The notes under the pieces were generated by a model, which saw nothing but the letters and a program-made list of their open reading frames with translations, ran no database searches and was not told the origin of the DNA. A program made the translations under genes and the position numbers. This document shows, one piece after another, positions 1-61,677 of a DNA stretch of 61,677 nucleotides. The stretch lies in IMG/VR virus record IMGVR_UViG_3300038327_000229, positions 1 to 61,677 of that record. One strand, written 5' to 3'. The DNA comes from a virus. Taxonomy: Duplodnaviria; Caudoviricetes. The stretch's first letter is position 1; each line of letters starts with the position of its first letter.

Positions 1-3000
1 ATAGAACGGGCGAATAAACTGAAAGCCGAGCAAGATCTCCTGACTCCAGAGGAGAAGGCAGCACAGAGGGCAAGCGAACGCGATCTTGTGGCCGAACATC
101 GCGAAAGGGTTAAGCGTGGCGAGGCTCTTCCGGAAATAGAGCAGCTGCGGCAACATAAGAAAAGACGACGAGAAGCGCAACAAGCCGCAGCCCAACAAGC
201 CGCAGCCCAACAAGCCGCAGGAGAGCAAGTCGCAGTGCAAAAAGCTGCAGCCGAGAAAGAGCTAGCCAAGAAAGCCGCAGCAAGCGCAAAGCGAACAGCA
301 ACAACAGCTACGGCAGCTACAGCGCGACAGGCTGGCTCAGTGGGAGCCTCATCAAGTTCCCCAGCCAGTGTGCAACAGGCTAGCTCAACAAGAACTTCAT
401 CTTCCCCAGCCTCACCGAGCTCACCAAGAGTAGTAGACAATCGAACTCCAGTAGCTGAACTTCCTATAGTAGATAGACAAAAAGCCTTACGGCAAAGACT
501 CAACAGTCTCGGTCGTGGATCCTCATCAAATCCGCTTAGATTTCTCTTTGATACTGAAGCAACAGATGTAGGATTCGCGCATAGAGAGAGGATCATAAAC
601 AAGGGCAAACTTGTAAAATATACTGGAAGAGATGGAGATCTGGGTACTAGGAGTGGGAATAAACCTATCATTCATGGGCAAACACAGTCTCAGAGAGCAG
701 TAGGAACTCAGATGCTACAGTTCTACGGAGGAACTGCTGATGAGATAGCAAACCAGACAGACACTATTTTTCAGAGACATATGGAGTTAGACATCCCTGA
801 CGCGATAAAAAGGGATCTAGGCAAGAGTCTTAGTTTTGATCTTCACGGCCGTGACGGCGAGGTTAAAAATACCTTTAACGCAGAACAAATACATCGAATC
901 ATGACTGACTCCAGTGACAGTCTTAGTGCTGACGATCTAGCAGCCAGAAAGGCGATGGGAGACCCAGGGGGACCTCAAGGAAAATTTCATATAACAGACC
1001 CAAAAGTATTAAAGAATATTACAGCAAGCAGATTGACAAATCCCACGGCCGGAATGGCCGGCGTTGGAGTTAATCTTGTAAACCATACTCTCAATCAAGT
1101 CGTAGGTAGAAGCGTATTTGAATCGAAGTATGGTCGTCCGGATACAGCTAGCTCTCAAAAGTTTGTCCAAGACTTTTTGAATAGAATGGTAAAGCTCCAG
1201 AAAGATGCTCCGGAAGGCGTCAGGCCACAAATAGAAGCATGGAATATTAACTATGACTTGATAAAAGCAGCAGAGCAAGTCGACATGTATGGGAAAGATT
1301 TAAAAATTGGGTTCCAGAATAAAATGCAATCTGCTAAAGATGTATTTAAGGCCCTATTCATTGGAACCGATGCACATAGCGCCGACTATCTAATAAAAGC
1401 AGTTGACGCAGCGGACAAAATAAAGGAAATAAGTTTTTGGAGATTAATAAACGATAATCAATATAATGTCCATAGTATAAATCACGAAGAGGTTGCAGCT
1501 GCGTTAGAAAACGGCCAAACAAAAGCACAGATACAGGACGCCGGAATAGAAGAGTTAAGGACTTCTAAAACTGGAGTTAAGACTAAATATATAAATCGCA
1601 ATACTGCGCTAAGAAAATTAGCTGATGATGTTGGAGGACAGAAGAACAGAGCGGCGCTAGCGGATGAATTTTATAATCGAATTTACGAAGGCGAAACTTA
1701 TAGTCGTAATGAGATTGAATCACACAAGAAAGGGAGAATAGGGCAGATAGTCGACGATGCAGTATCTATGACCCTAAAAATTAGGGAATCCTCTATCTCT
1801 CGAGACGGCAATATGATCGAAGCGTTGAGAAGGGGATCGAATTTATTGGCTAGTCAAGATGGTGGTGTGGATATCGCCAATAGAATATGGAGACCTACAG
1901 CAAAAACTTCCGGAATAATGGGTTTCGGGGTGGGTAAAGACGCCGAGTTCGCAGAAGGAACCGTCAAACAAATGATGTACGTGCTTGATAATTCTACGGG
2001 ATTTGATGGCGTTGGTGGATTCTCTCAAGGTGGATCGGGTAGAACAGTGGCGACCGGAAAGGGTGGAGCTATAGGGTCTCTGATATACGCTAAAGAGACA
2101 TACATGGAGACACATTCCGATAGCCAGCTATCTAATCATATGCGTGGATTATTCGAGAAGATAGATAAGGCAAGCAGGATAGGAGGGGCTGCCCACGATG
2201 CGAGTATAGATACTCGTCAAATGCACGCTATGATCAGCAGTGGAGGTATACTCGACGATATGGGGACACACGGGGCAACTACTGATATGATCGAGTTTAA
2301 CGGGATACTTACCGATGCTCGAGCTGCAGCAAGCTTTGAGGCAGGTGTAGATAGGTGGATGGTCAATGCCGACTTTGCTCCGCAAGGAAGCGGCGCTTCA
2401 GGAACAAGTAGCAATATACTCCAGGAAATTATTCCGGAGCCGCAAACAGCTGCTAATGCTGGCGACTTCTCAGGCAGAGGGCCACTGAATAGCGTAGAGC
2501 CTTTGGCGGGCAGACCTCGTGGATTAAAGGGAAGAGGAGGTGTTCTTGCCGGCGGCATATTGACGCTTGCAGGCTTAGCTCTTGTCGGCAATAGGAATGG
2601 TGGAATAAAACAGCCTGGGTCACAGTATAACTCGATTGAAGGAATGTCTCCTTCAGGAGATCCGCTTATCCATTCCTTTGGTTCAGGTAATGATAGCTTT
2701 GCTTCTCAGGCTATAACTAATTTAAAATACGGGACCGGATATGGTAGCAACACTCTTAGATCGTCCATGCTGGGTTATCGTGGAGACCGACTCAGGGACA
2801 TTCTGTTAGGTAGATCTTCTTTTGACGATTATACAAATTCTTCTGAGAAGGGCACCCTTGTACATAGTATCATAGAGGCAGAGTATTTAAAAAGAGACAT
2901 AGCCCAGTCTAGCGAGCATGTTGTACATAGCCCCGAGCTAGACGTAATGGGTCACATCGACTTGGTCTTGAACTCAGGAGTCCCTCTAGAGATAAAGTCT

Positions 3001-3588
3001 GTTGAAGATTTTGAAGCATTGGAAAACCTTAAGTCCCCCAAAGATGCGCACGTCTCACAGGCTAATTTCTATGCATATGCCCTGAAGCAGCCATACGCAT
3101 TAATTGGGTATGCTGCGAGAAATGATCCTAAAGGTAAAATAAAATATTTTAAAGTAAATACTGATATAAAGCGTGTGAGAGATGATGTTGAAGCCGTAAG
3201 AAGAATGATGGCAGACTTACGACGTCAAGGTTATAACACACAAAACTATTCTGCATATCAAGCAATGAAGGACGCGCGCTCTAGATTCACCCAAAATAAA
3301 TATCAGCAGAATGCTGCAGGCGCAGGTGCAGGGTTACCATCGGGGATGATCCCAGCGCCAGAAGACTATGGAGGGCATTCCGCTATAAAAGGACTAGGCG
3401 ATTATGGTAAATGGATGAAGAAGCTAGGATGGAGGCAAGAGAACAAGACACATCTCACTAATACACAGCAGTTTAAAAGCAAATCTAGGATAAGAGATCA
3501 GGGAAAACACGCAGCGTTGCATAGCAATGATGCGTTAAAATATAACGCACGTATCAGTCACCCTAATGGGTCTAGGCAAATAGCATAG
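1..3588 (+). CDS. Giant multidomain protein, 5'-truncated: low-complexity N-region, DEDDh/DnaQ-like exonuclease motifs, hydrophobic helix, PD-(D/E)xK (Cas4/RecB-like) nuclease
   Basis: Frame 1 has no stop from base 1, so the GTG at 88 is probably internal. Exonuclease motifs: FLFDTEAT (ExoI, 541-564), EAWNINYD (ExoII, ~1234-1257), AHDASID (ExoIII, ~2191-2211). Hydrophobic GGVLAGGILTLAGLALVG (~2536-2589). Nuclease motifs: GTLVHSIIE, GHIDLV, LEIKS, QANFY (2851-3072). Confidence 0.75.
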   Translation: MERANKLKAEQDLLTPEEKAAQRASERDLVAEHRERVKRGEALPEIEQLRQHKKRRREAQQAAAQQAAAQQAAGEQVAVQKAAAEKELAKKAAASAKRTATTATAATARQAGSVGASSSSPASVQQASSTRTSSSPASPSSPRVVDNRTPVAELPIVDRQKALRQRLNSLGRGSSSNPLRFLFDTEATDVGFAHRERIINKGKLVKYTGRDGDLGTRSGNKPIIHGQTQSQRAVGTQMLQFYGGTADEIANQTDTIFQRHMELDIPDAIKRDLGKSLSFDLHGRDGEVKNTFNAEQIHRIMTDSSDSLSADDLAARKAMGDPGGPQGKFHITDPKVLKNITASRLTNPTAGMAGVGVNLVNHTLNQVVGRSVFESKYGRPDTASSQKFVQDFLNRMVKLQKDAPEGVRPQIEAWNINYDLIKAAEQVDMYGKDLKIGFQNKMQSAKDVFKALFIGTDAHSADYLIKAVDAADKIKEISFWRLINDNQYNVHSINHEEVAAALENGQTKAQIQDAGIEELRTSKTGVKTKYINRNTALRKLADDVGGQKNRAALADEFYNRIYEGETYSRNEIESHKKGRIGQIVDDAVSMTLKIRESSISRDGNMIEALRRGSNLLASQDGGVDIANRIWRPTAKTSGIMGFGVGKDAEFAEGTVKQMMYVLDNSTGFDGVGGFSQGGSGRTVATGKGGAIGSLIYAKETYMETHSDSQLSNHMRGLFEKIDKASRIGGAAHDASIDTRQMHAMISSGGILDDMGTHGATTDMIEFNGILTDARAAASFEAGVDRWMVNADFAPQGSGASGTSSNILQEIIPEPQTAANAGDFSGRGPLNSVEPLAGRPRGLKGRGGVLAGGILTLAGLALVGNRNGGIKQPGSQYNSIEGMSPSGDPLIHSFGSGNDSFASQAITNLKYGTGYGSNTLRSSMLGYRGDRLRDILLGRSSFDDYTNSSEKGTLVHSIIEAEYLKRDIAQSSEHVVHSPELDVMGHIDLVLNSGVPLEIKSVEDFEALENLKSPKDAHVSQANFYAYALKQPYALIGYAARNDPKGKIKYFKVNTDIKRVRDDVEAVRRMMADLRRQGYNTQNYSAYQAMKDARSRFTQNKYQQNAAGAGAGLPSGMIPAPEDYGGHSAIKGLGDYGKWMKKLGWRQENKTHLTNTQQFKSKSRIRDQGKHAALHSNDALKYNARISHPNGSRQIA
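178..222 (+). repeat. Tandem 15-bp repeat x3 (caacaagccgcagcc) encoding QQAAA
   Basis: Seen directly; in-frame with the first CDS; the third copy ends in gga. Confidence 0.9.
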
Positions 3589-3597
3589 GAGGATAAA

Positions 3598-4152
3598 ATG
3601 GGACTACCAGGGTTGATCCAAAAATATGGCGGCCAAAAAATGGGGAGCTTCTTAACGAATATAGCCGATGACATTAACCCGATTCGATTACATGCGGGAA
3701 ACATGGCTCAAAAGGATCCAGATTTATATGGTCAGGCGAGAGGTGTAAAAGATCTAGTCAAACAAGGAATGAATCCTGACTCACCCAATGCGATGACCTT
3801 GTCTCAATACTTCAAAGGGAAGAAGATAGGTGCTAGGCTTTCAGAAGATCCAAAAACTCCGACAAGTTTTAGCGGATTCGTCGATGAAGAAGCTGATGCG
3901 ATCAGAGCATCAACAAGAACAGTCGCAGCTGGAACAATCGCTGCATTCGGATTAGCACCTATGGTTCTAGGTGAAGATAATTTTGTTAGTAGAACTATAG
4001 GAGCAGGGGCTACTGCTGGTATGCATATGGGTATAACAGCAGCAGCACTAAGATCTGGTAAAGGCAGTACTGCAGCAATGTTTGGTGTAGGCTACGGTGG
4101 ATTAGCTGCAGTAAACGCGATAAGGTCCGGCGATAATTTCGGCCCATTCTAG
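3598..4152 (+). CDS. Gly/Ala-rich protein with C-terminal hydrophobic helices (putative internal virion/membrane protein)
   Basis: Strong SD (aggagg) upstream; segments VAAGTIAAFGLAPMVLG and AAMFGVGYGGLAAVNAI. Confidence 0.6.
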   Translation: MGLPGLIQKYGGQKMGSFLTNIADDINPIRLHAGNMAQKDPDLYGQARGVKDLVKQGMNPDSPNAMTLSQYFKGKKIGARLSEDPKTPTSFSGFVDEEADAIRASTRTVAAGTIAAFGLAPMVLGEDNFVSRTIGAGATAGMHMGITAAALRSGKGSTAAMFGVGYGGLAAVNAIRSGDNFGPF

Positions 4153-4165
4153 ATAGGAAAATATT

Positions 4166-5401
4166 ATGTCTCTTGGGGGATTATTTTTGGGGGGTATGTT
4201 TTCTTCAGTTGCTAGGGTGACGAGAAACGCAGCGGCTGGCGCGAGGCAATACAGTAGGGCAAGACATGCAGCAGGTAGGGTCCGTACTAACCTGAATGCT
4301 GAAAACGCAGCTTTAGGACCACTGTCATCGAGAAGAGGTAGGCGTGGAGTTCGAGGAGCGCTAGATAGCGTACGGAACTCTCAGGCTCGCGGCCATAGAT
4401 CGCTAAATACTGCACATGATGATATAACAGCAGGGGTAGGTGGATTCGATAAAGGTACAAAGGCTGGAATGACCATGGGTCATCAGTTGACTAAGCTTGC
4501 TGCCATAGGTATTGGCGCGACTGCTGCTAATAAAAGTATATCATCATGGCAGGATGCATTTGGTGATAAGCAATCTGGCTTCACTAATTTTATGGCAGGC
4601 TTAACTAAATTTGGTATAACTGCTGCTGCGGGTGTTACAGGAGTAACTGCTATTGGCAGAACTGCGATATTGGCAAGCGGAAGATTCAGTAGTAAGACTG
4701 GTGGAGCCGCTGCAGTAAGCCGAATTAGAGATAGTATAAAAGGTGCAGCCTCGTCAGCGGACGATATGGCTCTGCTTGGCTCTGCATCTGGTTCTATAGG
4801 AAGATTAAGAAGGGTTAGGGCTGGAACGCGTAGAACATCTGCAGGTCGTCTAGCTCATCGTATGGGGGGACCCAATGCCTATCAGGGACTGCCAAGGCCA
4901 ACAGTAGGAGGAATGGGTGATTTGAGGAGTAGAGTTCAATCTCATAATAGACTCCTAAGCTCAGCCCAGCCTCTAGGCCGCCAAGCCAGAGAGGCAGTTA
5001 GGCGCGAGACGAGGATAGGCAATAAAGCTGCAAGGGCTGAAACTAGATTAGCGAAGAATGAAGAAAAGATAAGGATGTCGCACTCAATGAAGACTGCCAA
5101 GAATTTTGGCGCCTTTAAAAGTATACTATGGCCAGTGGGGAAATTTCCATTCGTGGCAGCGGGTGCTATGGTCGGACGTGGGTCTGTCTGGGGAAAAATA
5201 GATCCTACGATGACATATATGGGTGGAGCTATGGCTGCAGGAACATTAAGTGGTTTAGGCGTTGGAACGGCCGTAGGTATAGGATCTATCAAAAGAGGAA
5301 ATCTAAGAAGGACGCAAGAGGCGAGACCTCGGCCTCAAGAGAGAAGCTTCAGCAATATAAATTACAATGCAACACTCCATGCGCATAGAATGAATATGTA
5401 A
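4166..5401 (+). CDS. Very basic Arg/Gly/Ala-rich protein with hydrophobic segments (putative virion core/ejection protein)
   Basis: 411-aa ORF with SD (agga); Arg clusters (SSRRGRRGVRG, RLRRVRAGTRR) alternate with Gly-rich hydrophobic stretches. Function is inferred. Confidence 0.55.
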   Translation: MSLGGLFLGGMFSSVARVTRNAAAGARQYSRARHAAGRVRTNLNAENAALGPLSSRRGRRGVRGALDSVRNSQARGHRSLNTAHDDITAGVGGFDKGTKAGMTMGHQLTKLAAIGIGATAANKSISSWQDAFGDKQSGFTNFMAGLTKFGITAAAGVTGVTAIGRTAILASGRFSSKTGGAAAVSRIRDSIKGAASSADDMALLGSASGSIGRLRRVRAGTRRTSAGRLAHRMGGPNAYQGLPRPTVGGMGDLRSRVQSHNRLLSSAQPLGRQAREAVRRETRIGNKAARAETRLAKNEEKIRMSHSMKTAKNFGAFKSILWPVGKFPFVAAGAMVGRGSVWGKIDPTMTYMGGAMAAGTLSGLGVGTAVGIGSIKRGNLRRTQEARPRPQERSFSNINYNATLHAHRMNM

Positions 5402-5402
5402 T

Positions 5403-6170
5403 ATGCAATATAACCGACCAATAGATTCTCATGGATTCCAATTCATATCAACTGCATCTGACCATGAAAATATTGGTATAGGCAATTTAGTTGCCGACGT
5501 AACTCTGGCAATAACCATGGAGAGTCTTGGCGCCGGGCTCATAGGTAGACAAGGTATGGGCTCAGGGGGTAGGCCTCTGATGGGCATGATTCCTGGGATC
5601 TCGCCAGCAGGCTTTGAGAAGGGCGCCGGAAGATCTCTTCTAGAGTCAATAAATATAAGGGCAGGGACATGGAGGGGTACTCCTGGGTGGGGCCAGGGTG
5701 GTGGAGTACAAGGAGTTGTTACTGGATTTTCCCCGACCCATACTAATGTACAGCGTGTTTCATTAATACCAGGAGTCAGCGTCACTGGAAAGGGTGGTGA
5801 AAAGGCCTTACTTAACGCGTATAACGCAACTGCTGGTAGTCATAGGGGCCTTTGGGATACAATTGCCAGACCTAGAGATATAGCCAAAATGGGCTTTGGC
5901 TTGGGTCTTAAATCCTTATCCTCTGCATGGTTAATAAATGATCTCTTTGGTATGGGTTTTTCTGCTGCAAGTGGAGCGATACAAGGAATGTCTACATACT
6001 CTTATGACAGAAGGAACCAGGAGACGCCCGCGGAACATGACCTTGGTGACGGCTTCGCTCAGACAAGAGCGAGCTTCACACAAAGGCAAACTGCCATGGC
6101 CGCTATCCATAACTCACAAATGAACACCAGAGCAGCAATGGGTAACGAAGCGACGTTCATGCATGCCTGA
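5403..6170 (+). CDS. Gly-rich hypothetical protein (putative internal virion protein)
   Basis: 255-aa ORF starting 1 nt after the previous stop and overlapping the terminase start; Gly-rich hydrophobic segments. Confidence 0.55.
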   Translation: MQYNRPIDSHGFQFISTASDHENIGIGNLVADVTLAITMESLGAGLIGRQGMGSGGRPLMGMIPGISPAGFEKGAGRSLLESINIRAGTWRGTPGWGQGGGVQGVVTGFSPTHTNVQRVSLIPGVSVTGKGGEKALLNAYNATAGSHRGLWDTIARPRDIAKMGFGLGLKSLSSAWLINDLFGMGFSAASGAIQGMSTYSYDRRNQETPAEHDLGDGFAQTRASFTQRQTAMAAIHNSQMNTRAAMGNEATFMHA

Positions 6171-8202
6171 TAAAAAGAAGAATGAGATTAGGATTGAGGG
6201 CGAAAAGCCCATTAAAATAGGCATTGATTTTGGTGAAAAATATAGGCCAATGGATGACTATAAGGGATCCGACTATAAGCCTATGCTTGGTCGAGATTGT
6301 CATTTCTGCAGAAAGTGTATAGACTACTATCAAGATATGCATAGCAAGGGCTTTACTTCCGAACCATTTATACCTGCCTGTGACGGCGATTACCGACAGC
6401 TAGCTAAGAAGATGAAAAATCAAGGCTTATCTGACGAAGAGTTCGAGAACTATAAAATGCTACAAGATCCAGTTGCTTGGGCTAAGTTTGAATTTGACTG
6501 GGAGGCTAGATGGTATCAGAAAGAGGTCATGCGATGTTCATCTCAGTTTAAAGCCATTCGCGCAGGACGTCGTGTCGGCAAAACTGAAGCGATGAGTGTT
6601 CTTGCTCTTTGGAAATTGTTTACTAACGGCGGCCTTACTGATAGGCAGTTTGAAATACTTGTGCTTGCGCCATATCAGCCCCAAGTTGCAAAGATATTTG
6701 ATACTATGCGTGATTTTATAGGCAGATCCTCTACACTAAATATGCCAGGCATGATTAAGAGGAATGTCCTCAACCCACAAATGATTGAATTCAGCTCAGG
6801 TGGAGTTATTCGAGGCTGGTCTTCTGGTGCACATTCGGGCGCAAAATCCGATAAGGTTCGTGGTCAGGACGCAGATTTTATTATCATGGACGAAGTTGAT
6901 TATATCAATGACAGCGACATCGAAGTGATCATGGCGATAATGGCTTCTCACCCGACTTGCGAACTCATCGTCTCATCTACGCCTACTGGAATACGTAAAA
7001 AACTATATAACTGGTGTTGTGACAAGAGTCAAGGCTTTAAGGAGTTCTGGTTTATATCTGCGGAATCTCCTAGTTGGACTCCAAAAGTAGATCATATGTT
7101 TAAGCAGAACTACTCAAAGACTGGATACGAACGAGAGTTTCTTGCTGAGTTTGGTGACGAAGCTGAGGGTGTGTTTAGAAGCGAGGACGTTAACGCGTGC
7201 CTGGCTGACTACACTTATGAAGATTGCATCCCGCACGCAGAGTCTAAGTATGTTATAGGAGTAGACTGGGGTAAGACTACAGGTACGCACATAGTTGTTA
7301 CTGAGGCCATGAACGTAGATGGTCGACTCATGTATAAAACAGTAGACAAACATATAATACGAACTCAGGAATTTCAACAGATAGAAGCTATTAAGAAAAT
7401 AATGGAGCTTGACAAAGTATGGGGTAATCAAACTGCATACATCTATGTAGATGCTGGCTATGGACACGTCCAAGTTGAGATGATGTGGAAATATGACATG
7501 GATTATCCTAACGAACACACCAACTATAAAGAGCGTGTCAAGCCCATGACTATGAACTCTAATATAGAGATAACCGATCCAGTCAGCGGTATGCCTATCA
7601 AGAAACCAGTAAAACAGTTTATGGTAGATGCGTCATGTCGAACAATGGAGATGAAGCAGGTATTAATGCCTGTAGATGAAGATACGACCACAAGGATCGT
7701 ACCTAGCGAGATACCCTTCGCCAACATAGGTATTGTCCAACAGATAAGAGCATTCAAGATAGTTAAGTATAGTCCAAGCGGCGTACCTACGTATTCTCAA
7801 GACTATGAGCACACTGTTACCGCATGGATGCTATGTATTATGGGTCATATTTTAGAGTTTAGTGATATAAAAAAGATAGAACACGTTATGGATATTGCTT
7901 ATTCTATTGGTGTAGGTAGTGACCATGATAACGACTCACCATTTCCTGAGTTGAGTAATATCACTGAGCGTCAAATAGATTTAGAAGAGGCGAAGAAATT
8001 TAGTAAGAAAATGCAAAAAGATCTAAAGCCAGAGAAAAGGACAGATGAAGATAAAGAAACATTAGTAGGAGGAAACGACATAGGAGTGTATGTCGCTAGG
8101 AGACAGGCCACTAACAGATCTAGAGGAGATTCAGTTCAAGGTAGAACAAGATATCACGGTAACACTCCTAGGGGCAACCGGTTTGGTCGAGGTAACATCT
8201 GA
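6163..8202 (+). CDS. terL: Terminase large subunit
   Basis: Walker A AGRRVGKT, Walker B FIIMDEVD, coupling motif VSSTPTG, REFLAEF linker, RNase-H-like IGVDWG and YVDAGYG; upstream of portal. Confidence 0.95.
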   Translation: MPDKKKNEIRIEGEKPIKIGIDFGEKYRPMDDYKGSDYKPMLGRDCHFCRKCIDYYQDMHSKGFTSEPFIPACDGDYRQLAKKMKNQGLSDEEFENYKMLQDPVAWAKFEFDWEARWYQKEVMRCSSQFKAIRAGRRVGKTEAMSVLALWKLFTNGGLTDRQFEILVLAPYQPQVAKIFDTMRDFIGRSSTLNMPGMIKRNVLNPQMIEFSSGGVIRGWSSGAHSGAKSDKVRGQDADFIIMDEVDYINDSDIEVIMAIMASHPTCELIVSSTPTGIRKKLYNWCCDKSQGFKEFWFISAESPSWTPKVDHMFKQNYSKTGYEREFLAEFGDEAEGVFRSEDVNACLADYTYEDCIPHAESKYVIGVDWGKTTGTHIVVTEAMNVDGRLMYKTVDKHIIRTQEFQQIEAIKKIMELDKVWGNQTAYIYVDAGYGHVQVEMMWKYDMDYPNEHTNYKERVKPMTMNSNIEITDPVSGMPIKKPVKQFMVDASCRTMEMKQVLMPVDEDTTTRIVPSEIPFANIGIVQQIRAFKIVKYSPSGVPTYSQDYEHTVTAWMLCIMGHILEFSDIKKIEHVMDIAYSIGVGSDHDNDSPFPELSNITERQIDLEEAKKFSKKMQKDLKPEKRTDEDKETLVGGNDIGVYVARRQATNRSRGDSVQGRTRYHGNTPRGNRFGRGNI

Positions 8203-10136
8203 TGGGTATATTCTCTAAAAAACCAAAACCCTTTGAAAGAGAGCGGAGTCTTACTGAAGATCCTCCTAAGGGGTCGCCAGTAATTAATACGAATATAGAG
8301 GACGAAGCAGAAAAGGAAGTGCAGGAGATATTTAGTGATATAAAAGATAATATAATGTTATCTAATGAGTTGCTTAACTTATTAGATGAGAAGTGTAGGG
8401 CAACGCATGTCCCTGTAGATCCTATCGTGCAGGACGTAAGGGCCGCCGTAGCAAGAAAAGATCCATCGGAAGCGGATGGCGCAAGAATAAGTTTTCATTT
8501 ATTTCTTACTGCAGTAAAAAAGTATGAGCAGGTTCAACTTAATTACACTCTAACTATTTCTGAATCGATGACAGGTAATCCTAGTTTAGACTCTACTACT
8601 ACTAGGAGATTTAAATACAGGATTATTCATGGAATTTCCGATAATGATCTTTTAATGTTTGATTCAGTCTATTTATTGAATTATGCAATACATAAATTCC
8701 AAGATATATTTAATGTGCCAGAGATACTTAAAATATCTCCACCATCAGAACATCCAGAAGGAGCTGCGTATGGTGCAATGAAATTAGTCATTGCTATTGC
8801 TTTTGCCTCTGCGATAGATGTGCTAAACAAGGAGTTGATTCAGGCAATTCGTAATGTTGGTCGTGGTTCATCATCATCTTCTGTTTCTTCATCTGCCCCA
8901 GAAGAATTTACATTTAGTAGAATGGATGAGTTAGCCTTAGAGAAAATATCTCAAAATGATTATAAAATAATATTAGATTATGTGATTGGATATATCTATC
9001 CATCTTTAGATCCAAAGTATGATCTCTGGATAAACTATGTTGGTCTTAGGCAATCTAGAAATACATCGGTAGATATGTATAGGTATTATCCTACATATTC
9101 TCATGAAGCTAATATAAGACTGAATCTTGGAGACAAGTTACCTCGATCAGGCAATGAAGATTATGTATCAGACCATTTGAAGGATGAGTTTCTAGCAGCC
9201 TTTAAAAATAATTTTAAAAATATGTGTGCTACAACATCTCAATCCATGAGATTCAATTCTAATGAACAAAGAGCTCTTATAAACAACGTAGCACAAACTA
9301 GCGCCTATCGAGTTACTAAAGATCAGATATGCTGCTTATTCAGAATAATGGCTAAGCACGGTATCTCAGATAAAAAAACTATTAAGCTAATTAAGGTAGT
9401 TTTAAGAGCCGCGTCAAAAACGCTCTCTGTAAATTTATCCGCCAGGTACGCAAAGAAAACTGTTGCACAGCTATCTGGTGCAAATGCAGATTTTATGTAT
9501 ATAAAACATATAAAGCATAGGGTGATGGGCGTCATAGGAAGGATAAATGATTCTTGGTTTTCTAAAATGAATACACTTATAATGGAAAATCTTTATGTAA
9601 AATGCAAATTATTCCATGATATGTTTAAATCTATGTTAGATTTTGTCGAAGATATTGTTAGTGAAATAGGATCTAATGAGACAGATAGCGAAAAACAGCA
9701 GTCTATCATAGTATGGAGAAATATTGAGACCGTACAGACGAAATGGCAGCTAAGAGGACTAAGCCATATGGACATGATATTATCCTCTATATTAGAACAG
9801 TCTCTTGATGAATGCTATAATATGTCTGACGATGTTGTAGATAATATGATAGATGAGGTTGTAGGTGGGTTAAGTATACCGTCGAATCAGTATACAATTG
9901 ATATTCCTGATGATTTACGAGAAAGGTACTTTTCTGACAATAAGCCGATAAGAGTTAGTCAAAGCTCCAGCCTCTTTGGCTTGAGCAATACTACGACTAT
10001 TCCGGCTATTGATAAGTTTAATCAGCCAGAAACATCAGAAGAAGTGATAAGGAACATACTTAAGACTTGTAAAATGGAAATTAGCGACGAAGAGATTAAA
10101 AAGATGTTAAAGGAATCAGATGGGTCTTCTCGGTAG
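8202..10136 (+). CDS. Hypothetical helical protein between terminase and portal
   Basis: 644-aa ORF coupled to terL by TGATG and overlapping the portal start; no motif recognised. Confidence 0.6.
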   Translation: MGIFSKKPKPFERERSLTEDPPKGSPVINTNIEDEAEKEVQEIFSDIKDNIMLSNELLNLLDEKCRATHVPVDPIVQDVRAAVARKDPSEADGARISFHLFLTAVKKYEQVQLNYTLTISESMTGNPSLDSTTTRRFKYRIIHGISDNDLLMFDSVYLLNYAIHKFQDIFNVPEILKISPPSEHPEGAAYGAMKLVIAIAFASAIDVLNKELIQAIRNVGRGSSSSSVSSSAPEEFTFSRMDELALEKISQNDYKIILDYVIGYIYPSLDPKYDLWINYVGLRQSRNTSVDMYRYYPTYSHEANIRLNLGDKLPRSGNEDYVSDHLKDEFLAAFKNNFKNMCATTSQSMRFNSNEQRALINNVAQTSAYRVTKDQICCLFRIMAKHGISDKKTIKLIKVVLRAASKTLSVNLSARYAKKTVAQLSGANADFMYIKHIKHRVMGVIGRINDSWFSKMNTLIMENLYVKCKLFHDMFKSMLDFVEDIVSEIGSNETDSEKQQSIIVWRNIETVQTKWQLRGLSHMDMILSSILEQSLDECYNMSDDVVDNMIDEVVGGLSIPSNQYTIDIPDDLRERYFSDNKPIRVSQSSSLFGLSNTTTIPAIDKFNQPETSEEVIRNILKTCKMEISDEEIKKMLKESDGSSR

Positions 10137-12294
10137 AATAGCGTCAGTGTTCTCTACTACTAAACCAGAGCAAGAGGATCTTAGGCTTGTCCGCAAGACT
10201 AAGCCTTCTAGCGTAGAGTCTACTGTTAAGGAATCTCCGCGACAAGCTGTATCTACGCTCTACTATAAAACGAGCCTAACAGCAAGAGGCTACCCCAGTC
10301 TAGGGGGAGACGGCAACTATATCACTCCAATGTACAACCTTGGGGAAATAGGCAAGACGCTAGATGTAGAATCGTTCTTTGCTGCTTCTGTTAGAAGGCA
10401 CAGAGAGCTATCCATGAAAGAAGGATGGCATCTGCACGGTAAAGATAAAGAAGCTATAGCGTATGTAAAAAAACGATTTGAAGAGATAGAGCTTATAACT
10501 GGCGAACCTATCTCTGCTATTGTAAGAGAGCTTTTAACTAACTTGATTGCCTACGGCAATGCTATCCTTGTAATAAAGAGAGACCCTCTTAGGTCTAGTG
10601 GTTCTCCTATTAGGATGTTCGGTAAAACGATGCAGCCTATCTCTGGATTATATCCAGCAGATCCTACTAGTATGGCAGTAAAAAAGAATGACTTTGGCAG
10701 GCCAGTAGAGTGGAAACAAAAGATATGGGACTCTGAGAAAACTAGAAAGTTCAGGGCTTCCGACGTTGTACACTTCCATTTGGATAGAAAGTCTGGCTTT
10801 ACCTTTGGTACACCATATATAGTGCCTGTTCTTGAAGACATCAGAGCTTTGAGAAGGCTAGAGGAACTAGCCGAGCTAGTAACCCACAAGCATACATTCC
10901 CTCTATTCCATGCCAAGGTAGGCTCAAAAGATAAGCCAGCTGGATATATAACATCTCCAGATGGACAGACACTCTCAGAGGTAGATGTTATTGGAGCACA
11001 AGTAGATGCATTGCCTCCAGAGGGCGGGCTAGTCACCTCTGAAAGAGTAGAGATAAACATGCTTGGCACAGAAGGCCAGGTATTAGATTTAGAACCCTAT
11101 CTCTCTCACTTTGAAAGTAGAGTTCTTGGCGGCCTGAGGTTATCTGGAATAGACCTAGGCAGAGGCGATACTGCGAATAAGGCTACTGCGCAGACGGTTA
11201 CAAAGAATTTAGTCGATGCATGTTCAGAAATACAGAATGTATTTTCTGAAATGTTCACCGCCAAGATAGTTGATATCATACTATTAGAGGGTGGATTTAA
11301 CCTAGTCAGCGATGTACGGGTCTCTCTGAGATTCCCAGACATAGATAGAGAAGAGGCTAGAGCTCATCAGAACCATGGTATTCAGCTATTTATGCAGAAT
11401 GCTATAACAGAGGATGAGCTAAGAACGGACTATCTCAATCGAGAACCGTATGCTGATGGAGATAGAAAGAATACTTTCCACGAGCTATATACTAAGCCAT
11501 TAGCCGAGATTGGTGCAATGAACGAACAGGGCCCAGGCAGTTCACAAGGATCCGCCAACACCGTCACCAATAAAGCTCGCCCGACTAACCAGCATGGTAC
11601 TGCCACTACTAAAAAATCAGTTGCTCAGAATAGTCTGATGATGAAAGAGCTATTCAATCAGTTCTCTTACTCATGGTCAGAAATGTGCGAGGATATCTGT
11701 GGCCTTAGCGCTAGAAACGGCAAGTACAATAAGGCCACTAGGTCTAATGATATAAAGAAAATATTAATATTAAAAACAGATGCAATGATGTCTGATGCAA
11801 AAAAGTACTTATTGCCTGAAATAGAGAGCGGAGCAAAGGAAGCACGCAAAGATATACATACCAATAAGCTAGTATCTAAGGACGATATCAGCCTATTTTT
11901 GTCTAAGCACATACGTATACCGTTGATAAAGCTCAATCGTAAGGCTATGATAATGTTGAAGATAGATTTAGATAATGAAGTAAAACTTGACTTAGACCCG
12001 GCTAAGGCGTCTAGCATCTTTGACGCATTAAAAGTTGAGTTAGATATGATGACAGTCCAAACCGCGGACTTTGCTTATAAGTACGGATACATGACTACGT
12101 TACAGAAGGCTGGTAGGAAGAATATCAGAATTATGTATAATAGCATTAGCGAAGATGGAACACTTGATCTAGAGAAAGAAGTGGTTATGCCGATTGCTTC
12201 GGTAAGCAAAAGAGATGTTTCTGGTCCACATATACGGTTAAATACCACATGTGTGATAGATGAAGATATAAATATCAACAAGGGAGATGAGTAA
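10120..12294 (+). CDS. Portal protein with C-terminal extension
   Basis: LIAYGNAILVIKRD and DVVHFHLDRKSGFTFGTPYIVPVLEDIRALRRLEE match the portal pattern; lies between terL and protease. Confidence 0.85.
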   Translation: MGLLGRIASVFSTTKPEQEDLRLVRKTKPSSVESTVKESPRQAVSTLYYKTSLTARGYPSLGGDGNYITPMYNLGEIGKTLDVESFFAASVRRHRELSMKEGWHLHGKDKEAIAYVKKRFEEIELITGEPISAIVRELLTNLIAYGNAILVIKRDPLRSSGSPIRMFGKTMQPISGLYPADPTSMAVKKNDFGRPVEWKQKIWDSEKTRKFRASDVVHFHLDRKSGFTFGTPYIVPVLEDIRALRRLEELAELVTHKHTFPLFHAKVGSKDKPAGYITSPDGQTLSEVDVIGAQVDALPPEGGLVTSERVEINMLGTEGQVLDLEPYLSHFESRVLGGLRLSGIDLGRGDTANKATAQTVTKNLVDACSEIQNVFSEMFTAKIVDIILLEGGFNLVSDVRVSLRFPDIDREEARAHQNHGIQLFMQNAITEDELRTDYLNREPYADGDRKNTFHELYTKPLAEIGAMNEQGPGSSQGSANTVTNKARPTNQHGTATTKKSVAQNSLMMKELFNQFSYSWSEMCEDICGLSARNGKYNKATRSNDIKKILILKTDAMMSDAKKYLLPEIESGAKEARKDIHTNKLVSKDDISLFLSKHIRIPLIKLNRKAMIMLKIDLDNEVKLDLDPAKASSIFDALKVELDMMTVQTADFAYKYGYMTTLQKAGRKNIRIMYNSISEDGTLDLEKEVVMPIASVSKRDVSGPHIRLNTTCVIDEDININKGDE

Positions 12295-13961
12295 TGAACA
12301 GAGAAGTTCGATTTACCGATCTCTTTGGTATGCCAGAAAGATCCGATATATATACTGACGCTAACAATATTTTAGAAGATTTATATTCTTCTATTAATGC
12401 CCCTAGCTTCAGGGTAACTATTAAAGCAACTCACTCCGGCTACTTACTCAATAATCGTGTTTATCCTGGTAGTGGAGTAAAAGCAGGTGCATCTTCTTGG
12501 GTCTCCAAAGACAATGGAGGCACAGCTGGTTATGACAAACCATTCCTGAAGCATCACGATTCTAAATCTGAACCGATAGGTAGAATAGATTCGCAAAAAT
12601 TTGTACAGCTATGGGAAGATGATCGATTTAAGAACGATTGGAAGAATCCAGATCATGGTACAAATCCGGGATCTGGATATATCGTTATAAGTGGAACTGT
12701 TTCTGATAAAGATGCACAACAAAAGATACTAGACGGACGATATAAAACTGTTTCTACTGGACAAAGCAGCAACAAGGCATATTGCTCCATATGTGGCCAT
12801 GATTGGCTAAGTGATACTGACGAAGAAGAAGTCTGTAATCACAGACCAGGAAGAGTCTACGACCTAGAAGGAGTAAAATATAGAGCTTATCTTGTTACAG
12901 GTAAGATGAAATATATGGAATGCTCATTTGTGAACCACCCCGCCAATGAACTCGCAGGAATATTAAGCGCAGATTTTGATAGCGCTATAGTTCCAGAATC
13001 AAAAGAACAAACAGTAGAAGTTGTTACCGCAGATACTCTTGGTGGAGTCTGCTCAATAGTGCTAGCGGACTCAGAAGGCAGGGTGACAGAATTGATTAGA
13101 TCTCCAGACGATAAAGATGAAATTCCTTATGGGCAAGATAACGCAAAGCGTGCTGTAAGGGTTGCTGTTCCTGAAGGATTCGATATGGATAAAGATGGGT
13201 CACGCAGCAAAAAATTAGATTGGCCTAAGTCTCTTGGTCTAGGCGACACAAACGCCAACTACAATATAGAGGAGATGGCTGCCAGCATTAAAAATATGCT
13301 AAAACATGAAGTAATTAAGGAGCTGGCCGGCAGTTCATTAACAAGTAATTCAAAAATCAATACCGATAAACAATCAGGAGAATTAAATGATCCTGAAGGT
13401 GGGAAGGATGCTCAAAATATTATGAGTACCAAGAAAGAGAACGAGATTAAAGATACCGATGTTGCGAAAAATACGGATGATACGGATAAGCCTCTAGATA
13501 GGACAGTTGTTGTCTTGGAAAAGGCTTTAGAAGATAGTCAGTCTAGAACTGCAGAACTTGAAGCAGAACTAGCGAAGGCAAAGCAGTTGTACGACACTAA
13601 GATAAGTGAGTACAATTGCTTAATGGATGAGAATGCTGCCATTACTGAGGAATTCAAAAAGCAGCTCGCCTCTCAACTGGTCACTATGCAAATGCAACTC
13701 CATAAGCCGCAGGTGAAATCGGTAGCCGATCACCAAAGCTTCGGAGAGGCAGTGACTCATGTTGCAGCGAGAAGTGTTGAAAGCCTTAGAGATAGCATTG
13801 AGGATCTAGTGCCTGAGCTAGCAAGTAGTTTCAAGTCTAATGGATTACCATCTTTCATAAAAGATAGGGTTGAGGAGAAACCTCCTGTGGCCAAATCTGT
13901 GAAAGAGGAAAATGTATCGACTATCAAGAAAACAGACATTGATCCAATGGATCAAATTTAG
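12294..13961 (+). CDS. Prohead maturation protease with C-terminal scaffold-like coiled coil
   Basis: ATHSG..NNRVY, KPFLKHHD..EPIGRI, KILDGRYKTVSTG, CSICG..CNH and ECSFVNHPA; heptad-rich C-terminus; follows portal. Confidence 0.85.
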   Translation: MNREVRFTDLFGMPERSDIYTDANNILEDLYSSINAPSFRVTIKATHSGYLLNNRVYPGSGVKAGASSWVSKDNGGTAGYDKPFLKHHDSKSEPIGRIDSQKFVQLWEDDRFKNDWKNPDHGTNPGSGYIVISGTVSDKDAQQKILDGRYKTVSTGQSSNKAYCSICGHDWLSDTDEEEVCNHRPGRVYDLEGVKYRAYLVTGKMKYMECSFVNHPANELAGILSADFDSAIVPESKEQTVEVVTADTLGGVCSIVLADSEGRVTELIRSPDDKDEIPYGQDNAKRAVRVAVPEGFDMDKDGSRSKKLDWPKSLGLGDTNANYNIEEMAASIKNMLKHEVIKELAGSSLTSNSKINTDKQSGELNDPEGGKDAQNIMSTKKENEIKDTDVAKNTDDTDKPLDRTVVVLEKALEDSQSRTAELEAELAKAKQLYDTKISEYNCLMDENAAITEEFKKQLASQLVTMQMQLHKPQVKSVADHQSFGEAVTHVAARSVESLRDSIEDLVPELASSFKSNGLPSFIKDRVEEKPPVAKSVKEENVSTIKKTDIDPMDQI

Positions 13962-13974
13962 AAGAGGTAATTAA

Positions 13975-14907
13975 ATGGCTATTCGAACTGGAAGAGGCTA
14001 TGGGAAAATTCATCACCCATACCAAGAACTTTACGAAGGTGTACGTCCTTCGATTCAAGGCCTCAGGGCTGCGAACTTTCTCCCTGTCGCGATGTTAGAC
14101 AAGTTGCATGATGATGACCCCATCGTCCTGCTTCCTGGAACATTCGTTGGTAGGTTAAATGAGACTAATGGTCTTAGCGCAACCGATTCATTCTCGGATG
14201 CAGAAGAAGCTGCTAGGGCTGTTGTTCCTGCCTTTTATGGCACATACAAGGTAACATACGGAACACATGATAGTGATTTTGGCACTCCAGACATAGATGC
14301 TAATGGTGCCAATATTGTCGCAGCTACCGAGGGTGCGAGCACGGAAGTTGTAGGACCTGTTAGACCTTTAGGCGTTTTAACCGCTCCGGTTTATTCTAAC
14401 GCGCTCAAGACTAAGTACACGAATTACAGTCGTGATTTGATGCCTTCTGTATTAATGGGTAATTACTCTGTTGTTATTCCTGCAATGACTGCTGGAGAAC
14501 ATGCCATTGAGCCAGGGGACCTTGTCAGGGTGGGCGGAGCTAACGCTCTTGGAGAGAACTGGACTCCTCTATCCCCCAACACGGGTGTAGCTTCACCAGG
14601 CCGGCTAATCGCCTACGATGGTGCTGTAGCTACTGCTAGCTATGTCGTTGGTCGGTGTATTGACAAGTACGTTGTTGGTAGTATCGCTGGTGCTGACAAT
14701 ACCAAAGTAAGCACATTACTCGCTGCTGGTGGAACTATAAGTAGTCAGAATACAGATCATCAGTTTAACACCCTTAAGAAGGTGCAGACTGTGCCTGGTT
14801 TAGGTTTGAGTGGTTCTGGTACTCAGGGAATTCCTGCAATGTTTGAGCATGCTACAATTGATAGCGCTGATAATTTCTATGCTCTTGTAATCAAAGTGGA
14901 TCTTTAA
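13975..14907 (+). CDS. Capsid decoration/cement protein (putative)
   Basis: Between protease and MCP; SD gaggt; Gly/Pro/Val-rich beta-type sequence (IEPGDLVRV). Confidence 0.6.
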   Translation: MAIRTGRGYGKIHHPYQELYEGVRPSIQGLRAANFLPVAMLDKLHDDDPIVLLPGTFVGRLNETNGLSATDSFSDAEEAARAVVPAFYGTYKVTYGTHDSDFGTPDIDANGANIVAATEGASTEVVGPVRPLGVLTAPVYSNALKTKYTNYSRDLMPSVLMGNYSVVIPAMTAGEHAIEPGDLVRVGGANALGENWTPLSPNTGVASPGRLIAYDGAVATASYVVGRCIDKYVVGSIAGADNTKVSTLLAAGGTISSQNTDHQFNTLKKVQTVPGLGLSGSGTQGIPAMFEHATIDSADNFYALVIKVDL

Positions 14908-14916
14908 GGAGAAAAA

Positions 14917-16377
14917 ATGAGTCAAGATAGGTTAATTGGCGTTGACGAAGATGCTATTGAGCAGAACTTCGATGAGGGGCAAAAGAATACGATTCTTCGC
15001 CTTGTTGAAGATACTGAGAATGGTATCACCAACGCCGTAGACGGTGCTTTAGCTGAAAAGCTAGAAGAAGAAGGGTTGGATAGTCAGGCTATTAAAGCGC
15101 TCAAGCGTTTTACTGACGAACAACCAAAGAAACGCGAATTCGATGATAAGTTTGACCGAATGCATAGCATTTGGAAAAACAATGGTGTGCTGCCTGGCTC
15201 ACCTTCTCATCGGTTTAGTTTAGATGACTTGATCCAGGCTGACCAGAAGCGTAAGTCTTCCTTTGAGGCTGGCAAAATCAAGAAGGATGAGTTTTACGAT
15301 ACGCAGTTTGCGTTTGAGCAGCCAATGCTCATACCAAAAGTTGTTTCTCAGATTGTTAGGGATGCGATTGAACCAACAATTGCTCTTACTCCCCTGCTTC
15401 AGAGGATTAACTTTCAGGTTGGAACTAGTTTAACCTTCCCGGCTATGGGCGCATTCGCTGCTGCTGATATCCCAGAGGGTGGGGAATACCCAGAACAGAC
15501 GATGGAATTCGCAGGTCAAGTGACTGCGACCATCGGAAAGTCGGGTGTTGCCGTCAAGTTCACTGATGAGATGCTTAGGTACTCCTTGTTTGATGTAATG
15601 AGTATGCATCTGCGTGCAGCAGGTCGTGCCCTGATTCGTCATAAGGAGCAAAAAGTTGCCAACATGATTACTACTGCTGGAACCACATATATAGATAATA
15701 CGGCTAGCTCTGGTGCTTTAATGAGTACAGGCCGTGGTATCGATGGTGTTAGGAATGGTACGATTACCATCGAAGACATCTTCCGTATGTACGCCAGCAT
15801 GGTCGATGATGGTTATGTGCCAAACGCAATCATCATGCATCCATTTGGATGGCTTACCTTCGCACTTAACCCCCAGTTGCGTGCATTTGGATTTGCCAAC
15901 AACGGCGAAATGTTCCAAAACTATGCTGGTAGCCCCGGTTCAGGTGGAGAATTCCGTGTTGGAGGATTAAATCAGGAAACTAAGTTGACTGATCCTTCTG
16001 CTATTGCTACTACTTCGTCAAGGCTTCCGGCAGGATTCCCTGCTTCACTCAACATCATTGTTAGCCCTTTTGTCCCCTACGACGCTACTAACAATAAGAC
16101 TGAGTTCTGGATGGTCGACACTAATGAGCTCGGCGTTCTCGTAGTAGACGAAGATGTTGTGACTGAGGAGTTTGATGATCCGGCACGTGATATTCGCAAG
16201 ATCAAATTGCGCGAACGTTATGCTGTCGAAAACATCAATAATGGTCAAGCCATTAGGACTGCTAAAGGCATAGTCATTGATAAGTCGATAGATCCTGAAT
16301 CGACTCCAGTGCTTCAATTTGGTACTGGTGCCGTGACTACTGCCCTCTACACTGGTGGTGCTTACAGTCCTAGCTAG
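14917..16377 (+). CDS. Major capsid protein (HK97 fold)
   Basis: SD aggag; LIPKVVSQIVRDAIEP, IPEGGEYPE, GKSGVAVKFTDEMLRYS, PNAIIMHP, FDDPARDIRKIKLRERY; followed by a GC-rich hairpin. Confidence 0.9.
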   Translation: MSQDRLIGVDEDAIEQNFDEGQKNTILRLVEDTENGITNAVDGALAEKLEEEGLDSQAIKALKRFTDEQPKKREFDDKFDRMHSIWKNNGVLPGSPSHRFSLDDLIQADQKRKSSFEAGKIKKDEFYDTQFAFEQPMLIPKVVSQIVRDAIEPTIALTPLLQRINFQVGTSLTFPAMGAFAAADIPEGGEYPEQTMEFAGQVTATIGKSGVAVKFTDEMLRYSLFDVMSMHLRAAGRALIRHKEQKVANMITTAGTTYIDNTASSGALMSTGRGIDGVRNGTITIEDIFRMYASMVDDGYVPNAIIMHPFGWLTFALNPQLRAFGFANNGEMFQNYAGSPGSGGEFRVGGLNQETKLTDPSAIATTSSRLPAGFPASLNIIVSPFVPYDATNNKTEFWMVDTNELGVLVVDEDVVTEEFDDPARDIRKIKLRERYAVENINNGQAIRTAKGIVIDKSIDPESTPVLQFGTGAVTTALYTGGAYSPS

Positions 16378-16403
16378 GATTGTTTGTTAAGTTGAGCTGA
16401 TTA

Positions 16404-16429
16404 GCCCGGGGGCTTCCTCGCCCCCGGGC
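16404..16429 (+). terminator. GC-rich hairpin after MCP (terminator-like or mRNA-stabilising)
   Basis: Perfect 10-bp stem gcccgggggc / gcccccgggc with 6-nt loop ttcctc; only a weak T-run follows (ctagattt). Confidence 0.65.
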
Positions 16430-16448
16430 CTAGATTTAAGTAGGTAAA

Positions 16449-17033
16449 ATGGCAATAAAGATTTCAGATGAGGCAGAGTCTCCGACAGGATTGAAGCCAA
16501 TTAAAACTAATACCTATGTCTCATTAAATATGAAGACCAGGCAGTTTTATGCGGTTGACAATTTTGTTTTAACTGCAGACAGTCCTACTGCTAAAGTCAC
16601 TGCAGAGGTCTCCAAGGCAGATAGAGAGATAATTCAAAAGTCCATAGATATGGGATTCTTGGTTCAGTCTAAAATTCACATTCCGTTTGTAGACAAGCCA
16701 GTAGACCTTATTGATGATCTCAAGGAGAAGATAAAATCTTCTAAGAACATCAAAGAGCTGCATCCTCATATAGTTCCAGTCGTTTCTGGCAAAATAGCCA
16801 AAGACTATGGTGCAAGAGTGGTGCTAGATGAACTACTTGAGTACGAAAAAAACAGCCAGGCTAGAGCGAGATTCATAGAATACTTCGAATACGCATTGAA
16901 TAATATACCTGGCCCTGGAAAAATAATAGATTCAATCGTTGGTAAAAGAACGATAGATGTTGGGCATAAGACAGTAGATGTAGGAATGCGTGTTGGAGCC
17001 GAAACATCACCAAAAAATAAAGATCTAATTTAG
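16449..17033 (+). CDS. Hypothetical protein (head module)
   Basis: 194-aa ORF after the MCP hairpin; no motif recognised. Confidence 0.6.
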   Translation: MAIKISDEAESPTGLKPIKTNTYVSLNMKTRQFYAVDNFVLTADSPTAKVTAEVSKADREIIQKSIDMGFLVQSKIHIPFVDKPVDLIDDLKEKIKSSKNIKELHPHIVPVVSGKIAKDYGARVVLDELLEYEKNSQARARFIEYFEYALNNIPGPGKIIDSIVGKRTIDVGHKTVDVGMRVGAETSPKNKDLI

Positions 17034-17042
17034 GGGTATGTT

Positions 17043-18416
17043 GTGGCAGCACCAGTCTTTTCCGCGTCTACCCCTGCAGATGGTGCTACCAACGTATACC
17101 TCAATCAAAAATTAGAGGTAACTTTTAATACTAGCTTAGATGCTACTTCAGTGTCCGGGGCTACAGTGGTACTTAGATCTGTGGCTCTGGATACTGTTGT
17201 TGATGCTACTCTTAGTGTTTCCGGCACTAAAATAACAATAGTTCCATATACCTTACTTATATCTAACTCCATATATAGGCTGACTTTAATAGGAAGCGAC
17301 CTGGCTCTTTCTACTGGGGCTATAAAATCCGACACTAGCCATAGTCTAGTCACGACTAGCGTCCTTTCCTTTCAAACAGGAAGCCAGTTAGATACAACCT
17401 CTGTTGCTAGAACCGCAGAGGAGATTACACTTGGTGGAGACCTTAATCTTCCAGGAGATGTTAACTTAACTTCGACTTCTCTCACATTGGCGTCTAGTCT
17501 TCCTACCAATCATGCCTTCGGCGTCGACATCACTACGGACACGATAAAGCTGACTTTTTCAGCTGCGATTGATGCGACTACTGTAACTAATGATAGTGTA
17601 CAGGTAGTACAGTACGCATTCCTGGATGAAGAACACCTGTTGGCAACAGGCAGTGTCTTCTATGCTAATAATACCGGTGGCAATTATTCAGATCTATCGA
17701 TAGGGACTCTAGGCACAGCAGGTAAGGTAATAACTATTACACCAGATGCTGCTAGAGACTGGCCTAATAATATGACAGTAGAGGTGCATATTGCTGCAGC
17801 CGTAGCAGATACGGGTGGCAATACCCTAGGATCTGCGCAAAAGATTACGTTCCATACTGAGCCCTATCCTAATCTAGTCGGAGTCAGAGTAGTTAAGAAT
17901 GAACTGGGAACGATGATTCCTAATACATACTTAGATGATTATATCGGACTTAGAGCATGGGCTAACACTATAGATGTATATGAGAGTTTGGGCGCAAATA
18001 TAAATATAACTAAATTTTCTAAGAATAGATCATTTCGTGAATATGTAAAGTGCAAGACTGCAATGGATATACTTCATGATGTGAGAGGAACTAAGGATCT
18101 AGCCGCTGGAACCAGTAAAGAACTAGGTGACTTTAGAATATCATATTTCCCTGCTGGTGCAGATATAGCTACTCAAAAAGAGCGAGCACTACAGGTAAGA
18201 ATGAATACCGCTATGGCGGCCCTGGTCGGCTATATGAACAGGCCAAGATCGGCTACTAGAGATGTAGGGTCGGTAGTCAAACGTGGATCTAGACAGGTCA
18301 GGGGACCCTTCCTGTTTAATCCACAAAGGAATCTCTATGTATCTGACCCAATACCGGCAGCGAATACCGCCAGAGAAAGAAACAGCTTAATACCCGGTAT
18401 TATAGATACGGAGTAG
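17043..18416 (+). CDS. Two Ig-like domains fused to a putative head-tail adaptor domain
   Basis: Two copies of the bacterial Ig-like pattern (STPADGATNVYLNQKLEVTFNTSLDATSV; SLPTNHAFGVDITTDTIKLTFSAAIDATTV); helical C-terminal domain with SKELGDFRISY, typical of head-tail connectors; position after MCP. Confidence 0.65.
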   Translation: MAAPVFSASTPADGATNVYLNQKLEVTFNTSLDATSVSGATVVLRSVALDTVVDATLSVSGTKITIVPYTLLISNSIYRLTLIGSDLALSTGAIKSDTSHSLVTTSVLSFQTGSQLDTTSVARTAEEITLGGDLNLPGDVNLTSTSLTLASSLPTNHAFGVDITTDTIKLTFSAAIDATTVTNDSVQVVQYAFLDEEHLLATGSVFYANNTGGNYSDLSIGTLGTAGKVITITPDAARDWPNNMTVEVHIAAAVADTGGNTLGSAQKITFHTEPYPNLVGVRVVKNELGTMIPNTYLDDYIGLRAWANTIDVYESLGANINITKFSKNRSFREYVKCKTAMDILHDVRGTKDLAAGTSKELGDFRISYFPAGADIATQKERALQVRMNTAMAALVGYMNRPRSATRDVGSVVKRGSRQVRGPFLFNPQRNLYVSDPIPAANTARERNSLIPGIIDTE

Positions 18417-18420
18417 GAGC

Positions 18421-18756
18421 GTGGCTAATAATGGAGAATCAGGGGCCAGAGCTTTCGGTAGCCTGGCTGCCGTAATAGCTTTAATCGGAGGTATGTGGGG
18501 GCTGCTTAACCAGCAGGAGTTAAGTCTACAGAGACAGATTGCTCCAATAAGGATTAACCAGGAAATTATGTTAAATGATTTACAAAAACTTGAAGAAAGA
18601 CTTCAAAATCATGTAAATGATGGACATCCTGAGGCCTTGGAGTTGTTGCTAAAGGGTGATATAAAGAATATACAAAAAGAGATAGATAACATGAGAGTTT
18701 CGCTCAATGAATTAGGCAGAAAGTTGTCTTCTCTGGAAGTAAGAAAGTCTCAGTAA
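18421..18756 (+). CDS. N-terminal TM + coiled-coil protein (i-spanin candidate)
   Basis: AFGSLAAVIALIGGMWGLL followed by heptad repeats; SD aggag. Confidence 0.5.
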   Translation: MANNGESGARAFGSLAAVIALIGGMWGLLNQQELSLQRQIAPIRINQEIMLNDLQKLEERLQNHVNDGHPEALELLLKGDIKNIQKEIDNMRVSLNELGRKLSSLEVRKSQ

Positions 18757-18884
18757 TGATGTTTCTATCTATACTAGGATTAAGTATAATCTGCTTAATA
18801 GGGTGCAATAATCCTAGAGTGATAATGAACCATTGGGTACATTGGATTTATCCACAGTACGAGCCTTACGAGGAGGAAGAATGA
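18756..18884 (+). CDS. 42-aa lipoprotein missing from the ORF track (o-spanin candidate)
   Basis: MMFLSILGLSIICLIGC-NNPRVIMNHWVHWIYPQYEPYEEEE*; lipobox LIGC; overlaps the upstream stop (TAATG) and the downstream start (ATGA). Confidence 0.6.
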   Translation: MMFLSILGLSIICLIGCNNPRVIMNHWVHWIYPQYEPYEEEE

Positions 18885-19186
18885 AAATAGTTAGTATCTC
18901 TTTGTTATGTTTAGCAATATCCGGTTGTGCAATTTTTGGCCAGCCAGCATCGGAACTTGAAACAGATGCGTTTGTTAGGCCGCTAGATATCGTTGGCGAG
19001 GGAACAGACGCTGTAGTAGTCGAAACCGGAGAACTGGCAAGTGCTGAAAAAATAGCCCCACTGGCTGCACCATTTCTCGCTCAGTGGGGTACTCTAGTTG
19101 TTGGGGTGGTAGGCATTTTAGCAGGCTGGTATACTAGAAAAAGAAAAGAAGAGCTCGAGATCTCTTTGAAGGGGACTAATCTATGA
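18881..19186 (+). CDS. Lipoprotein with C-terminal TM helix (unimolecular-spanin-like topology)
   Basis: True start is ATG 18881 after SD aggagg; MKIVSISLLCLAISGC lipobox; C-terminal WGTLVVGVVGILAGWY then TRKRK. Confidence 0.55.
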   Translation: MKIVSISLLCLAISGCAIFGQPASELETDAFVRPLDIVGEGTDAVVVETGELASAEKIAPLAAPFLAQWGTLVVGVVGILAGWYTRKRKEELEISLKGTNL

Positions 19187-19392
19187 AATTTTTAACTTCG
19201 TTGCTTCCGTTTAGTGGAGCAGAATCTAAGAAATCGCAGGCCTTTGTATTGGCCGCGATCCTTATCGTAACAGGCAAGCTTTTTGGTTTATCGGAAGAAG
19301 CTATGAAAGATACATTGTATCTTACAATTGCTTACCTCGGAGGCCAAGGCTTAGCAGACTTCGGCAAAGAAGCAAAAAAGGAGTCTAAGTAA
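19183..19392 (+). CDS. Small two-TM holin-like protein
   Basis: 69 aa; SKKSQAFVLAAILIVTG and LYLTIAYLGGQGLADFGKE; charged C-terminus. Confidence 0.6.
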   Translation: MKFLTSLLPFSGAESKKSQAFVLAAILIVTGKLFGLSEEAMKDTLYLTIAYLGGQGLADFGKEAKKESK

Positions 19393-19862
19393 TGGCAACT
19401 ACTGGAGCAAAAACTGCTGAATTTGAAAGAATACTTCTAAATTATTTGTTTGATGATGGTGCTGCGCCGATGGCTGGCACAGAGAATACTGATCTTTACA
19501 TTGGGCTAGTTACAGGCGATCCTGCTGTAAATGATAACGCGGCATCAGCCTGGCATAGCACCCATGAAGTTGCTGCCTCGGCTGGTTATAGTAGAGTACG
19601 ACTTACTGCTGCTTCTATGAATGCTGCGTCCACTGCGGCCGGCGATCCCTTTGCAACAACTATTGATAACGTCAATGAGATTAATTTTGGCACGTCTACT
19701 GTTGCATCATGGGGTGATGTAACTGGATTTATCATTGCTACCAGTAGTGTAATAGCTGAAACTGGTACATACTACTATGGTATTTTTGATACTCCAAAGA
19801 GCGTGGCAGATGGAGATTCAGTTAGGATAACGGCTGGTAACCTATCAATAGAAGAGCGTTAA
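19392..19862 (+). CDS. Phage structural protein (fibre/collar-associated type)
   Basis: Pattern LYIGLVTGDP..EVAASAGYSR..INFGT..WGDVTGF..KSVADGDSVRITAGNLSI, recognised from proteins that precede phage fibre genes. Confidence 0.6.
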   Translation: MATTGAKTAEFERILLNYLFDDGAAPMAGTENTDLYIGLVTGDPAVNDNAASAWHSTHEVAASAGYSRVRLTAASMNAASTAAGDPFATTIDNVNEINFGTSTVASWGDVTGFIIATSSVIAETGTYYYGIFDTPKSVADGDSVRITAGNLSIEER

Positions 19863-19881
19863 TAACTAGTTTAGGTTAATC

Positions 19882-20205
19882 GTGGCAATAATGACCTTTG
19901 TGGCGGATCCTACTGGGTCGAATGATCCAGTAACTGATCCGCCGCTTTCTTTACCAGCGTCGGTGGTTACTTCGGTGCTTGATGGTATGTCCATTAGCAG
20001 TATCAGAGTATCCAGAGTTGGGGGTACAGACTCCACGATAATGATACAGAAGAATAAGGTAGATATGTACGCCACCGCGATAGACATAACTACTTCAGTA
20101 GTAGACCATTCTGTTGATCTGGATTTTGCTACTGGGGGAATTATGGATATAGTCATAAGTAGTTCTGATCAGGCGGGAATAATAGATATAGAATTAACCT
20201 ACTGA
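19882..20205 (+). CDS. Hypothetical structural protein
   Basis: 107-aa beta-rich ORF coupled to the next gene by TGATG. Confidence 0.5.
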   Translation: MAIMTFVADPTGSNDPVTDPPLSLPASVVTSVLDGMSISSIRVSRVGGTDSTIMIQKNKVDMYATAIDITTSVVDHSVDLDFATGGIMDIVISSSDQAGIIDIELTY

Positions 20206-20858
20206 TGGCTATTATAGCCCATGTCCAGTCTGGTTCTACTTCAGGCAGCGGGACTACTTCTATAACAGCAACCCTGGCCTCCTCTCCTACTAAAGGTAAC
20301 TTACTAGTCCTGGGGCTCATGGGTAGACTAGGTTCTAGCGAGGATCCATCAAGTACATCTAACGGATCGTGGACAGAGATAGCAACTGTATCGAACGGAT
20401 CAGATGCTAGATCTGTGCTGTGGTATAAAGTTGCCGATGGTACTGAATCTACATCATTCACGGTTACTTTTGGTGACAGACAACAATATAATGTATTTGT
20501 GTCGGAATTTTCTGGGACTAGATCTAGGTTAGTTGCGGATAAGGCTAGTTCAAGTAGCAGTAGCAGCTCGGGTGAGACAATTACTTTTCCATCTATCTCT
20601 CCTGAGCTTTCTGGAAGACTAATAGTATTAGCCGCCTGTCATACTAATGACCCTGACTGGACTACCCCAAGTGGGTATACTCAGTTGACTACAGTAGGAA
20701 ATGCATGTTCCCTGTGGGCTGGGTATAAGATCACTTCCGGCAAAGGGTCGCATAGTGGTTCAGGATCAGTGGATAGAGATGATGAAGAATGGTCTTCTAT
20801 CACGGCATCCTTTTTTGATTGGCAAGGCACAAGATGTAGAGTTAGGAGAATGGGATGA
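20205..20858 (+). CDS. Ser/Thr-rich beta-sandwich virion protein
   Basis: Two internal repeats (PTKGNLLVLGL..WTEI..LWYKVA; LSGRLIVLAA..PSGYTQL..WAGYKI). Confidence 0.55.
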   Translation: MAIIAHVQSGSTSGSGTTSITATLASSPTKGNLLVLGLMGRLGSSEDPSSTSNGSWTEIATVSNGSDARSVLWYKVADGTESTSFTVTFGDRQQYNVFVSEFSGTRSRLVADKASSSSSSSSGETITFPSISPELSGRLIVLAACHTNDPDWTTPSGYTQLTTVGNACSLWAGYKITSGKGSHSGSGSVDRDDEEWSSITASFFDWQGTRCRVRRMG

Positions 20859-21442
20859 ATCCTATTCAGAGAAAATATGGTGAAGCTACCACGGTATACT
20901 TTCCTATATATACCGCAGCAGGAGATGAGTTATATGGAGTATCAACCATTCCGACTGGGGATATAAGTATCTCAATGGATGGAGATACTGAAGACGCGTC
21001 TAATGCAGGTGGTCTAACCGTAGTTAAATGGAGCAATAGCCTAATTGGAATGTACAAGATGGCATTGCCTGCTACTGAAATGACGGGATCTCATATAGCG
21101 ATAAGAATAGAAGACAAGACCAGCCCAAAAGTATACTTAGATACTGTTGTATCAATAGAAACCTATGGCCACGCCAACGCCCAACACCAGATGGATATGG
21201 ACTTCCCAACTCTTGCAAAGAGTTTTACTACGACTGCTGCAGGGACTTTAACTACTCTTGTTTGTAGTGATCTAGGTTCTACGAATAGTACATGGGTCGA
21301 TAGAACAGTCCTATTCCATGGCGGAAATCTAGATGGAAGAATTGCTTTCATAGAAGCCTACGATACAGGAGTGGCAAATACGTTAACAATAAGCCAGATA
21401 CATACTGCTTCTCTTAGCGGGCAAGCATTCTACATATTATAG
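20855..21442 (+). CDS. Virion structural protein
   Basis: 195-aa ORF with ATGA overlap; its C-terminal module resembles part of the 57498 fibre protein. Confidence 0.5.
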   Translation: MNPIQRKYGEATTVYFPIYTAAGDELYGVSTIPTGDISISMDGDTEDASNAGGLTVVKWSNSLIGMYKMALPATEMTGSHIAIRIEDKTSPKVYLDTVVSIETYGHANAQHQMDMDFPTLAKSFTTTAAGTLTTLVCSDLGSTNSTWVDRTVLFHGGNLDGRIAFIEAYDTGVANTLTISQIHTASLSGQAFYIL

Positions 21443-21451
21443 GAGAGCACT

Positions 21452-22078
21452 ATGGCCAGAAGAGTATTAACCTCTATCTCTGTCATGGGAACTCCTAACT
21501 CTCATATAGGTATGCCCAGAAATAATGGTGCATATCTGTCTTCTGAAGTACCTGTGAGTAGTGAGAGTATCGTTTTATCTAGTGGGATAACCCTTCCTTT
21601 TACTGGATATTTTTCGCCGCAACCTGTCTCTTACTTTGAGGATACGTTTTATAGAATATTTAATTCTGATAGCGGCATAGACAGCTCATTAGATATCGAT
21701 GGATATGTCGAGTGGACAGCCAGTGTTGCTCCCACTGGACAGGATCTAGAGGATGATGATTCTGTTACTGGAGCTGTATGGTCCAGTGCCTATATTCAGG
21801 GTAATCAAGAGGATGTGATTCAGGAGGGTTTGGACGGGGGAATAACTATATTTGATATAAAAGATACGATTCTGCAGTCGCAGGGTGCAACTATGACTAG
21901 ACTAAGATTAATTGTTACTAAAGAATCTACTATCACTAGTTCAGTACAGATCACATGTGAATTCTGGGCTAGTGCTAATAGCGTAGCATCGGTATCTAAT
22001 CCTTATAGCAATGGCTCCGCTATTAATATAAGAAAAAATGCTAGAAGAAAAGATACCAAGACTGACAGGAAGATATAA
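21452..22078 (+). CDS. Hypothetical structural protein
   Basis: 208 aa; SD aggag; basic C-terminal tail. Confidence 0.5.
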   Translation: MARRVLTSISVMGTPNSHIGMPRNNGAYLSSEVPVSSESIVLSSGITLPFTGYFSPQPVSYFEDTFYRIFNSDSGIDSSLDIDGYVEWTASVAPTGQDLEDDDSVTGAVWSSAYIQGNQEDVIQEGLDGGITIFDIKDTILQSQGATMTRLRLIVTKESTITSSVQITCEFWASANSVASVSNPYSNGSAINIRKNARRKDTKTDRKI

Positions 22079-23604
22079 TGCCTACAGGCTCATATGATCC
22101 ATATCATCTCGGAGACACGGGGCATACTACCGCAACTCGGGGTGCAGGTGCGTATCTTGGCTGGTGGCTAGAGAGTCACCAGGCTCATGGGCTATTCCCT
22201 CAAACGCAGTCAGAGTTAGACGGTATGTGGGCTAGCAAAATCGGTGTTACATGTATAGAAACATTTTTTTATATTTCACGTTTTGATAATTCAGGTACGA
22301 ATTACCAGTTTGCTGTAGATATAAGGCAACAGTCGAATTCTAAAATCTGCGGATATCAGTTACGGCTAAGAAATAACAACGCACTAAGGATAAGATTTGG
22401 ATATGTTCGGGGAAATACTGGCACTAACGGCTGGTCCGGTAATGTAGCCCTGGAGACAGCCGACGTAAATAACTGGATGAGTCCAGATGAGTGGTATCAC
22501 TCTGTTCTTAGGTACAACAGTACAGATAGTCAGTGGGAATGGCTAGTCGGCAGATTGGGTAAAAATTCTGATGGAACTGATGCAGGTGGAACAGTAGATA
22601 GTCTTAATGGTACTTTTTGGGGTCCACAGGAGGGTGATACTACTCATACGCCTGGTAAGTATTTTAGAATGATCAGGGGTGAAACTGATCCAGCGAATGG
22701 GCCAATCTTGGTATTTATACACAGACAGCTAGATAATAATGATAATTCTATGTTAGGTACTTCAGGTCTTGCTGGATTCTTCGGTACGCAACAGAATAAT
22801 AGCCCTTCTAGCAAACTAAATAGGAGTTGGCCTGGCGGACACTGCGAGCATAGATTTTGGAAGTCAGATATGGCTTCTGTTATAAACTACGGAAAGTTAG
22901 AGAGTCTTAAGACTGTACCTGTCGATGGAGATCAACATGCTGACTTAGTTCATTGTTTCAGATTGAATGAGACTGGCGCCAGTCTCTCAGTAGCCGACTA
23001 CGAAGATGTAGGAGTGCTTAATGGAACCTTTGAATCCGCTGTTTCTAATATAAGTAGTACCTCTCCTGATTCAGGTTATCCATATGATATAGTAGGCCAG
23101 GGTCCTTCAGGCCCAACAGATCATAAAGTCAGTGCGACTATAGCCGGCCAATCAACTATATATGATTTCTACGGTAGACCATTTGGTGTGGATGGTGATG
23201 GGAATACTGTGTATAGAGAAAAGTTATTTATTGCTGAGAGAAGTATAAATTCGCAGTTAGATGTGAATGGAGACCTTGATCAACTTCAGGCTGATGGTTT
23301 AAGAATAGCAGTAACAGACTATTATAACGGTAAAACTTATCTTTTACCCGGATTAGCAACTATAAATGAGGACACTGAGGATGGCTCAGACTTCTATCTC
23401 TCATTGAGTGGAACTTTTATATGTAACTCAGGTCAAGATGTAGTTTTCTCGAATTACTATCTAGTTGAAAATGATCCGTTATATGAGGTAGACCCGGCTA
23501 ATAATTTACCTAGTGTGAGTTACTACCTATCTACTAATCAGGGACCAAGCCACTATGTCGGATCTGAGACTGGGAATATTTTTGTTGGAGTTACTCTAGA
23601 CTAA
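22078..23604 (+). CDS. Protein with LamG/concanavalin-A-like domain (putative fibre/adhesin)
   Basis: DEWYHSVLRYNS, WPGGHCEHRFWK and DLVHCFRLNETG follow the LamG-type pattern common in phage fibres. Confidence 0.5.
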   Translation: MPTGSYDPYHLGDTGHTTATRGAGAYLGWWLESHQAHGLFPQTQSELDGMWASKIGVTCIETFFYISRFDNSGTNYQFAVDIRQQSNSKICGYQLRLRNNNALRIRFGYVRGNTGTNGWSGNVALETADVNNWMSPDEWYHSVLRYNSTDSQWEWLVGRLGKNSDGTDAGGTVDSLNGTFWGPQEGDTTHTPGKYFRMIRGETDPANGPILVFIHRQLDNNDNSMLGTSGLAGFFGTQQNNSPSSKLNRSWPGGHCEHRFWKSDMASVINYGKLESLKTVPVDGDQHADLVHCFRLNETGASLSVADYEDVGVLNGTFESAVSNISSTSPDSGYPYDIVGQGPSGPTDHKVSATIAGQSTIYDFYGRPFGVDGDGNTVYREKLFIAERSINSQLDVNGDLDQLQADGLRIAVTDYYNGKTYLLPGLATINEDTEDGSDFYLSLSGTFICNSGQDVVFSNYYLVENDPLYEVDPANNLPSVSYYLSTNQGPSHYVGSETGNIFVGVTLD

Positions 23605-23616
23605 AAGGGGAGTTAA

Positions 23617-26600
23617 GTGGCCAGCGAGATAGGTACAGTACTAGCCACCGGGGCCGTGCTCGGTTCAATGACTACTATATCTCCGCAAGGTGTTGGCCCA
23701 GGTTCTACAGCTACTCAAGCCACTTTTATATATACTGGCTCAGATGATTTTATCCTATTTACACATATACAAGACGAAGGGGAAAGATTACGTCCTGGTG
23801 ATGGTAATCATAGGCTTCAATGGCGTAACGCTGATGGTGGCACTTACGCAACAGTCGATGCAACTGCTGGCGATGAAATACATCTAGTTAATGTAGATGC
23901 ACTTACAAACGCAGGCACAGTTAGTGATGGCAATAGGGCTACTACAGCAGCTGGAGGTGGTGGCACTTATGTAGCAGGGCTTAGACAATTTGATACTGAG
24001 GGAACTCAAGATGTAGCTGCAGAGATCAGAAATACTCATTCCGAGGGTGCTTGGTCTATAGGCATAGACCAAGCGGTAGAGGGTAGAACTTATCAATTCA
24101 GAGTTACTGCAGAAGGTAAGAATGGCAATTGGAACGTAGGCCCATTAGCTATACAATTCCAGATGGCAGCCTCTGCTCCTGCTGGTGTCAACCATCTTGC
24201 TACAGGCACTATCATTGGTGTAGCTGACAGCCAGGGAGTCATTAGTGTTCTTACAGATGTAAGAGGATCGGTAGTTTCCGATAGTGTTATATCCAGTAAT
24301 GCTGGAGTAGTTACAGATGTAATAGGGGCGATTCAGTCAGATGCGGTTGCCTCCAGCGATGTTCAGGTTGCCAGACAGCTAGCTGCTTCCATAGTCACTG
24401 AAGGTATTGCTGCAAGCAATATATCTGTTGTTACAGATCTAAGAGCTTCAATTTCTCTGCCGGCGGTTACAGAAAGCAGCATCTCGGTTATCACCGATCT
24501 CGCTGCTTCAATCTCTGCTACAGGTGTTACCACTAGTAGCCTTAGCGTGGTTACCGATCTTGTCGCAACCACGACCTCCACGAGCGTTACGACCAGCACC
24601 CTCAGTGTGGTTACCGACCTTGTTGCAACCACTACCTCTACTAGCGTCACCACCAGCGCACTCAGTGTGGTCACTGACCTCGTTGCAACCACAACTTCCA
24701 CCAGCGTTACCACTAGCGCACTCAGCGTGGTTACCGATCTCAGAGGCTCGATAGTCACTGAGGGAACCACAGTGAGTGCCACACTGGTAGACACAACTCT
24801 TGTTGCAACCACAACTTCTACCTCTGTCACCACCAGTGCGCTCAGCGTAGTCACCGACCTTCGAGGCTCCATCGTAACTGAGGGAACCACGGTAAGTGCC
24901 ACACTGGTAGTCACTGATCTTATTGCGTCTATTAGTTCTACCTCTGTTGCTGAAAGTAGTATTAGTGTTGTTACTGATCTTGCAGCTGAGCTTATCAGTA
25001 GGACAATAATTTCATCTAACTTCACTAAAGCTATGGACAGGCAACTTACTGGATCTACTATCGGATCTGTGAGTATATCTTCTGCGATAGAAGTTATAAC
25101 ATATGTTGCTGCAACGACAACTTCTACTAGCGTTACCACCAGTGCACTCAGCGTGGTCACCGATCTTAGAGGCTCTATAATTACAGAGGGAACCACAGTA
25201 AGCGCCACATTGGTGGACACGGCCCTCACTGCAACCGTAACCTCTACCTCTGTTACCACTAGCGCACTCAGTGTGGTCACTGACCCCGTTGCGACCACAA
25301 CCTCCACCTCTGTTACCACCAGCGCACTCAGCGTGGTTACCGACCTCAGAGGCTCCATAATCACAGAGGGCACCACAGTGAGTGCCACACTGGTAGACAC
25401 AACTCTTGTCGCAGCTGTTAGTTCTACCAGCGTTACCGCTAGTGCACTCAGCGTGGTCACAGCTCTTACTGCAACTACAACCTCTACCGCTGTTACTACC
25501 AGTGCCCTTAGTGTAGTTACCGACCTGGCTGCCACTGCTTCTGGAGAAGCTACTGCTACTGGCAGCGCTGTTGCCTCCTACTCTTCTGTTGGAGTATCTG
25601 TAGGTACAGCTGTTGCTACATCCATGCTAACTATGGATTACAGCTGTGTAGCTGAGTCTGTAGGAATATGTAATATTTCAGCAGCACTAACAGAATCAGG
25701 AGTAGCAGAGTTTTCTGGATCCGCCATAGGAACTACAGTTACTCAGCTGGCTACAGTCGTAGATTATGTTGTAGTTGCTGATATTACAGGACTGACAGTT
25801 GCTACTTCTGCTGTAACAGCAGATGCTTTCGTCGTTGCCAGTACTATCGGATCTTCTAGTTCTAGCAGTAGTATAAGCGTGGTTACCGACCTCAGAGGTT
25901 CGATAATCACAGAGGGAACCACAGTAAGCGCCACATTAGTGGACACAACTCTTGTCGCATCTGTTAGCTCTACTAGCGTTACCACCAGCGCTCTCAGTGT
26001 GGTCACCGACCTGAGGGGCTCCATAGTCACAGAGGGAACTGCGATAAGTGCCACACTCGTGGATACGGCTCTCACTGCGACTGTTACTTCGACTAGCGTT
26101 GTTACAGGTGTGCTCAACCTCGTCGCTGACTTGAGTGCATCTTCTTCAGGTTTGGCAGTAGTTTCAGCAGCATTACCTACTTCTGAAAGTGTAGGGTCTA
26201 TCAGAGGTACTGCAGTATCTGTTGGTAGCGTTAGCGTTACATACGCTATTGCTGCTTCAATAGTAAGTGTAGCTGTTTCTACTAGTTCTACTAGCGTAGC
26301 GACTTATGTTTCCGGATCTATCTCGAGTGAGTCAGTAGCTACTTCAGAACAGCAGCTAGGTGTAGGATTAGAATTAGCTGTATCAAGTGAGACTGTAGTC
26401 GAGGCCGACACACTCCTGGTTCACGGTGTATCTGCAGCTGCAACGGGAAGTGCAATTAGCACTGCTACTATTTCTACTGTATCAAGTGTTTCCGGAACTG
26501 CTGTTGGAGAATGTACTGTTTCTTCAAGCATGTCTATAGCAGGAGACAAGGTTCTATCTGCAGAGACTGTAGGCTCTAGTGTAACTTCGGCTTCTCTATC

Positions 26601-26997
26601 GCTCAGTAGTGATCTATCTGGACAGATTTCTGGGGAAACTATAACCATAGCTGGGGCAGAGAAAGTTATACTCTTATCTGGATCGGTTTCTTCGGAAGGA
26701 GTTACTTCTGCCAGACTGATAGTTCCCATTGTTGGCAATGTAGTGTCTAGTGCGCTATCCAGCGCAGCAATCTCTCTGGACTTTACTGAAAGCGCTCGTA
26801 TCTTCCTGGATTCTGTTATCAGTTCAAGTCTGGATGTAACGGTTAGGCTGGTTCCTGCACTAAAAGACAGCGTATCCCAAGGTGTTATATCCGACAAAGA
26901 TCCCAGAATATCGGCAACCGACACACAGATATCTAGACCAGCATCTGATAAAATAAGTGGTACGCATGCTAGCGATAATCTATGGGGAGATGGATAA
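23617..26997 (+). CDS. Long Thr/Ser/Val/Ala-rich 20-aa-repeat fibre protein
   Basis: 1126 aa; globular N-domain of ~190 aa, then 20-aa periodic units such as DLVATTTSTSVTTSALSVVT and DLRGSIVTEGTTVSATLVDT. Confidence 0.75.
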   Translation: MASEIGTVLATGAVLGSMTTISPQGVGPGSTATQATFIYTGSDDFILFTHIQDEGERLRPGDGNHRLQWRNADGGTYATVDATAGDEIHLVNVDALTNAGTVSDGNRATTAAGGGGTYVAGLRQFDTEGTQDVAAEIRNTHSEGAWSIGIDQAVEGRTYQFRVTAEGKNGNWNVGPLAIQFQMAASAPAGVNHLATGTIIGVADSQGVISVLTDVRGSVVSDSVISSNAGVVTDVIGAIQSDAVASSDVQVARQLAASIVTEGIAASNISVVTDLRASISLPAVTESSISVITDLAASISATGVTTSSLSVVTDLVATTTSTSVTTSTLSVVTDLVATTTSTSVTTSALSVVTDLVATTTSTSVTTSALSVVTDLRGSIVTEGTTVSATLVDTTLVATTTSTSVTTSALSVVTDLRGSIVTEGTTVSATLVVTDLIASISSTSVAESSISVVTDLAAELISRTIISSNFTKAMDRQLTGSTIGSVSISSAIEVITYVAATTTSTSVTTSALSVVTDLRGSIITEGTTVSATLVDTALTATVTSTSVTTSALSVVTDPVATTTSTSVTTSALSVVTDLRGSIITEGTTVSATLVDTTLVAAVSSTSVTASALSVVTALTATTTSTAVTTSALSVVTDLAATASGEATATGSAVASYSSVGVSVGTAVATSMLTMDYSCVAESVGICNISAALTESGVAEFSGSAIGTTVTQLATVVDYVVVADITGLTVATSAVTADAFVVASTIGSSSSSSSISVVTDLRGSIITEGTTVSATLVDTTLVASVSSTSVTTSALSVVTDLRGSIVTEGTAISATLVDTALTATVTSTSVVTGVLNLVADLSASSSGLAVVSAALPTSESVGSIRGTAVSVGSVSVTYAIAASIVSVAVSTSSTSVATYVSGSISSESVATSEQQLGVGLELAVSSETVVEADTLLVHGVSAAATGSAISTATISTVSSVSGTAVGECTVSSSMSIAGDKVLSAETVGSSVTSASLSLSSDLSGQISGETITIAGAEKVILLSGSVSSEGVTSARLIVPIVGNVVSSALSSAAISLDFTESARIFLDSVISSSLDVTVRLVPALKDSVSQGVISDKDPRISATDTQISRPASDKISGTHASDNLWGDG
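24420..26120 (+). repeat. Degenerate 60-bp in-frame tandem repeats of two unit types
   Basis: Lines at 24541, 24601, 24661 and 24721 start with nearly identical ct(t/c)ag(c/t)gtgg..ac(c/t)ga(t/c)ct; copies recur at ~25110-25530 and ~25880-26110. Confidence 0.9.
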
Positions 26998-26999
26998 TC

Positions 27000-27467
27000 A
27001 TGACTCAAATGAGATTAGAGTTTGAGAAGTTTGTAAAAGAGAATGGGTACTGGATCGCGCTTAGAAAAGTGCTGCTTAGTCCTAGCTCTCCCAACGTAGA
27101 TAGTCCCACTGGTGAAGGCTTGACTGCTGCACCAGATACGACCACGTCTGGACATACATATACAGATCACATTACTAAGGCCAGGAAGAGTCCTGTAGGA
27201 ATGTCAGGTGGATCTGATGAGCTAGGAACTCCAATAGGATTAATAACTGTACCCAAGTATATCTTTTATCTTAGGTATAGTATGAATCCGAGGGAGCTAG
27301 ATTGGATAGTGGAACTAGCTATAGACGAAGCTACATTAGAGCCGATAAAGCCCTTCAAGATAACTAAGTACTACGACATACAGGATGTGAGCGAGCAGCG
27401 TGGAATTAATGGTAAAATAATATACTACAGGTGTTTATGTGAAGAGAGTGTGTGGAATGTCAATTAG
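27000..27467 (+). CDS. Head-closure/neck protein (putative)
   Basis: Likely start ATG 27000 after ggaga; KYIFYLRYSMNPRELDWIVEL and RGINGKIIYYRCLCEE; upstream of the tail-completion and sheath genes. Confidence 0.5.
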   Translation: MTQMRLEFEKFVKENGYWIALRKVLLSPSSPNVDSPTGEGLTAAPDTTTSGHTYTDHITKARKSPVGMSGGSDELGTPIGLITVPKYIFYLRYSMNPRELDWIVELAIDEATLEPIKPFKITKYYDIQDVSEQRGINGKIIYYRCLCEESVWNVN

Positions 27468-28626
27468 AAATGATAAGTCCGGCGATCCTATCCTTGAGGA
27501 TTTTGACGAACTAACACTACAGTATTTTAATACTTCCCCTATAGCAAGAAATATAATACTTGGTATTACTGAGAAAGAAGATTTCCTTAGACCGCCTAGG
27601 TCTATGGCTGACAGATCTGCAAATGTGCAAGATATATATGATATGATAGATAAATTGCTGCCTAAATATCAAATGTATTTTACTGTTTCTAAGAAAAATC
27701 CATTTTTAATTGTATTCCCATTCATGATAGTAGAGCCTAAATTTGGGGATAAGATACGAAATATAAATACATCAGAAATATACACAGTTAAATATGTACC
27801 CAAAACGCCAGACAATAGGTTCTATGGAGCAGTCCTTCTCGAGACAGGGATTACTGGGCCAATAGATGGTAATAGGCTAGAGTTTATTAATCCAGATGGA
27901 ATAGGAGCAGAATCTGCTAAACTTGTAAGATTCCTGCATGCTTACCCAGATACGCCTGGCACAGACATGTCAGATAGCTCGGGAGACATAGGGGTCTCTC
28001 AGGCTGAGCCGTTTACTCCAACGATATCGGTAGAGCTCATGCGGCAAGAGCCCGGGACTGTAGGCAAGAGACCGTTTGACATGATGAAAGAAATCAAGCC
28101 TAGGATTAGAGAAATCTATAAGCATCCCGACGACCCACAAAACTACTCGATCCAGGTACGTGGACAATGGTACGATAATATATTAAGATTTACTTGTTAC
28201 AGTAGCACTCATTTTGGTGCCGAAAAGTTAATAAGTTGGTTTAACAGTTTCTTGTATAAGTATGCTTGGGTCTTAAAAAAGAATGGTGTCCAAGAGTTAC
28301 TATATTGGCAGAGGCGAGCAGATCAAAAGATTAAGGTGTGGCGAGACGACATAGTAGGATACACCGTAGAGTGGTACTTCAGAACCGAAGAACATACAGT
28401 AGAAGTCATTCATAATGTAACTTCTATAAATTTGTCGAGTAGAACAGCTTGGAGCGACAGTGCAGTTAGCCCGCCCACTGGCCAAAGTCCCCTATCCGCA
28501 GGTGCGGTAATGGGGCCATTCGGAGATAGGTTCGCAACAATTTTTGATGCATTTCATGACACAAGTGGAAATTACTTGTATGGAGACTACAGCGCAGTAG
28601 ACCAGAGATTCACAGATTCAGGTTAA
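27457..28626 (+). CDS. Neck/tail-completion (terminator-like) protein
   Basis: Likely start ATG 27457; GQWYDNILRFTCYSSTHFGAEKLISWF; directly upstream of sheath. Confidence 0.5.
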   Translation: MSIRNDKSGDPILEDFDELTLQYFNTSPIARNIILGITEKEDFLRPPRSMADRSANVQDIYDMIDKLLPKYQMYFTVSKKNPFLIVFPFMIVEPKFGDKIRNINTSEIYTVKYVPKTPDNRFYGAVLLETGITGPIDGNRLEFINPDGIGAESAKLVRFLHAYPDTPGTDMSDSSGDIGVSQAEPFTPTISVELMRQEPGTVGKRPFDMMKEIKPRIREIYKHPDDPQNYSIQVRGQWYDNILRFTCYSSTHFGAEKLISWFNSFLYKYAWVLKKNGVQELLYWQRRADQKIKVWRDDIVGYTVEWYFRTEEHTVEVIHNVTSINLSSRTAWSDSAVSPPTGQSPLSAGAVMGPFGDRFATIFDAFHDTSGNYLYGDYSAVDQRFTDSG

Positions 28627-28641
28627 TGGAGGTAAGAAAAA

Positions 28642-30192
28642 ATGGTAAGTGGAATTACTAATAGTGACAGTCTACCAACTGTCAACGTTACTATCAATGA
28701 TTTTGGACTCAGGATTGCCCCGCCTAGTCCTGGACCCAAGTTAACTATCATTGGTGGTTTTAAAGATACTGGCGGATTAATCCCAATGAACGAGCCATTG
28801 CTGATAGATAATATCGGTGTGGCTATGCGTAGTTTGAGGAATTCAGATGGTTCACCATCTGAACTCACTCTTGCGATAGAAGAGGCAATGGGTGCGGGCA
28901 CCAATAGCATTGAAGTAGTAGTAACCGACACCAGTACTGCCACACCATTCAGTGGGGCTGTTAGCGGCACTTACGCCACAGATCTATATAATGCGCTCGC
29001 AACTACTTACAGTAAGCTCCAGCATCATGAAGTAGATATCGTGTATGTCGCAGGAGCATATGCGGACGGATGTTTCACCGGTAATGCAACTAGTACTGGT
29101 GGAGATTTACTTGGTTCGACCACTAGCTTTGTTGCTCAACTCGGAGAGTTTTGCTATCAGCAGACCAAAGAAAGCAATAGCGCATTTGGTGTCATTGGTG
29201 TTACTCCAATAGGACATGTGGCCAAACAGCTCGAATGGAAAGACGCCAGCGCTACCGCTGTCTCAGACTTCACTTCAACTGCAGGTGCCTGGTTCATGAC
29301 GCCTAGTCTTACTCTTGTTAATGAATATGTAAAATATCTTACACATGAGACTGGAGACTTTGCTACATACAGTGGTGTTGCTGAGAGCTACCGTGGTGCA
29401 CCATTCGCTTCCTCTGCCTGGAATGACTATCTCAAAGGATCTGCAGTGAACACTACTGATCCGGCTTTGCCTGATAATAGCTATATCGATCTCATGCGTC
29501 CAAATAACACCGATGGCACCCCTGCTACTGACAACGATGGAAACAAAGTAGATGCTGGTGCATATATCAGTGTGATCGGAGGCGTAGCCAGAGCATTTGG
29601 CGCTGAGGCGAAGAGGTTTGCTGTAGCAAAAGGCGCTGGTACGGTTTCCTATGTAAACAGTAATGGTGCTGCTGCATACGCTGGAATGCTTACTACAACT
29701 CCATCCTACATAGGTGTAACGAATAGATCCCTACCTCCTCTTGCGCAAGCAAGAAGCATTAGTGGGGCTCAAGCCAAGACGCTGCTTCAACATAGGATAG
29801 TCGCGTTACTGCAAAAAACAGGTGGCTATGTAATTACTTCTGGAATAACTGGAGCATTTAATGCTGGAGTCAACTCAAGATCCGATTATACTAGGGTAAC
29901 TACGATAAGAACGACTCAAGCAATGGCCGAAGTAGTGAGGGATGCGGGTGAGGCATTTATTGGTAAACCAATTAGTGGTCCGTTCCTCGCGGCATTAGAA
30001 AGTGCAATAGATACAAATCTTCAAAGAGCGCTAAAGAGAGGTGCGGTAAGGTCTTACGATTTCGCGATATCATCTACTCCAGACCAGCAGGTTCTAGGGG
30101 AAGTGACAATTGACTTGAGTATGGTACCTGCATTCGAATTGGTCACGATTAATACAACGATATCTCTGGCTAAGGGAGAGGGGTTAGGATAA
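28642..30192 (+). CDS. Tail sheath protein
   Basis: SD ggagg; LPTVNVTIND at the N-terminus; sheath C-domain SDYTRVTTIRT..AFIGKP..GEVTIDLSMVPAFELVTINTTISL. Confidence 0.9.
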   Translation: MVSGITNSDSLPTVNVTINDFGLRIAPPSPGPKLTIIGGFKDTGGLIPMNEPLLIDNIGVAMRSLRNSDGSPSELTLAIEEAMGAGTNSIEVVVTDTSTATPFSGAVSGTYATDLYNALATTYSKLQHHEVDIVYVAGAYADGCFTGNATSTGGDLLGSTTSFVAQLGEFCYQQTKESNSAFGVIGVTPIGHVAKQLEWKDASATAVSDFTSTAGAWFMTPSLTLVNEYVKYLTHETGDFATYSGVAESYRGAPFASSAWNDYLKGSAVNTTDPALPDNSYIDLMRPNNTDGTPATDNDGNKVDAGAYISVIGGVARAFGAEAKRFAVAKGAGTVSYVNSNGAAAYAGMLTTTPSYIGVTNRSLPPLAQARSISGAQAKTLLQHRIVALLQKTGGYVITSGITGAFNAGVNSRSDYTRVTTIRTTQAMAEVVRDAGEAFIGKPISGPFLAALESAIDTNLQRALKRGAVRSYDFAISSTPDQQVLGEVTIDLSMVPAFELVTINTTISLAKGEGLG

Positions 30193-30845
30193 TGAATAAT
30201 GGATCAGCAGTAACACAAACATACAATTCATTCAGTGGTGTTGACATGATTGTCACATTCGGAAATGTAACTGTAGGAGAAGTTCAAGGAGTTTCCTATA
30301 CGGTTACAAGAGAGAAAGCGCCGCTTTATACAATGGGCTCTGCAAACCCACGTTCTTTCTCTAGGGGCAAGCGAGGAATCGCAGGGTCATTAATCTTCTT
30401 AGTTTTTGATAGATCTGCTCTGTTGGATATTTCCCAAAAGGTTGACCTTAAAGATAATAATGGTAAGGTCATACTAAAAAAGACCGAATTGACTAAAGGT
30501 CAGATGGGCACCCTTGCTACTTCAACTGAGAAGAATAATGTGATAGACGCAGTAACTGGATCAAAATCAGAAACATCTCAGAATAGCCCAAAAGCAGTAT
30601 TGGATTTCATGGGATTGAAAAGGGTAGGCGCAACATATCATGACCAGTTGCCTCCATTCAATATAACCATATCCGCTGCTAATGAGTATGGGCATGTAGC
30701 TAGGATGCAAATTAAGAATGTTGAAATAATGAATGCAGGTAGCGGTATGTCTATTGATGACATAACTACAGATGAAAGCTGTACATTCGTTGCTACGGAA
30801 GTTGATCCTTGGTTTGCGCAGGGGCCCATTGGAGCACTCCTTTAA
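30192..30845 (+). CDS. Tail tube protein
   Basis: Coupled to sheath (TAATG); SFSGVDM..GEVQGVSYTVTREKAPLYTMG..SFSRGKRGIAGSLIF..DQLPPFNITI..GMSIDD. Confidence 0.8.
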   Translation: MNNGSAVTQTYNSFSGVDMIVTFGNVTVGEVQGVSYTVTREKAPLYTMGSANPRSFSRGKRGIAGSLIFLVFDRSALLDISQKVDLKDNNGKVILKKTELTKGQMGTLATSTEKNNVIDAVTGSKSETSQNSPKAVLDFMGLKRVGATYHDQLPPFNITISAANEYGHVARMQIKNVEIMNAGSGMSIDDITTDESCTFVATEVDPWFAQGPIGALL

Positions 30846-30882
30846 TAAATAGTCTCACTTAATACTTAGAATTGAGAGGTGG

Positions 30883-30911
30883 GGGAGAGATTGGTCTATT
30901 CAATCTCTCCC
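30883..30911 (+). terminator. Hairpin after the tail tube gene
   Basis: 11-bp stem gggagagattg / caatctctccc with 7-nt loop; possible outer stem agaatt (30868-73) / aattct (30913-18). Confidence 0.6.
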
Positions 30912-30919
30912 TAATTCTT

Positions 30920-32035
30920 ATGCCAAATGAACCAGCCTGGGACCTACTTGAAGACTGTCACTCATTTCCTAGATGCCGAACTGGCTGGAGTATATCTCCT
31001 GCTGTAGACTATGCAAAGGATATTTATTCACGCCTAGGGGTGATGCGCGACAGTGCGCACAGCGCGATTGGTTCTGCTAATGAATTAAGTCAGATACGTG
31101 ATGGGAAAGATTACCTTGGAAATAGCAGCGCTCCTGAAACATTCTCATATGCCGGATCTGATATCCTATGTACGATGTATGTACCAAGCCACACTTCTGA
31201 GAGTTCAACGGATCCAGGCTTCATAGAAGTTGAAGATCAACTACAGACAATAACAGTTTCTTCTGCAAGAAGCGTTATGCCAGTGAGAAGATTGGGAGAG
31301 ACTAATCCAGCCGCTTACGCTCGTGGATCTAGGACAATAGCTGGATCAATGGTATTTACAACGGGGCTTAAGGATGCATTTGTAAAAATGCTAGCTAAGT
31401 CTTTCAAGGATGGAGAGCCGAGGAACGAGGCTACTCTGTTCGTAGATCAGATACCTAAGTTTAGTATGATATTTGATTGCCATAACGAGCTAGGAGGCGC
31501 GTCAAGTGCAATGCTGGTAAATATTACGTTGACTAATTTTGGTACTACATTTTCCGTAGACGATATCTATACAGAGTCTACTTTTACATATGTAGCTGAG
31601 CAGTATTTCCCAATAACTAATCACGGAGATAGGAAATGGATATCGACCCGCCTATCTAAAATCGTGGGCCAAGTGTTCGAAGAGTCTATTGAATCGCTAA
31701 TGGCAGCGGGGAATAGCGCGCTGAATAGCGCGAGAGAGGAATATTCGAGGCGTCAATTCGACGTAGATAAGTATGACGCACTACATTCTCCTTATAGAGA
31801 GGAGATGGGGCGGGAGGGTGTAAGACAGCGAATAGCGCGGCTCGATTGGGAGGAAGCTTATAGGGAGGAACAGGAGGCAATGAGAGCCTTTCTGGGTGAG
31901 AGCCCCTCACGTCACGGTAGCATAGATCTCAGAGCCTATCAAAGAGACCTCGACAGACGTTGGAGAGGGCTTAGACGTCGGAGGGAACCTGAAGGGCCAC
32001 TGCGGCACTGGTTCCGTAGTTCATCCTACCGTTGA
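30920..32035 (+). CDS. Tail tube paralogue 2 with charged C-terminal extension
   Basis: SYAGSDI..LQTITVSSARSVMPVRRLG..YARGSRTIAGSMVF..DQIPKFSMI..FSVDD aligns by eye with the tube gene. Start uncertain; ATG 30920 is preferred over TTG 30872, which would read through the hairpin. Confidence 0.7.
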   Translation: MPNEPAWDLLEDCHSFPRCRTGWSISPAVDYAKDIYSRLGVMRDSAHSAIGSANELSQIRDGKDYLGNSSAPETFSYAGSDILCTMYVPSHTSESSTDPGFIEVEDQLQTITVSSARSVMPVRRLGETNPAAYARGSRTIAGSMVFTTGLKDAFVKMLAKSFKDGEPRNEATLFVDQIPKFSMIFDCHNELGGASSAMLVNITLTNFGTTFSVDDIYTESTFTYVAEQYFPITNHGDRKWISTRLSKIVGQVFEESIESLMAAGNSALNSAREEYSRRQFDVDKYDALHSPYREEMGREGVRQRIARLDWEEAYREEQEAMRAFLGESPSRHGSIDLRAYQRDLDRRWRGLRRRREPEGPLRHWFRSSSYR

Positions 32036-32121
32036 GTACTCTAAACATGCTACACAGGGAATCTGAGATACAAGGGCCATTCCGTTGGAATAATATGGCT
32101 TAGGGGCCAGCAGGAGAGTGA

Positions 32122-32820
32122 ATGTCAGACAGATACTACACTCCATGTAATGTCGGTATATATATCGGCGGATATAAATTATCCGATGCGTTTAGAGTTG
32201 ACTGGGATGCAAGAGATTCCAAAACACCCCTATACGGTTGGGCAGATGATACCTTTTCTGCAGTTACTAATGGTAGGAAGATAGTTAGTGGAAGACTAGT
32301 TGTAAACTATAAGCATGCAGGATATTTAGCTACTGCAATAGATCTGTTTAACCAAAACATTTATCCGCGAAGAGATGATAGAAAAGTAGTAGATGACTTA
32401 AAAAGATATATGGAGTTAGATACAACAGAGCGGGTAAAGTTTTTAGCGCACATCGCTTCTAAGAATTATGGAAATACCCAGCTATCTGATGCTGCGGGAG
32501 CAAGGGGAGGTTCTATTTCCAGCTTAGCAATAGAAGCATATAAGCAAGAAAGTACATTCGATATACTTATTTCGTATGGTGATATTACAATGGATTCTCA
32601 TATAGAAACTATTATTAAAAATGCATATATAGTTGGCCAATCTCAAGTTATATCTGCTTCTGCTACTGGTGGCGGAGACGTATCTTCTTCTGGGTCTCCT
32701 ATTTATGAGATATATAGCTTTTTTGCCAAAGAAATACTTGAAAATGGTGTTGGGCCACGTAGAATGGACAATGTTCCTCAAAGAGGAGATACACTGAGCA
32801 ATAGTGTCTCAGGTAATTAG
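32122..32820 (+). CDS. Tail tube paralogue 3
   Basis: SD aggag; DSKTPLYGW..AVTNGRKIVSGRLVVNY..FDILISYG..PIYEIYSFFAK mirrors the tube motifs. Confidence 0.6.
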   Translation: MSDRYYTPCNVGIYIGGYKLSDAFRVDWDARDSKTPLYGWADDTFSAVTNGRKIVSGRLVVNYKHAGYLATAIDLFNQNIYPRRDDRKVVDDLKRYMELDTTERVKFLAHIASKNYGNTQLSDAAGARGGSISSLAIEAYKQESTFDILISYGDITMDSHIETIIKNAYIVGQSQVISASATGGGDVSSSGSPIYEIYSFFAKEILENGVGPRRMDNVPQRGDTLSNSVSGN

Positions 32821-32834
32821 ATCAAGGAGAGACA

Positions 32835-33314
32835 TTGGAAACTGTAGCAGAGAAAAAGAGCAAAGCTGAACCCAAGCTCAAAAATATGGACGAGAAAATT
32901 CCAGGGTTAGATATCACATGGCAGCAAGCCAAAGATCTTGAGTGGGACGAAGAGTTTATCTCTGTCATACAAGCTGCCAAAAAGCAATTTAGCAATGTCA
33001 ATGTTCTTAATTGTGCCGATGAGTGGTTTATCATTAGGAGCTTGAACCGTCGAGAGTACCGTAGTCTAGTCCAGACGCAGGCCGAAGCTATGGCTAAGGA
33101 AGTAGATGCTGCAGCAGATTCGGCTAATCCTGAAGGGGTAAGAGCTACACTTAATATGATGAGTGAAGAAGCTATTGCTTCTCAGGGCACCGTTTATCCT
33201 CCACTGGAGTTGGATGATATAAGGAGTAGAGCTTCAGGTGTAGCTACTACACTTCATGATTCTATTCTTGCAATCTCGGGATATCAAAGTGCGCCTACTC
33301 CAATTAAGGTTTAG
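32835..33314 (+). CDS. Tail assembly chaperone 1 (putative)
   Basis: TTG start with SD aaggag; WFIIRSLNRREYRSL..GTVYP..GVATTLHDSILAISGY; between tube and tape-measure-like genes. Confidence 0.6.
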   Translation: METVAEKKSKAEPKLKNMDEKIPGLDITWQQAKDLEWDEEFISVIQAAKKQFSNVNVLNCADEWFIIRSLNRREYRSLVQTQAEAMAKEVDAAADSANPEGVRATLNMMSEEAIASQGTVYPPLELDDIRSRASGVATTLHDSILAISGYQSAPTPIKV

Positions 33315-33317
33315 GAT

Positions 33318-33989
33318 GTGTTTCTTGATCCACGACTTAAAACGAGGATACCTGAATTAAGGAGAATCCATAAAGAGATCTTTCTGATTGATCTCTCTAA
33401 TCAACCTGGCGAGTCTAAGGTGTCTAGCATATTGGTTAGACCCATGACTCGCCAGGAGTTTTTATTCCTACAGCAAGATGTCGAGCTAGAATGCGATCCC
33501 ACGGAACAAATACTCCAGTCCTGTATGATCTGGCCAGAGCTTGATTGGGTCGATACGGACAAAAATCCGCTATACGACCTACCATGCATGTGTCTTGAAA
33601 TGCTTAGTAAATGTATAATAGACGTATCAGGCTTTAGCTCCAACGAGGAGATAGCGAAGTACTTCAGTGATGCTAGAGTCGCAATTAATTCCCTAGACTC
33701 AGTAATGATGACTGTAATAACTAGGCATTTTCATGCGATCAAGCCATGTGAGCTAGAAGATATGACATTGTCTGAATTGACTAGACTCTTTGCTATTGCA
33801 GAAACTTCGCTAGAGCAACCAATAGATCTAAGAATGTTCTTAGATGACGAATATGCCGAAAAGCAAGTTGCTAAAGAGATGAGAAAACAGAGGAAGCAGA
33901 TAGGGAGAGTTCCAGGCAAGATGATGCCCGGATCCTATAGGGTACCACAGCCTCCTGAAGGTTGGAATTCAGCACAATCTATGGAGTAA
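33318..33989 (+). CDS. Tail assembly chaperone 2 (paralogue of chaperone 1)
   Basis: ILVRPMTRQEFLFL..CMIWP..CLEMLSKCIIDVSGF, plus an extra C-terminal ELEDMTLSELTRLFAIAE segment. Confidence 0.6.
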   Translation: MFLDPRLKTRIPELRRIHKEIFLIDLSNQPGESKVSSILVRPMTRQEFLFLQQDVELECDPTEQILQSCMIWPELDWVDTDKNPLYDLPCMCLEMLSKCIIDVSGFSSNEEIAKYFSDARVAINSLDSVMMTVITRHFHAIKPCELEDMTLSELTRLFAIAETSLEQPIDLRMFLDDEYAEKQVAKEMRKQRKQIGRVPGKMMPGSYRVPQPPEGWNSAQSME

Positions 33990-33992
33990 GTA

Positions 33993-36900
33993 ATGCCGTC
34001 AGAAAGAAATAGGTCCGATCTACCTAGAGAATATAGCTTCCATAGGGATCTTATTCAAGATTCAGACAGGCTCAGAGACAGAATCCCCGCATCAAGAGAC
34101 GATGAGCCTCTATTCAACGAAGAAAAAATATTAAGAGAAAACTACGCTACTAGCGATATGGTAGCAAAATTCGCGTTAGTGACTTCAGCTGCTAGTTTAC
34201 TGTCTAAACGCCCCCTCGGTAAGCTAGGCATGGAAATAGCGGGCAAGCTTACTAACATGCTGAACAAGGGACAGAGAACGGCCTCAAAAGCATATTCGAG
34301 ATATGCTGCTGAGGTCGGAGATGTAACTTCTCAGATTAATGCTAACGCATCTGACGCGCTAAGAATAGGCTCGGGCGACACACCACTGATAGCCCACCTA
34401 AAAATATTCGAAGATCTTGATACAAATCTAGATAATTTGAATAGACTAGATCTAGATGGGAGCCTATGGAAAGCCACGGGACCCGATGCAACTTTAAGCG
34501 ACAGTGCGAAACATATTGCGAATCAGATGCGAGACAGTCTGAGAGAGAGATATTCCAGGCAATTCAATTCCTCTGAGGGTATTGAAGATCTTACTGTAGA
34601 CAAACTTCTTGCGATGTCTACAGACAATATACAACGAGAGAAGATCGTAGATCTATTTGGTAAAAAGCAGATTGATCAATTAGAAGACATGAAGAGGATA
34701 GGACTACTCCACGGTGAGCAACGATTAGATGAAAGACTATTCCTTGACACGGCAGCTAAGGAGATAATAGATACAAGAGTACTAAGCGGCCAATATCTCG
34801 GTGGAATGATTGAAAGATCTCTTAGTCAATTCCAGCTCCCTTTCGTCAATTTAAAATTTACAGATATATTCGCTGCACCTATGAAACATCTTCTTGGTAA
34901 AGGTGAAGCTTCAGGCATAGTAAGAGCCCCTGACGCGGCTGAAACTACGGCCAGGAGACTAGTAATAGGTGAAGACCTGTTTAGGATTATTCCTAAAAAG
35001 GAGGCAGCAGATGGTGCTTTTGGATTAGAACATCTTGCTTCTGGTTACCGTGCTAGAAGCACAGATAAGATAGGTGAAGCAGTAATAGCCAGAAGAGGGC
35101 AGCTGCGTAGTCAGGTCAGACAAACACGAGAAGACATTGAGGCGACATCATCGAATCCTTTAGTCCATTTAGCTCATGCTGTTATGGAGGATGCCGGGAT
35201 TGGCAGGAGGTATGCCACACAAGAATCTTTGCTTTGGCAAGCTACAACGAATGTTGTAAAAAGGAGAACTCGCGGAACTCCTGTCCTAAAAGAGACTACT
35301 GAATTAGATGAAGTGACAGAAGAGATAGTAAGAAGAACAGGAACCTCTAAGGTTGATTATTCCGAATTGAATGCAGTAGAAAGATCGATACAGAGAGTCC
35401 AACGAGAGTCTAAGCCAGACATTGAACATGAAAAGCTTGGGTTTTTTCCCAAAAAACGAAGAGAAGTATTAGCTGCATTAGGTGATGAATCTAGGATACA
35501 GTATTTACAAAAAAATCGTCAAACCGGAAAAATGGAACCGGTTGTAAAGCCTGTCCGCGGTACGTCTGAAGCGGACTTTGGCTTACGCCAAGCATCTGTC
35601 ACTGAAAAAATAAAAAAGAATATAGTAGATGTTGCACCCGACCAATCCGAACATAAAAAATGGCTCCCAATGGAATCATTTACTTATGAGTCGGACCTAG
35701 GCAGCAGACTATTAGACACCGCTAACTTTATGACGACTCGCCTTAACGATCTTATCGGTGCTACGATGGGTATCGGATTTAGGCCTACTCCCGGGATGTA
35801 CGGTTTTGCAGGTAACACCACAAAGATATTTGGCATGGCTGCAGGAGGCGTTCTAGCCCTAGAGGGTCTCAAGTATGCTGACTATCTAACAGGAGTTCCT
35901 ACTGGCGGATATAAGGCGTCCAACCTGATTCTCGACACATATGGCGCAGCTAAGATATCGGCACAGTTCCTAAGAGAATTTACTGGTCTATCTCCTGCTG
36001 CCAGGTACATGGAAGATCTTATGCCGGGCTCAATAGAGAGTTCTGCTTCTGATTTCGTAAGAACATTAGCTCCATTTATTATTGCACTGAAAACTGCTCC
36101 CACTAAAGCCAACATTTTACTAGCTACAGGTATCTCGGCTTTTGCTGGAGAAATGCCATTCCCCGGTATAACAGAAACTCCAGAAGAAACCATTGATATA
36201 CTATCAGGAGAACAGCAAGTTCCTATGAGATCTGGTAGATACTGGATGCTTGGTAAGCAGCCATTTGGTGGAGGTAGGGTTAGTTACTTCGCTCCGGGTA
36301 TGTTTGCTAGAATGCGATCCGAATATAAATATACCGATACGCTGTATGGCTCACAAGCAGAGTACTTTAAAAATGTAAGTTTTTTACCAACTCCGAGTAA
36401 CATGTTCAGAATACCTGAGCTAGTCGGAAATGTTCTTAGTCCAGTTACAAACTTACCTTTCGTAGGATCCCTAATAGAACATGCCCCCGTAATAGGGGCA
36501 ATGTTCGATCCTCAGGGAGCTGAGTTCTTAGCAGAAAAACATAGATTCGATAGACCGTATCCTACTGCATTTGGAATAGAGCAACTAGCCAATAGGACAA
36601 TAGGCAAGATGGGTGTTCCTGGAGGAAACTCTCCAGGAGTAAGATCGTACCAAACACCGGGTGAGTCTGTAATAGAAATGGGCATGGATCCATACCCAAC
36701 TCGATCCGAGATGTCATTCGCGGTAAAAAAGCCTACGTTGTCTAGCGGCCTAGCCCACATGAGCGAACTCTCTGGTATATACAAATTTGCGTTATGGGAC
36801 CTAGGACTCAAGACTAGCGCTCCGACTAGTCCCGAGTTAGCTGATCCTGGGTTCATGAGTTCCATAACAAGATCGTTCTATGATGAAAGCGTTGGTGGCC

Positions 36901-38636
36901 TGATGGGCCATACTGAGCTTCTTCGTAGATTTGTGATGGTAGACTATCTCAAAGCCCAGAGGCAAGCGGCTAATACGATTCCCAATACTATGCCATCATG
37001 GTTGCCTGGATCTAGGTCTAACTTTACAGGGAAAACCGCAATGGGGGTTTTCCCAGGAGATACAAATTATCATATAGATTTTAGTACAGGTGACCCATAT
37101 GCGAAGATACCCCATGGTGAATTAAGGCTGCCAGGAACTGCTCGAGAAATTGCGTTTAGATTACATAGCGGCTCCCCCGGTATATATGATGCAGTTGATA
37201 GATTTATGGTTCTATCGGATGTTGCACCGCACTCTGAGGCTTATAAGCACTACAAGATACTAGTCGACTCGTTGCTCAAGTCCGGAACAGTAGATGAATA
37301 CTGGACCAATAAGATTACCAAGACTAATGAAGGCGTTAAACAAAAGCTAGAACGCTACCAGACTTATTCCAGGAAATTTAATAGTGTTAAGCCACAGCTT
37401 ACAACGATACTTGACCAGGCGAAAAATGAAGAGAATCAAGAGGGAATGAGAACATACTACACTATGCCAGAGCAAATGATCGGCTCAGCATGGGAAGTAT
37501 TCAGTCACGACATAGTAGCTAGAGCTGGTATTACTGTTCCGATACTAGGTCCCCTTCTATCTAACAAACTATTGCCCATAAGAGATGAGCTAGAGGGCTA
37601 TCTCAAGCGAGAAGTATACGATACAGATGAATATGATTGGGCTAAACCATATTCCACTATACTAAGACCAATGGCAGAACAGCTTAAGGCTACAGATCCA
37701 TTTACGGCAACTATGGGTGGATTTATAACCGGCACTCTCATGGGTGCAAATCCTGTAGCCAAGGTAGTTATGTCTACTGCTGGAGCAATGTACTTTGGAT
37801 CTTCTTCAGCAATGAGAGGTATTAGCACTGGCAAATTAACCGGTGGATATATTCCAGGATATGTCACGGAGAGAAGAAGAGCGGATGAATATTTTGATAA
37901 CCTAGAGTATCTAAAAATGCGTCGGCTAGAGAATAAAGCGAAAAGCGAAGGCATACATGATCTCGCCAATCATTTCATAGATCTTAAGGGTAGAACGGTC
38001 GCTTCTCTCGATTTCTCATTGGGTGCGAAACAGTTTGTAAGAAATTCGTTAATAGCATTACCTACTCGAGAGAAGCAGCTATTCATGAGCTCCATGGATG
38101 CTTCTACGAGTAGACGAAAACAAATATTAGAGTATGTACCTGAATATTTAAAACCGGTGTATCGGGCTGCTTGGGCCAAGCAGGGAGACAACGCATTTGA
38201 CTATAGTAATGTAAGAAAAGCTCCTGACGCTAGACTTGCAGAATATTTTGCAGGTCACGGTATGCCTGATCCAACCTGGGCTGGATTTCATCCAGATGTT
38301 CCAATGGATGCTGTTAGAGTTAAAACAATGGATTCAGTATGGGGCTCTGTGTCTAACGACTTGCATAGATCTGGTGTTTTCGGGAATGTTGCAGCCAAAT
38401 TAAGGACAGAATTTCCTTCACCAGATTTAAGTGTGTTTAATTTTTACAATAGATCAGGGTTAGATGCTGCAGCCAGGCAACAACTGGAAGCGGAACTAAT
38501 GCAGTCTGGTCTTACAGACTATACTATTGACGAAAATCTAGGTTCAGGATTAGAAAACATCGTGCATTACGATATGTCTTCAAGGAGCGGTTTAGAGAAT
38601 TTCTTTGCAATAGCAACAGATATATTACGGAGTTAA
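33993..38636 (+). CDS. Tape-measure-like / ejected membrane-associated protein
   Basis: 1547 aa directly after the chaperones; several Gly/Ala hydrophobic clusters (IFGMAAGGVLAL, FIIALKTAPTKANILLATGISAFAG, FTATMGGFITGTLMG). Assignment rests mainly on position. Confidence 0.55.
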   Translation: MPSERNRSDLPREYSFHRDLIQDSDRLRDRIPASRDDEPLFNEEKILRENYATSDMVAKFALVTSAASLLSKRPLGKLGMEIAGKLTNMLNKGQRTASKAYSRYAAEVGDVTSQINANASDALRIGSGDTPLIAHLKIFEDLDTNLDNLNRLDLDGSLWKATGPDATLSDSAKHIANQMRDSLRERYSRQFNSSEGIEDLTVDKLLAMSTDNIQREKIVDLFGKKQIDQLEDMKRIGLLHGEQRLDERLFLDTAAKEIIDTRVLSGQYLGGMIERSLSQFQLPFVNLKFTDIFAAPMKHLLGKGEASGIVRAPDAAETTARRLVIGEDLFRIIPKKEAADGAFGLEHLASGYRARSTDKIGEAVIARRGQLRSQVRQTREDIEATSSNPLVHLAHAVMEDAGIGRRYATQESLLWQATTNVVKRRTRGTPVLKETTELDEVTEEIVRRTGTSKVDYSELNAVERSIQRVQRESKPDIEHEKLGFFPKKRREVLAALGDESRIQYLQKNRQTGKMEPVVKPVRGTSEADFGLRQASVTEKIKKNIVDVAPDQSEHKKWLPMESFTYESDLGSRLLDTANFMTTRLNDLIGATMGIGFRPTPGMYGFAGNTTKIFGMAAGGVLALEGLKYADYLTGVPTGGYKASNLILDTYGAAKISAQFLREFTGLSPAARYMEDLMPGSIESSASDFVRTLAPFIIALKTAPTKANILLATGISAFAGEMPFPGITETPEETIDILSGEQQVPMRSGRYWMLGKQPFGGGRVSYFAPGMFARMRSEYKYTDTLYGSQAEYFKNVSFLPTPSNMFRIPELVGNVLSPVTNLPFVGSLIEHAPVIGAMFDPQGAEFLAEKHRFDRPYPTAFGIEQLANRTIGKMGVPGGNSPGVRSYQTPGESVIEMGMDPYPTRSEMSFAVKKPTLSSGLAHMSELSGIYKFALWDLGLKTSAPTSPELADPGFMSSITRSFYDESVGGLMGHTELLRRFVMVDYLKAQRQAANTIPNTMPSWLPGSRSNFTGKTAMGVFPGDTNYHIDFSTGDPYAKIPHGELRLPGTAREIAFRLHSGSPGIYDAVDRFMVLSDVAPHSEAYKHYKILVDSLLKSGTVDEYWTNKITKTNEGVKQKLERYQTYSRKFNSVKPQLTTILDQAKNEENQEGMRTYYTMPEQMIGSAWEVFSHDIVARAGITVPILGPLLSNKLLPIRDELEGYLKREVYDTDEYDWAKPYSTILRPMAEQLKATDPFTATMGGFITGTLMGANPVAKVVMSTAGAMYFGSSSAMRGISTGKLTGGYIPGYVTERRRADEYFDNLEYLKMRRLENKAKSEGIHDLANHFIDLKGRTVASLDFSLGAKQFVRNSLIALPTREKQLFMSSMDASTSRRKQILEYVPEYLKPVYRAAWAKQGDNAFDYSNVRKAPDARLAEYFAGHGMPDPTWAGFHPDVPMDAVRVKTMDSVWGSVSNDLHRSGVFGNVAAKLRTEFPSPDLSVFNFYNRSGLDAAARQQLEAELMQSGLTDYTIDENLGSGLENIVHYDMSSRSGLENFFAIATDILRS

Positions 38637-38640
38637 TAAA

Positions 38641-41600
38641 ATGGCAACACCAGACGAAAATGTTTCCGATCAGTTACGTAGGTTACTTGAGCAGTCAGGA
38701 TCTACAGAATCCAAGTTAACTAGATTCTCAGGCTACACAGATAAAATTAAGCTACAGACAGCAAAAGTAGCAGCTGGAATAAAAAGTGAGTCTTTTCGTA
38801 AGTCGATAGAGGCAGTAGACAGCTCCATAGCTCCCCTTTCGAAACTAGTAGGGAAACTTTGGGACGATTATAGACTGAGAGGCGACCAATCTCTTCGGGG
38901 AGATCTACCTATTTTTGAATATAGAGTTACTGCCAAGGCAATCTCTTCGGGGGGATCTACCTACAAGGGTATTGTAAAAGAAACTGGACTGGAAAGCGAG
39001 CTTGCTAAACAAGTAAGAGATCGATTTGGAGTAAAGTTTGCTCCGGATATACACGATAGTGCTGGTACATACCGGGCGCATAGGCTGCTTACAGATTCCG
39101 GGAAAGCTACTGATGTATCGGAAATAATGCGACACCTAGACTATCTCAGCCCGACTATGAGAAAAAAGATAGAAGGCTGGGCAGAGCTTCGTGAAATAGA
39201 AAAGATTAATAAGAAAGGTAAGAAATACACAAAGGTAACCCAGCAGCTTGAGCTGGCGATGACTAAGCTAGTTGAAGAAGATATAAGACACCAGAGAAGA
39301 GGGATAGAATACCGCTGGGATCAATCAGATCTAGCAATGGCCAATAGAGCAGATAGGGCTAAGCTAGGCAGAATGAAAACCCTTGAAAGAGCCGTAGTAG
39401 CCCCAGGAGGGTCATTCAATCCTACTCTACGTAATTATGAGCAAGAGTTATCTAGGGCAACTAGACTTGTCTCCGAGGAGAAATTTAACACAATCGTCTT
39501 TGGTGGCGAAAAGATAACACCTAGTCGAATAACTCCTGAATTTGGTTCGTTGATTGGCAGTGATGGGGAACCGATTGGAAGGCCTTTAACGGGGGCAAGA
39601 GGGAAGCCATTAACTACTCAGGAAAAACGGCTAGCTAAGTTAATAGAAGGACCTGTTGGGAGTAGGCCTAGCAACATAGGTATGTACCGAGAAACTAGAA
39701 TTGGATTAGCTAGAGAAGAATTTCAATCCACAGGAAATCTTATTAGTGAGCTAGAGTCTCGAGGCTATAGCACAGGGGGCTTAGATAAGTTACTTAGTAA
39801 AGTTGTTGGTAGAGAAGATACGATATCGATCGTAGGTAATGAACTCGCTATTAAATCGGCGCCCGATGCCAAAAGAGGATGGTCCAAACCAATCTCTATA
39901 CCTCTATTTTCTAATGCTATAAACCCATCTGGGGCGCGTAGTGCTGCGAACTTGGGGGTATCTGAATATATGTTCAAGGGCGGTACTACATATAGTACAC
40001 CGTCTGGCGTAGGTGTGACAAATCGGCGTGGTGAACTATCTGAGATTAAGAAGTTTTCTAGAGTAATATATGAGGAGATAGCTGAAGGTATTGACAGAAA
40101 TACGATTAGATCTACTAAAGATTATAATTTTATACTGAACAGAGCATTAGGTGCGCAAGAGAGCATATTCGATCCGATCCTGCCATGGGACGAACGAGTA
40201 AAAAATACTGCAGGACTTATTGATCCCGTAAGCTATTCAGGTAGACCAAAATTAGGTAGGCACCTTCTGGGAGCCTCCCAGCAAATGGCTCTAGAAGTAC
40301 TTCCAGGCACCTCGCTGCATAATCTGCTTGTAGAAGAACAAGAGATAAGAAAACAATACCAGATGGGTATGACGAGGGAGGGAACGGACGGGACAGGTAA
40401 ACGAAACGCAGCTCTTAAAGCCAAGCAACTTAAAGACGCACAAGAAGCTATCATGAAGCATCTTAGAGAAACGACGTTTAAGGGCGCGAGCGGTGATGCA
40501 CCTGCTTTAGGTGGAGTAAGAAACTTTGACGATCTTAATCTTGCTTGGGCTCCTCAAAGTGGAGAATCTATTTTCCGGCCAAATATTTTAGATGAGAATA
40601 GAGCCGCAGAGAGAGTATATATAAAAGCGACTACTGCTAATGTTAAAAACCTAGCGCTACTTCCTAGTCAAGTTCCGTGGAAAAAGGGTCAACAATTTCA
40701 GCTCTCCAGAGATGCCATTCGGATAGGAAGCATAAGCGAGCTGCCTACTGCAGTCGCAGGTATCATGGGTTACGACGGAGAGGTAACTACGGCTTTAAGA
40801 AATGAAATCCGTAGTTTAGACCCGGGAGCAAAAGCCTTTGATCAGACCCATGTCGCCTTTGGCAGAAAAACAGTAGGGCTGCAGTTTCTCGATAAAGAGT
40901 TGAACCGGCTTATCTTTGGAGACTCTGGCGTAGTCATGTCTGGCGGCTTGGTTAAACAACTGGATGTTGATCCGATTAGCGGATTATCGAGACATACATT
41001 CACACATACAATCAATTTGAAATCATCTAAAGCGCTGGGAGATCTGTCTTTTACTGGATTACTTAGAAGCGATCTTCACGCAGCGATTCAAGCACATCAA
41101 CATATGCTTGAACGGGGTAGCAGGCAAATTAGATTTAAGCCCGGACAAGAGATTCAGCTGCAGGTGCTTCAAGAGCATCAGTCTATGTCTGGCATACCCG
41201 GCGGAGTTAATTATGCTGAGCCAGCGATTCCGATGGATCCCACAAAGAGAGGGATGGCAGTAATAGGAGAAGGAACGAAGGCTCTAGAAGAAATTGGCAA
41301 AGAAGACCTACGTCACGCACATGACTTACAGCGCGCTGTGCAGAAGCGTGGTTTCGATCCCAGTAAAACTGTCATAACAGGGGTAAGAATGCTGGCGGGA
41401 TCTTCCGGGTTAGAACTGACTATGGCGGAAAAAGGAGCACCCATCGCGGTAGACGCGGGGTATATCCTCGATCACCAAAGGGTAAGTGTTGGCCAAGTTA
41501 TAGATGATACAGCTGTACGTAAGATATTTGGGTTAGCTGGCGTAAAAGGCATCGAGGCTGGTGCAGGTCTGGTGCTAGGAGACTTAGGTCTTGAAACAGT

Positions 41601-44600
41601 AGAAAATAAAATGGTACGCGGGGTCCTAGAAGAAACGCCATCCTATGGACGTAATCTCACTCTTATGCGAAACCTGGCTGAACTTATTAGCAGAAAAGCA
41701 AAAGGAGATGTAGGCCACAAGGATGTTAAAACACTTATAGCAGAGCTGGGTGGCGAAGTTAAAAAGATAACTGGCCCGGATGGAACTGCTATTCAGTTCC
41801 AGAATCTAGGTACGAGTGAAAAGTTCCATAATATAAGCGACCAAGACTTTATGCGTAGAATTGAAGAGGTAGCCAAAAAGACAATTGGAAAGGATACACT
41901 ACGAAAGGAAACCTTCAAGAAGGTAAAGATTCAAGATATTCTGGACCAACTTCCTGCTTATAAAACTGCGGATGCAGCAGAACGAAAGCGAATGGAAGCG
42001 GGGTTCAAGGCTTCAGGTGCCTCTGGCTCAACTGCAGCAATTCTAAAAGATTCGAGGCTTGCAAGTAATGAAGTATGGATGGTCAAAAGCATAGCTGCAG
42101 AACTTGCCATTAGAGGAGAAGAACCTCTAGTCAAGCTAGGTCGTGACGCAGTAAATGTTAAATTAAGAGATATCTCTATGCTTGGTGAGGCGATAGATTT
42201 CGCTAGAGAAGGGCAGACATCTACTACAAATTTATCTGAGATATTAAAAGCAAAGAAAAAAATCGTTGGTAGTCTTATCGACTCTAATCCTGAATTGCTC
42301 CAAGTAAACAATGAAAATAGTTTAATCAATCAGCAACGTAAATGGTTTGAAAAACAAGCCGGTGGATTTGGAGAGATAGAGAGGGCTCTCGCTGATGAAA
42401 AAGTAGGCCAACTAAAGATACTTAAAAAAGCCGAACAGATTGGATCGGGTGGAAGGGGAGGAGTATCTACCGGTGAGTACAAGGCAGCTGGAGCACTCAT
42501 CGAAAGTATCACTGTAGAAGATGGTAAAGCTTCTTTTGCCGAGATTGGAGAAACTCTACTTGGTAAAAAGGCAAATGGAATAGTACAGATATCTGATCAA
42601 GCCATACTAGTCAAAGGTCCAAATGGCCCTATGATTATACCGTCAGCTAAGATGATGGGATTCGCCAAAGAGGATGGATTCGTCAGGATCCCAGGAACAA
42701 GAGGAAGATTTGAGGAGCATACCGCAGAAGCATTTGCTCACCTTAAGAAAGGCAGAGTGGCGAATAAGCAAGCTCAGTCCATGTACCTAGATATATTGCG
42801 GGATGTCGAGAACTTAAACCTATTGGAGGGGGAGCGTCGGATCCAAGATACCGTAAAGATAGAAAGTAGGTTAGACAGCCTATACCGAGTTATGGCGATG
42901 AACTCCTTGTCAAAACAAGGCCTAGCTTACTCTTCTACGGTAGATCCTTCAGCAATAAAATTTGGTGGCCGACTCAGACTACAAACGAATGCGCAGGTAG
43001 GTAAATTCGAAGTTGGTATAACGGAAGATGCTCTTAGGAATATGTCTTTTGGAGGAAAGCATACAGAGATAGAAAGGATAATTGCTCAAGCAAAAAAGGG
43101 CGAGCTATACACAACTGCGGTAAGAGAGCCAGCCGCCGGGGGACGTCAGATGTTCCAGCTGAAAGTAAAGCTCTTAGAGAAGAGTGCGCTCGCAAGCGAG
43201 AGCATCACTAAGGACTTTAAGTTCAGTAGTACAGCGTTCCTGAATACCTCAATGATTCAATATGGAATGGAAGGTGACTTAGACAAGGATACTATCTCAC
43301 TATACAGACTTAACTCAATGGATGATGAGGTCATGGGAAAAATGCATCGGGGTCAGATGGCCTCGATGGATAACGCATTATCTAAGCTAGGAGAAGCACC
43401 AGAGACAATAGCTGGACGTAGGATTAGAAATTACGGAGATTTAAGCGGACTTATATCTAGTATGAACGAAGGCGCAGAAGGTGTATTTCGGTCTAGTGCT
43501 CTTAGGGATGAAACTTTTCGATCACTGATAGATGTAGTTGGACCCAAACATGCTACTCCTCTCTATGAAGGACATCTCCGAGGTAGATCATATGTAGATC
43601 ATATGGTCGGTCAAATTGTAGATATGCAAACAGACGGTGAAGGACGAGCCGTTCTTCAAGCTAATCTTAAAGAACGGTTAGATGAGAGTGGCCAACAAAG
43701 GATAGGCGCTCTCCTAGATGATATGGCTGACATAATGAAAGGATCTGGTCCTGGAACGAGAGGCGGACGCGCAGCCACATATCAATATACTGATGCAAGA
43801 AATCTTATCAAGTATATGCAACTTAAAAAAGTAGCGCATGGAAGAGATGACGTACTAGCCTCTGACGTGATATACGACACATTGAGAGCAGCAGGAGATC
43901 AAGCAAAAGCAGATATCGACGCTGGCAAATCTCATTTTGCGCAAGGAATATTAGACCGCCAGCCTGGAGGTACTTCTAAAGCGCAGGCAATGATAAGCAC
44001 ATTATCTGAGAATCTACTGGTAGGTGCACGAATCGCACAAGACGATAAGATGTATATGAATAACCTAAGCGAGGTTAATCCTAACACCTTTAGTCTTATA
44101 CATAACTTATCAGGAGGAGATGACGCAGCAAAACGATATGCTGAGAACCTCGCAAAAAGATTTTTGCTAATAGAAGTAATGGGCGAGGAATTTAAACATG
44201 GGACCAGAGGTACAGCTCTTGGTATGCCTTTCGAATCGACTCTTAGAGACATGAAAGCACTAGCACAAAGCTTGGTCGAGAGTGGAGTAATATCGGCCGA
44301 GGGGCCCGCAGCGCTGCAGCTTGCAGACATACAAGGCATGGGTGGAGAAGCTGATGCTATTATAGGTAGGAACATCCGAGATAGTATAGAAGGAGTAAGG
44401 GTTGACACCCAGCAGAGAAGAAGAGTACAAAATGCAGACAAGGCCAGAGGCGCACTATTCCAATCTGGTAATGTTGAAGTTCCTACAAGTAGCTACAGAA
44501 ATGCCATGTTCACTGGTGAATTTTTTGCCAAGCTCAGTCAGACTAAGTATTTCAAGCCTGCTGCTGCAATAGTAGGAGGATTAGCAGGGATTGAAACAAT

Positions 44601-44958
44601 TAGATCTGCCATGAGTGGATTCTCTCCAGGTAGTGTACCTGCCTCTGGCTATAACTCTGCTAATACTATGCCTCCGCCTCCAATGATGTCGAGCCCGCAT
44701 GATCCTACTTTTCATCCAGATGCTATGCCTAATACCAGAATAGCTCGTGTAGCAAGGTCTCAGGGGGCAAGAAGCTCCTTGAACATATCAGGCAAGATGG
44801 GCGCTCCCCCAGACTTTAGAGGTATGACCAATCAATTCGGATTAAATAATGGCTATGTCCCCAACATTCAGGGTTCTTTTAGATCCGAGTTGAATGATAC
44901 AATGTCTCGTACAGAAATTTCTCAGCACATCAGCAACAGATTAGATTCGGTGTTTTAA
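38641..44958 (+). CDS. Putative single-chain two-barrel (double-psi beta-barrel) RNA polymerase-like virion protein
   Basis: Beta-like AFGRKTVGLQFL..IFGDSGVVMS (D761); beta-prime-like FGGRLRLQTNAQVGKFEVGITEDAL (R1444), TAVREP (R1495) and AFLNTSMIQYGMEGDLDKDTISLY (D1546/D1548/D1550); C-terminal hydrophobic helix. Confidence 0.65.
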   Translation: MATPDENVSDQLRRLLEQSGSTESKLTRFSGYTDKIKLQTAKVAAGIKSESFRKSIEAVDSSIAPLSKLVGKLWDDYRLRGDQSLRGDLPIFEYRVTAKAISSGGSTYKGIVKETGLESELAKQVRDRFGVKFAPDIHDSAGTYRAHRLLTDSGKATDVSEIMRHLDYLSPTMRKKIEGWAELREIEKINKKGKKYTKVTQQLELAMTKLVEEDIRHQRRGIEYRWDQSDLAMANRADRAKLGRMKTLERAVVAPGGSFNPTLRNYEQELSRATRLVSEEKFNTIVFGGEKITPSRITPEFGSLIGSDGEPIGRPLTGARGKPLTTQEKRLAKLIEGPVGSRPSNIGMYRETRIGLAREEFQSTGNLISELESRGYSTGGLDKLLSKVVGREDTISIVGNELAIKSAPDAKRGWSKPISIPLFSNAINPSGARSAANLGVSEYMFKGGTTYSTPSGVGVTNRRGELSEIKKFSRVIYEEIAEGIDRNTIRSTKDYNFILNRALGAQESIFDPILPWDERVKNTAGLIDPVSYSGRPKLGRHLLGASQQMALEVLPGTSLHNLLVEEQEIRKQYQMGMTREGTDGTGKRNAALKAKQLKDAQEAIMKHLRETTFKGASGDAPALGGVRNFDDLNLAWAPQSGESIFRPNILDENRAAERVYIKATTANVKNLALLPSQVPWKKGQQFQLSRDAIRIGSISELPTAVAGIMGYDGEVTTALRNEIRSLDPGAKAFDQTHVAFGRKTVGLQFLDKELNRLIFGDSGVVMSGGLVKQLDVDPISGLSRHTFTHTINLKSSKALGDLSFTGLLRSDLHAAIQAHQHMLERGSRQIRFKPGQEIQLQVLQEHQSMSGIPGGVNYAEPAIPMDPTKRGMAVIGEGTKALEEIGKEDLRHAHDLQRAVQKRGFDPSKTVITGVRMLAGSSGLELTMAEKGAPIAVDAGYILDHQRVSVGQVIDDTAVRKIFGLAGVKGIEAGAGLVLGDLGLETVENKMVRGVLEETPSYGRNLTLMRNLAELISRKAKGDVGHKDVKTLIAELGGEVKKITGPDGTAIQFQNLGTSEKFHNISDQDFMRRIEEVAKKTIGKDTLRKETFKKVKIQDILDQLPAYKTADAAERKRMEAGFKASGASGSTAAILKDSRLASNEVWMVKSIAAELAIRGEEPLVKLGRDAVNVKLRDISMLGEAIDFAREGQTSTTNLSEILKAKKKIVGSLIDSNPELLQVNNENSLINQQRKWFEKQAGGFGEIERALADEKVGQLKILKKAEQIGSGGRGGVSTGEYKAAGALIESITVEDGKASFAEIGETLLGKKANGIVQISDQAILVKGPNGPMIIPSAKMMGFAKEDGFVRIPGTRGRFEEHTAEAFAHLKKGRVANKQAQSMYLDILRDVENLNLLEGERRIQDTVKIESRLDSLYRVMAMNSLSKQGLAYSSTVDPSAIKFGGRLRLQTNAQVGKFEVGITEDALRNMSFGGKHTEIERIIAQAKKGELYTTAVREPAAGGRQMFQLKVKLLEKSALASESITKDFKFSSTAFLNTSMIQYGMEGDLDKDTISLYRLNSMDDEVMGKMHRGQMASMDNALSKLGEAPETIAGRRIRNYGDLSGLISSMNEGAEGVFRSSALRDETFRSLIDVVGPKHATPLYEGHLRGRSYVDHMVGQIVDMQTDGEGRAVLQANLKERLDESGQQRIGALLDDMADIMKGSGPGTRGGRAATYQYTDARNLIKYMQLKKVAHGRDDVLASDVIYDTLRAAGDQAKADIDAGKSHFAQGILDRQPGGTSKAQAMISTLSENLLVGARIAQDDKMYMNNLSEVNPNTFSLIHNLSGGDDAAKRYAENLAKRFLLIEVMGEEFKHGTRGTALGMPFESTLRDMKALAQSLVESGVISAEGPAALQLADIQGMGGEADAIIGRNIRDSIEGVRVDTQQRRRVQNADKARGALFQSGNVEVPTSSYRNAMFTGEFFAKLSQTKYFKPAAAIVGGLAGIETIRSAMSGFSPGSVPASGYNSANTMPPPPMMSSPHDPTFHPDAMPNTRIARVARSQGARSSLNISGKMGAPPDFRGMTNQFGLNNGYVPNIQGSFRSELNDTMSRTEISQHISNRLDSVF
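38887..38963 (+). repeat. 25-bp direct repeat, two copies 52 nt apart, one mismatch
   Basis: caatctcttcggggagatctaccta (38887-38911) and caatctcttcggggggatctaccta (38939-38963). Confidence 0.85.
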
Positions 44959-47900
44959 ATGCCCATTACCGCCAGTACTCACAGCCTGTCTAAAACACTC
45001 GAAGCCATTGGAGAAAGCCAGGAAGACTTTTTTATCAAGGCGTTGGCCAAGAAGGCAGGCGTCGATACAGTTCCTAATTTCCAGACATATTTCAATACTC
45101 TGTTACAGAAAATTAATGACCTACCCGTTTCTGCTTTCAGCGAACCAGATAAACATAAGATGAAAGGCACATTACATAACTATAATACAACGCTGGTGGG
45201 AGAGGACAGCGAGAGTCATCTACCTGAGCAAGGGGAAGCGAAGCTAAAACTAATTGGCCAAAAAACCCGAGAGACGATGGAGAGAATAATATCATCAAGT
45301 GACGATATATCTCAGATTGGATTCTATAGAATACCAGAATCGGATAGTGATACTGACTTCCCTAGAGTAGTTCCCAGCTCGATAAATATACAGGAGCACT
45401 TACTTAATCAACCAGTGCCAACGGTGAGGTCAAAATCAGTAGGAGTTATACCTAACCATACCTCAAAACATATTGTCTCCATAGATATAATCTTTCCTAG
45501 CTTTGAAATATTCTCATCCACAGAAGAAGATTATCCCAGCTTTATAAATCTATATAATATGTTTAAATTTATGCCAATAAATTCTATATATTCCTCTGCT
45601 CTATGCACTGCATTTGTCTCTGAATACACATATCCCAGGCTGATTGAACTTATCGGCCAGAGCCATGTCGCCGACCAATTCGATAAAGTGAAAGGTGATA
45701 CGGCTTTAGAAAGGCTAACCTCTTTTGCTAAAGACCTAAAAGGAGTAAATAGCAAGGACGACCTTATCGGTATTCTAGGGGGTCAAGGATCTGAACTAGA
45801 TCTCGGATGGAAATCTGCGATAGAATACATCTCTGGCGATCAAACCATAGGCGGCTTAGGCTATGATTGGATGGCTAGTGAATACGATTCCGGCGGGCAA
45901 GATAATGGTATTGCCAGATTTCCTGTCCCCGTATGTTTTAAAGGCGCAAGTCTCCAGACATTGCAAGATATGCCCGGAGCCATACTGGGTCGATTCAGCT
46001 TTGGAATAGTGAGCTCCCCTGCTTTTCCTCACGGCACTATAATGTACAGAGACGAAGAGGGTGAACCTACCATGGACCCCAACAGATGTAAGTGGGGTAA
46101 GAGATACGTCTCATTAGCATCAAAAAAAATCATGGGACAGTTAGAGATAGACAAAAATCTGCTGATGGGCGCAAGGGGTACAGCCAGCGTTCCTCAGCTA
46201 ACTCACAACGATATAAGGCTGTACTATTTTGATATAGTGCATGGACCAATTGTCTTTGATACCACCTCAGATATATATGATAGAACAGAGACACAGGCAC
46301 CAGTCATACTGGAAAAAGTGTCCGGAGCATTTAACTCTAAAACGATAGATATACCGTTGATGGGATCTAAGTTTCCGAGTTGCCAATATATGGGAATGAA
46401 TTCTAGTTCTTTCCAAATGATATTCGCTGTTACAGACAAGAAAATAATAAGTGACTTCATGGCTATGAAGGCCAAGATAGTTGACGCTGAAAAATCTCAG
46501 CATATGTTCAGTTCTTTTGGTATTATAGAAAATCCACTTATTAACTCCTTTGGAATAACTAGAGTTACACCTCAGTCCGTCACAATAGAGTCTGATCCAG
46601 ATTCCCCGGATTTATACAGGCTAATAATTAACTTTGTTGAAAACTATCAAGATTTAGCCGATGAAAAGCTCCAGCTAGAAAAGGGAGCTGTTGCCTTAGA
46701 CCCATTGAAAGGTACATGGGAGTATTTCTATGATCTATATAAGATATGGGCTACGATATATATGAAAAATTATTATTTATATAGTGGAAACTTAGAAGTA
46801 ATTAGCTCAGAACATGCTAATCAACTTAACGATCTTATGCGAGCAATTGGCATAAGTACTGATGAAGAAGGTACAATACTTAACCCAGGCAGAGGGGGGA
46901 TAAAAGACGCGCATAGCGTACCATATGGTCCAGTATTGATGGGAATAATGGATCAGAGACTTCAGCTAAAGAATAACACCCCCCCGGAAAGTACACGGGT
47001 GTCCGGATATATCCAACAGGATCTTCCCGAACTAGAATACTATCCGGTAAACAGATCTGATGCCGCTCTCTCGGACTTCGCAGGCCCGCCAGATCGAGAG
47101 GTGGCATCGATAAGTCCGAGAATCGCAAGGGCCTTAGTCCAAATTGCACATGGTGCGATAAGAGCAGATAAACATACAAAGGATCTGTCGTCTTTCTCGG
47201 TATTTGAAACACAAAATGAACATACAAACCAAAGAATATTTCATTCACCCGAACTGCATCAGCTATTCTATGGGGTGCTTGGCGTATCTCCATTCATTCC
47301 AATATTTGAGGACGAGGATGGAGACTATAACCAAGGTAACATTTTTGATTATGGAGTAGACCCAACCGAGAATAAATACTATAAATTGCATAGGGAATTA
47401 AATACTTGGACGGTTAGGGACACGAATTGGTTCACGACAGATGATAATGTATATAGTGCACGATCTCGCCATGGATCAGATGCTACATTCCGCGCTAAAA
47501 ACCTTGTAGATATATGGCATAGTCAGGGGAAGATACTTCCTAAACCACTATGGGATAGTATATTTAAATGTATTAGTCGCCGGTTAAGCAGCAAGGGGCC
47601 TGATATATTCGTAAGCTCAAGGAATATGGATAAATCCATTAACCATTTCATGGATTTGATTTCAAAATATTCTAGCCTATATAAATTCAATATAGTTAAT
47701 AGGAATGAGCGTGAATACTCAAGACTGGTATGGATCTCGATCAGGCAACAAAATCTGAATAATATTAATGACCACGACACTGTGTTCTTGAATAGGTTAT
47801 CGGCTACTACCTTCAAAGATTTCCCGAATCGTCGCAAGGAGGCAGGCATTGTCGCAGAGTATGATATAACCAGAGAAAAGGAACTAGCAAAAGAAGTTGC

Positions 47901-50900
47901 TTCATTCAATAATGTCATAATTGATTTATACCCAGATCTATATCTACCAACATACAGCGAGTTATTCAATGAATCAGAAAATGTTGAGAATCCCACCGAT
48001 GCTTTGAATAATTTTAAAAAATTGTTAAAGAAATTTGCTCCAAAATGCGGAGATCGAGGAGTGACACCAGGTAGAGACAGCGATGGGAATCGTATATCAC
48101 ACGCTAACTTAATGGGGATGACGATAGCCGACATCTCTGATGCCGCTGCAGCAGGTCCGGATGAATATATCGACCCAGACATCTTCTATTATCGATCTAG
48201 AGATAAACAAAACATGGCTGCGTACAGTGACGCAAATCCTCTTGTTGATAGCAATGCTGCCAAAGACCTAAAAAGTAAAACTCTTATTTTCCCACTTACA
48301 GGCAAGAAGATAATAGATAAACTAAAAGAGAAGGCAATTAGCGCAGGCAATAAATATGAACTAGAATCTCTTAACAGCACTTTGGGTAGGGGAAAGATTA
48401 ACCAGATATTCAAAGATGAGATTCTACCGCTGATTATGACTAGTTATAGAAGTTATTCTAGTGAGACTGAAGGCAGGAAGGATGCCCAGGCTCAAGCCTT
48501 GGCAGAGGACTTAAATGAATGGCTCGGAGAGCCTATCAAAGAAGGAATAGGATCATTCGATGTGGGTTATACACGGAAGTTGCTAGCTCTAGTGGAGGAC
48601 AAATTCATAAATATAGAGTTTGTAAATCCGGAGGGCACAGTCATAGGCATAATGGATAGGAAATCCGACAGTACCGGGTATGAGGCAGTTGACATAGGAA
48701 CACATACAGAGCCGAAAGGTTTTAACAGTACAACCAGTATGACTGTTGTTCATAGTAACATAGAAAATATTAATGCCATAGATCAACAACAAATAGTCCA
48801 TATGCCCGATTTTACTGAGTCCTTATTGAGAAGTTTTCCCACGATAAGACTCTATTTTATAGAAGAAGATCGTGAACAAGAAAATCGACTAGATGACTTT
48901 TATGGATTTAGAGATATACTAGAATGTTCTATCTCTTCCCATATGTATGACAACGATATATGTACTATGAAGCTATCGAATATGAGTGGTGTATTATCTA
49001 CAATGGCCTTTTCTGATTATGTTACTACTAAGAAGATAAAAAGAGCTCCCGATAAGGACAACGGACCAGACAAAGCACACTCCGCTACTAATACTCAGGA
49101 TTCAATAAGCGTGACAGACGACGAAGGGGAAAGATTTCTCACAAAGATTATGCTAAGACCTGGTATACATATCATGATAAAAATGGGCTATGGGAATAAT
49201 ATAGAGCATTTAAAAACTGTATTTACTGGAGAAATATCAGAAGTAAAGAATGGAAATATTGTTGAGATTATAGCTCAAGGTTATCAAACTGAATTACAAA
49301 ATGACTTTGGAGGATTTTATGACGAGAGTACTTGGGATCTGTTTAAAGGTCTGTTGCCCGATTTCTTTAGACCGGAATCACAGCATATCCAAAATAAGTA
49401 CTCTTTTTTAGATATTATAAATTATATAATACTAAGCAATACAAATATGACTGAGAAGAATGGAAAAGGTATGACTCATCTCGGTGAGGTCATCGAGGTA
49501 GCCCCTTATCGCAAAGGAGGTCCTTGGTCACAAAAGGATCCAATGTATGGATACGATAATAAGGATGGTAGTAACGCCATAGCCAAGATACTCGGAGAGG
49601 ATACAGTGCAAGCGTTCCTGTCTAAAGGAGACAACTTTTCATTCTTCGATGAGTATATGGAATACCAGTTTTATGGATTCAGTGGCTATGACATAGGAAG
49701 GAATATATACACCTCGATTTCTAATAGTTCAGAAATTAACATAACTAAAGAGTGGCTAACCGTTACCGGTCCTATCATAGATGGACTAAGAGAAGTTACA
49801 AGATATATGCCTAACTTCATTGCTACAGTAGTTCCCTACCAGCAAGATGCAACCCTGTTCATTGGTGATCCATCTTCGGTGTATGAGTATCGACCTGCTA
49901 CCAGCGAAGAAAAGAAATTTTTAGTTAAATATAATACGGGATCAGCAGATAAGGTTCAAAAAGCAGCGGAAGATCGCAATACCACATATATGCAGCTTTT
50001 TCAGCATATAAATAGGCTAAGCATAGCAACAAGAACTCGAGTGAAACAGTATAATATCAGGAGAATATATAATTACTTTGAGTCGCCTCCACTAGTAGCA
50101 GAAGGGATCCACGTCGAAGGTGTTGACCAAAACGGCCAAGATTTTGATGGCCGTAGACTGAATCGTACTCAGGGTAACTCATTTAAGGAGAATCCTACAC
50201 CTGAAGATCTAGACCTGGAGGAATTGGTTTATGGAGTTTACTATAACGCGATTAGTGACGCTGATTTTGATGCGATACGTCACGCGGTCGGAGATCTCCT
50301 AGGTCACTATTTAAACTTGAGCAAAGAACAGATAAGTGAGAATCACGGGGACCTTACCGATCTCGCAAAGACTATATCAGAATTCTATATTCCGAGCAGT
50401 TTATATAATAAGAACTTTTCTGTGAAAGTGGGTGATATTACTGTCAGAGTCAGTAACGCTGGACCAGCGACGGGCGGCTGGGAGATAAACGGAGTGAGCG
50501 TGGATGCGGCGCTCCGGGCAGGCGATGGTGCCCTCTTCGCAAAGAAGCGCGATAGTATGTTCGGGCCTAGCCTGCTGGTGGGTTCATTAGACGACAAAAA
50601 TAGGCGATACTATGCAACAAAACGGGTAACAGGTAATATTGACCTAAGTATACTAAATCACTTTAGGGAGATACTTGAGTCTAACTATGAAAACCCCGAA
50701 CATCCTGCCCAAAAAATTAGCTTTGAGTCATTTATTCAGGACATCCGCCATACTGGTTCCGGTTATTTAAATTCCCCTCGTGCTACAGTCGAAGGCGACT
50801 TCCTTGCAAATCCCGGGGTGAAAAAGACGCCGAAGAATAGGGTACGAGCTTTTGGACTTCGGCGATCCCTGGCCGAGGAGATCGAAGAGTTTCTCACACC

Positions 50901-52437
50901 TTCACAGAACTATAATAATAACCACCACGCTCTGGCCGCTATTATCAATGATGTGATCCTACCATTCAAGCAGATCTTATTGCTAGCTCATGAAATTCTG
51001 AGCGGCGATAATCCAGATGAGATAGATGATGCTATACGGGAACTTATGTCCGAAGAACCTGGGAGCAGACCTACTATACCATTTAACTATAAAGTATTTA
51101 GAGACTACCATGCGGTAACTACTACTCACGATTTGATTGCAAATAATATAGCTGCGTCAGAATCCGACATGTGGAGTGCTGTTAAGCTTCTGGTTCCCAC
51201 GGATACGACTGATGCAACGGCTGGATGGGCGAATTACCAGATGGCTGACTGGGGTATCTACGAGGGGGGCGTAGATGTAGGCAGCAATGTATTCCGTATA
51301 GATTCGAGCCAAGGTTTTGCGTCATGGCCAATTAAAAGTTCAGCTGGAATGAACTATAGGGGATTAACCCCAAGTCCAAGAGATATAACAGAAACATTTA
51401 CCGAGATAAATTCAACTACCCCAAATTTAGCCAACCACGCCTTAACTTTTAGAATAGCACAAGGAATGTCTAAAATGTATCGTGGCAATATTATAATGGT
51501 AGGTCGCAATATAAAACCGTATGACGCGATACTCTTAGGCGATGATGTAAATAAGATGTATGGAACTTTTATGGCAGAAAGAGTAATACAAAATTTTAGC
51601 GCAGTTAACGGGTGGACAACTACAGTAGTTCCCTGTGGTTTAACTCGAGTGAATTCTATTACCGGTACATACGGGGCGAGTGGCTGGCAAAAATTATGGT
51701 ATACAATTGGAGAAGGGCGAGGTTTTGAAACAGCGCTTAATATCGCGATGCTCGCTAGTCTCTTCGTTCCTATATTAGGTGGCTTTTCTTTAGCGGCAAG
51801 AGTGGTTCTTGGCGCAGTCCTTCGAGGTAGCTGGGGCATAGTACGTACGGCGGGTTCCCTAACTCCTTGGATAGGTAAAAAACTTGGACTGAATGCATGG
51901 AAAATTATAAGTGAAACCGCCGTAAGCATTGGGTATAGACATGGCGCCTCCGGCGCGATCGGAAGGTTAGCTTTACCTGGAGCATGGCAAGCAGCAACTA
52001 GCGTCGGCGGATTCGGATCTATTGTGCGAAGAGGAGCAGGTGTTACAGCCGGTGAAATAATAGGGATGCGCTTTGCTGCCGGAGCTGGCTGGATTATTCC
52101 AGAAGTGTTGATTGGAAAACTAGGAATGAAGGGGGGGGCAGGTATTGTTAGTCAGTTTATGAATCCAACTTTCTCTCAATCAAGCGTTTTACGCAAAGGA
52201 GAGAATGACACCTTTAGTGTTAAGGGGTATAAGCCTGCTAAAATGGAATTGCTAAGATATAATGGGGCTCCCTTCGTGGCGGGGCTAGAGGATATGTATG
52301 AGTCGATACAAAATCATGGAGGTTGGGCGGATACTATGATCGATGTAGGATACATGCTTAGAGAATTCTTCGCTTCAACTGCTTCGTCAAACCATTTTAT
52401 TCTTGATGGGGAAATGCCGGAGGACAGTAATGAGTAG
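44959..52437 (+). CDS. Giant baseplate hub-like protein with C-terminal hydrophobic/Gly-rich region
   Basis: LRPGIHIMIKMGYG..KTVFTGEISEV..VEIIAQG and YRGNIIMVGRNIKPYDAILLGD..GTFMAERVIQNFS..GWTTTV fit the gp27/gpD hub pattern; upstream of gp25-like and J-like genes. Confidence 0.65.
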   Translation: MPITASTHSLSKTLEAIGESQEDFFIKALAKKAGVDTVPNFQTYFNTLLQKINDLPVSAFSEPDKHKMKGTLHNYNTTLVGEDSESHLPEQGEAKLKLIGQKTRETMERIISSSDDISQIGFYRIPESDSDTDFPRVVPSSINIQEHLLNQPVPTVRSKSVGVIPNHTSKHIVSIDIIFPSFEIFSSTEEDYPSFINLYNMFKFMPINSIYSSALCTAFVSEYTYPRLIELIGQSHVADQFDKVKGDTALERLTSFAKDLKGVNSKDDLIGILGGQGSELDLGWKSAIEYISGDQTIGGLGYDWMASEYDSGGQDNGIARFPVPVCFKGASLQTLQDMPGAILGRFSFGIVSSPAFPHGTIMYRDEEGEPTMDPNRCKWGKRYVSLASKKIMGQLEIDKNLLMGARGTASVPQLTHNDIRLYYFDIVHGPIVFDTTSDIYDRTETQAPVILEKVSGAFNSKTIDIPLMGSKFPSCQYMGMNSSSFQMIFAVTDKKIISDFMAMKAKIVDAEKSQHMFSSFGIIENPLINSFGITRVTPQSVTIESDPDSPDLYRLIINFVENYQDLADEKLQLEKGAVALDPLKGTWEYFYDLYKIWATIYMKNYYLYSGNLEVISSEHANQLNDLMRAIGISTDEEGTILNPGRGGIKDAHSVPYGPVLMGIMDQRLQLKNNTPPESTRVSGYIQQDLPELEYYPVNRSDAALSDFAGPPDREVASISPRIARALVQIAHGAIRADKHTKDLSSFSVFETQNEHTNQRIFHSPELHQLFYGVLGVSPFIPIFEDEDGDYNQGNIFDYGVDPTENKYYKLHRELNTWTVRDTNWFTTDDNVYSARSRHGSDATFRAKNLVDIWHSQGKILPKPLWDSIFKCISRRLSSKGPDIFVSSRNMDKSINHFMDLISKYSSLYKFNIVNRNEREYSRLVWISIRQQNLNNINDHDTVFLNRLSATTFKDFPNRRKEAGIVAEYDITREKELAKEVASFNNVIIDLYPDLYLPTYSELFNESENVENPTDALNNFKKLLKKFAPKCGDRGVTPGRDSDGNRISHANLMGMTIADISDAAAAGPDEYIDPDIFYYRSRDKQNMAAYSDANPLVDSNAAKDLKSKTLIFPLTGKKIIDKLKEKAISAGNKYELESLNSTLGRGKINQIFKDEILPLIMTSYRSYSSETEGRKDAQAQALAEDLNEWLGEPIKEGIGSFDVGYTRKLLALVEDKFINIEFVNPEGTVIGIMDRKSDSTGYEAVDIGTHTEPKGFNSTTSMTVVHSNIENINAIDQQQIVHMPDFTESLLRSFPTIRLYFIEEDREQENRLDDFYGFRDILECSISSHMYDNDICTMKLSNMSGVLSTMAFSDYVTTKKIKRAPDKDNGPDKAHSATNTQDSISVTDDEGERFLTKIMLRPGIHIMIKMGYGNNIEHLKTVFTGEISEVKNGNIVEIIAQGYQTELQNDFGGFYDESTWDLFKGLLPDFFRPESQHIQNKYSFLDIINYIILSNTNMTEKNGKGMTHLGEVIEVAPYRKGGPWSQKDPMYGYDNKDGSNAIAKILGEDTVQAFLSKGDNFSFFDEYMEYQFYGFSGYDIGRNIYTSISNSSEINITKEWLTVTGPIIDGLREVTRYMPNFIATVVPYQQDATLFIGDPSSVYEYRPATSEEKKFLVKYNTGSADKVQKAAEDRNTTYMQLFQHINRLSIATRTRVKQYNIRRIYNYFESPPLVAEGIHVEGVDQNGQDFDGRRLNRTQGNSFKENPTPEDLDLEELVYGVYYNAISDADFDAIRHAVGDLLGHYLNLSKEQISENHGDLTDLAKTISEFYIPSSLYNKNFSVKVGDITVRVSNAGPATGGWEINGVSVDAALRAGDGALFAKKRDSMFGPSLLVGSLDDKNRRYYATKRVTGNIDLSILNHFREILESNYENPEHPAQKISFESFIQDIRHTGSGYLNSPRATVEGDFLANPGVKKTPKNRVRAFGLRRSLAEEIEEFLTPSQNYNNNHHALAAIINDVILPFKQILLLAHEILSGDNPDEIDDAIRELMSEEPGSRPTIPFNYKVFRDYHAVTTTHDLIANNIAASESDMWSAVKLLVPTDTTDATAGWANYQMADWGIYEGGVDVGSNVFRIDSSQGFASWPIKSSAGMNYRGLTPSPRDITETFTEINSTTPNLANHALTFRIAQGMSKMYRGNIIMVGRNIKPYDAILLGDDVNKMYGTFMAERVIQNFSAVNGWTTTVVPCGLTRVNSITGTYGASGWQKLWYTIGEGRGFETALNIAMLASLFVPILGGFSLAARVVLGAVLRGSWGIVRTAGSLTPWIGKKLGLNAWKIISETAVSIGYRHGASGAIGRLALPGAWQAATSVGGFGSIVRRGAGVTAGEIIGMRFAAGAGWIIPEVLIGKLGMKGGAGIVSQFMNPTFSQSSVLRKGENDTFSVKGYKPAKMELLRYNGAPFVAGLEDMYESIQNHGGWADTMIDVGYMLREFFASTASSNHFILDGEMPEDSNE

Positions 52438-53167
52438 ACAAACTTTTCTTAAGAAGACAACTGATTATGCTAAACAAGATGAGCTTATTGGATTAAGCAA
52501 TCATACAAAGAGAATTACTGCCGTTGTATACAGGGGCCCATACCTCGATCCCAAGAAGAACATATCTAGTTCAGTGCCCATTTGTACTGGAGAAATTCCA
52601 TCTGGCCTAGAGATAGAAGTCGTATTAATCGAGAGGGCATTAGCTCAATCCACCTCAGGCTACGTCCAATCCGATAAAGACATATCTCGTCCAAGTCCAT
52701 CCATTCAGGGTCGAGCCAATGCCAGCGGATCTACCGCACATGCCATGATAGAATCCTTTCCCGAAGAGTCTACTCCGGCTGACGATCAAACAGTACGTAT
52801 CGGCCATTGGGCATATCGTAATACATACAGGCTGCCTAAATCAGTCATGGGGTCACATAAGATTGACTTTACAAAATTACCTAGCCCTATAGTCATCTTA
52901 GATATATCTATGGCAAGAAGCAGGGGCCCTAAATCTATGTCGCATATATCTGTAGTAGCGGTACTATATAAAGATCCTCATGATATGAGAGGTACGGATA
53001 TAGTTCCTAATGGAGTATCTGCTCATATAAAAAATGCCGATGTCGGCGATACTAACTCTCTAGCTAGAAATATGCAAAATGGTATAGGCGCTATATTAAA
53101 TGATGATTGCCACAAAAGAACGATAGAGCTACGTAGGAAAGATGCGATATCTAATCCGCGACGGTAG
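52430..53167 (+). CDS. Hypothetical baseplate-region protein
   Basis: Likely start ATG 52430 after SD ggagg; overlaps the hub stop. Confidence 0.5.
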   Translation: MSRQTFLKKTTDYAKQDELIGLSNHTKRITAVVYRGPYLDPKKNISSSVPICTGEIPSGLEIEVVLIERALAQSTSGYVQSDKDISRPSPSIQGRANASGSTAHAMIESFPEESTPADDQTVRIGHWAYRNTYRLPKSVMGSHKIDFTKLPSPIVILDISMARSRGPKSMSHISVVAVLYKDPHDMRGTDIVPNGVSAHIKNADVGDTNSLARNMQNGIGAILNDDCHKRTIELRRKDAISNPRR

Positions 53168-53194
53168 ATTACCATAGTAGAAAGGACTTGAATA

Positions 53195-53632
53195 ATGTCG
53201 ATTGAGCCTTCTTCTCACCAAATACCAGTAAATTTTCTGGCTGATGGCGATGAAAACATAGGACCATTAACCTGGAATCTTACTAAAGGAAAGCTAAACC
53301 TCTCTCCGGGTATGGGCGTAGGTAGTGATAAATGGGGAATGACCATAGATCAAGACATGACCAGGATAGGATCAGATGGCGTTCAGATTGATGCTGCGCC
53401 AGAATCTGTAAGTTTTGGCGGGAACTCGATTAACAAATTAACTACTGAAGTTCCACCAACCAGCCTGACTCCGTTCTCTATCTTAAGCCCAGATAACAGC
53501 AAATACTTGTTTCTATTTGCTTTAGGATCTGAGATAATGAATGGTCTTAATGAGATAGATAGAGACGAATATAATACAGACATCAAATACGTATATCAGG
53601 TATTTGATTATGATTCATTTCAACCGGAGTAG
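53195..53632 (+). CDS. Hypothetical baseplate-region protein (possibly spike-related)
   Basis: 145 aa with short beta-strand periodicity (GMTIDQDMTRIGSDGVQIDAAPESVSFGG); function from position only. Confidence 0.4.
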   Translation: MSIEPSSHQIPVNFLADGDENIGPLTWNLTKGKLNLSPGMGVGSDKWGMTIDQDMTRIGSDGVQIDAAPESVSFGGNSINKLTTEVPPTSLTPFSILSPDNSKYLFLFALGSEIMNGLNEIDRDEYNTDIKYVYQVFDYDSFQPE

Positions 53633-53636
53633 ATAG

Positions 53637-54065
53637 ATGTACGGCAATAGAGATATAAGTACTACTGAGAATGGAGATCTGGTAGTAGATAATGGCGATT
53701 TAGCTATATCTACTGCGTCTGAGTCTCTTTTGAGAACTGTCAATTTTTGTTTGTTAACCAATTACTCAGGGTATAAGCCGGAGAGACACTTTGGAGCTAG
53801 CCCTGATAAGTTTATAGGTCAACAAAATAACTCAAACACGAGAAATGAGATAAGACTACATATAGACTACTACCTTAAAAATCAAGGATTACTGATGGGA
53901 GCGACACATAGCTTGAATGTAGTACCGGTTGGTAACCATGAGATCGCAGTCATTCTAAAAATTAATACTCTAATAATAGAGAGTTCTACTGAAGCTAGTC
54001 CTCAGGAAATGATAATAGCATATAAGTACGATTTCAATAACGGGACGTTAGAAGCGGTAGCATAA
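53637..54065 (+). CDS. Baseplate wedge protein, gp25/W-like
   Basis: DISTTENGDLVVDNGDLAI..LLTNYSGYKPERHFGASPDKFIG; directly upstream of the J-like gene. Confidence 0.75.
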   Translation: MYGNRDISTTENGDLVVDNGDLAISTASESLLRTVNFCLLTNYSGYKPERHFGASPDKFIGQQNNSNTRNEIRLHIDYYLKNQGLLMGATHSLNVVPVGNHEIAVILKINTLIIESSTEASPQEMIIAYKYDFNNGTLEAVA

Positions 54066-55204
54066 TGCCAAAGAAAAGAAAAACGTTTGGAGCGTTCCAA
54101 GCAGAAAGTATAAACTATCTGCTAGCGAATACCCCGTTCAATAATGCTGTTGCGGGAAGTTCAGCAAGAAGTATAACTGATATAATGAATACTCAGATGG
54201 CTGAGATGTCTTCCCATATGGCAAGAGCGTCTGCTATGGTTTATCTAGATACAGCATCTGGGTATTATCTCGATCTGATAGGATCCTTATTCGGTATATC
54301 TAGAGACGCTCCTACGTCGTATAAAACAACTGCCGGAGATAAAAATATTAAGTTCTATGTTACAGGAGTTAAAACACTGAAAGGAGTTTTAGGAACTAAC
54401 TCGATTCCCAATGGAACGACTATCCAGAATACTAGCTCCGGTGCTACTTTGACCACAACTTCTTTGATCAACTTTAATGACACAGACACATTCGTCTTTG
54501 TTAGCGCAACTTTGCTCAGCGAAAAATCCATAGTCATTGGCCCGAGCACCATGACTGTACATAGCTTAGGCGTGCCAGACCTCCTTGTTACTAACACATC
54601 TAGCATAACTCACTCTCTCGTACAAGAGAGTGACCTCTCGTTCAGGGATAGAATAGCTTCTGCCTCTGTCGCATCAGAAGGTGCGAATAGCTCGCGAATA
54701 CTATCTTCAATTCAGCAGTTCCAGGATATTGCAAGTGTCGATATACGGGCAGGTATTTCTGGATCTGGAAGCTATGATGTATATCTGGTTCCGGTTGGTA
54801 ATAGAATATCTCAAGCGACTATAGCGGCTATAGCTAGAATTCTATCGAGTACCTCAGGATTTGGCATAGCCTTTAATATACGAGAATTCGATTACATACC
54901 TGTTAAGATTGAGATACAGGTCAAGTTTACTAACTCAACTAATGATTCTTTTAAAGAATCTACTATCAACATTGCAGAGTCTAGGGTTCGATCGTTAATC
55001 GGCTCCCTCAGACCAGGAGATGAACTAGCAATGAATCGTATTATCTCTGAAGTTATTAATACCGATAATAGTATTTCAAATGCAGAAGTTATATTTCTCT
55101 GTATAAATAAGAGAGTTCAGGCGATAAGAGACCTAAGACTAGAAGAGGACGAGCTCTTCGTTCCTGACGAAGATGAGATTAACCCAATAATGGTGAGGCA
55201 ATAA
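54065..55204 (+). CDS. Baseplate J-like wedge protein
   Basis: GSSARSI, YLDTASGYYLDLIGSLFGISR, ESDLSFRDRI, GSGSYDVYLVP, LRPGDELAMNRII. Confidence 0.85.
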   Translation: MPKKRKTFGAFQAESINYLLANTPFNNAVAGSSARSITDIMNTQMAEMSSHMARASAMVYLDTASGYYLDLIGSLFGISRDAPTSYKTTAGDKNIKFYVTGVKTLKGVLGTNSIPNGTTIQNTSSGATLTTTSLINFNDTDTFVFVSATLLSEKSIVIGPSTMTVHSLGVPDLLVTNTSSITHSLVQESDLSFRDRIASASVASEGANSSRILSSIQQFQDIASVDIRAGISGSGSYDVYLVPVGNRISQATIAAIARILSSTSGFGIAFNIREFDYIPVKIEIQVKFTNSTNDSFKESTINIAESRVRSLIGSLRPGDELAMNRIISEVINTDNSISNAEVIFLCINKRVQAIRDLRLEEDELFVPDEDEINPIMVRQ

Positions 55205-55680
55205 TGGCACTTAATGTAGCTTTTTACCAGTCTGCGAATTGGAATATAAGTAGTCCTCCAGACAATAATACCGTTGGTGGTGCAGCAACAAGTACGCTAA
55301 TAGGAGCTACACTTAGTGATGTTTTTCCAGAAGGAGTTAGCGATTATATTGGTCAAGATGCTCGGGTAAGGTATCAAAAGATTTGGGTAGAGAACACGTC
55401 GGGTGTTGAAATCAAAAACGTAAAAATGTTTCTAAATAATGTTAAACACCCTGGACAGATTCAAATAGCTCTAGGTGTTGGGGATGATCTCGTATCTACT
55501 CCAACAACTTCACCTAGCCTAACCTTTCTTGAACCTATTGGACTTGCAAATTCAGTTACGGTCACAACCAGCCTAGATGACGGCGTTTCCTTCAGTATTT
55601 GGATCAAGCAATCTATTTCAGCTAACCTTCCTTCAGAGGTTGGTGCGTCTACTACAATAGGCATCATCGGGGAAGTCTAG
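55204..55680 (+). CDS. Baseplate/tail-associated protein
   Basis: 158 aa coupled by TAATG; RYQKIWVENTS and SFSIWIKQSI beta-sandwich pattern. Confidence 0.5.
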   Translation: MALNVAFYQSANWNISSPPDNNTVGGAATSTLIGATLSDVFPEGVSDYIGQDARVRYQKIWVENTSGVEIKNVKMFLNNVKHPGQIQIALGVGDDLVSTPTTSPSLTFLEPIGLANSVTVTTSLDDGVSFSIWIKQSISANLPSEVGASTTIGIIGEV

Positions 55681-55684
55681 TTGA

Positions 55685-57490
55685 ATGGCAGATTATAAAA
55701 CCCTAAAGGTTACGTATGCCTACAACAGAGTAGAGTATAACGAGCTCACTTTAAGGTATAGCTATCTGCCGGTATCTGTCCAGACCAATGAATTAGATCT
55801 AGTATATAGCTTTGATGTGTCTACTGGCAGTTCATTCGATAGACTAGTAGGACATTGGTCCGACCACACACAAATCATCTGCAATTCCTTACCCTTCTGG
55901 CATGCAGGTAGGCAAGAAGAAACAAGCAACTATCAAAGTTTTATCAATAGTATGTCAATGAGCGCAGAGCATATATACGATCAGTTTGTGTCGTTTCGAA
56001 AAAATAGTTTCTTAGATGTAGTTGAAAGTGATCTCGCCTTTTCCGGATTTATTTCAGACTATCCTGCAATAAAATCAGATGCTTCCGATAGACAATCCAA
56101 TAATTTATTATATAACTCTGATTTTTCTATCCCAGGAAGAGCTATATCTGATTACCCTTGCCTATGGATTGTAGACCGGTCTACTGGCGCGATCCTTTCT
56201 GTCGATAAGGATAACGGATTAAGCGCCGGAGGTGCATTATCTATTCGTACTGACACCGGTGAGTATGCTGTGATATATCAGTCATATAATGCGAGATATC
56301 CAGCTGGACAAGACCTTGTTTTATCTGCAATGGTCAATGTCCCCAATAACATACTATACGCTGATTCAAATTCATCAGGTAATGCAGCAATGCATATCGA
56401 TGTGATATATGTGGACGGCTCTGTGGACCAATCATACGTAGACATACCCATATCTACAACCGAAGAAGGTGTCCTAGACGATAATACTACGGGACAGATA
56501 GCACACTGGAAGAGAATACACACGTCGATATCACTTTCTAAGCCATCAGCAAATATAAAATGCCATATAAAATCAAATTGTACTAATAGCACAAGCAGCA
56601 TTCTATTCTATTCTGATTGCCTTCAGCTAGAAAACGGAACTATACCTACTAGATGGAAAAAATATCCAGGAGACGTTCCCCCGTGGTTGCCTGCTTCGCC
56701 GCAGTCCTATGATATTTATTCCAATGATACGTCTACATATGCTCAGTCTCCTATAACGCTGAACTCTAATACTTCCTATGTCAATAATAGACCTAAAACA
56801 AAGATATATAACAGCACTACAGAAGATCTATTCTACGACAGCGCTATACCTACGAGGCTGAGATCAATATCGGAAACGATTAATGCAGGTGCTAATCTTA
56901 ATATTAAAGGAGTAGTAACTAACCCTCATGATATATTGATCTCTAACGTTGAATGGAAACTAGATCTAGCTGATTCCAGCAAGATCAGAAAATCCTCTCT
57001 TGAGCTTAACGACGACCACGGATCCTTCGCAATAGCCGAGAGAGACTATTTCGGAGACGATACAAATAAGTATACTGTTATAAAAGATCACATGAGTTCT
57101 GGAGCAGAGACGTACACTTTAGCGATAAGAGCCATTACTATTGATCATGACTATTTAATAGCTTTTTGTAGAGAGTCTCTAGGTGCTGGAGTATACTATA
57201 CATTTAAGTTTATATCCCCGAAAAGGGGACCTCAGGGGACCTATCTCGAATGCGTGCAAGACTTTAAAGTTCCAGACGCAACCGCGAATTTGTTCGATAC
57301 TGGAGTTGAGACAGGAAGTACCTTGTTTAGCCAAATAGGCAAAGTTGAGGGCAGTAGATCCAAGTTTGTCATAGAAACGAATGACGGAGTAACTAAGTAT
57401 GAAACCGATTTTGCATATGACTATTACATAAATGCTGGCGACGGGCAGTTCTTTACCAGAGAGAAATACGATCAAATTTGCGTGACATAG
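55685..57490 (+). CDS. Tail/baseplate protein with carbohydrate-binding-module-like domain
   Basis: NNLLYNSDFS..W..HWKRIHTSI..FYSDCLQLENGTIPTRW is the CBM-like pattern common in phage tail proteins. Confidence 0.6.
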   Translation: MADYKTLKVTYAYNRVEYNELTLRYSYLPVSVQTNELDLVYSFDVSTGSSFDRLVGHWSDHTQIICNSLPFWHAGRQEETSNYQSFINSMSMSAEHIYDQFVSFRKNSFLDVVESDLAFSGFISDYPAIKSDASDRQSNNLLYNSDFSIPGRAISDYPCLWIVDRSTGAILSVDKDNGLSAGGALSIRTDTGEYAVIYQSYNARYPAGQDLVLSAMVNVPNNILYADSNSSGNAAMHIDVIYVDGSVDQSYVDIPISTTEEGVLDDNTTGQIAHWKRIHTSISLSKPSANIKCHIKSNCTNSTSSILFYSDCLQLENGTIPTRWKKYPGDVPPWLPASPQSYDIYSNDTSTYAQSPITLNSNTSYVNNRPKTKIYNSTTEDLFYDSAIPTRLRSISETINAGANLNIKGVVTNPHDILISNVEWKLDLADSSKIRKSSLELNDDHGSFAIAERDYFGDDTNKYTVIKDHMSSGAETYTLAIRAITIDHDYLIAFCRESLGAGVYYTFKFISPKRGPQGTYLECVQDFKVPDATANLFDTGVETGSTLFSQIGKVEGSRSKFVIETNDGVTKYETDFAYDYYINAGDGQFFTREKYDQICVT

Positions 57491-57497
57491 GATAAAA

Positions 57498-59618
57498 ATG
57501 GCATATACAACTCATTCAGATAGTTCGCCTGATAAGAACACTTCTTTTATCAATACTAGCCTGAATAGGCTAGTACAGAATAATCCATATCATCCAGCTG
57601 CGCCAAACATACTCTGGCCTACATATTATGATGTCTTTGTCAATAAGACAGACGATCAACAAGTTTCTGTATCTGTCAGCGACGAGAAGCATCTAACCGG
57701 CGACATAGATGTATCTAATAATAACGCTTTGTATATGAACCATAAGCCTCGACTAGGAAGCACAGTAGCATCTACCTTTGGTACACTTGATACGGGGCTC
57801 ACTGATTATAACCATGGGGTAGTGTATTTTAGTGCTCTCCCTGCTAGCGACTTTACTCTAACTTATCTTGCTGATCCTGATAAATACTATGGTGAATATC
57901 TAAGTCAGATGCAAGATGTATTGCATAAGCTAGAGATATGGGCGGGCGCAGGATCTACAAAGAATGAAGGTGTAAGATCCGCAGAGGTACTAGTCAAGAG
58001 CACAAATGCTAAGATCGATAGTAAACTTCCCAAGAGAATACATGTTCAGGGATTAGCTGAAGACATCTCTTTTAAATCCCTAGATGGGCAGCCAGGCCAT
58101 ACTATCACTTTAGGGAATTCTAATGATGTAGTTGAGATTAACGCGAATGAGTTCAAGGTATACTGCGGCTCATTCGAGGGTGGTAGTGCTCTTGACCCTA
58201 TGACTGGCACTATAACAGACCATACTGGCGATATCCTTAATATGATAGGTCTCGTAAGTATGTCTCCTACGGGCACTACAAGATCTACCGGAATTACCGA
58301 TGCAGCTGTCACAACTGCAATGTTCACTACTGAATCAGGCAGAGATGAAGGCCTCAATGACGCGCTGCGTGTTTTTGGTAATACCTATATCGCAGGTAAC
58401 TTATTCACTTTAGGTGGTCATACTGTCATAAATTCGCAAGCTGAAATTCAAGTGAATACCTTCCAAGAAGATCTTCAAGTAAACGGTGATGCATATCTCG
58501 GCAACGGATCTGCGGATAAAGTTTATATCGCTGGAGATTTAACAGTTAGCGGTAGAATAGATCAGGTTGGTAGTACTACTGAGCATGATGTAACTATTAA
58601 TAGAGATATTATTTTGAATAACCATGGCGGAACAACCCCCTCCTTGGTAGATGGATTAGATCCATCATACATTGCCAATAGGCATAAGTATATGCGTCCT
58701 GCTGGACCTGACTGGTGCGGCGATACTGTCAATATATGTTCTATTGGTCAAATGGCAGAGGATGGAACTTTAACCGGAGGGGCGGCTAGCACTGCCACTC
58801 AAGACTCTACTACAGGTGATCTAGTCGTAGATACTACGATATCCAGTAACGCTTTACTCGTTAATATTGCCGGAGGTGGCCTATACTATACAGATAGATT
58901 CAACGATGGCACATGGATATTTGATATCCGCAGTGGGCCAAGCGCAGGAGAAAAGATTCCCATAGCTGCATACAACAGTGCGACTACTAGCTGGCAGTTG
59001 TCAAGGACACTCAGCTCCCTGCCTGCATCTGGTATGTCCTATAGGATATATAACCCATATTTCTGTAATCCTGATTTTGTCGCACTCAATGGCAATGATT
59101 TTGATATTACTGCTAGCACTACTAACCCAGTAGTAGCCGATGTCAGAGGTATAGTAAAGTCTAATGTTAATGCCGATACTGCTTCTGTCAATTCAGCTGA
59201 TGCTGGTACTAAGTACTTATCTATAGCCAATGAGAACAGTGTTGCATCTGCGGGACTAGAATCTGACGGAGTATGGTATGGATCCGACTATGGAGTTCCT
59301 AGTGACCAAAGTATTCTAGTTGCAGAAGCGGAGCATAACGGCAGTACTTTTAATCAACTCACTACCTATAGGCCAGCCGGTAAGTATGACTCTACGTGGA
59401 GGCAGTTTGCCTCAACCACTCCTACTATATATCATAATTTAGGTGGAGATTTTAGAGCTCAGGATTATAAGGTAACTGTTCATACAGCAGGCACTGGAGG
59501 TACTCCTGGAACTGTAACTCAAGTAACAGATCCTATTATCTCTGCGATAGATAGGAAAACAGCTACTATTACAGTACCTAGCACAAATACCTGGGTCCGT
59601 ATTAAAATAGAGGTTTAG
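57498..59618 (+). CDS. Tail fibre-like protein
   Basis: 706 aa; Gly-periodic beta segments (LQVNGDAYLGNGSADKVYIAGDLTVSG) and a C-terminal IYHNLG module. Confidence 0.6.
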   Translation: MAYTTHSDSSPDKNTSFINTSLNRLVQNNPYHPAAPNILWPTYYDVFVNKTDDQQVSVSVSDEKHLTGDIDVSNNNALYMNHKPRLGSTVASTFGTLDTGLTDYNHGVVYFSALPASDFTLTYLADPDKYYGEYLSQMQDVLHKLEIWAGAGSTKNEGVRSAEVLVKSTNAKIDSKLPKRIHVQGLAEDISFKSLDGQPGHTITLGNSNDVVEINANEFKVYCGSFEGGSALDPMTGTITDHTGDILNMIGLVSMSPTGTTRSTGITDAAVTTAMFTTESGRDEGLNDALRVFGNTYIAGNLFTLGGHTVINSQAEIQVNTFQEDLQVNGDAYLGNGSADKVYIAGDLTVSGRIDQVGSTTEHDVTINRDIILNNHGGTTPSLVDGLDPSYIANRHKYMRPAGPDWCGDTVNICSIGQMAEDGTLTGGAASTATQDSTTGDLVVDTTISSNALLVNIAGGGLYYTDRFNDGTWIFDIRSGPSAGEKIPIAAYNSATTSWQLSRTLSSLPASGMSYRIYNPYFCNPDFVALNGNDFDITASTTNPVVADVRGIVKSNVNADTASVNSADAGTKYLSIANENSVASAGLESDGVWYGSDYGVPSDQSILVAEAEHNGSTFNQLTTYRPAGKYDSTWRQFASTTPTIYHNLGGDFRAQDYKVTVHTAGTGGTPGTVTQVTDPIISAIDRKTATITVPSTNTWVRIKIEV

Positions 59619-59619
59619 G

Positions 59620-61677
59620 ATGGCACATGTCCACTCAGGAGCCCCTTTCGATGGATTCACTCAGCCTTTCGGTGCCATTAATGTTGGTGTCGGTAGCCAA
59701 GTCCTACCTAGACCAGAAATTCCAGCGGATTATAACTCAGTAACAAGATCCTATAGCGACTTAACGTATTATTGGCAGAGCTCATTCGCTGATATGATAG
59801 AGACTACTACTGGAGTTGTTTATACGGGAATAGGCGGTCTTGAGCTTACGGGGTATGAAGGTGTTCCTATCGAGGCAGAAATGCCATCTAGTTATATACT
59901 TGAGATAACTCCAGATCTCGGCAAAGAAAATTTAGATGATAACTTTGAGCCGTTTATACTAGACCAGCAGGTCAAGTCTAACCCCCTCTTAAAGCAGTTT
60001 ACTAATCTCGTTGTAGGATCTAACGTTGTATCTGATATAGACTACGAAACGCCGCTAAAGCAAAAGCTCTCATATACTATAGATCTTATAGATATGATTG
60101 AACTAGTTAATGCCGAATATCATAAATATCTATGGCGAGTCATACCTGTAGCGGAGAATGGATCTAGAGGATTCCCTTCTCAGGTACAGTTCTTTGAACC
60201 AAAGACAATCATATTCGATTATTCATGGAGCATAGATAGATACGATCAAAAGGTCAATGGTATAACAACTACGATCGCTGGTAGCAAAGCTCCAGATATC
60301 TCTAGTATAGAGATAAATGGGTCCACTAGAAATACGACTATACTTAGTTCTACCGCATGGTCTGCGGAAGTACCGGCTCATAATATAAGAGAGAAGGTAC
60401 TGGTCAGGGCAATAGATAAGAAAGGAACCTATTCTAGATATAAAATAATACATATAGATATAAACACATCCGAACAAAGACACCATCAGTTTTATAATAT
60501 ATTTGATAAGTTTGGTTACTTGCTCGGACTAGAAAGAATACCAAAAGAAGACAATATCAACTACAGGCGTAGGCTTTTTGATGTCTATAAACATAGAGGA
60601 GGTACAAACTATCTCCCCTTACTTAACTCTGTAATAAGAGAACTTGATATTACCTTTGACGATGCGGCGTTAACTTTAATTCCGCATGCAGACTTTGCCA
60701 AGGATTATCCGAATAGCACAGCCAACATAGCTATAGTCTCTGATAAGGTACAAATATTTTGTGATTTATTCTATGTAAAACACGAGCGACATAAGATAGA
60801 TCCATTTGATTGGACTATTGAATTAAAAAAGATGCCTACCTCTACTGCTATAAAAATAGAATCGCCTGTAGGTAATGAAATACCCAATAAAAGTAACTGG
60901 TATTCTAAAAAAGACAAGATACACTTTAAGAATAACTTACTGTTAGAAAGCCCTATATTCATATCATATTCATATGCAGAATCTTTATCTAAAAAAGGAA
61001 AGACATTTAAAGATGCCGCTGATTTTATAACGAATATGGCAATAGACAGTACGCCTCTGTTCTCTGTAATAACAGGGTCTACTGTTGATACTGGATCTCC
61101 AGTAGATTATCTGCAGAAAATAGGTAGAGCAGCTGTCCTGGATAGATTGTCAGTTAATAATGGTGGGAATGAAGTGACTGGATTGCCTATTAAATGGGCT
61201 AACTGTAATATAGAAGCACTTCAAGATGAAGGCTTCTACGGCCAGTATGTCAACCAGCACAACAATTACTTTGGCACTAAGATAAACACCTATGCAGATA
61301 ACCTATCTGCCAAGTTCAAAATACAGTGGGGCCTTGCAGTAGCAGATAGAAGTGTATGGCAAACAGACAAGAATGAAGCGATCGGTAGAACATCTCTTCC
61401 AACGAACTACGACTTTACGTATGGATATTGGGCTCAACAGAACTCTGGGTTTATAACTCCACTAAGCAGCAACGAAGCATACGCCTATAACTACTCTAAC
61501 ATTATTGACGGCTCAGAGCTCAACTACATTGGAGTAGATCCAGATCAGCTCAAAAGCGGCATAGGTGCGAACACGGACTTGCTCGTGACTGTTAGAGAAA
61601 AGTCTACTCGAGTTATCCCAGTGACAGCCCCGCTTCAAACTACCCGAATCATTTCCCAGACTGCCTCTAGTGCTCCT
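59620..61677 (+). CDS. 3'-truncated baseplate wedge/tail protein missing from the ORF track
   Basis: ATG 59620 follows the previous TAG; the frame appears open to the window end (MAHVHSGAPFDGF...); contains NIFDKFGYLLGLERIPKEDNINYRRRLFDV at ~60496-60585, a wedge-type motif. Confidence 0.7.
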   Translation, partial: MAHVHSGAPFDGFTQPFGAINVGVGSQVLPRPEIPADYNSVTRSYSDLTYYWQSSFADMIETTTGVVYTGIGGLELTGYEGVPIEAEMPSSYILEITPDLGKENLDDNFEPFILDQQVKSNPLLKQFTNLVVGSNVVSDIDYETPLKQKLSYTIDLIDMIELVNAEYHKYLWRVIPVAENGSRGFPSQVQFFEPKTIIFDYSWSIDRYDQKVNGITTTIAGSKAPDISSIEINGSTRNTTILSSTAWSAEVPAHNIREKVLVRAIDKKGTYSRYKIIHIDINTSEQRHHQFYNIFDKFGYLLGLERIPKEDNINYRRRLFDVYKHRGGTNYLPLLNSVIRELDITFDDAALTLIPHADFAKDYPNSTANIAIVSDKVQIFCDLFYVKHERHKIDPFDWTIELKKMPTSTAIKIESPVGNEIPNKSNWYSKKDKIHFKNNLLLESPIFISYSYAESLSKKGKTFKDAADFITNMAIDSTPLFSVITGSTVDTGSPVDYLQKIGRAAVLDRLSVNNGGNEVTGLPIKWANCNIEALQDEGFYGQYVNQHNNYFGTKINTYADNLSAKFKIQWGLAVADRSVWQTDKNEAIGRTSLPTNYDFTYGYWAQQNSGFITPLSSNEAYAYNYSNIIDGSELNYIGVDPDQLKSGIGANTDLLVTVREKSTRVIPVTAPLQTTRIISQTASSAP

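Follow-up and report, generated by a model that had tools for sequence, protein, structure and literature searches.

The protein described here can be set beside several well-characterised groups of nucleases. DEDDh exonucleases, such as E. coli exonuclease I, Pol III epsilon, TREX1, RNase T and CBASS Cap18, carry the same D, E, D, H, D motifs, whereas its second catalytic domain has the PD-(D/E)xK core and QxxxY motif of Cas4 (SSO0001, 4ic1; Pcal_0546, 4r5q; and the type I-C enzyme) and the RecB family (AddB, AdnAB, Dna2 and Exo5). Both Cas4 and DEDDh nucleases trim prespacers in CRISPR adaptation. The same fold in Cys-free form is found in lambda exonuclease, RecE, LHK-Exo and MGME1. In T4, T5 and T7, host-DNA degradation is usually an early event. 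Nuclease domains on virion proteins have precedents as well, in that T4 gp4 is described as a virion-associated, REase-fold nuclease required for packaging (Iyer et al. 2021, PMC7824862), and a staphylococcal-nuclease domain is described on the BtI1 hub protein (PMC2147016).

The DNA analysed here, a stretch of 61,677 nucleotides (IMGVR_UViG_3300038327_000229; hereafter, the window), belongs to an uncultured jumbo myovirus that is a distant relative of phage 0305phi8-36. The start of the window encodes the C-terminal two-thirds of a multi-domain nuclease of ~1800 aa (Table 1). Its reading frame is open as far as base 1, where the contig end cuts the ORF, and a 99%-identical homologue, P0002 (1795 aa), has 600 extra residues N-terminal to the window's ORF, from which the full-length protein is judged to be ~1795 aa. 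The GTG at base 88, from which the original prediction had begun the protein, is therefore not the start, and the protein size implied by it was wrong too; the ORF numbering used here equals the earlier numbering plus 29. The central proposal of that prediction, two nuclease domains in one giant protein, has fared better. An alignment of 22 sequences with 31-99% identity shows every listed DEDDh and PD-(D/E)xK catalytic residue to be invariant, and both AlphaFold2 (AF2) models adopt the expected architectures, so the motifs are beyond chance. The proposed domain order would run from an off-window HAD-like phosphatase through a disordered linker, the DEDDh domain, a hydrophobic helix, a conserved linker and the PD-(D/E)xK domain to a basic tail. 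There is no cysteine in the 1195 aa of the ORF, nor in any of 24 close homologues. Among 50,697 GenBank phage records, none has a homologue with the DEDDh part.

Table 1. Positions in the window of the dual nuclease, its parts and the associated genes.
Feature	Position	Strand	Basis or remark
Dual-nuclease CDS, 5'-truncated	1..3588	+	1195 codons + stop, frame 1 translation
Low-complexity linker, residues 1-164	1..492	+	Charged, Ala/Gln-rich and Ser/Thr-rich
Expanded DEDDh (DnaQ/RNase T-like) 3'-5' exonuclease (predicted), residues 165-800	493..2400	+	AF2, VIA-align, motifs
ExoI, D184-x-E186 in FLFDTEATD	550..558	+	Invariant, 22/22 sequences
ExoII, W414-N415-x-x-Y-D419 (WNINYD)	1240..1257	+	N415 and D419 invariant
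ExoIII, H732-x-A734-x-x-D737 (HDASID), the 'h' of DEDDh	2194..2211	+	Invariant
Gly/Ala/Leu-rich hydrophobic helix GGVLAGGILTLAGLALVGN, residues 846-864	2536..2592	+	Kyte-Doolittle, AF2
Highly conserved linker, NRNG..SPSGDPL.HSFGSGND..	2593..2748	+	Dense invariant columns 864-916
Fe-S-less PD-(D/E)xK nuclease (predicted), Cas4/RecB/lambda-exonuclease type, residues 917-1100	2749..3300	+	Profile and fold
Basic C-terminal tail, ..GDYGKW..SRIRDQGKHAALH..SRQIA	3301..3585	+	Conserved columns as far as S1191/R1192
Three Cys-free, Gly/Ala/Ser-rich ORFs (184, 411 and 255 aa: w184, w411, w255)	3598..6170	+	Always after the nuclease
terL, large terminase	6163..8202	+	phrog_2, 1.9e-33; Pfam Terminase_6N
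gp145-like giant virion protein, 1547 aa, 0 Cys	33993..38636	+	Homology to 0305phi8-36 gp145

The three Exo motifs are seen in the frame 1 translation as they had been listed, at spacings of 235 and 313 aa, and W414 of ExoII is at least 90% conserved in the 22 sequences. Those spacings had suggested large insertions, and in the AF2 model (pLDDT 69.5, pTM 0.70) the core is indeed split, yet an RNase H-like alpha/beta core still assembles and brings the three motifs together. The first insertion, which lies between strand 3 and ExoII, is ~160 aa long and contains both alpha and beta elements, and the second, of ~240 aa and helical, lies N-terminal to ExoIII; in the model the two expand the domain about threefold and stretch the core over ~580 residues. 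Almost every one of the best 50 VIA-align matches is a DEDD-type 3'-5' exonuclease, polymerase proofreading domains included; their Z scores are 10.4-6.7, and they span the model from residue 10 to ~595. For instance, exonuclease I (1fxx) aligns at Z 10.4 and epsilon (1j53) at Z 9.9, the latter with 170/174 residues at an rmsd of 3.3 over model residues 15-588, a range holding D20/E22 and H568/D573. TREX1, Cap18 and RNase T are also among the matches, and the Exo motifs were aligned to a TREX1 homologue. No match to PF00929 (RNase_T) occurs in the window protein at E<=1, which places it below the gathering threshold of that family, and the whole DEDDh model has no significant Foldseek match in PDB or BFVD. 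Only P0035, a compact relative, scores above the Pfam RNase_T cut-off of 24, with 24.4 bits, and it continues into a helix and then the same nuclease. By analogy with these families, the domain is predicted to be a metal-dependent 3'-5' exonuclease.

The PD-(D/E)xK domain has the complete predicted set of H955, D987, E997-I-K999 and Q1020-xxx-Y1024. The claim that it lacks the Fe-S ligands of Cas4 holds for the protein as a whole, which, having no cysteine, can have no Fe-S cluster, and nearly every one of the 164 proteins that bear the domain has it in a Cys-free form. It matches phrog_1706 (E=2.2e-13) and, by profile, 4r5q (E 0.0038). Foldseek searches with the nuclease model return 4ic1 (4.7e-7) and 3slp (5e-7), and VIA places Cas4 (4ic1, Z 13.8), LHK-Exo (12.8) and lambda exonuclease (11.6) within a range of Z 13.8-10.5 that also takes in MGME1 and Dna2. 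Taking Cas4 and lambda exonuclease as a guide, nuclease activity of 5'-3' polarity is predicted. The best family-level sequence matches are Cas4 models, which invites the idea of a counter-CRISPR device, a fusion of Cas4 and DEDDh nucleases that might corrupt spacer acquisition. P0035 also matches the Cas-associated DEDDh model of PADLOC (1.7e-9), a collection whose best matches are biased to defence because it holds defence-related models only. This idea is scarcely credible, given that the Cas4 family models all score far below cut-off (TIGR00372, 23.1-23.3 bits against 65), that the Fe-S cluster is absent, and that family scans of the window ORFs found no cas1/cas2 or CRISPR-related context, the ORFs around the nuclease being only structural or packaging genes. 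Around the nuclease, related loci have the same phage cassette.

Upstream of the low-complexity linker, the full-length protein has a putative HAD-like phosphatase domain, as seen in P0002. The linker, for which Pfam gives weak low-complexity matches only, connects this off-window domain with the exonuclease; just past it, ORF residues 165-176 (model residues 1-12) have pLDDT <50. HAD-type motifs (DIDST, LWTDR and IIDN/IIDD) are seen in P0002-P0004, and the N-terminal domain has an Atlas feature score of 0.93 to viral DUF2608, Acid_phosphat_B and HAD_PNKP clusters, with a sub-threshold match to Pfam Acid_phosphat_B (E 0.054). At the level of such features, it also resembles clusters of PNKP phosphatase and of T5 dNMPase. 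In P0029 and P0065, the N-terminal fusion is to a DUF4406/nucleoside 2-deoxyribosyltransferase-like domain. N-terminal accessory domains of this sort would act on nucleotides and are more typical of cytoplasmic enzymes, which counts against carriage in the virion.

Between the two nuclease domains lies what had been predicted to be a membrane-type helix. Its 19-residue Kyte-Doolittle mean is 1.62 in the window copy (threshold ~1.6) and 1.24-1.76 in 24 close homologues, where internal Lys is frequent; of the 11 distant homologues (P0025-P0035), just two have any 19-residue stretch of at least 1.2 at this position. The segment is modelled as helical with pLDDT <50. Given this marginal range, the internal Lys and the distant homologues, the segment is best called a conserved hydrophobic helix and no more than a candidate transmembrane segment; it may serve as a membrane or a protein-protein anchor. 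The conserved linker that follows and the C-terminal tail are predicted to be unstructured and disordered, respectively, each with pLDDT <50.

On the same strand as the nuclease, terL follows after three tightly spaced ORFs, and its start overlaps the last of these, w255, which is homologous to 0305phi8-36 gp115. Just upstream of its own terL, 0305phi8-36 has the positional analogues gp113, gp114 and gp116; these are Cys-free and G/A/S-rich, as w184, w411 and w255 are, and all three are virion proteins by mass spectrometry. The cassette order in 26 related loci is 4-Cys protein, nuclease, w184, w411, w255, terL, w644 and portal. The 4-Cys gene is 5' of the nuclease in all 16 loci having upstream sequence, w184 follows it in 25/26, and in 13 of those 16 a ribonucleotide reductase (RNR) gene is present two genes upstream. 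In eight aligned loci, a hairpin with a T-run is found 3' of the RNR gene and is followed by a conserved motif; the promoter-like 16-mer TAGTGTARAATATATA is present in exactly one copy in each of seven loci. Across bases 1-16377 of the window, no intergenic terminator-like site was found on the + strand. Since the promoter-like motif has no further occurrence in the rest of the window, 'late' timing is read solely from co-orientation with the morphogenesis genes. The position of the gene at the head of the morphogenesis block is fixed, and its predicted place in the virion block upstream of terL, apart from the replication genes, is borne out by these loci and by the layout of G001, a 93%-complete relative. 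In G001, the replication genes are on the opposite strand and include a stand-alone, Cys-containing Cas4-like nuclease beside a primase-helicase, a UvsX-like recombinase and a DNA polymerase. This makes it highly improbable that the window protein is a replication or recombination exonuclease, pairing RecE/lambda-exo-like resection with a proofreading-type activity and adjoining structural genes by chance. The fold similarity to lambda exonuclease, RecE, LHK-Exo and polymerase proofreading domains would suit such a role; the position fixed in 26 loci does not, nor does the neighbourhood, in which no annealase family was detected by family scans of the window ORFs.

The same position could also point to a nuclease of packaging or maturation that stays out of the virion, works with terminase on replicated concatemers and trims branches, gaps or ends or makes terminal repeats, in the manner of T4 endonuclease VII, T4 gp4 or T7 gp3/gp6. 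The gene lies between the 4-Cys protein and terL in every locus, and the 4-Cys protein offers weak small-terminase leads (Pfam Terminase_4, E=0.082; Atlas score 0.86). In addition, one relative, L011, carries a gene for endonuclease VII within the interval, four related jumbo genomes are classed by IMG/VR as having direct terminal repeats, 0305phi8-36 has a 6479-bp repeat, and T4 gp4 is itself described as needed for packaging (PMC7824862). Such a role nevertheless leaves unexplained the conserved hydrophobic helix, the Cys-free composition and the occurrence of the same domain inside a tail-module virion protein of other phages, and cultured relatives package their DNA without the nuclease. 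We regard it as unlikely.

A further alternative is a non-packaged, membrane-tethered late nuclease that degrades host or superinfecting DNA while its N-terminal domain processes the freed nucleotides, serving salvage or superinfection exclusion. Both polarities together would take linear DNA to mononucleotides, the N-terminal fusions (HAD-like, with T5 dNMPase/PNKP resemblance, and DUF4406) are nucleotide-directed, and the RNR gene is close by; the glycosyltransferases and thymidylate-synthase homologue of G001 could mark phage DNA as self. However, the terminator-like hairpin separates the RNR gene from the nuclease operon, the nuclease gene travels with morphogenesis genes rather than with the early functions to which host-DNA degradation usually belongs, and a single spanning helix between the two domains would put them on opposite sides of the membrane. 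Taken together, this alternative is decidedly unlikely.

A second gene of the window, the gp145-like ORF at 33993-38636, also bears on the virion. Homologues of this ORF (E 1e-17 to 1e-62) make up 47 of the 164 proteins bearing the nuclease domain, and in 41 of the 47 giants the domain is flanked on both sides by homology to the ORF, with the insertion junction at its residue ~1050-1065 (about nt 37140-37190). The window's own copy is without the nuclease core at exactly that junction; the gp145-like protein of G001 has no core either. The insert of the giants and the window nuclease domain align with an hhalign probability of 99.7% (E 3e-25, 199 columns). As judged from these alignments, the domain is common to the window nuclease and 47 gp145-type giants, which is new here. 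The gp145 of 0305phi8-36 contains the catalytic core (core HMM, 1.5e-17), and its GenBank annotation reads 'identified as virion protein by mass spectrometry'. A nuclease core is wholly absent from the gp145-like proteins of Moorella phage MTATph1, phage WH1 and phage ME3, and this type of virion protein can therefore do without the domain. The expanded exonuclease domain was found in none of nine near-complete genomes with nuclease-bearing giants (positive control G001, 6.5e-115). Composition also speaks for a virion protein. The G001 nuclease homologue has 0.22% Cys, which is inside the range of nine virion-annotated proteins of that genome (0-0.51%) and under all 17 annotated enzymes (0.45-2.64%).

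Since relatives build the nuclease domain into a proven virion protein, the window nuclease is probably delivered into the host with the phage DNA. Domain sharing, composition and gene position suggest that it is probably built into the virion and carried into the host; against carriage, an active nuclease beside packaged DNA would need a safeguard that is unexplained. Our preferred reading, to which we give about an even chance, is a nuclease that is expressed late, is probably carried in the virion and works on DNA ends in both polarities. One promoter would serve the gene together with terL and the portal and capsid genes, and the protein would be incorporated into the particle and set free in the cell upon infection, where the hydrophobic helix may hold it at the entry site. 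By analogy, the DEDDh domain would act 3'-5' and the Cas4/lambda exonuclease-like domain 5'-3', such that the two active sites could degrade linear DNA ends, or resect them, with no need of a helicase. Candidate targets are the DNA of the host or of a competitor and the terminal repeats of the phage itself. The roles put forward in the original prediction, namely genome-end processing, host DNA degradation and anti-defence, are all three candidates. More broadly, and at somewhat less than even chances, this jumbo-phage lineage may carry a portable Cys-free nuclease module in its virion and eject it with the genome, the module being either within a tail-lumen giant of gp145 type or joined to an expanded DEDDh domain and a membrane-seeking helix. 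If so, a two-polarity, helicase-free enzyme would be at work at the point of entry only seconds into the infection, destroying host or rival DNA or resecting the phage terminal repeats for circularisation.

Compared with the known systems, the window protein departs from the typical DEDDh exonucleases in that its core is spread by two insertions and has no Pfam match. It differs from Cas4 and the RecB family in having no Cys, Fe-S cluster or cas context, and in the setting of the domain, which is joined here to a DEDDh exonuclease and elsewhere embedded in giant virion proteins. The lambda exonuclease, RecE, LHK-Exo and MGME1 group (Z 12.8-11.2) is statistically tied with Cas4 in fold; no annealase family was detected among the neighbours of the window protein, and the sequence matches favour Cas4-type models. 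AddAB and RecBCD also combine two nuclease activities, presumably of opposite polarity judging by fold families, that act on DNA ends, but the window protein is without helicase or ATPase, and one of its nucleases is of DEDDh type rather than a second RecB-type domain. The nuclease domains of T4 gp4 and the BtI1 hub belong to unrelated folds or families and differ in virion position. The domain has relatives in 0305phi8-36 gp145 and its 47 metagenomic homologues, which have a Cys-free domain of the same family and come from the same phage supergroup. In those giants, the domain is an insert in a tail-module protein of ~2000 aa with no DEDDh partner, whereas in the window it ends a separate protein encoded beside terL.

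The first reading frame of the window is open from base 1 to a stop at 3586-3588, and it contains every catalytic motif listed in the original prediction; residues are numbered here along the ORF, 29 higher than in that prediction. By a word-indexed search, 21 homologues were retrieved at E <= 5e-117, the closest of which, P0002, is 99% identical and 1795 amino acids (aa) long. The GTG at base 88, previously taken as the start codon, has to be abandoned, since the P0002 sequence continues straight through the first codons of the window; ORF 1-3588 is thus cut by the contig end. Because the first 40 bases of the window have no exact match in metagenome contigs, we infer the true 5' end of this gene from P0002. 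In an alignment of 22 sequences (31-99% identity to the window protein), D184, E186, N415, D419, H732, A734 and D737 of the exonuclease are invariant, as are H955, D987, E997, K999, Q1020 and Y1024 of the C-terminal nuclease domain. Chance occurrence of the exonuclease motifs was considered and rejected. Taken with the structural models, these residues mark the window protein as a predicted two-nuclease enzyme with both active sites intact. Shorter homologues of 967-999 aa start directly at ExoI, so the conserved core consists of exonuclease, helix and nuclease. An AQQAA repeat in the linker (window ~190-240, +) has one unit more than in P0002, so that this low-complexity stretch varies slightly in length.

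For the window protein, Pfam returned low-complexity noise only and phmmer found no match in PDB. When 50,697 GenBank phage records were queried by tblastn, neither the C-terminal region of the window protein nor the collected homologues P0008 and P0051 found a match, and a compact relative, P0035, gave one weak match, to an Eggerthella phage exonuclease. Scanning 1.84 billion representatives in full with HMMER yielded 154 matches, many of them proteins of 2000-4400 aa and most sharing only the C-terminal nuclease.

That second domain belongs to the Cas4/RecB/lambda exonuclease type and lies outside the Cas4 family. Residues 949-1067 match phrog_1706 ('CRISPR/Cas system associated') at E 2.2e-13, and the AlphaFold2 model of residues 840-1195 has a pLDDT above 90 across most of ~918-1090. 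Foldseek pairs the model with the Cas4 protein SSO0001 (4.7e-7) and lambda exonuclease (5e-7), and VIA Z-scores are 13.8 for 4ic1, 12.8 for LHK-Exo, 12.6 for Cas4 in the Cas4-Cas1-Cas2 complex, 11.6 for lambda exonuclease, 11.4 for MGME1 and 10.7 for Dna2. Cas4 sequence models match weakly (TIGR00372, 23 bits against a cut-off of 65; PADLOC Cas4, E-values near 1e-5). The reported lack of Cys around this domain extends to the whole window protein and to 23 other close homologues (967-1934 aa), none of which contains a single Cys; a Cas4 Fe-S cluster therefore cannot be bound. Bona fide Cas4 identity was ruled out by the missing Cys and the sub-cut-off scores. A large Fe-S-less Cas4-like branch is thereby documented, annotated 'CRISPR/Cas system associated' without anything tying it to CRISPR, and interference with CRISPR adaptation, Cas4-like fold or not, is barely conceivable as the function.

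The DEDDh domain of the window protein went unrecognised in Pfam, NCBIfam and PDB sequence searches, and the A2 profile drew coiled-coil noise only from PDB. An AlphaFold2 model of residues 165-850 (686 residues, 21 sequences) is of moderate confidence, with a mean pLDDT of 69.5 and a pTM of 0.70. Foldseek returned no PDB match to it at E <= 0.001 (TREX1 ranked 16th, E 1.1) and no significant match in BFVD. The fold was resolved only by a wide VIA-align search, all against representatives, in which the best 50 matches are almost wholly DEDD-type 3'-5' exonucleases, including polymerase proofreading domains. Exonuclease I (1fxx) aligns with Z 10.4 over 183 aa (rmsd 4.0) and Pol III epsilon (1j53) with Z 9.9 over 170 of its 174 residues (rmsd 3.3); TREX1, Cap18, the DinG exonuclease domain, RNase T and 3'hExo are also among the top matches. 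As each alignment spans model residues ~10 to ~595, the canonical core of ~175 residues is pieced together from segments spread over ~580 residues. By secondary structure, one insertion is alpha/beta (~160 aa) and separates strand 3 from ExoII; the other is helical (~240 aa) and precedes ExoIII. Assembly of the widely spaced motifs into one DEDD site was the point on which the original prediction could have fallen; in the model they appear to come together, as far as the fold alignment shows.

Two compact relatives lend independent support, at the level of sequence, to the DEDDh identity. P0035 (609 aa) scores 24.4 bits against Pfam RNase_T (cut-off 24) and 1.7e-9 against the PADLOC DEDDh model, and its exonuclease part is followed by a hydrophobic stretch and then by the same C-terminal nuclease as in the window protein. 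In P0051, a 'DNA polymerase exonuclease subunit' PHROG is joined to a C-terminal nuclease of the window type. A profile that includes such compact relatives aligns all three motifs to the TREX1 homologue 9mrd (E 0.012). The expanded form of the exonuclease domain was detected by HMM in 34 of 165 collected proteins.

Between the two domains, the proposed membrane-type helix (residues 846-864) holds up in position and character, which are conserved, and is marginal as a transmembrane helix, with a Kyte-Doolittle mean of 1.62. The equivalent segment scores 1.24-1.76 in close homologues, often with a Lys, and reaches 1.2 in 2 of 11 distant ones. It may serve as an anchor, either in the membrane or on a partner protein. 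We regard a late, membrane-tethered nuclease for scavenging or exclusion as a quite doubtful reading. Conservation is among the highest of the protein in the ~50 residues after the helix and in the basic ~95 residues at the C-terminus; both regions are predicted to be disordered, which suggests interaction surfaces. Beyond the window, P0002 residues ~230-430 carry DIDST, LWTDR and IIDN/IIDD motifs and are similar to HAD-type viral clusters of the ESM Atlas (DUF2608, Acid_phosphat_B, HAD_PNKP and T5 dNMPase; score 0.91-0.93), with Pfam below threshold (E 0.054). Long forms have this HAD-like phosphatase domain, P0029 and P0065 have an N-terminal DUF4406 instead, and short forms have neither. 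DUF4406 is nucleoside 2-deoxyribosyltransferase-like. Both accessory domains, as predicted, would act on nucleotides or DNA ends.

The window is a linear IMG/VR virus record of 61,677 bases with an estimated completeness of ~32% (CheckV). PHROG scans reveal a myovirus morphogenesis block on its + strand, which includes three giant ORFs of 1547, 2105 and 2492 aa. The closest cultured terL is that of Moorella phage MTATph1 (33% identity), followed by those of Bacillus 0305phi8-36-like jumbo phages. An 1126-aa protein consists mostly of Ser/Thr/Val/Ala-rich tandem repeats, with units such as TSTSVTTSALSVVTDLRGSIVTEGTTVSATLVDT, and may be a fibre or decoration protein; along its coding region GC is locally raised, the GC skew is reversed and there are long spurious antisense ORFs. 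The N-termini of the two small ORFs 3' of the capsid genes are strongly hydrophobic (Kyte-Doolittle 1.95 and 2.12, respectively); that of the second, MKIVSISLLCLAISGC.., resembles a lipoprotein signal and has a lipobox.

Coordinates of window features
Feature	Position	Strand	Basis
w184	3598-4152	+	
w411	4166-5401	+	
w255	5403-6170	+	
terL	6163-8202	+	PHROG
portal	10120-12294	+	PHROG
major capsid protein	14917-16377	+	PHROG
first small ORF 3' of capsid genes	18421-18756	+	
second small ORF 3' of capsid genes	18833-19186	+	
1126-aa repeat protein	23617-26997	+	
sheath	28642-30192	+	PHROG
gp145-like giant ORF, 1547 aa, Cys-free	33993-38636	+	homology to 0305phi8-36 gp145
giant in position of tape-measure candidate gp146	38641-44958	+	gene order
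giant in position of peptidoglycan-degrading hub gp147	44959-52437	+	gene order
baseplate wedge protein	54065-55204	+	PHROG

Alignment queries retrieved 26 related loci (9 viral and 17 metagenomic, some duplicated); the single-protein queries P0002 and P0111 gave none. The nuclease gene had been placed upstream of terL in the virion block, and this is borne out by a fixed order across the 26 loci: ribonucleotide reductase (RNR) or sigma factor, a four-Cys protein, nuclease, w184, w411, w255, terL, w644, portal. Its position at the head of the morphogenesis block is thus invariable. That the gene encodes a replication or recombination exonuclease, polymerase proofreading domains being among its fold relatives, is highly improbable for a gene so placed. 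The four-Cys gene lies directly 5' of the nuclease gene in all 16 loci with upstream sequence, often with overlapping stop and start, and is for that reason expected just beyond the 5' end of the window; w184 follows in 25 of the 26. The four-Cys protein (~254 aa; L006:8865-9626, L010:6657-7547, L011:7971-8723) has the motif CRDxxCPxxxKCPL..DCPVE. It is homologous to 0305phi8-36 gp112 (hhalign 99.2%) and Moorella CDS0247 (98.4%); PDB and Pfam gave no identification, and leads to a small terminase were weak. In L009:6079-7854 it reaches 591 aa, and an intein-like insert separates its first Cys pair from its second. The terL of that locus is split into four consecutive ORFs (L009:13790-16945), and the 1061-aa terL at L010:12937-16122 probably contains an intein, given extra matches to PHROGs also found in intein-bearing giants.

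The products of w184, w411 and w255 are Cys-free and rich in Gly/Ala/Ser (34-37%). They show glycine-zipper-like hydrophobic stretches, are conserved throughout the related loci, and have an apparent, loose A-x-(L/I)-H-x-(N/S/H) pattern at their C-termini in common with the nuclease. In 0305phi8-36, gp113-gp116, likewise Cys-free and G/A/S-rich, lie between gp112 and terL, and gp113, gp114 and gp116 are virion proteins by mass spectrometry according to their GenBank annotation. Homology by hhalign links w255 to gp115 (89.8%) and Moorella CDS0252 (95%); the w184 and w411 families gave nothing significant against gp113, gp114, gp116 and the Moorella neighbours. The gp112/gp113-gp116 arrangement indicates that the nuclease gene was inserted into an old cassette of genes for virion proteins.

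In eight aligned loci, the RNR gene is followed at once by a GC-rich hairpin and T-run, with a conserved motif ~25 nt further on. The terminator scan detected this terminator-like hairpin, with a 14-bp stem, at L038:8336-8413, and it also occurs in L024, L026, L029, L031, L034 and L035. The 16-mer TAGTGTARAATATATA has exactly one copy in each of seven loci; a conserved leader of ~170 nt with a second small hairpin comes after it, and then the four-Cys gene. This region may represent the promoter and leader of the morphogenesis operon. Within the window, the 16-mer has no meaningful second copy, sigma-70 consensus matches fall below shuffle expectation, and there are no intergenic + strand terminator-like sites between the nuclease and capsid genes. 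We infer a single transcription unit from the four-Cys gene through the packaging and head genes.

A connection to virions comes from the nuclease domain itself. When the window ORFs were searched against the collected proteins, only the gp145-like giant ORF matched, hitting 47 proteins at E 1e-17 to 1e-62. In 41 of the 47, homology to this ORF extends on either side of the nuclease domain, with the flanks meeting at residue ~1050-1065; the insert is ~170-220 aa long and sits at position ~1057. The window nuclease region matches the insert from the RxSxLG motif onward (hhalign 99.7%, E 3e-25, 199 columns). The gp145-like proteins of the window and of G001, a relative genome, are without the nuclease core, and in the window '..GELRLPGTA..' directly joins '..YDAVDRFMVLSDVAPHSEAYK'. 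In 0305phi8-36, gp145 (1930 aa, no Cys) has the tail chaperonins gp143/gp144 on one side and the tape-measure candidate gp146 on the other; GenBank annotates it as 'identified as virion protein by mass spectrometry'. It scores 1.4e-43 with the broad nuclease HMM and 1.5e-17 with the catalytic-core HMM, and its sequence shows the motifs GTKIHEQ, GGFFDL, VDIKT and QQLNFY. The family of the second domain is thus otherwise built into a proteomically verified virion protein.

The expanded exonuclease domain was absent from all nine near-complete (84-100%) jumbo genomes with nuclease-bearing giants, in a search for which G001 served as the positive control (6.5e-115). The core HMM had no match in the giants MTATph1 CDS0026, WH1 gp096 and ME3 gp035, so the pattern of a nuclease either embedded or separate is not universal. 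Earlier work described a relative whose hub protein bears a staphylococcal-nuclease domain, and argued that enzyme domains in this lineage shift from separate genes to virion proteins and back (Hardies et al. 2007, PMC2147016); a term search of that text finds neither gp113-116 nor '145'.

Cys content points the same way. Among 164 proteins with the nuclease domain, 114 are Cys-free, including 35 of the 59 with at least 1200 aa. The Cys-free set of the window comprises the nuclease, the three ORFs that follow, the capsid protein and two giants; terL has 12 Cys, and the mean over 40 window ORFs is 0.46%. In G001 (180.8 kb, 93% complete), nine PHROG-annotated virion proteins range over 0-0.51% Cys and 17 annotated enzymes over 0.45-2.64%; the nuclease homologue, at 0.22%, lies inside the virion-protein range and under all 17 enzymes. 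G001 also has a stand-alone Cas4-like nuclease (G001:C1:102615-103682, -; 355 aa, 6 Cys), which adjoins a primase-helicase gene on the opposite strand. It further encodes multisubunit-RNAP beta-like genes, three glycosyltransferases and a thymidylate-synthase homologue, the latter two hinting at modified DNA.

There is about an even chance that the dual nuclease is produced late, built into virions and set free in the cell. Judging by the fold families, digestion would run 3'-5' at the DEDDh site and 5'-3', or endonucleolytically on ends, at the PD-(D/E)xK site; with such differing polarities, the pair could degrade or resect the two strands of a linear end with no need for a helicase. Candidate targets are host or rival DNA, or the phage's own ends. 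Direct terminal repeats were assigned to 4 of 10 related genomes examined (IMG/VR classification), and the repeat of 0305phi8-36 is 6.5 kb. A packaging or maturation nuclease that is not itself packaged, to which such ends and the nearby terL would be relevant, is unlikely beside the virion-like Cys content and the gp145 relationship.

Both folds are already known. What is new is a DEDDh domain expanded threefold by insertions, its fusion through a hydrophobic helix to an Fe-S-less Cas4-like nuclease, and evidence that virion proteins of jumbo phages include this nuclease family as a module. Literature searches yielded no description of a DEDDh and Cas4-like fusion or of a virion-delivered exonuclease pair, and we know of no such pair. 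Enzymes delivered with phage DNA, such as the virion RNA polymerases of N4 and phiKZ and the Alt and internal proteins of T4, decide the first minutes of infection. A protein of an uncultured phage is here tied to a cultured, proteomically characterised one, 0305phi8-36, and because its gp145 has the same nuclease core, the idea of a delivered nuclease is now open to bench testing.

What the first reader, a model, noticed from the sequence alone, without database searches (positions are those of the whole stretch)
33993..52437. Three consecutive giant genes (1547, 2105, 2492 aa), each with membrane-type helices: a possible injected transcription platform
Seen: ~18.4 kb holds only three tightly packed genes (gaps of 4 and 0 nt), and each product has Gly/Ala-rich hydrophobic helices. 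The four proteins upstream of terL share this style. Known: tape measure and ejection proteins form trans-envelope conduits, and crAss-like phages eject large proteins together with a virion RNAP. Inference: this contractile-tailed phage may deliver a membrane-tethered complex of channel, RNAP and nucleases, possibly using transcription to pull the genome in. This is a hypothesis from gene context only.
Basis: inference. Interest (0 to 1): 0.72.

Follow-up and report, generated by a model that had tools for sequence, protein, structure and literature searches.

The report
RNA-polymerase-like giant in phage tail module
The three giant genes are the tail-core trio of a large contractile-tailed phage (a conserved virion protein, the tape-measure-slot protein and the baseplate hub), and the middle one hides the catalytic core of a cell-type RNA polymerase, so the phage probably fires its own transcription enzyme into the host.

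Summary
The three ORFs exist exactly as described: 1547, 2105 and 2492 aa, with gaps of 4 and 0 nt. They keep the same order in 6 of 6 related loci. Gene by gene, the tail module is colinear with Bacillus phages 0305phi8-36 and vB_BceM_WH1 and Acinetobacter phage ME3.

- **Giant 1** belongs to the ORF145 family, a mass-spectrometry-confirmed virion protein of unknown function.
- **Giant 2** sits in the slot of the 0305phi8-36 "tape measure" ORF146.
- **Giant 3** is a homologue of the gp27/gpD-type baseplate hub ORF147.

Giant 2 has no Pfam, PHROG or PDB sequence match. It does carry an R-x-P...(48 aa)...D-L-D-K-D signature that is invariant in 17 of 17 relatives. An AlphaFold model of residues 1235-1800 matches only the largest subunits of RNA polymerases: 50 of 50 Foldseek rows, and VIA ranks 1-12 at Z 8.6-10.4. 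The slot-equivalent proteins of the cultured phages WH1, KLEB27-3 and ME3 carry the same signature.

The second (beta-like) barrel, the enzyme activity and virion delivery are not shown. Strong membrane-type helices exist only at the C-terminus of giant 3. No nuclease domain was detected in the trio.

This is a contractile-tail analogue of the Thermus phage P23-45 tape-measure-fused virion RNA polymerase, and my literature searches found no published report of it.

The parts
28642..30192 (+). Tail sheath (516 aa)
   Evidence: phrog_16991 'tail sheath', E 3e-41. Its only tblastn hits in 50,697 phage records are 0305phi8-36, WH1, Edson, KLEB27-3, MTATph1 and ME3.
30192..30845 (+). Tail tube (217 aa)
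   Evidence: blastp to WH1 gp101 (E 2e-54) and to 0305phi8-36 ORF140 'tail tube' (E 1e-35). The PHROG label 'major head protein' looks like a misnomer.
30872..32035 (+). Tail tube paralogue (387 aa)
   Evidence: blastp to WH1 gp100 (E 1e-17) and to 0305phi8-36 ORF141 'tail tube paralog' (E 5e-15).
32835..33314 (+). Tail chaperonin-like protein 1 (159 aa)
   Evidence: blastp to 0305phi8-36 ORF143 'hypothetical tail chaperonin' (E 2e-6) and to WH1 gp098 (E 1e-5).
33318..33989 (+). Tail chaperonin-like protein 2 (223 aa)
   Evidence: blastp to 0305phi8-36 ORF144 (E 3e-10) and to WH1 gp097 (E 0.003).
33993..38636 (+). Giant 1 (1547 aa): ORF145-family virion protein, function unknown. It is the most conserved of the three.
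   Evidence: tblastn to 0305phi8-36 ORF145, a virion protein by mass spectrometry (E 9e-15). hhalign of the family against WH1 gp096: probability 100, E 3e-131, 937 columns. The 18 closest listed relatives are 58-79% identical. No Pfam, PHROG, NCBIfam or PDB match.
38641..44958 (+). Giant 2 (2105 aa): tape-measure-slot protein with an embedded RNA-polymerase-like module
   Evidence: It lies between the ORF145 homologue and the hub homologue, one gene after the chaperonin pair, as ORF146 does in 0305phi8-36. The family is tiny: 12 clusters, and 10 hits among 1.84 billion representatives.
42343..43395 (+). Giant 2 residues 1235-1585: beta'-like part (N-terminal elements plus the metal-binding double-psi beta-barrel)
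   Evidence: AlphaFold model m2a45eccfe311. VIA ranks 1-12 are all largest RNAP subunits, Z 8.6-10.4. Foldseek gives 50 of 50 rows from RNAP entries, best E 3.7e-4.
43123..43131 (+). R1495-E-P1497, the upstream half of the polymerase signature
   Evidence: R and P are invariant in 17 of 17 sequences. It lies 48 residues before the aspartate triad and so fits the '[RK]xPx{20,100}DxDxD' filter of Chaban 2024, Supplementary Data 4.
43276..43290 (+). D1546-L-D-K-D1550, the candidate metal-binding aspartate triad
   Evidence: It is the only DxDxD in the protein. G, D, D, K and D are invariant in 17 of 17 sequences. It lies inside the stretch that aligns to the active-site barrel of Rpb1, beta' and P23-45 gp96.
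44488..44955 (+). Giant 2 C-terminal end (residues 1950-2105): a short Gly/Ala hydrophobic helix, a Pro-rich stretch and a strongly conserved tail
   Evidence: Many invariant columns run up to the last residue. There is a weak likeness to the C-terminus of WH1 gp095 (hhalign probability 5.9%, E 0.006).
44959..52437 (+). Giant 3 (2492 aa): giant baseplate hub homologue
   Evidence: hhalign of the family against 0305phi8-36 ORF147 'baseplate hub protein': probability 96.9, E 1.7e-10. tblastn/blastp to WH1 gp094. phrog_20474, E 4e-25.
48820..49308 (+). Giant 3 residues 1288-1450: hub-type domain shared with ORF147, WH1 gp094 and ME3_37
   Evidence: Hardies 2007 assigns the ORF147 core to the T4 gp27 / P2 gpD family (passages).
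51076..51663 (+). Giant 3 residues 2040-2235: second strongly conserved block, colinear with phrog_20474 positions ~1370-1457
   Evidence: Invariant columns. Family members match phrog_20474 here.
51721..51828 (+). Giant 3 residues 2255-2290: transmembrane-type hydrophobic segment(s)
   Evidence: KD19 peak of 2.06 at residue 2262; 23 uncharged residues at 2258-2280. 11 of 24 family members have such a segment in the last 300 residues.
53637..54065 (+). gp25-type sheath initiator / baseplate protein (142 aa)
   Evidence: PF10934 at E 0.0036, below its cut-off; phrog_2669 'baseplate protein'; blastp to 0305phi8-36 ORF150.
54065..55204 (+). gpJ/gp6-type baseplate wedge (379 aa)
   Evidence: phrog_6, E 8e-19; blastp to 0305phi8-36 ORF151, which is gpJ-like.

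Best explanation
The window is about a third of an uncultured ~190-kb contractile-tailed phage. It is distantly related to Bacillus phage 0305phi8-36, Bacillus phages WH1/Edson/KLEB27-3, Acinetobacter phage ME3 and Moorella phage MTATph1. The three giants are that lineage's conserved tail-core trio, encoded between the tail chaperonin pair and the baseplate genes.

1. Giant 1 is an ORF145-family virion protein of unknown function.
2. Giant 2 is the protein in the tape-measure slot.
3. Giant 3 is a giant gp27/gpD-type baseplate hub. It carries a long unexplained N-terminal extension and a C-terminal membrane-type segment.

In this phage and its uncultured relatives, the tape-measure-slot protein contains a very diverged beta'-type catalytic module of a two-barrel RNA polymerase (R-x-P ... 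D-x-D-K-D).

Inferred mechanism: the protein is assembled into the tail like a tape measure and is expelled ahead of the DNA when the sheath contracts. Its polymerase module then transcribes the first genes to enter, as shown for the tape-measure-fused virion polymerase gp96 of Thermus phage P23-45.

Shown here: gene order, homologies, motif invariance and fold likeness. Inferred only: the tape-measure role, presence in the virion, polymerase activity, and a second (beta-like) barrel that completes the active site.
For: Context. The tail module is colinear with WH1, 0305phi8-36 and ME3, gene by gene: tube, tube paralogue, 232-aa protein, two chaperonins, giant 1, giant 3, gp25-like and gpJ-like (blastp; annotated records). 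The sheath hits only these phages among 50,697 records. In the 0305phi8-36 record, ORF145 and ORF146 are marked as identified in virions by mass spectrometry, and ORF147 is annotated as the hub. The tape-measure and gp27 assignments come from Hardies 2007 (passages).

Homology. Giant-1 family against WH1 gp096: hhalign probability 100, E 3e-131. Giant-3 family against ORF147: probability 96.9, E 1.7e-10.

Polymerase signature. Giant 2 has a single DxDxD. G1545, D1546, D1548, K1549, D1550, R1495 and P1497 are invariant in 17 of 17 sequences that are 30-66% identical. The spacing fits the published RNAP filter, and DxDKD variants occur in phiKZ-type non-virion RNAPs (same table).

Fold.
- Model of residues 1235-1800 (pLDDT 61.5): VIA against 48,161 chains gives ranks 1-12 all largest RNAP subunits (Pol I-V, vaccinia, ASFV, archaeal, plastid, M. 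tuberculosis, AR9), Z 8.6-10.4.
- Designed and Cdc48-type double-psi barrels follow. Then come phiKZ nvRNAP (Z 7.5), P23-45 gp96 (Z 6.8, model 207-350 against chain 680-811), RDR2 and QDE-1 (Z 6.3).
- Foldseek on the same model: 50 of 50 rows from RNAP entries, best the AR9 nvRNAP at E 3.7e-4.
- The earlier, larger model gave the same families more weakly: 36 of 44 Foldseek rows, and VIA ranks 1-9.

Relatives. The slot-equivalent proteins WH1 gp095 and KLEB27-3 gp034 carry NRYPTIN...KAD(H/Y)DGD. Both get sub-threshold Pfam RNA_pol_Rpb1_2 hits exactly there (E 5.4e-4 and 7e-5 per genome). ME3_36 carries REPAQG...GGDHDQD.

Distribution. The stand-alone RdRP/YonO-type polymerase (PF05183) is found only in 0305phi8-36, whose ORF146 lacks any DxDxD. 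It is absent from WH1, KLEB27-3 and ME3.
Against: - No sequence method links giant 2 to any polymerase. Pfam on 17 family members, the window scan with PF00623, PDB phmmer and profile searches, and hhalign against E. coli rpoC and rpoB were all negative.
- The motif alone is weak: 481 of 5000 shuffles of giant 2 contain [RK]xP...DxDxD.
- The models are of low to moderate confidence (pLDDT 55 and 61.5, pTM 0.35 and 0.37). Long alignments to beta' have rmsd of 14-18 A; only the ~110-130-residue barrel aligns at about 4 A.
- A beta-type second barrel with its two basic residues was not located, so a complete active site is not shown.
- hhalign finds no likeness between the polymerase region of giant 2 and that of WH1 gp095, so common descent of the modules is unproven.
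- 0305phi8-36 ORF146 and Moorella MT_27, in the same slot, have no DxDxD. The module is therefore not a fixed feature of the slot.
- The tape-measure role rests on position only. Giant 2 has no BLAST-level match to any slot protein.
- Only 32% of the genome is in hand.
Confidence: 0.6

Rival explanations
1. Giant 2 is simply a long tape measure or internal tail protein. Its double-psi beta-barrel is a structural or cell-wall-attacking domain (barrels of this fold occur in RlpA/MltA-type lytic transglycosylases, expansins and Cdc48 N-domains), or a dead relic of a polymerase. No transcription is involved.
For: Many non-polymerase double-psi barrels score Z 5.6-8.6 against the model: designed barrels, Cdc48/VAT/PEX1 N-domains, expansin and cerato-platanin. 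The second barrel was not found. The motif occurs by chance in 9.6% of shuffles. Tail-core giants of this lineage often carry wall-degrading domains (Hardies 2007 passages). The slot proteins of 0305phi8-36 and MTATph1 lack the motif.
Against: The 12 best VIA chains and all 50 Foldseek rows are polymerase largest subunits, not lytic enzymes. Their alignments extend 270-340 columns beyond the barrel. The R-x-P plus DxDxD pair is invariant over 17 sequences down to 30% identity. Cultured relatives have near-canonical NRxPT...ADxDGD with Pfam Rpb1_2 hits at that spot. No Pfam lytic domain matched.
Confidence: 0.15
2. One reading: the three giants (with the proteins upstream of terL) form one membrane-tethered complex of channel, polymerase and nucleases, and transcription pulls the genome in.
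For: The polymerase-like module is real. Giant 3 has C-terminal membrane-type segments. The three genes are always adjacent. Chaban 2024 proposes coupling of transcription with DNA passage through a tape-measure pore for P23-45 (Discussion section). The 1166-aa protein at 88-3588 has a Cas4-like stretch and one hydrophobic segment.
Against: No nuclease family was detected in any of the three giants. Giants 1 and 2 have no segment of transmembrane strength, and 0 of 16 giant-2 relatives do. Nothing ties the proteins upstream of terL to the tail; the 1166-aa one has no match in the phage collection. [quoted passage not shown]
Confidence: 0.12
3. The polymerase module is active, but the protein is not a virion component. 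It is a non-virion phage RNA polymerase that happens to be encoded in the late tail operon.
For: Virion presence was not tested for this phage. Giant 2 shares no detectable sequence with the mass-spectrometry-confirmed ORF146 apart from position.
Against: It is tightly packed (gaps of 4 and 0 nt) between two homologues of virion proteins in a late structural operon. Its extreme C-terminus is strongly conserved, as is typical of tail-core proteins that dock in the hub. A polymerase for early genes made only late would have to be packaged to be useful.
Confidence: 0.08

Closest known systems
Thermus phage P23-45 gp96, tape-measure-fused virion two-barrel RNA polymerase (Chaban et al. 2024, PMC10770324; abstract, sections 6, 11-13 and Supplementary Data 4 part 1 read)
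   Same: A giant protein in the tape-measure position of the tail module carries a cryptic RxP...DxDxD polymerase core that sequence searches cannot see. The gp96 structure matches the model barrel (8h2m_A, Z 6.8, chain 680-811, around the DFDGD at 779-783). The proposed role is the same: transcription of the first genes by an enzyme delivered through the tail.
   Different: P23-45 has a non-contractile tail; this phage has a contractile one. In gp96 the polymerase is N-terminal, whereas here it lies at residues ~1235-1950 of 2105. Here the closest folds are multisubunit beta'/Rpb1 and the AR9/phiKZ beta' pieces, not gp96. There is no detectable sequence relationship. Activity and virion presence are shown for gp96 and not here.
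Bacillus phage 0305phi8-36 ORF145 / ORF146 / ORF147 with chaperonins ORF143/144 (EF583821; Hardies et al. 2007, PMC2147016, passages read)
   Same: Same gene order and the same homologous neighbours: tube, tube paralogue, chaperonin pair, ORF145 family, hub family, gp25/gpJ-like. Three consecutive giants of 1903-2537 aa.
   Different: ORF146 has no DxDxD, and that phage has a separate RdRP/YonO-type polymerase. ORF147 carries recognisable wall-degrading domains, but giant 3 here has none detectable. Identity is low, about 25-29% over parts only.
Bacillus phages vB_BceM_WH1 (gp096/gp095/gp094), Edson and vB_BauM_KLEB27-3 (gp034), and Acinetobacter phage vB_AbaM_ME3 (ME3_35/36/37)
   Same: Cultured phages with the same trio. 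Their middle giant carries the polymerase signature: NRYPTIN...KAD(H/Y)DGD, or REPAQG...GGDHDQD. In WH1 and KLEB27-3, sub-threshold Pfam Rpb1_2 hits fall at that site.
   Different: There is no hhalign-level similarity of the middle giants to giant 2, except a weak C-terminal match. The records annotate them only as 'virion structural protein', 'structural protein' or 'hypothetical protein'. No paper on WH1 or KLEB27-3 was found.
Beta' N-terminal subunits of phiKZ/AR9-type jumbo-phage multisubunit RNA polymerases (PDB 7s00_d, 7ogp_A, 8que_A)
   Same: The best Foldseek match is 7s00_d (E 3.7e-4). The DxDKD form of the triad is listed for phiKZ-type non-virion enzymes in Chaban's table.
   Different: Those enzymes are made of four or five separate small subunits encoded outside the tail module. 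Here one 2105-aa chain lies in the tail module, and no beta-type subunit has been identified.
crAss-like phage phi14:2 gp66 and N4 gp50 virion RNA polymerases
   Same: Giant virion-delivered polymerases fused to large regions of unknown function (Chaban 2024 Discussion).
   Different: These are podovirus-type particles with cargo stored in the head or muzzle. N4 gp50 has an unrelated fold (recalled). gp66 did not appear among the 50 best VIA rows, which neither shows nor excludes kinship.

Membership tests
Two-barrel (double-psi beta-barrel) RNA polymerases | Metal-binding DxDxD loop in the beta'-type barrel, preceded by [RK]xP at 20-100 residues | tested here: met
   R1495-x-P1497, then 48 aa, then D1546-L-D-K-D1550. 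It is the only DxDxD in the protein and is invariant in 17 of 17 sequences. The filter wording is from Chaban 2024 Supplementary Data 4. As a chance control, 481 of 5000 shuffles also show the pattern, so the weight lies in the invariance.
Two-barrel (double-psi beta-barrel) RNA polymerases | Beta'-type barrel fold around the triad | tested here: met
   Model residues ~205-350 align to Pol IV (Z 10.0, rmsd 4.2, 127 aa), S. pombe Pol I (Z 9.6, rmsd 3.9, 112 aa), a designed double-psi barrel (Z 8.6, rmsd 2.2, 84 aa) and P23-45 gp96 (Z 6.8). Foldseek gives 50 of 50 rows from RNAP entries. The model has moderate confidence (pLDDT 61.5).
Two-barrel (double-psi beta-barrel) RNA polymerases | Second (beta-type) barrel supplying two basic residues | tested here: inconclusive
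   A conserved beta-rich block at residues 1258-1349, with invariant K1337 and R1349, precedes the barrel. No beta/Rpb2 chain appeared among the 50 best rows. The Atlas gave no usable hit, and hhalign against rpoB was negative.
Two-barrel (double-psi beta-barrel) RNA polymerases | Bridge helix / trigger loop after the barrel | tested here: inconclusive
   Residues 1560-1940 are predicted helical but at pLDDT 25-65. An invariant block T1713-Y-x-Y-T-D-x-R-N...K1730 exists. hhalign placed it beside the start of the E. coli beta' bridge-helix region, but only at probability 0.2%.
Two-barrel (double-psi beta-barrel) RNA polymerases | Template-dependent RNA synthesis | not testable with these tools
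   This needs a biochemical assay.
Tail tape measure protein | Gene position between the tail chaperone genes and the hub gene | tested here: met
   Giant 2 lies one gene after the chaperonin pair and directly before the hub homologue, as ORF146 does in 0305phi8-36 (Hardies passage).
Tail tape measure protein | Protein length proportional to tail length; extended helical ruler | not testable with these tools
   No virion image exists for this uncultured phage. [quoted passage not shown]
Tail tape measure protein | Sequence kinship with a known tape measure | tested here: inconclusive
   No Pfam or PHROG tape-measure hit. There is only a weak C-terminal likeness to WH1 gp095 (probability 5.9%). 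Weak BFVD rows are named tape measure, E 0.002-0.16.
gp27 / gpD-type baseplate hub (giant 3) | Homology to a recognised hub protein's core domain | tested here: met
   Family against 0305phi8-36 ORF147: hhalign probability 96.9, E 1.7e-10, 159 columns. The link from ORF147 to T4 gp27 / P2 gpD is taken from Hardies 2007 and was not re-tested. Pfam Phage_GPD did not match.
0305phi8-36 ORF145 family (giant 1) | Sequence homology over the conserved core | tested here: met
   tblastn to ORF145 at E 9e-15, and hits in 6 distinct phages (8 records). hhalign against WH1 gp096: probability 100.
Integral membrane / channel-forming ejection proteins | Hydrophobic segments of transmembrane length and strength | tested here: inconclusive
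   Giant 3 has them: KD 2.06 at residue 2262, and 11 of 24 relatives have one. Giants 1 and 2 have none at KD >=1.6, and 0 of 16 giant-2 relatives do. The scale is crude and no dedicated predictor was available.
Nucleases (PD-(D/E)XK, DEDD exonuclease) | Match to a nuclease family within the three giants | tested here: inconclusive
   No hit in Pfam, PHROG or NCBIfam. PF00929 and PF12705 six-frame scans of the window were empty. hhalign against E. coli dnaQ was negative. The folds of giant 1, of giant 2 residues 1-1080 and of giant 3 were not predicted.

The most novel reading that the evidence does not exclude
The tape-measure-slot giant of a whole, widely spread lineage of large contractile-tailed phages is a tail-delivered RNA polymerase built on a cell-type (beta'-like) core. 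The lineage includes uncultured aquatic phages like this one and the cultured Bacillus phages WH1, Edson and KLEB27-3 and Acinetobacter phage ME3. If so, fusing the first-transcription enzyme to the tail's internal ruler is not a curiosity of one Thermus siphovirus group. It would be a recurrent or ancient strategy. It would also alternate with a stand-alone YonO-type polymerase, as in 0305phi8-36. The conserved N-terminal 380-1100 region of the same chain may supply the missing beta-like half.
Probability: 0.45. Interest if true: 0.8.

Novelty: new variant of a known kind. Interest (0 to 1): 0.68.

Why it matters
Phage-encoded virion RNA polymerases let a phage start its programme independently of the host enzyme. 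How such large enzymes are packaged and delivered is known in only a few systems: N4, crAss-like phages, phiKZ-like phages and P23-45.

A polymerase core hidden in the tape-measure slot of contractile-tailed jumbo phages would extend the P23-45 principle to a different tail type. It would also extend it to cultured, tractable phages of Bacillus and Acinetobacter, where it can be tested directly.

It would revise the statement that jumbo phages outside group 1, apart from two others, encode no polymerase of their own (Iyer 2021, passage seen). It would also add a very diverged branch to the two-barrel polymerase family, useful for defining the minimal catalytic core.

In practice, it shows that three 'hypothetical' giants making up 30% of this window can be named.

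Tried and rejected
Sequence searches that found nothing useful:
- Pfam, PHROG and NCBIfam on the three giants.
- Pfam on 17 giant-2 relatives and 20 giant-3 relatives, and PHROGs on 22 relatives. Only phrog_20474 and phrog_8809 matched, both for giant 3.
- PDB phmmer and profile searches for all three giants. Only chance-level rows appeared.
- tblastn of giant 2 against 50,697 phage records: no match.
- A profile search of 1.84 billion representatives returned only the family itself, 10 hits.
- hhalign of the giant-2 family against E. coli rpoC, rpoB and dnaQ, WH1 gp095 and ME3_36: nothing above probability 6%.
- PF00623, PF00929 and PF12705 six-frame scans of the window: empty.

ESM Atlas:
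- Giant 1 gave only weak leads (best 0.87; LPD38/LPD39 clusters at 0.83).
- Giant 2 residues 380-1100 gave no usable hit.

Complex prediction: giant 2 residues 620-1060 against 1235-1600 returned 'no answer' (score 0.00). This is not evidence either way.

BFVD: the top row A0A7R7G2L5_2 (E 5.2e-4) has no name. Its piece length of 1258 would fit half of WH1 gp095, but I could not verify its identity.

Ideas rejected:
- Giant 1 as the beta-like partner subunit. Its family also occurs in 0305phi8-36, whose slot protein has no triad.
- A DEDD-exonuclease reading of giant 2's N-terminal motifs, and a PD-(D/E)XK reading of giant 1's core. I considered both after seeing earlier scan notes. The motif spacings do not fit by eye and no tool supports them, so they remain untested by fold.

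Chaperonin pair: the two chaperonin-like ORFs show no mutual similarity.

Capped out: a third structure prediction (giant 1 core, giant 2 N-terminal region, giant 3).

Full report
**What is there.** The window is an IMG/VR virus record of 61,677 bp, estimated 32% complete, so the phage genome is about 190 kb. All long ORFs lie on the + strand. Their order is terminase, portal, capsid, sheath, tube..., baseplate. The three ORFs of the finding are exactly as stated: 33993-38636 (1547 aa), 38641-44958 (2105 aa) and 44959-52437 (2492 aa), separated by 4 and 0 nt. They are conserved genes. I found 25, 12 and 24 database proteins for giants 1, 2 and 3, counting the window's own. The three genes stand in the same order in 6 of 6 related loci fetched from viral and metagenome contigs; in 4 of these loci giant 3 runs off the contig end.

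**The hydrophobic helices.** A Kyte-Doolittle scan (19-residue window, threshold 1.6) finds transmembrane-strength segments only in giant 3: residue 1991 and a cluster at 2255-2290, with a peak of 2.06. The maxima in giants 1 and 2 are 1.37 and 1.43. Long uncharged hydrophobic stretches are no commoner than in shuffled sequences in any of the three. In the families, 11 of 24 giant-3 relatives, 0 of 16 giant-2 relatives and 5 of 25 giant-1 relatives (marginally) have such a segment. This part of the observation therefore holds only for giant 3.

**What the trio is.** None of the giants matches Pfam or NCBIfam. Only giant 3 matches a PHROG, phrog_20474, a family of giant proteins labelled 'endolysin', at E 4e-25.

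tblastn against 50,697 phage records linked giants 1 and 3 to a small set of large contractile-tailed phages. These are Bacillus phages 0305phi8-36, vB_BceM_WH1, Edson and vB_BauM_KLEB27-3, Acinetobacter phage vB_AbaM_ME3 and Moorella phage MTATph1. The sheath hits only these phages.

Their annotated records show the same layout: sheath, tube, tube paralogue, one more gene, two 'tail chaperonins', three giants, then gpV-, gp25- and gpJ-like baseplate genes. A gene-by-gene blastp confirms colinearity for:
- the tube, the tube paralogue and the 232-aa protein;
- both chaperonin-like proteins;
- giant 1 and giant 3;
- the gp25-like and gpJ-like proteins.

Profile comparison gives probability 100 (E 3e-131, 937 columns) for the giant-1 family against WH1 gp096. 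It gives probability 96.9 (E 1.7e-10) for the giant-3 family against 0305phi8-36 ORF147.

In the 0305phi8-36 record, ORF145 and ORF146 are marked as identified in virions by mass spectrometry. ORF146 is the 'hypothetical tape measure protein' and ORF147 the 'baseplate hub protein'. Hardies et al. 2007 (PMC2147016; passages seen) explain these assignments:
- The tape-measure assignment rests mainly on tail length.
- ORF147 matches T4 gp27 / P2 gpD in folding domains 1 and 3.

So giant 1 is an ORF145-family virion protein of unknown function. It is also the most conserved of the three, with the 18 closest listed relatives 58-79% identical. Giant 2 occupies the tape-measure slot. Giant 3 is a giant hub homologue with an unexplained, well conserved N-terminal 1280 residues and a hydrophobic C-terminus.

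**The polymerase-like module.** Giant 2 has one DxDxD, D1546-L-D-K-D1550. In alignments of 12 and then 17 family members (30-66% identical), the residues G1545, D1546, D1548, K1549 and D1550 are invariant. So are R1495 and P1497, which lie 48 residues upstream.

This is the pattern '[RK]xPx{20,100}DxDxD' that Chaban et al. 2024 used as a filter for two-barrel RNA polymerases. Their table lists DNDKD and DDDKD for phiKZ-type non-virion enzymes (Supplementary Data 4, part 1). The pattern alone is weak, because 481 of 5000 shuffles of giant 2 contain it. Its weight comes from the invariance.

Sequence methods see nothing:
- Pfam on all 17 members;
- PDB by sequence or profile;
- a profile search of 1.84 billion representatives, which returned only the family itself, 10 hits;
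- hhalign against E. coli rpoC and rpoB.

**Fold evidence.** A first AlphaFold model of residues 1080-1950 (pLDDT 55) gave no Foldseek hit at E <= 0.001. Even so, 36 of the 44 rows shown were chains of RNA polymerase entries, and VIA ranks 1-9 of 48,161 chains were largest polymerase subunits at Z 6.7-7.8.

A second model of residues 1235-1800 (pLDDT 61.5, pTM 0.37) sharpened this.
- VIA ranks 1-12 are all largest subunits: human Pol I, vaccinia, Drosophila Pol II, Arabidopsis Pol IV, Sulfolobus, plastid, S. pombe Pol I, yeast Pol III, M. tuberculosis, Pol V, phage AR9 and ASFV. Their Z scores are 8.6-10.4.
- Designed and Cdc48-type double-psi barrels follow.
- Next come phiKZ nvRNAP (Z 7.5), P23-45 gp96 (Z 6.8; model 207-350 against chain 680-811, the stretch that holds its DFDGD at 779-783), RDR2 and QDE-1 (Z 6.3) (the motif position is).
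- Foldseek gave 50 of 50 rows from polymerase entries. The best was the AR9 non-virion polymerase beta' piece at E 3.7e-4.

The barrel itself aligns at about 4 A over 110-130 residues. The longer alignments into the beta' N-terminal part have rmsd 14-18 A and should not be over-read.

I could not locate the second, beta-type barrel. There is a conserved beta-rich block at 1258-1349 with invariant K1337 and R1349, and a conserved region at 380-1100 that I could not fold. The Atlas, hhalign and a complex job gave nothing.

**Relatives with the same feature.** WH1 gp095 and KLEB27-3 gp034, which are only 27% identical to each other, both carry NRYPTIN...(35-37 aa)...KAD(H/Y)DGD. A six-frame scan with Pfam RNA_pol_Rpb1_2 gives sub-threshold hits exactly there and nowhere else in those genomes (E 5.4e-4 and 7e-5). 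ME3_36 carries S-R-E-P-A-Q-G...(40 aa)...G-G-D-H-D-Q-D, close to giant 2's V-R-E-P-A-A-G-G...G-D-L-D-K-D.

By contrast, 0305phi8-36 ORF146 and the Moorella slot protein have no DxDxD. 0305phi8-36 is also the only one of the five records with a stand-alone RdRP/YonO-type polymerase (PF05183, E 1e-20). The sample is small, but it suggests two alternative solutions.

hhalign does not connect giant 2's module with that of WH1. Common origin rather than convergence is therefore open.

**How it probably works.**
- Shown: the position, the homologies, the invariant signature and the fold likeness.
- Inferred: giant 2 is built into the tail core like a tape measure. Its strongly conserved C-terminal end would fit docking in the hub. 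It leaves the tube on contraction, and its polymerase module transcribes the first entering genes, as in P23-45 (Chaban 2024, sections 6 and 13).

Giant 3 would form the hub or puncturing device, and its C-terminal hydrophobic segment may insert in the membrane. Giant 1's role is unknown.

I found no nuclease in the trio. The only nuclease-like hit of the window is the Cas4-like stretch of the 1166-aa protein at 88-3588.

**Is it in print?** Four full-text searches on tape measure plus virion or two-barrel polymerase returned only the P23-45 paper as relevant. No paper mentions WH1 or KLEB27-3. Iyer et al. 2021 (PMC7824862; passages) place ME3 in group 2.2. [quoted passage not shown] Subscription-only papers are not covered by these searches.

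Earlier notes of this scan report the same theme in at least 16 other genomes. I read them only after reaching my reading, and I treat them as leads, not evidence.

**Verdict.** This is a new variant of a known kind, namely a tape-measure-slot, beta'-like polymerase module in contractile-tailed jumbo phages.

Noticed in passing
window 88-3588 (+): A 1166-aa protein upstream of the terminase has a Cas4-like PD-(D/E)XK stretch at residues ~918-1038 (phrog_1706 E 2e-13; TIGR00372 E 5e-5, below its cut-off). It also has one Gly-rich hydrophobic segment at residue 817. It has no match in 50,697 phage records.
   Followed up: partly
window 30192-30845 and 30872-32035 (+): The two tail-tube paralogues match phrog_9206, which is labelled 'major head protein'. 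Yet they are homologous to the tail tube ORF140/ORF141 of 0305phi8-36 and to WH1 gp101/gp100. The PHROG label looks wrong.
   Followed up: partly
records EF583821.1, LC597490.1, OM634661.1, KU935715.1, OR602862.1: The stand-alone RdRP/YonO-type polymerase (PF05183) occurs only in 0305phi8-36, the phage whose tape-measure-slot protein lacks the aspartate triad. WH1, KLEB27-3 and ME3 have the triad in the slot protein and no PF05183 hit. MTATph1 has neither.
   Followed up: partly
L014 (Moorella phage MTATph1) 24204-27534: In this relative the giant trio is interrupted by an annotated transposase and small ORFs between the second giant and the hub-like giant. The hub-like giant is annotated 'endolysin'.
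   Followed up: no
protein P0066 (distant giant-1 relative, 2425 aa): It carries a precomputed PF14528 (LAGLIDADG_3) domain. This suggests an intein or homing endonuclease inserted in an ORF145-family gene.
   Followed up: no
window 52403-53167 (+): The listed TTG start of the 254-aa ORF overlaps the end of giant 3 by 35 nt, so the true start may be further downstream. This ORF and the next (145 aa) have no family match. By position they may correspond to the gpV-like spike region.
   Followed up: no
window 23617-26997 (+): A 1126-aa protein has only a short DUF7187 match (E 5e-8) and long antisense ORFs. The 24-26 kb stretch has the highest GC (0.488) and the only clearly negative GC skew in the window.
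   Followed up: no
giant 3 residues 115-600 (window ~45300-46760): The N-terminal region of the hub giant is very strongly conserved across 23 relatives, with many invariant Pro/Gly/aromatic columns. It matches no family. It sits where relatives carry wall-degrading or nuclease domains.
   Followed up: no
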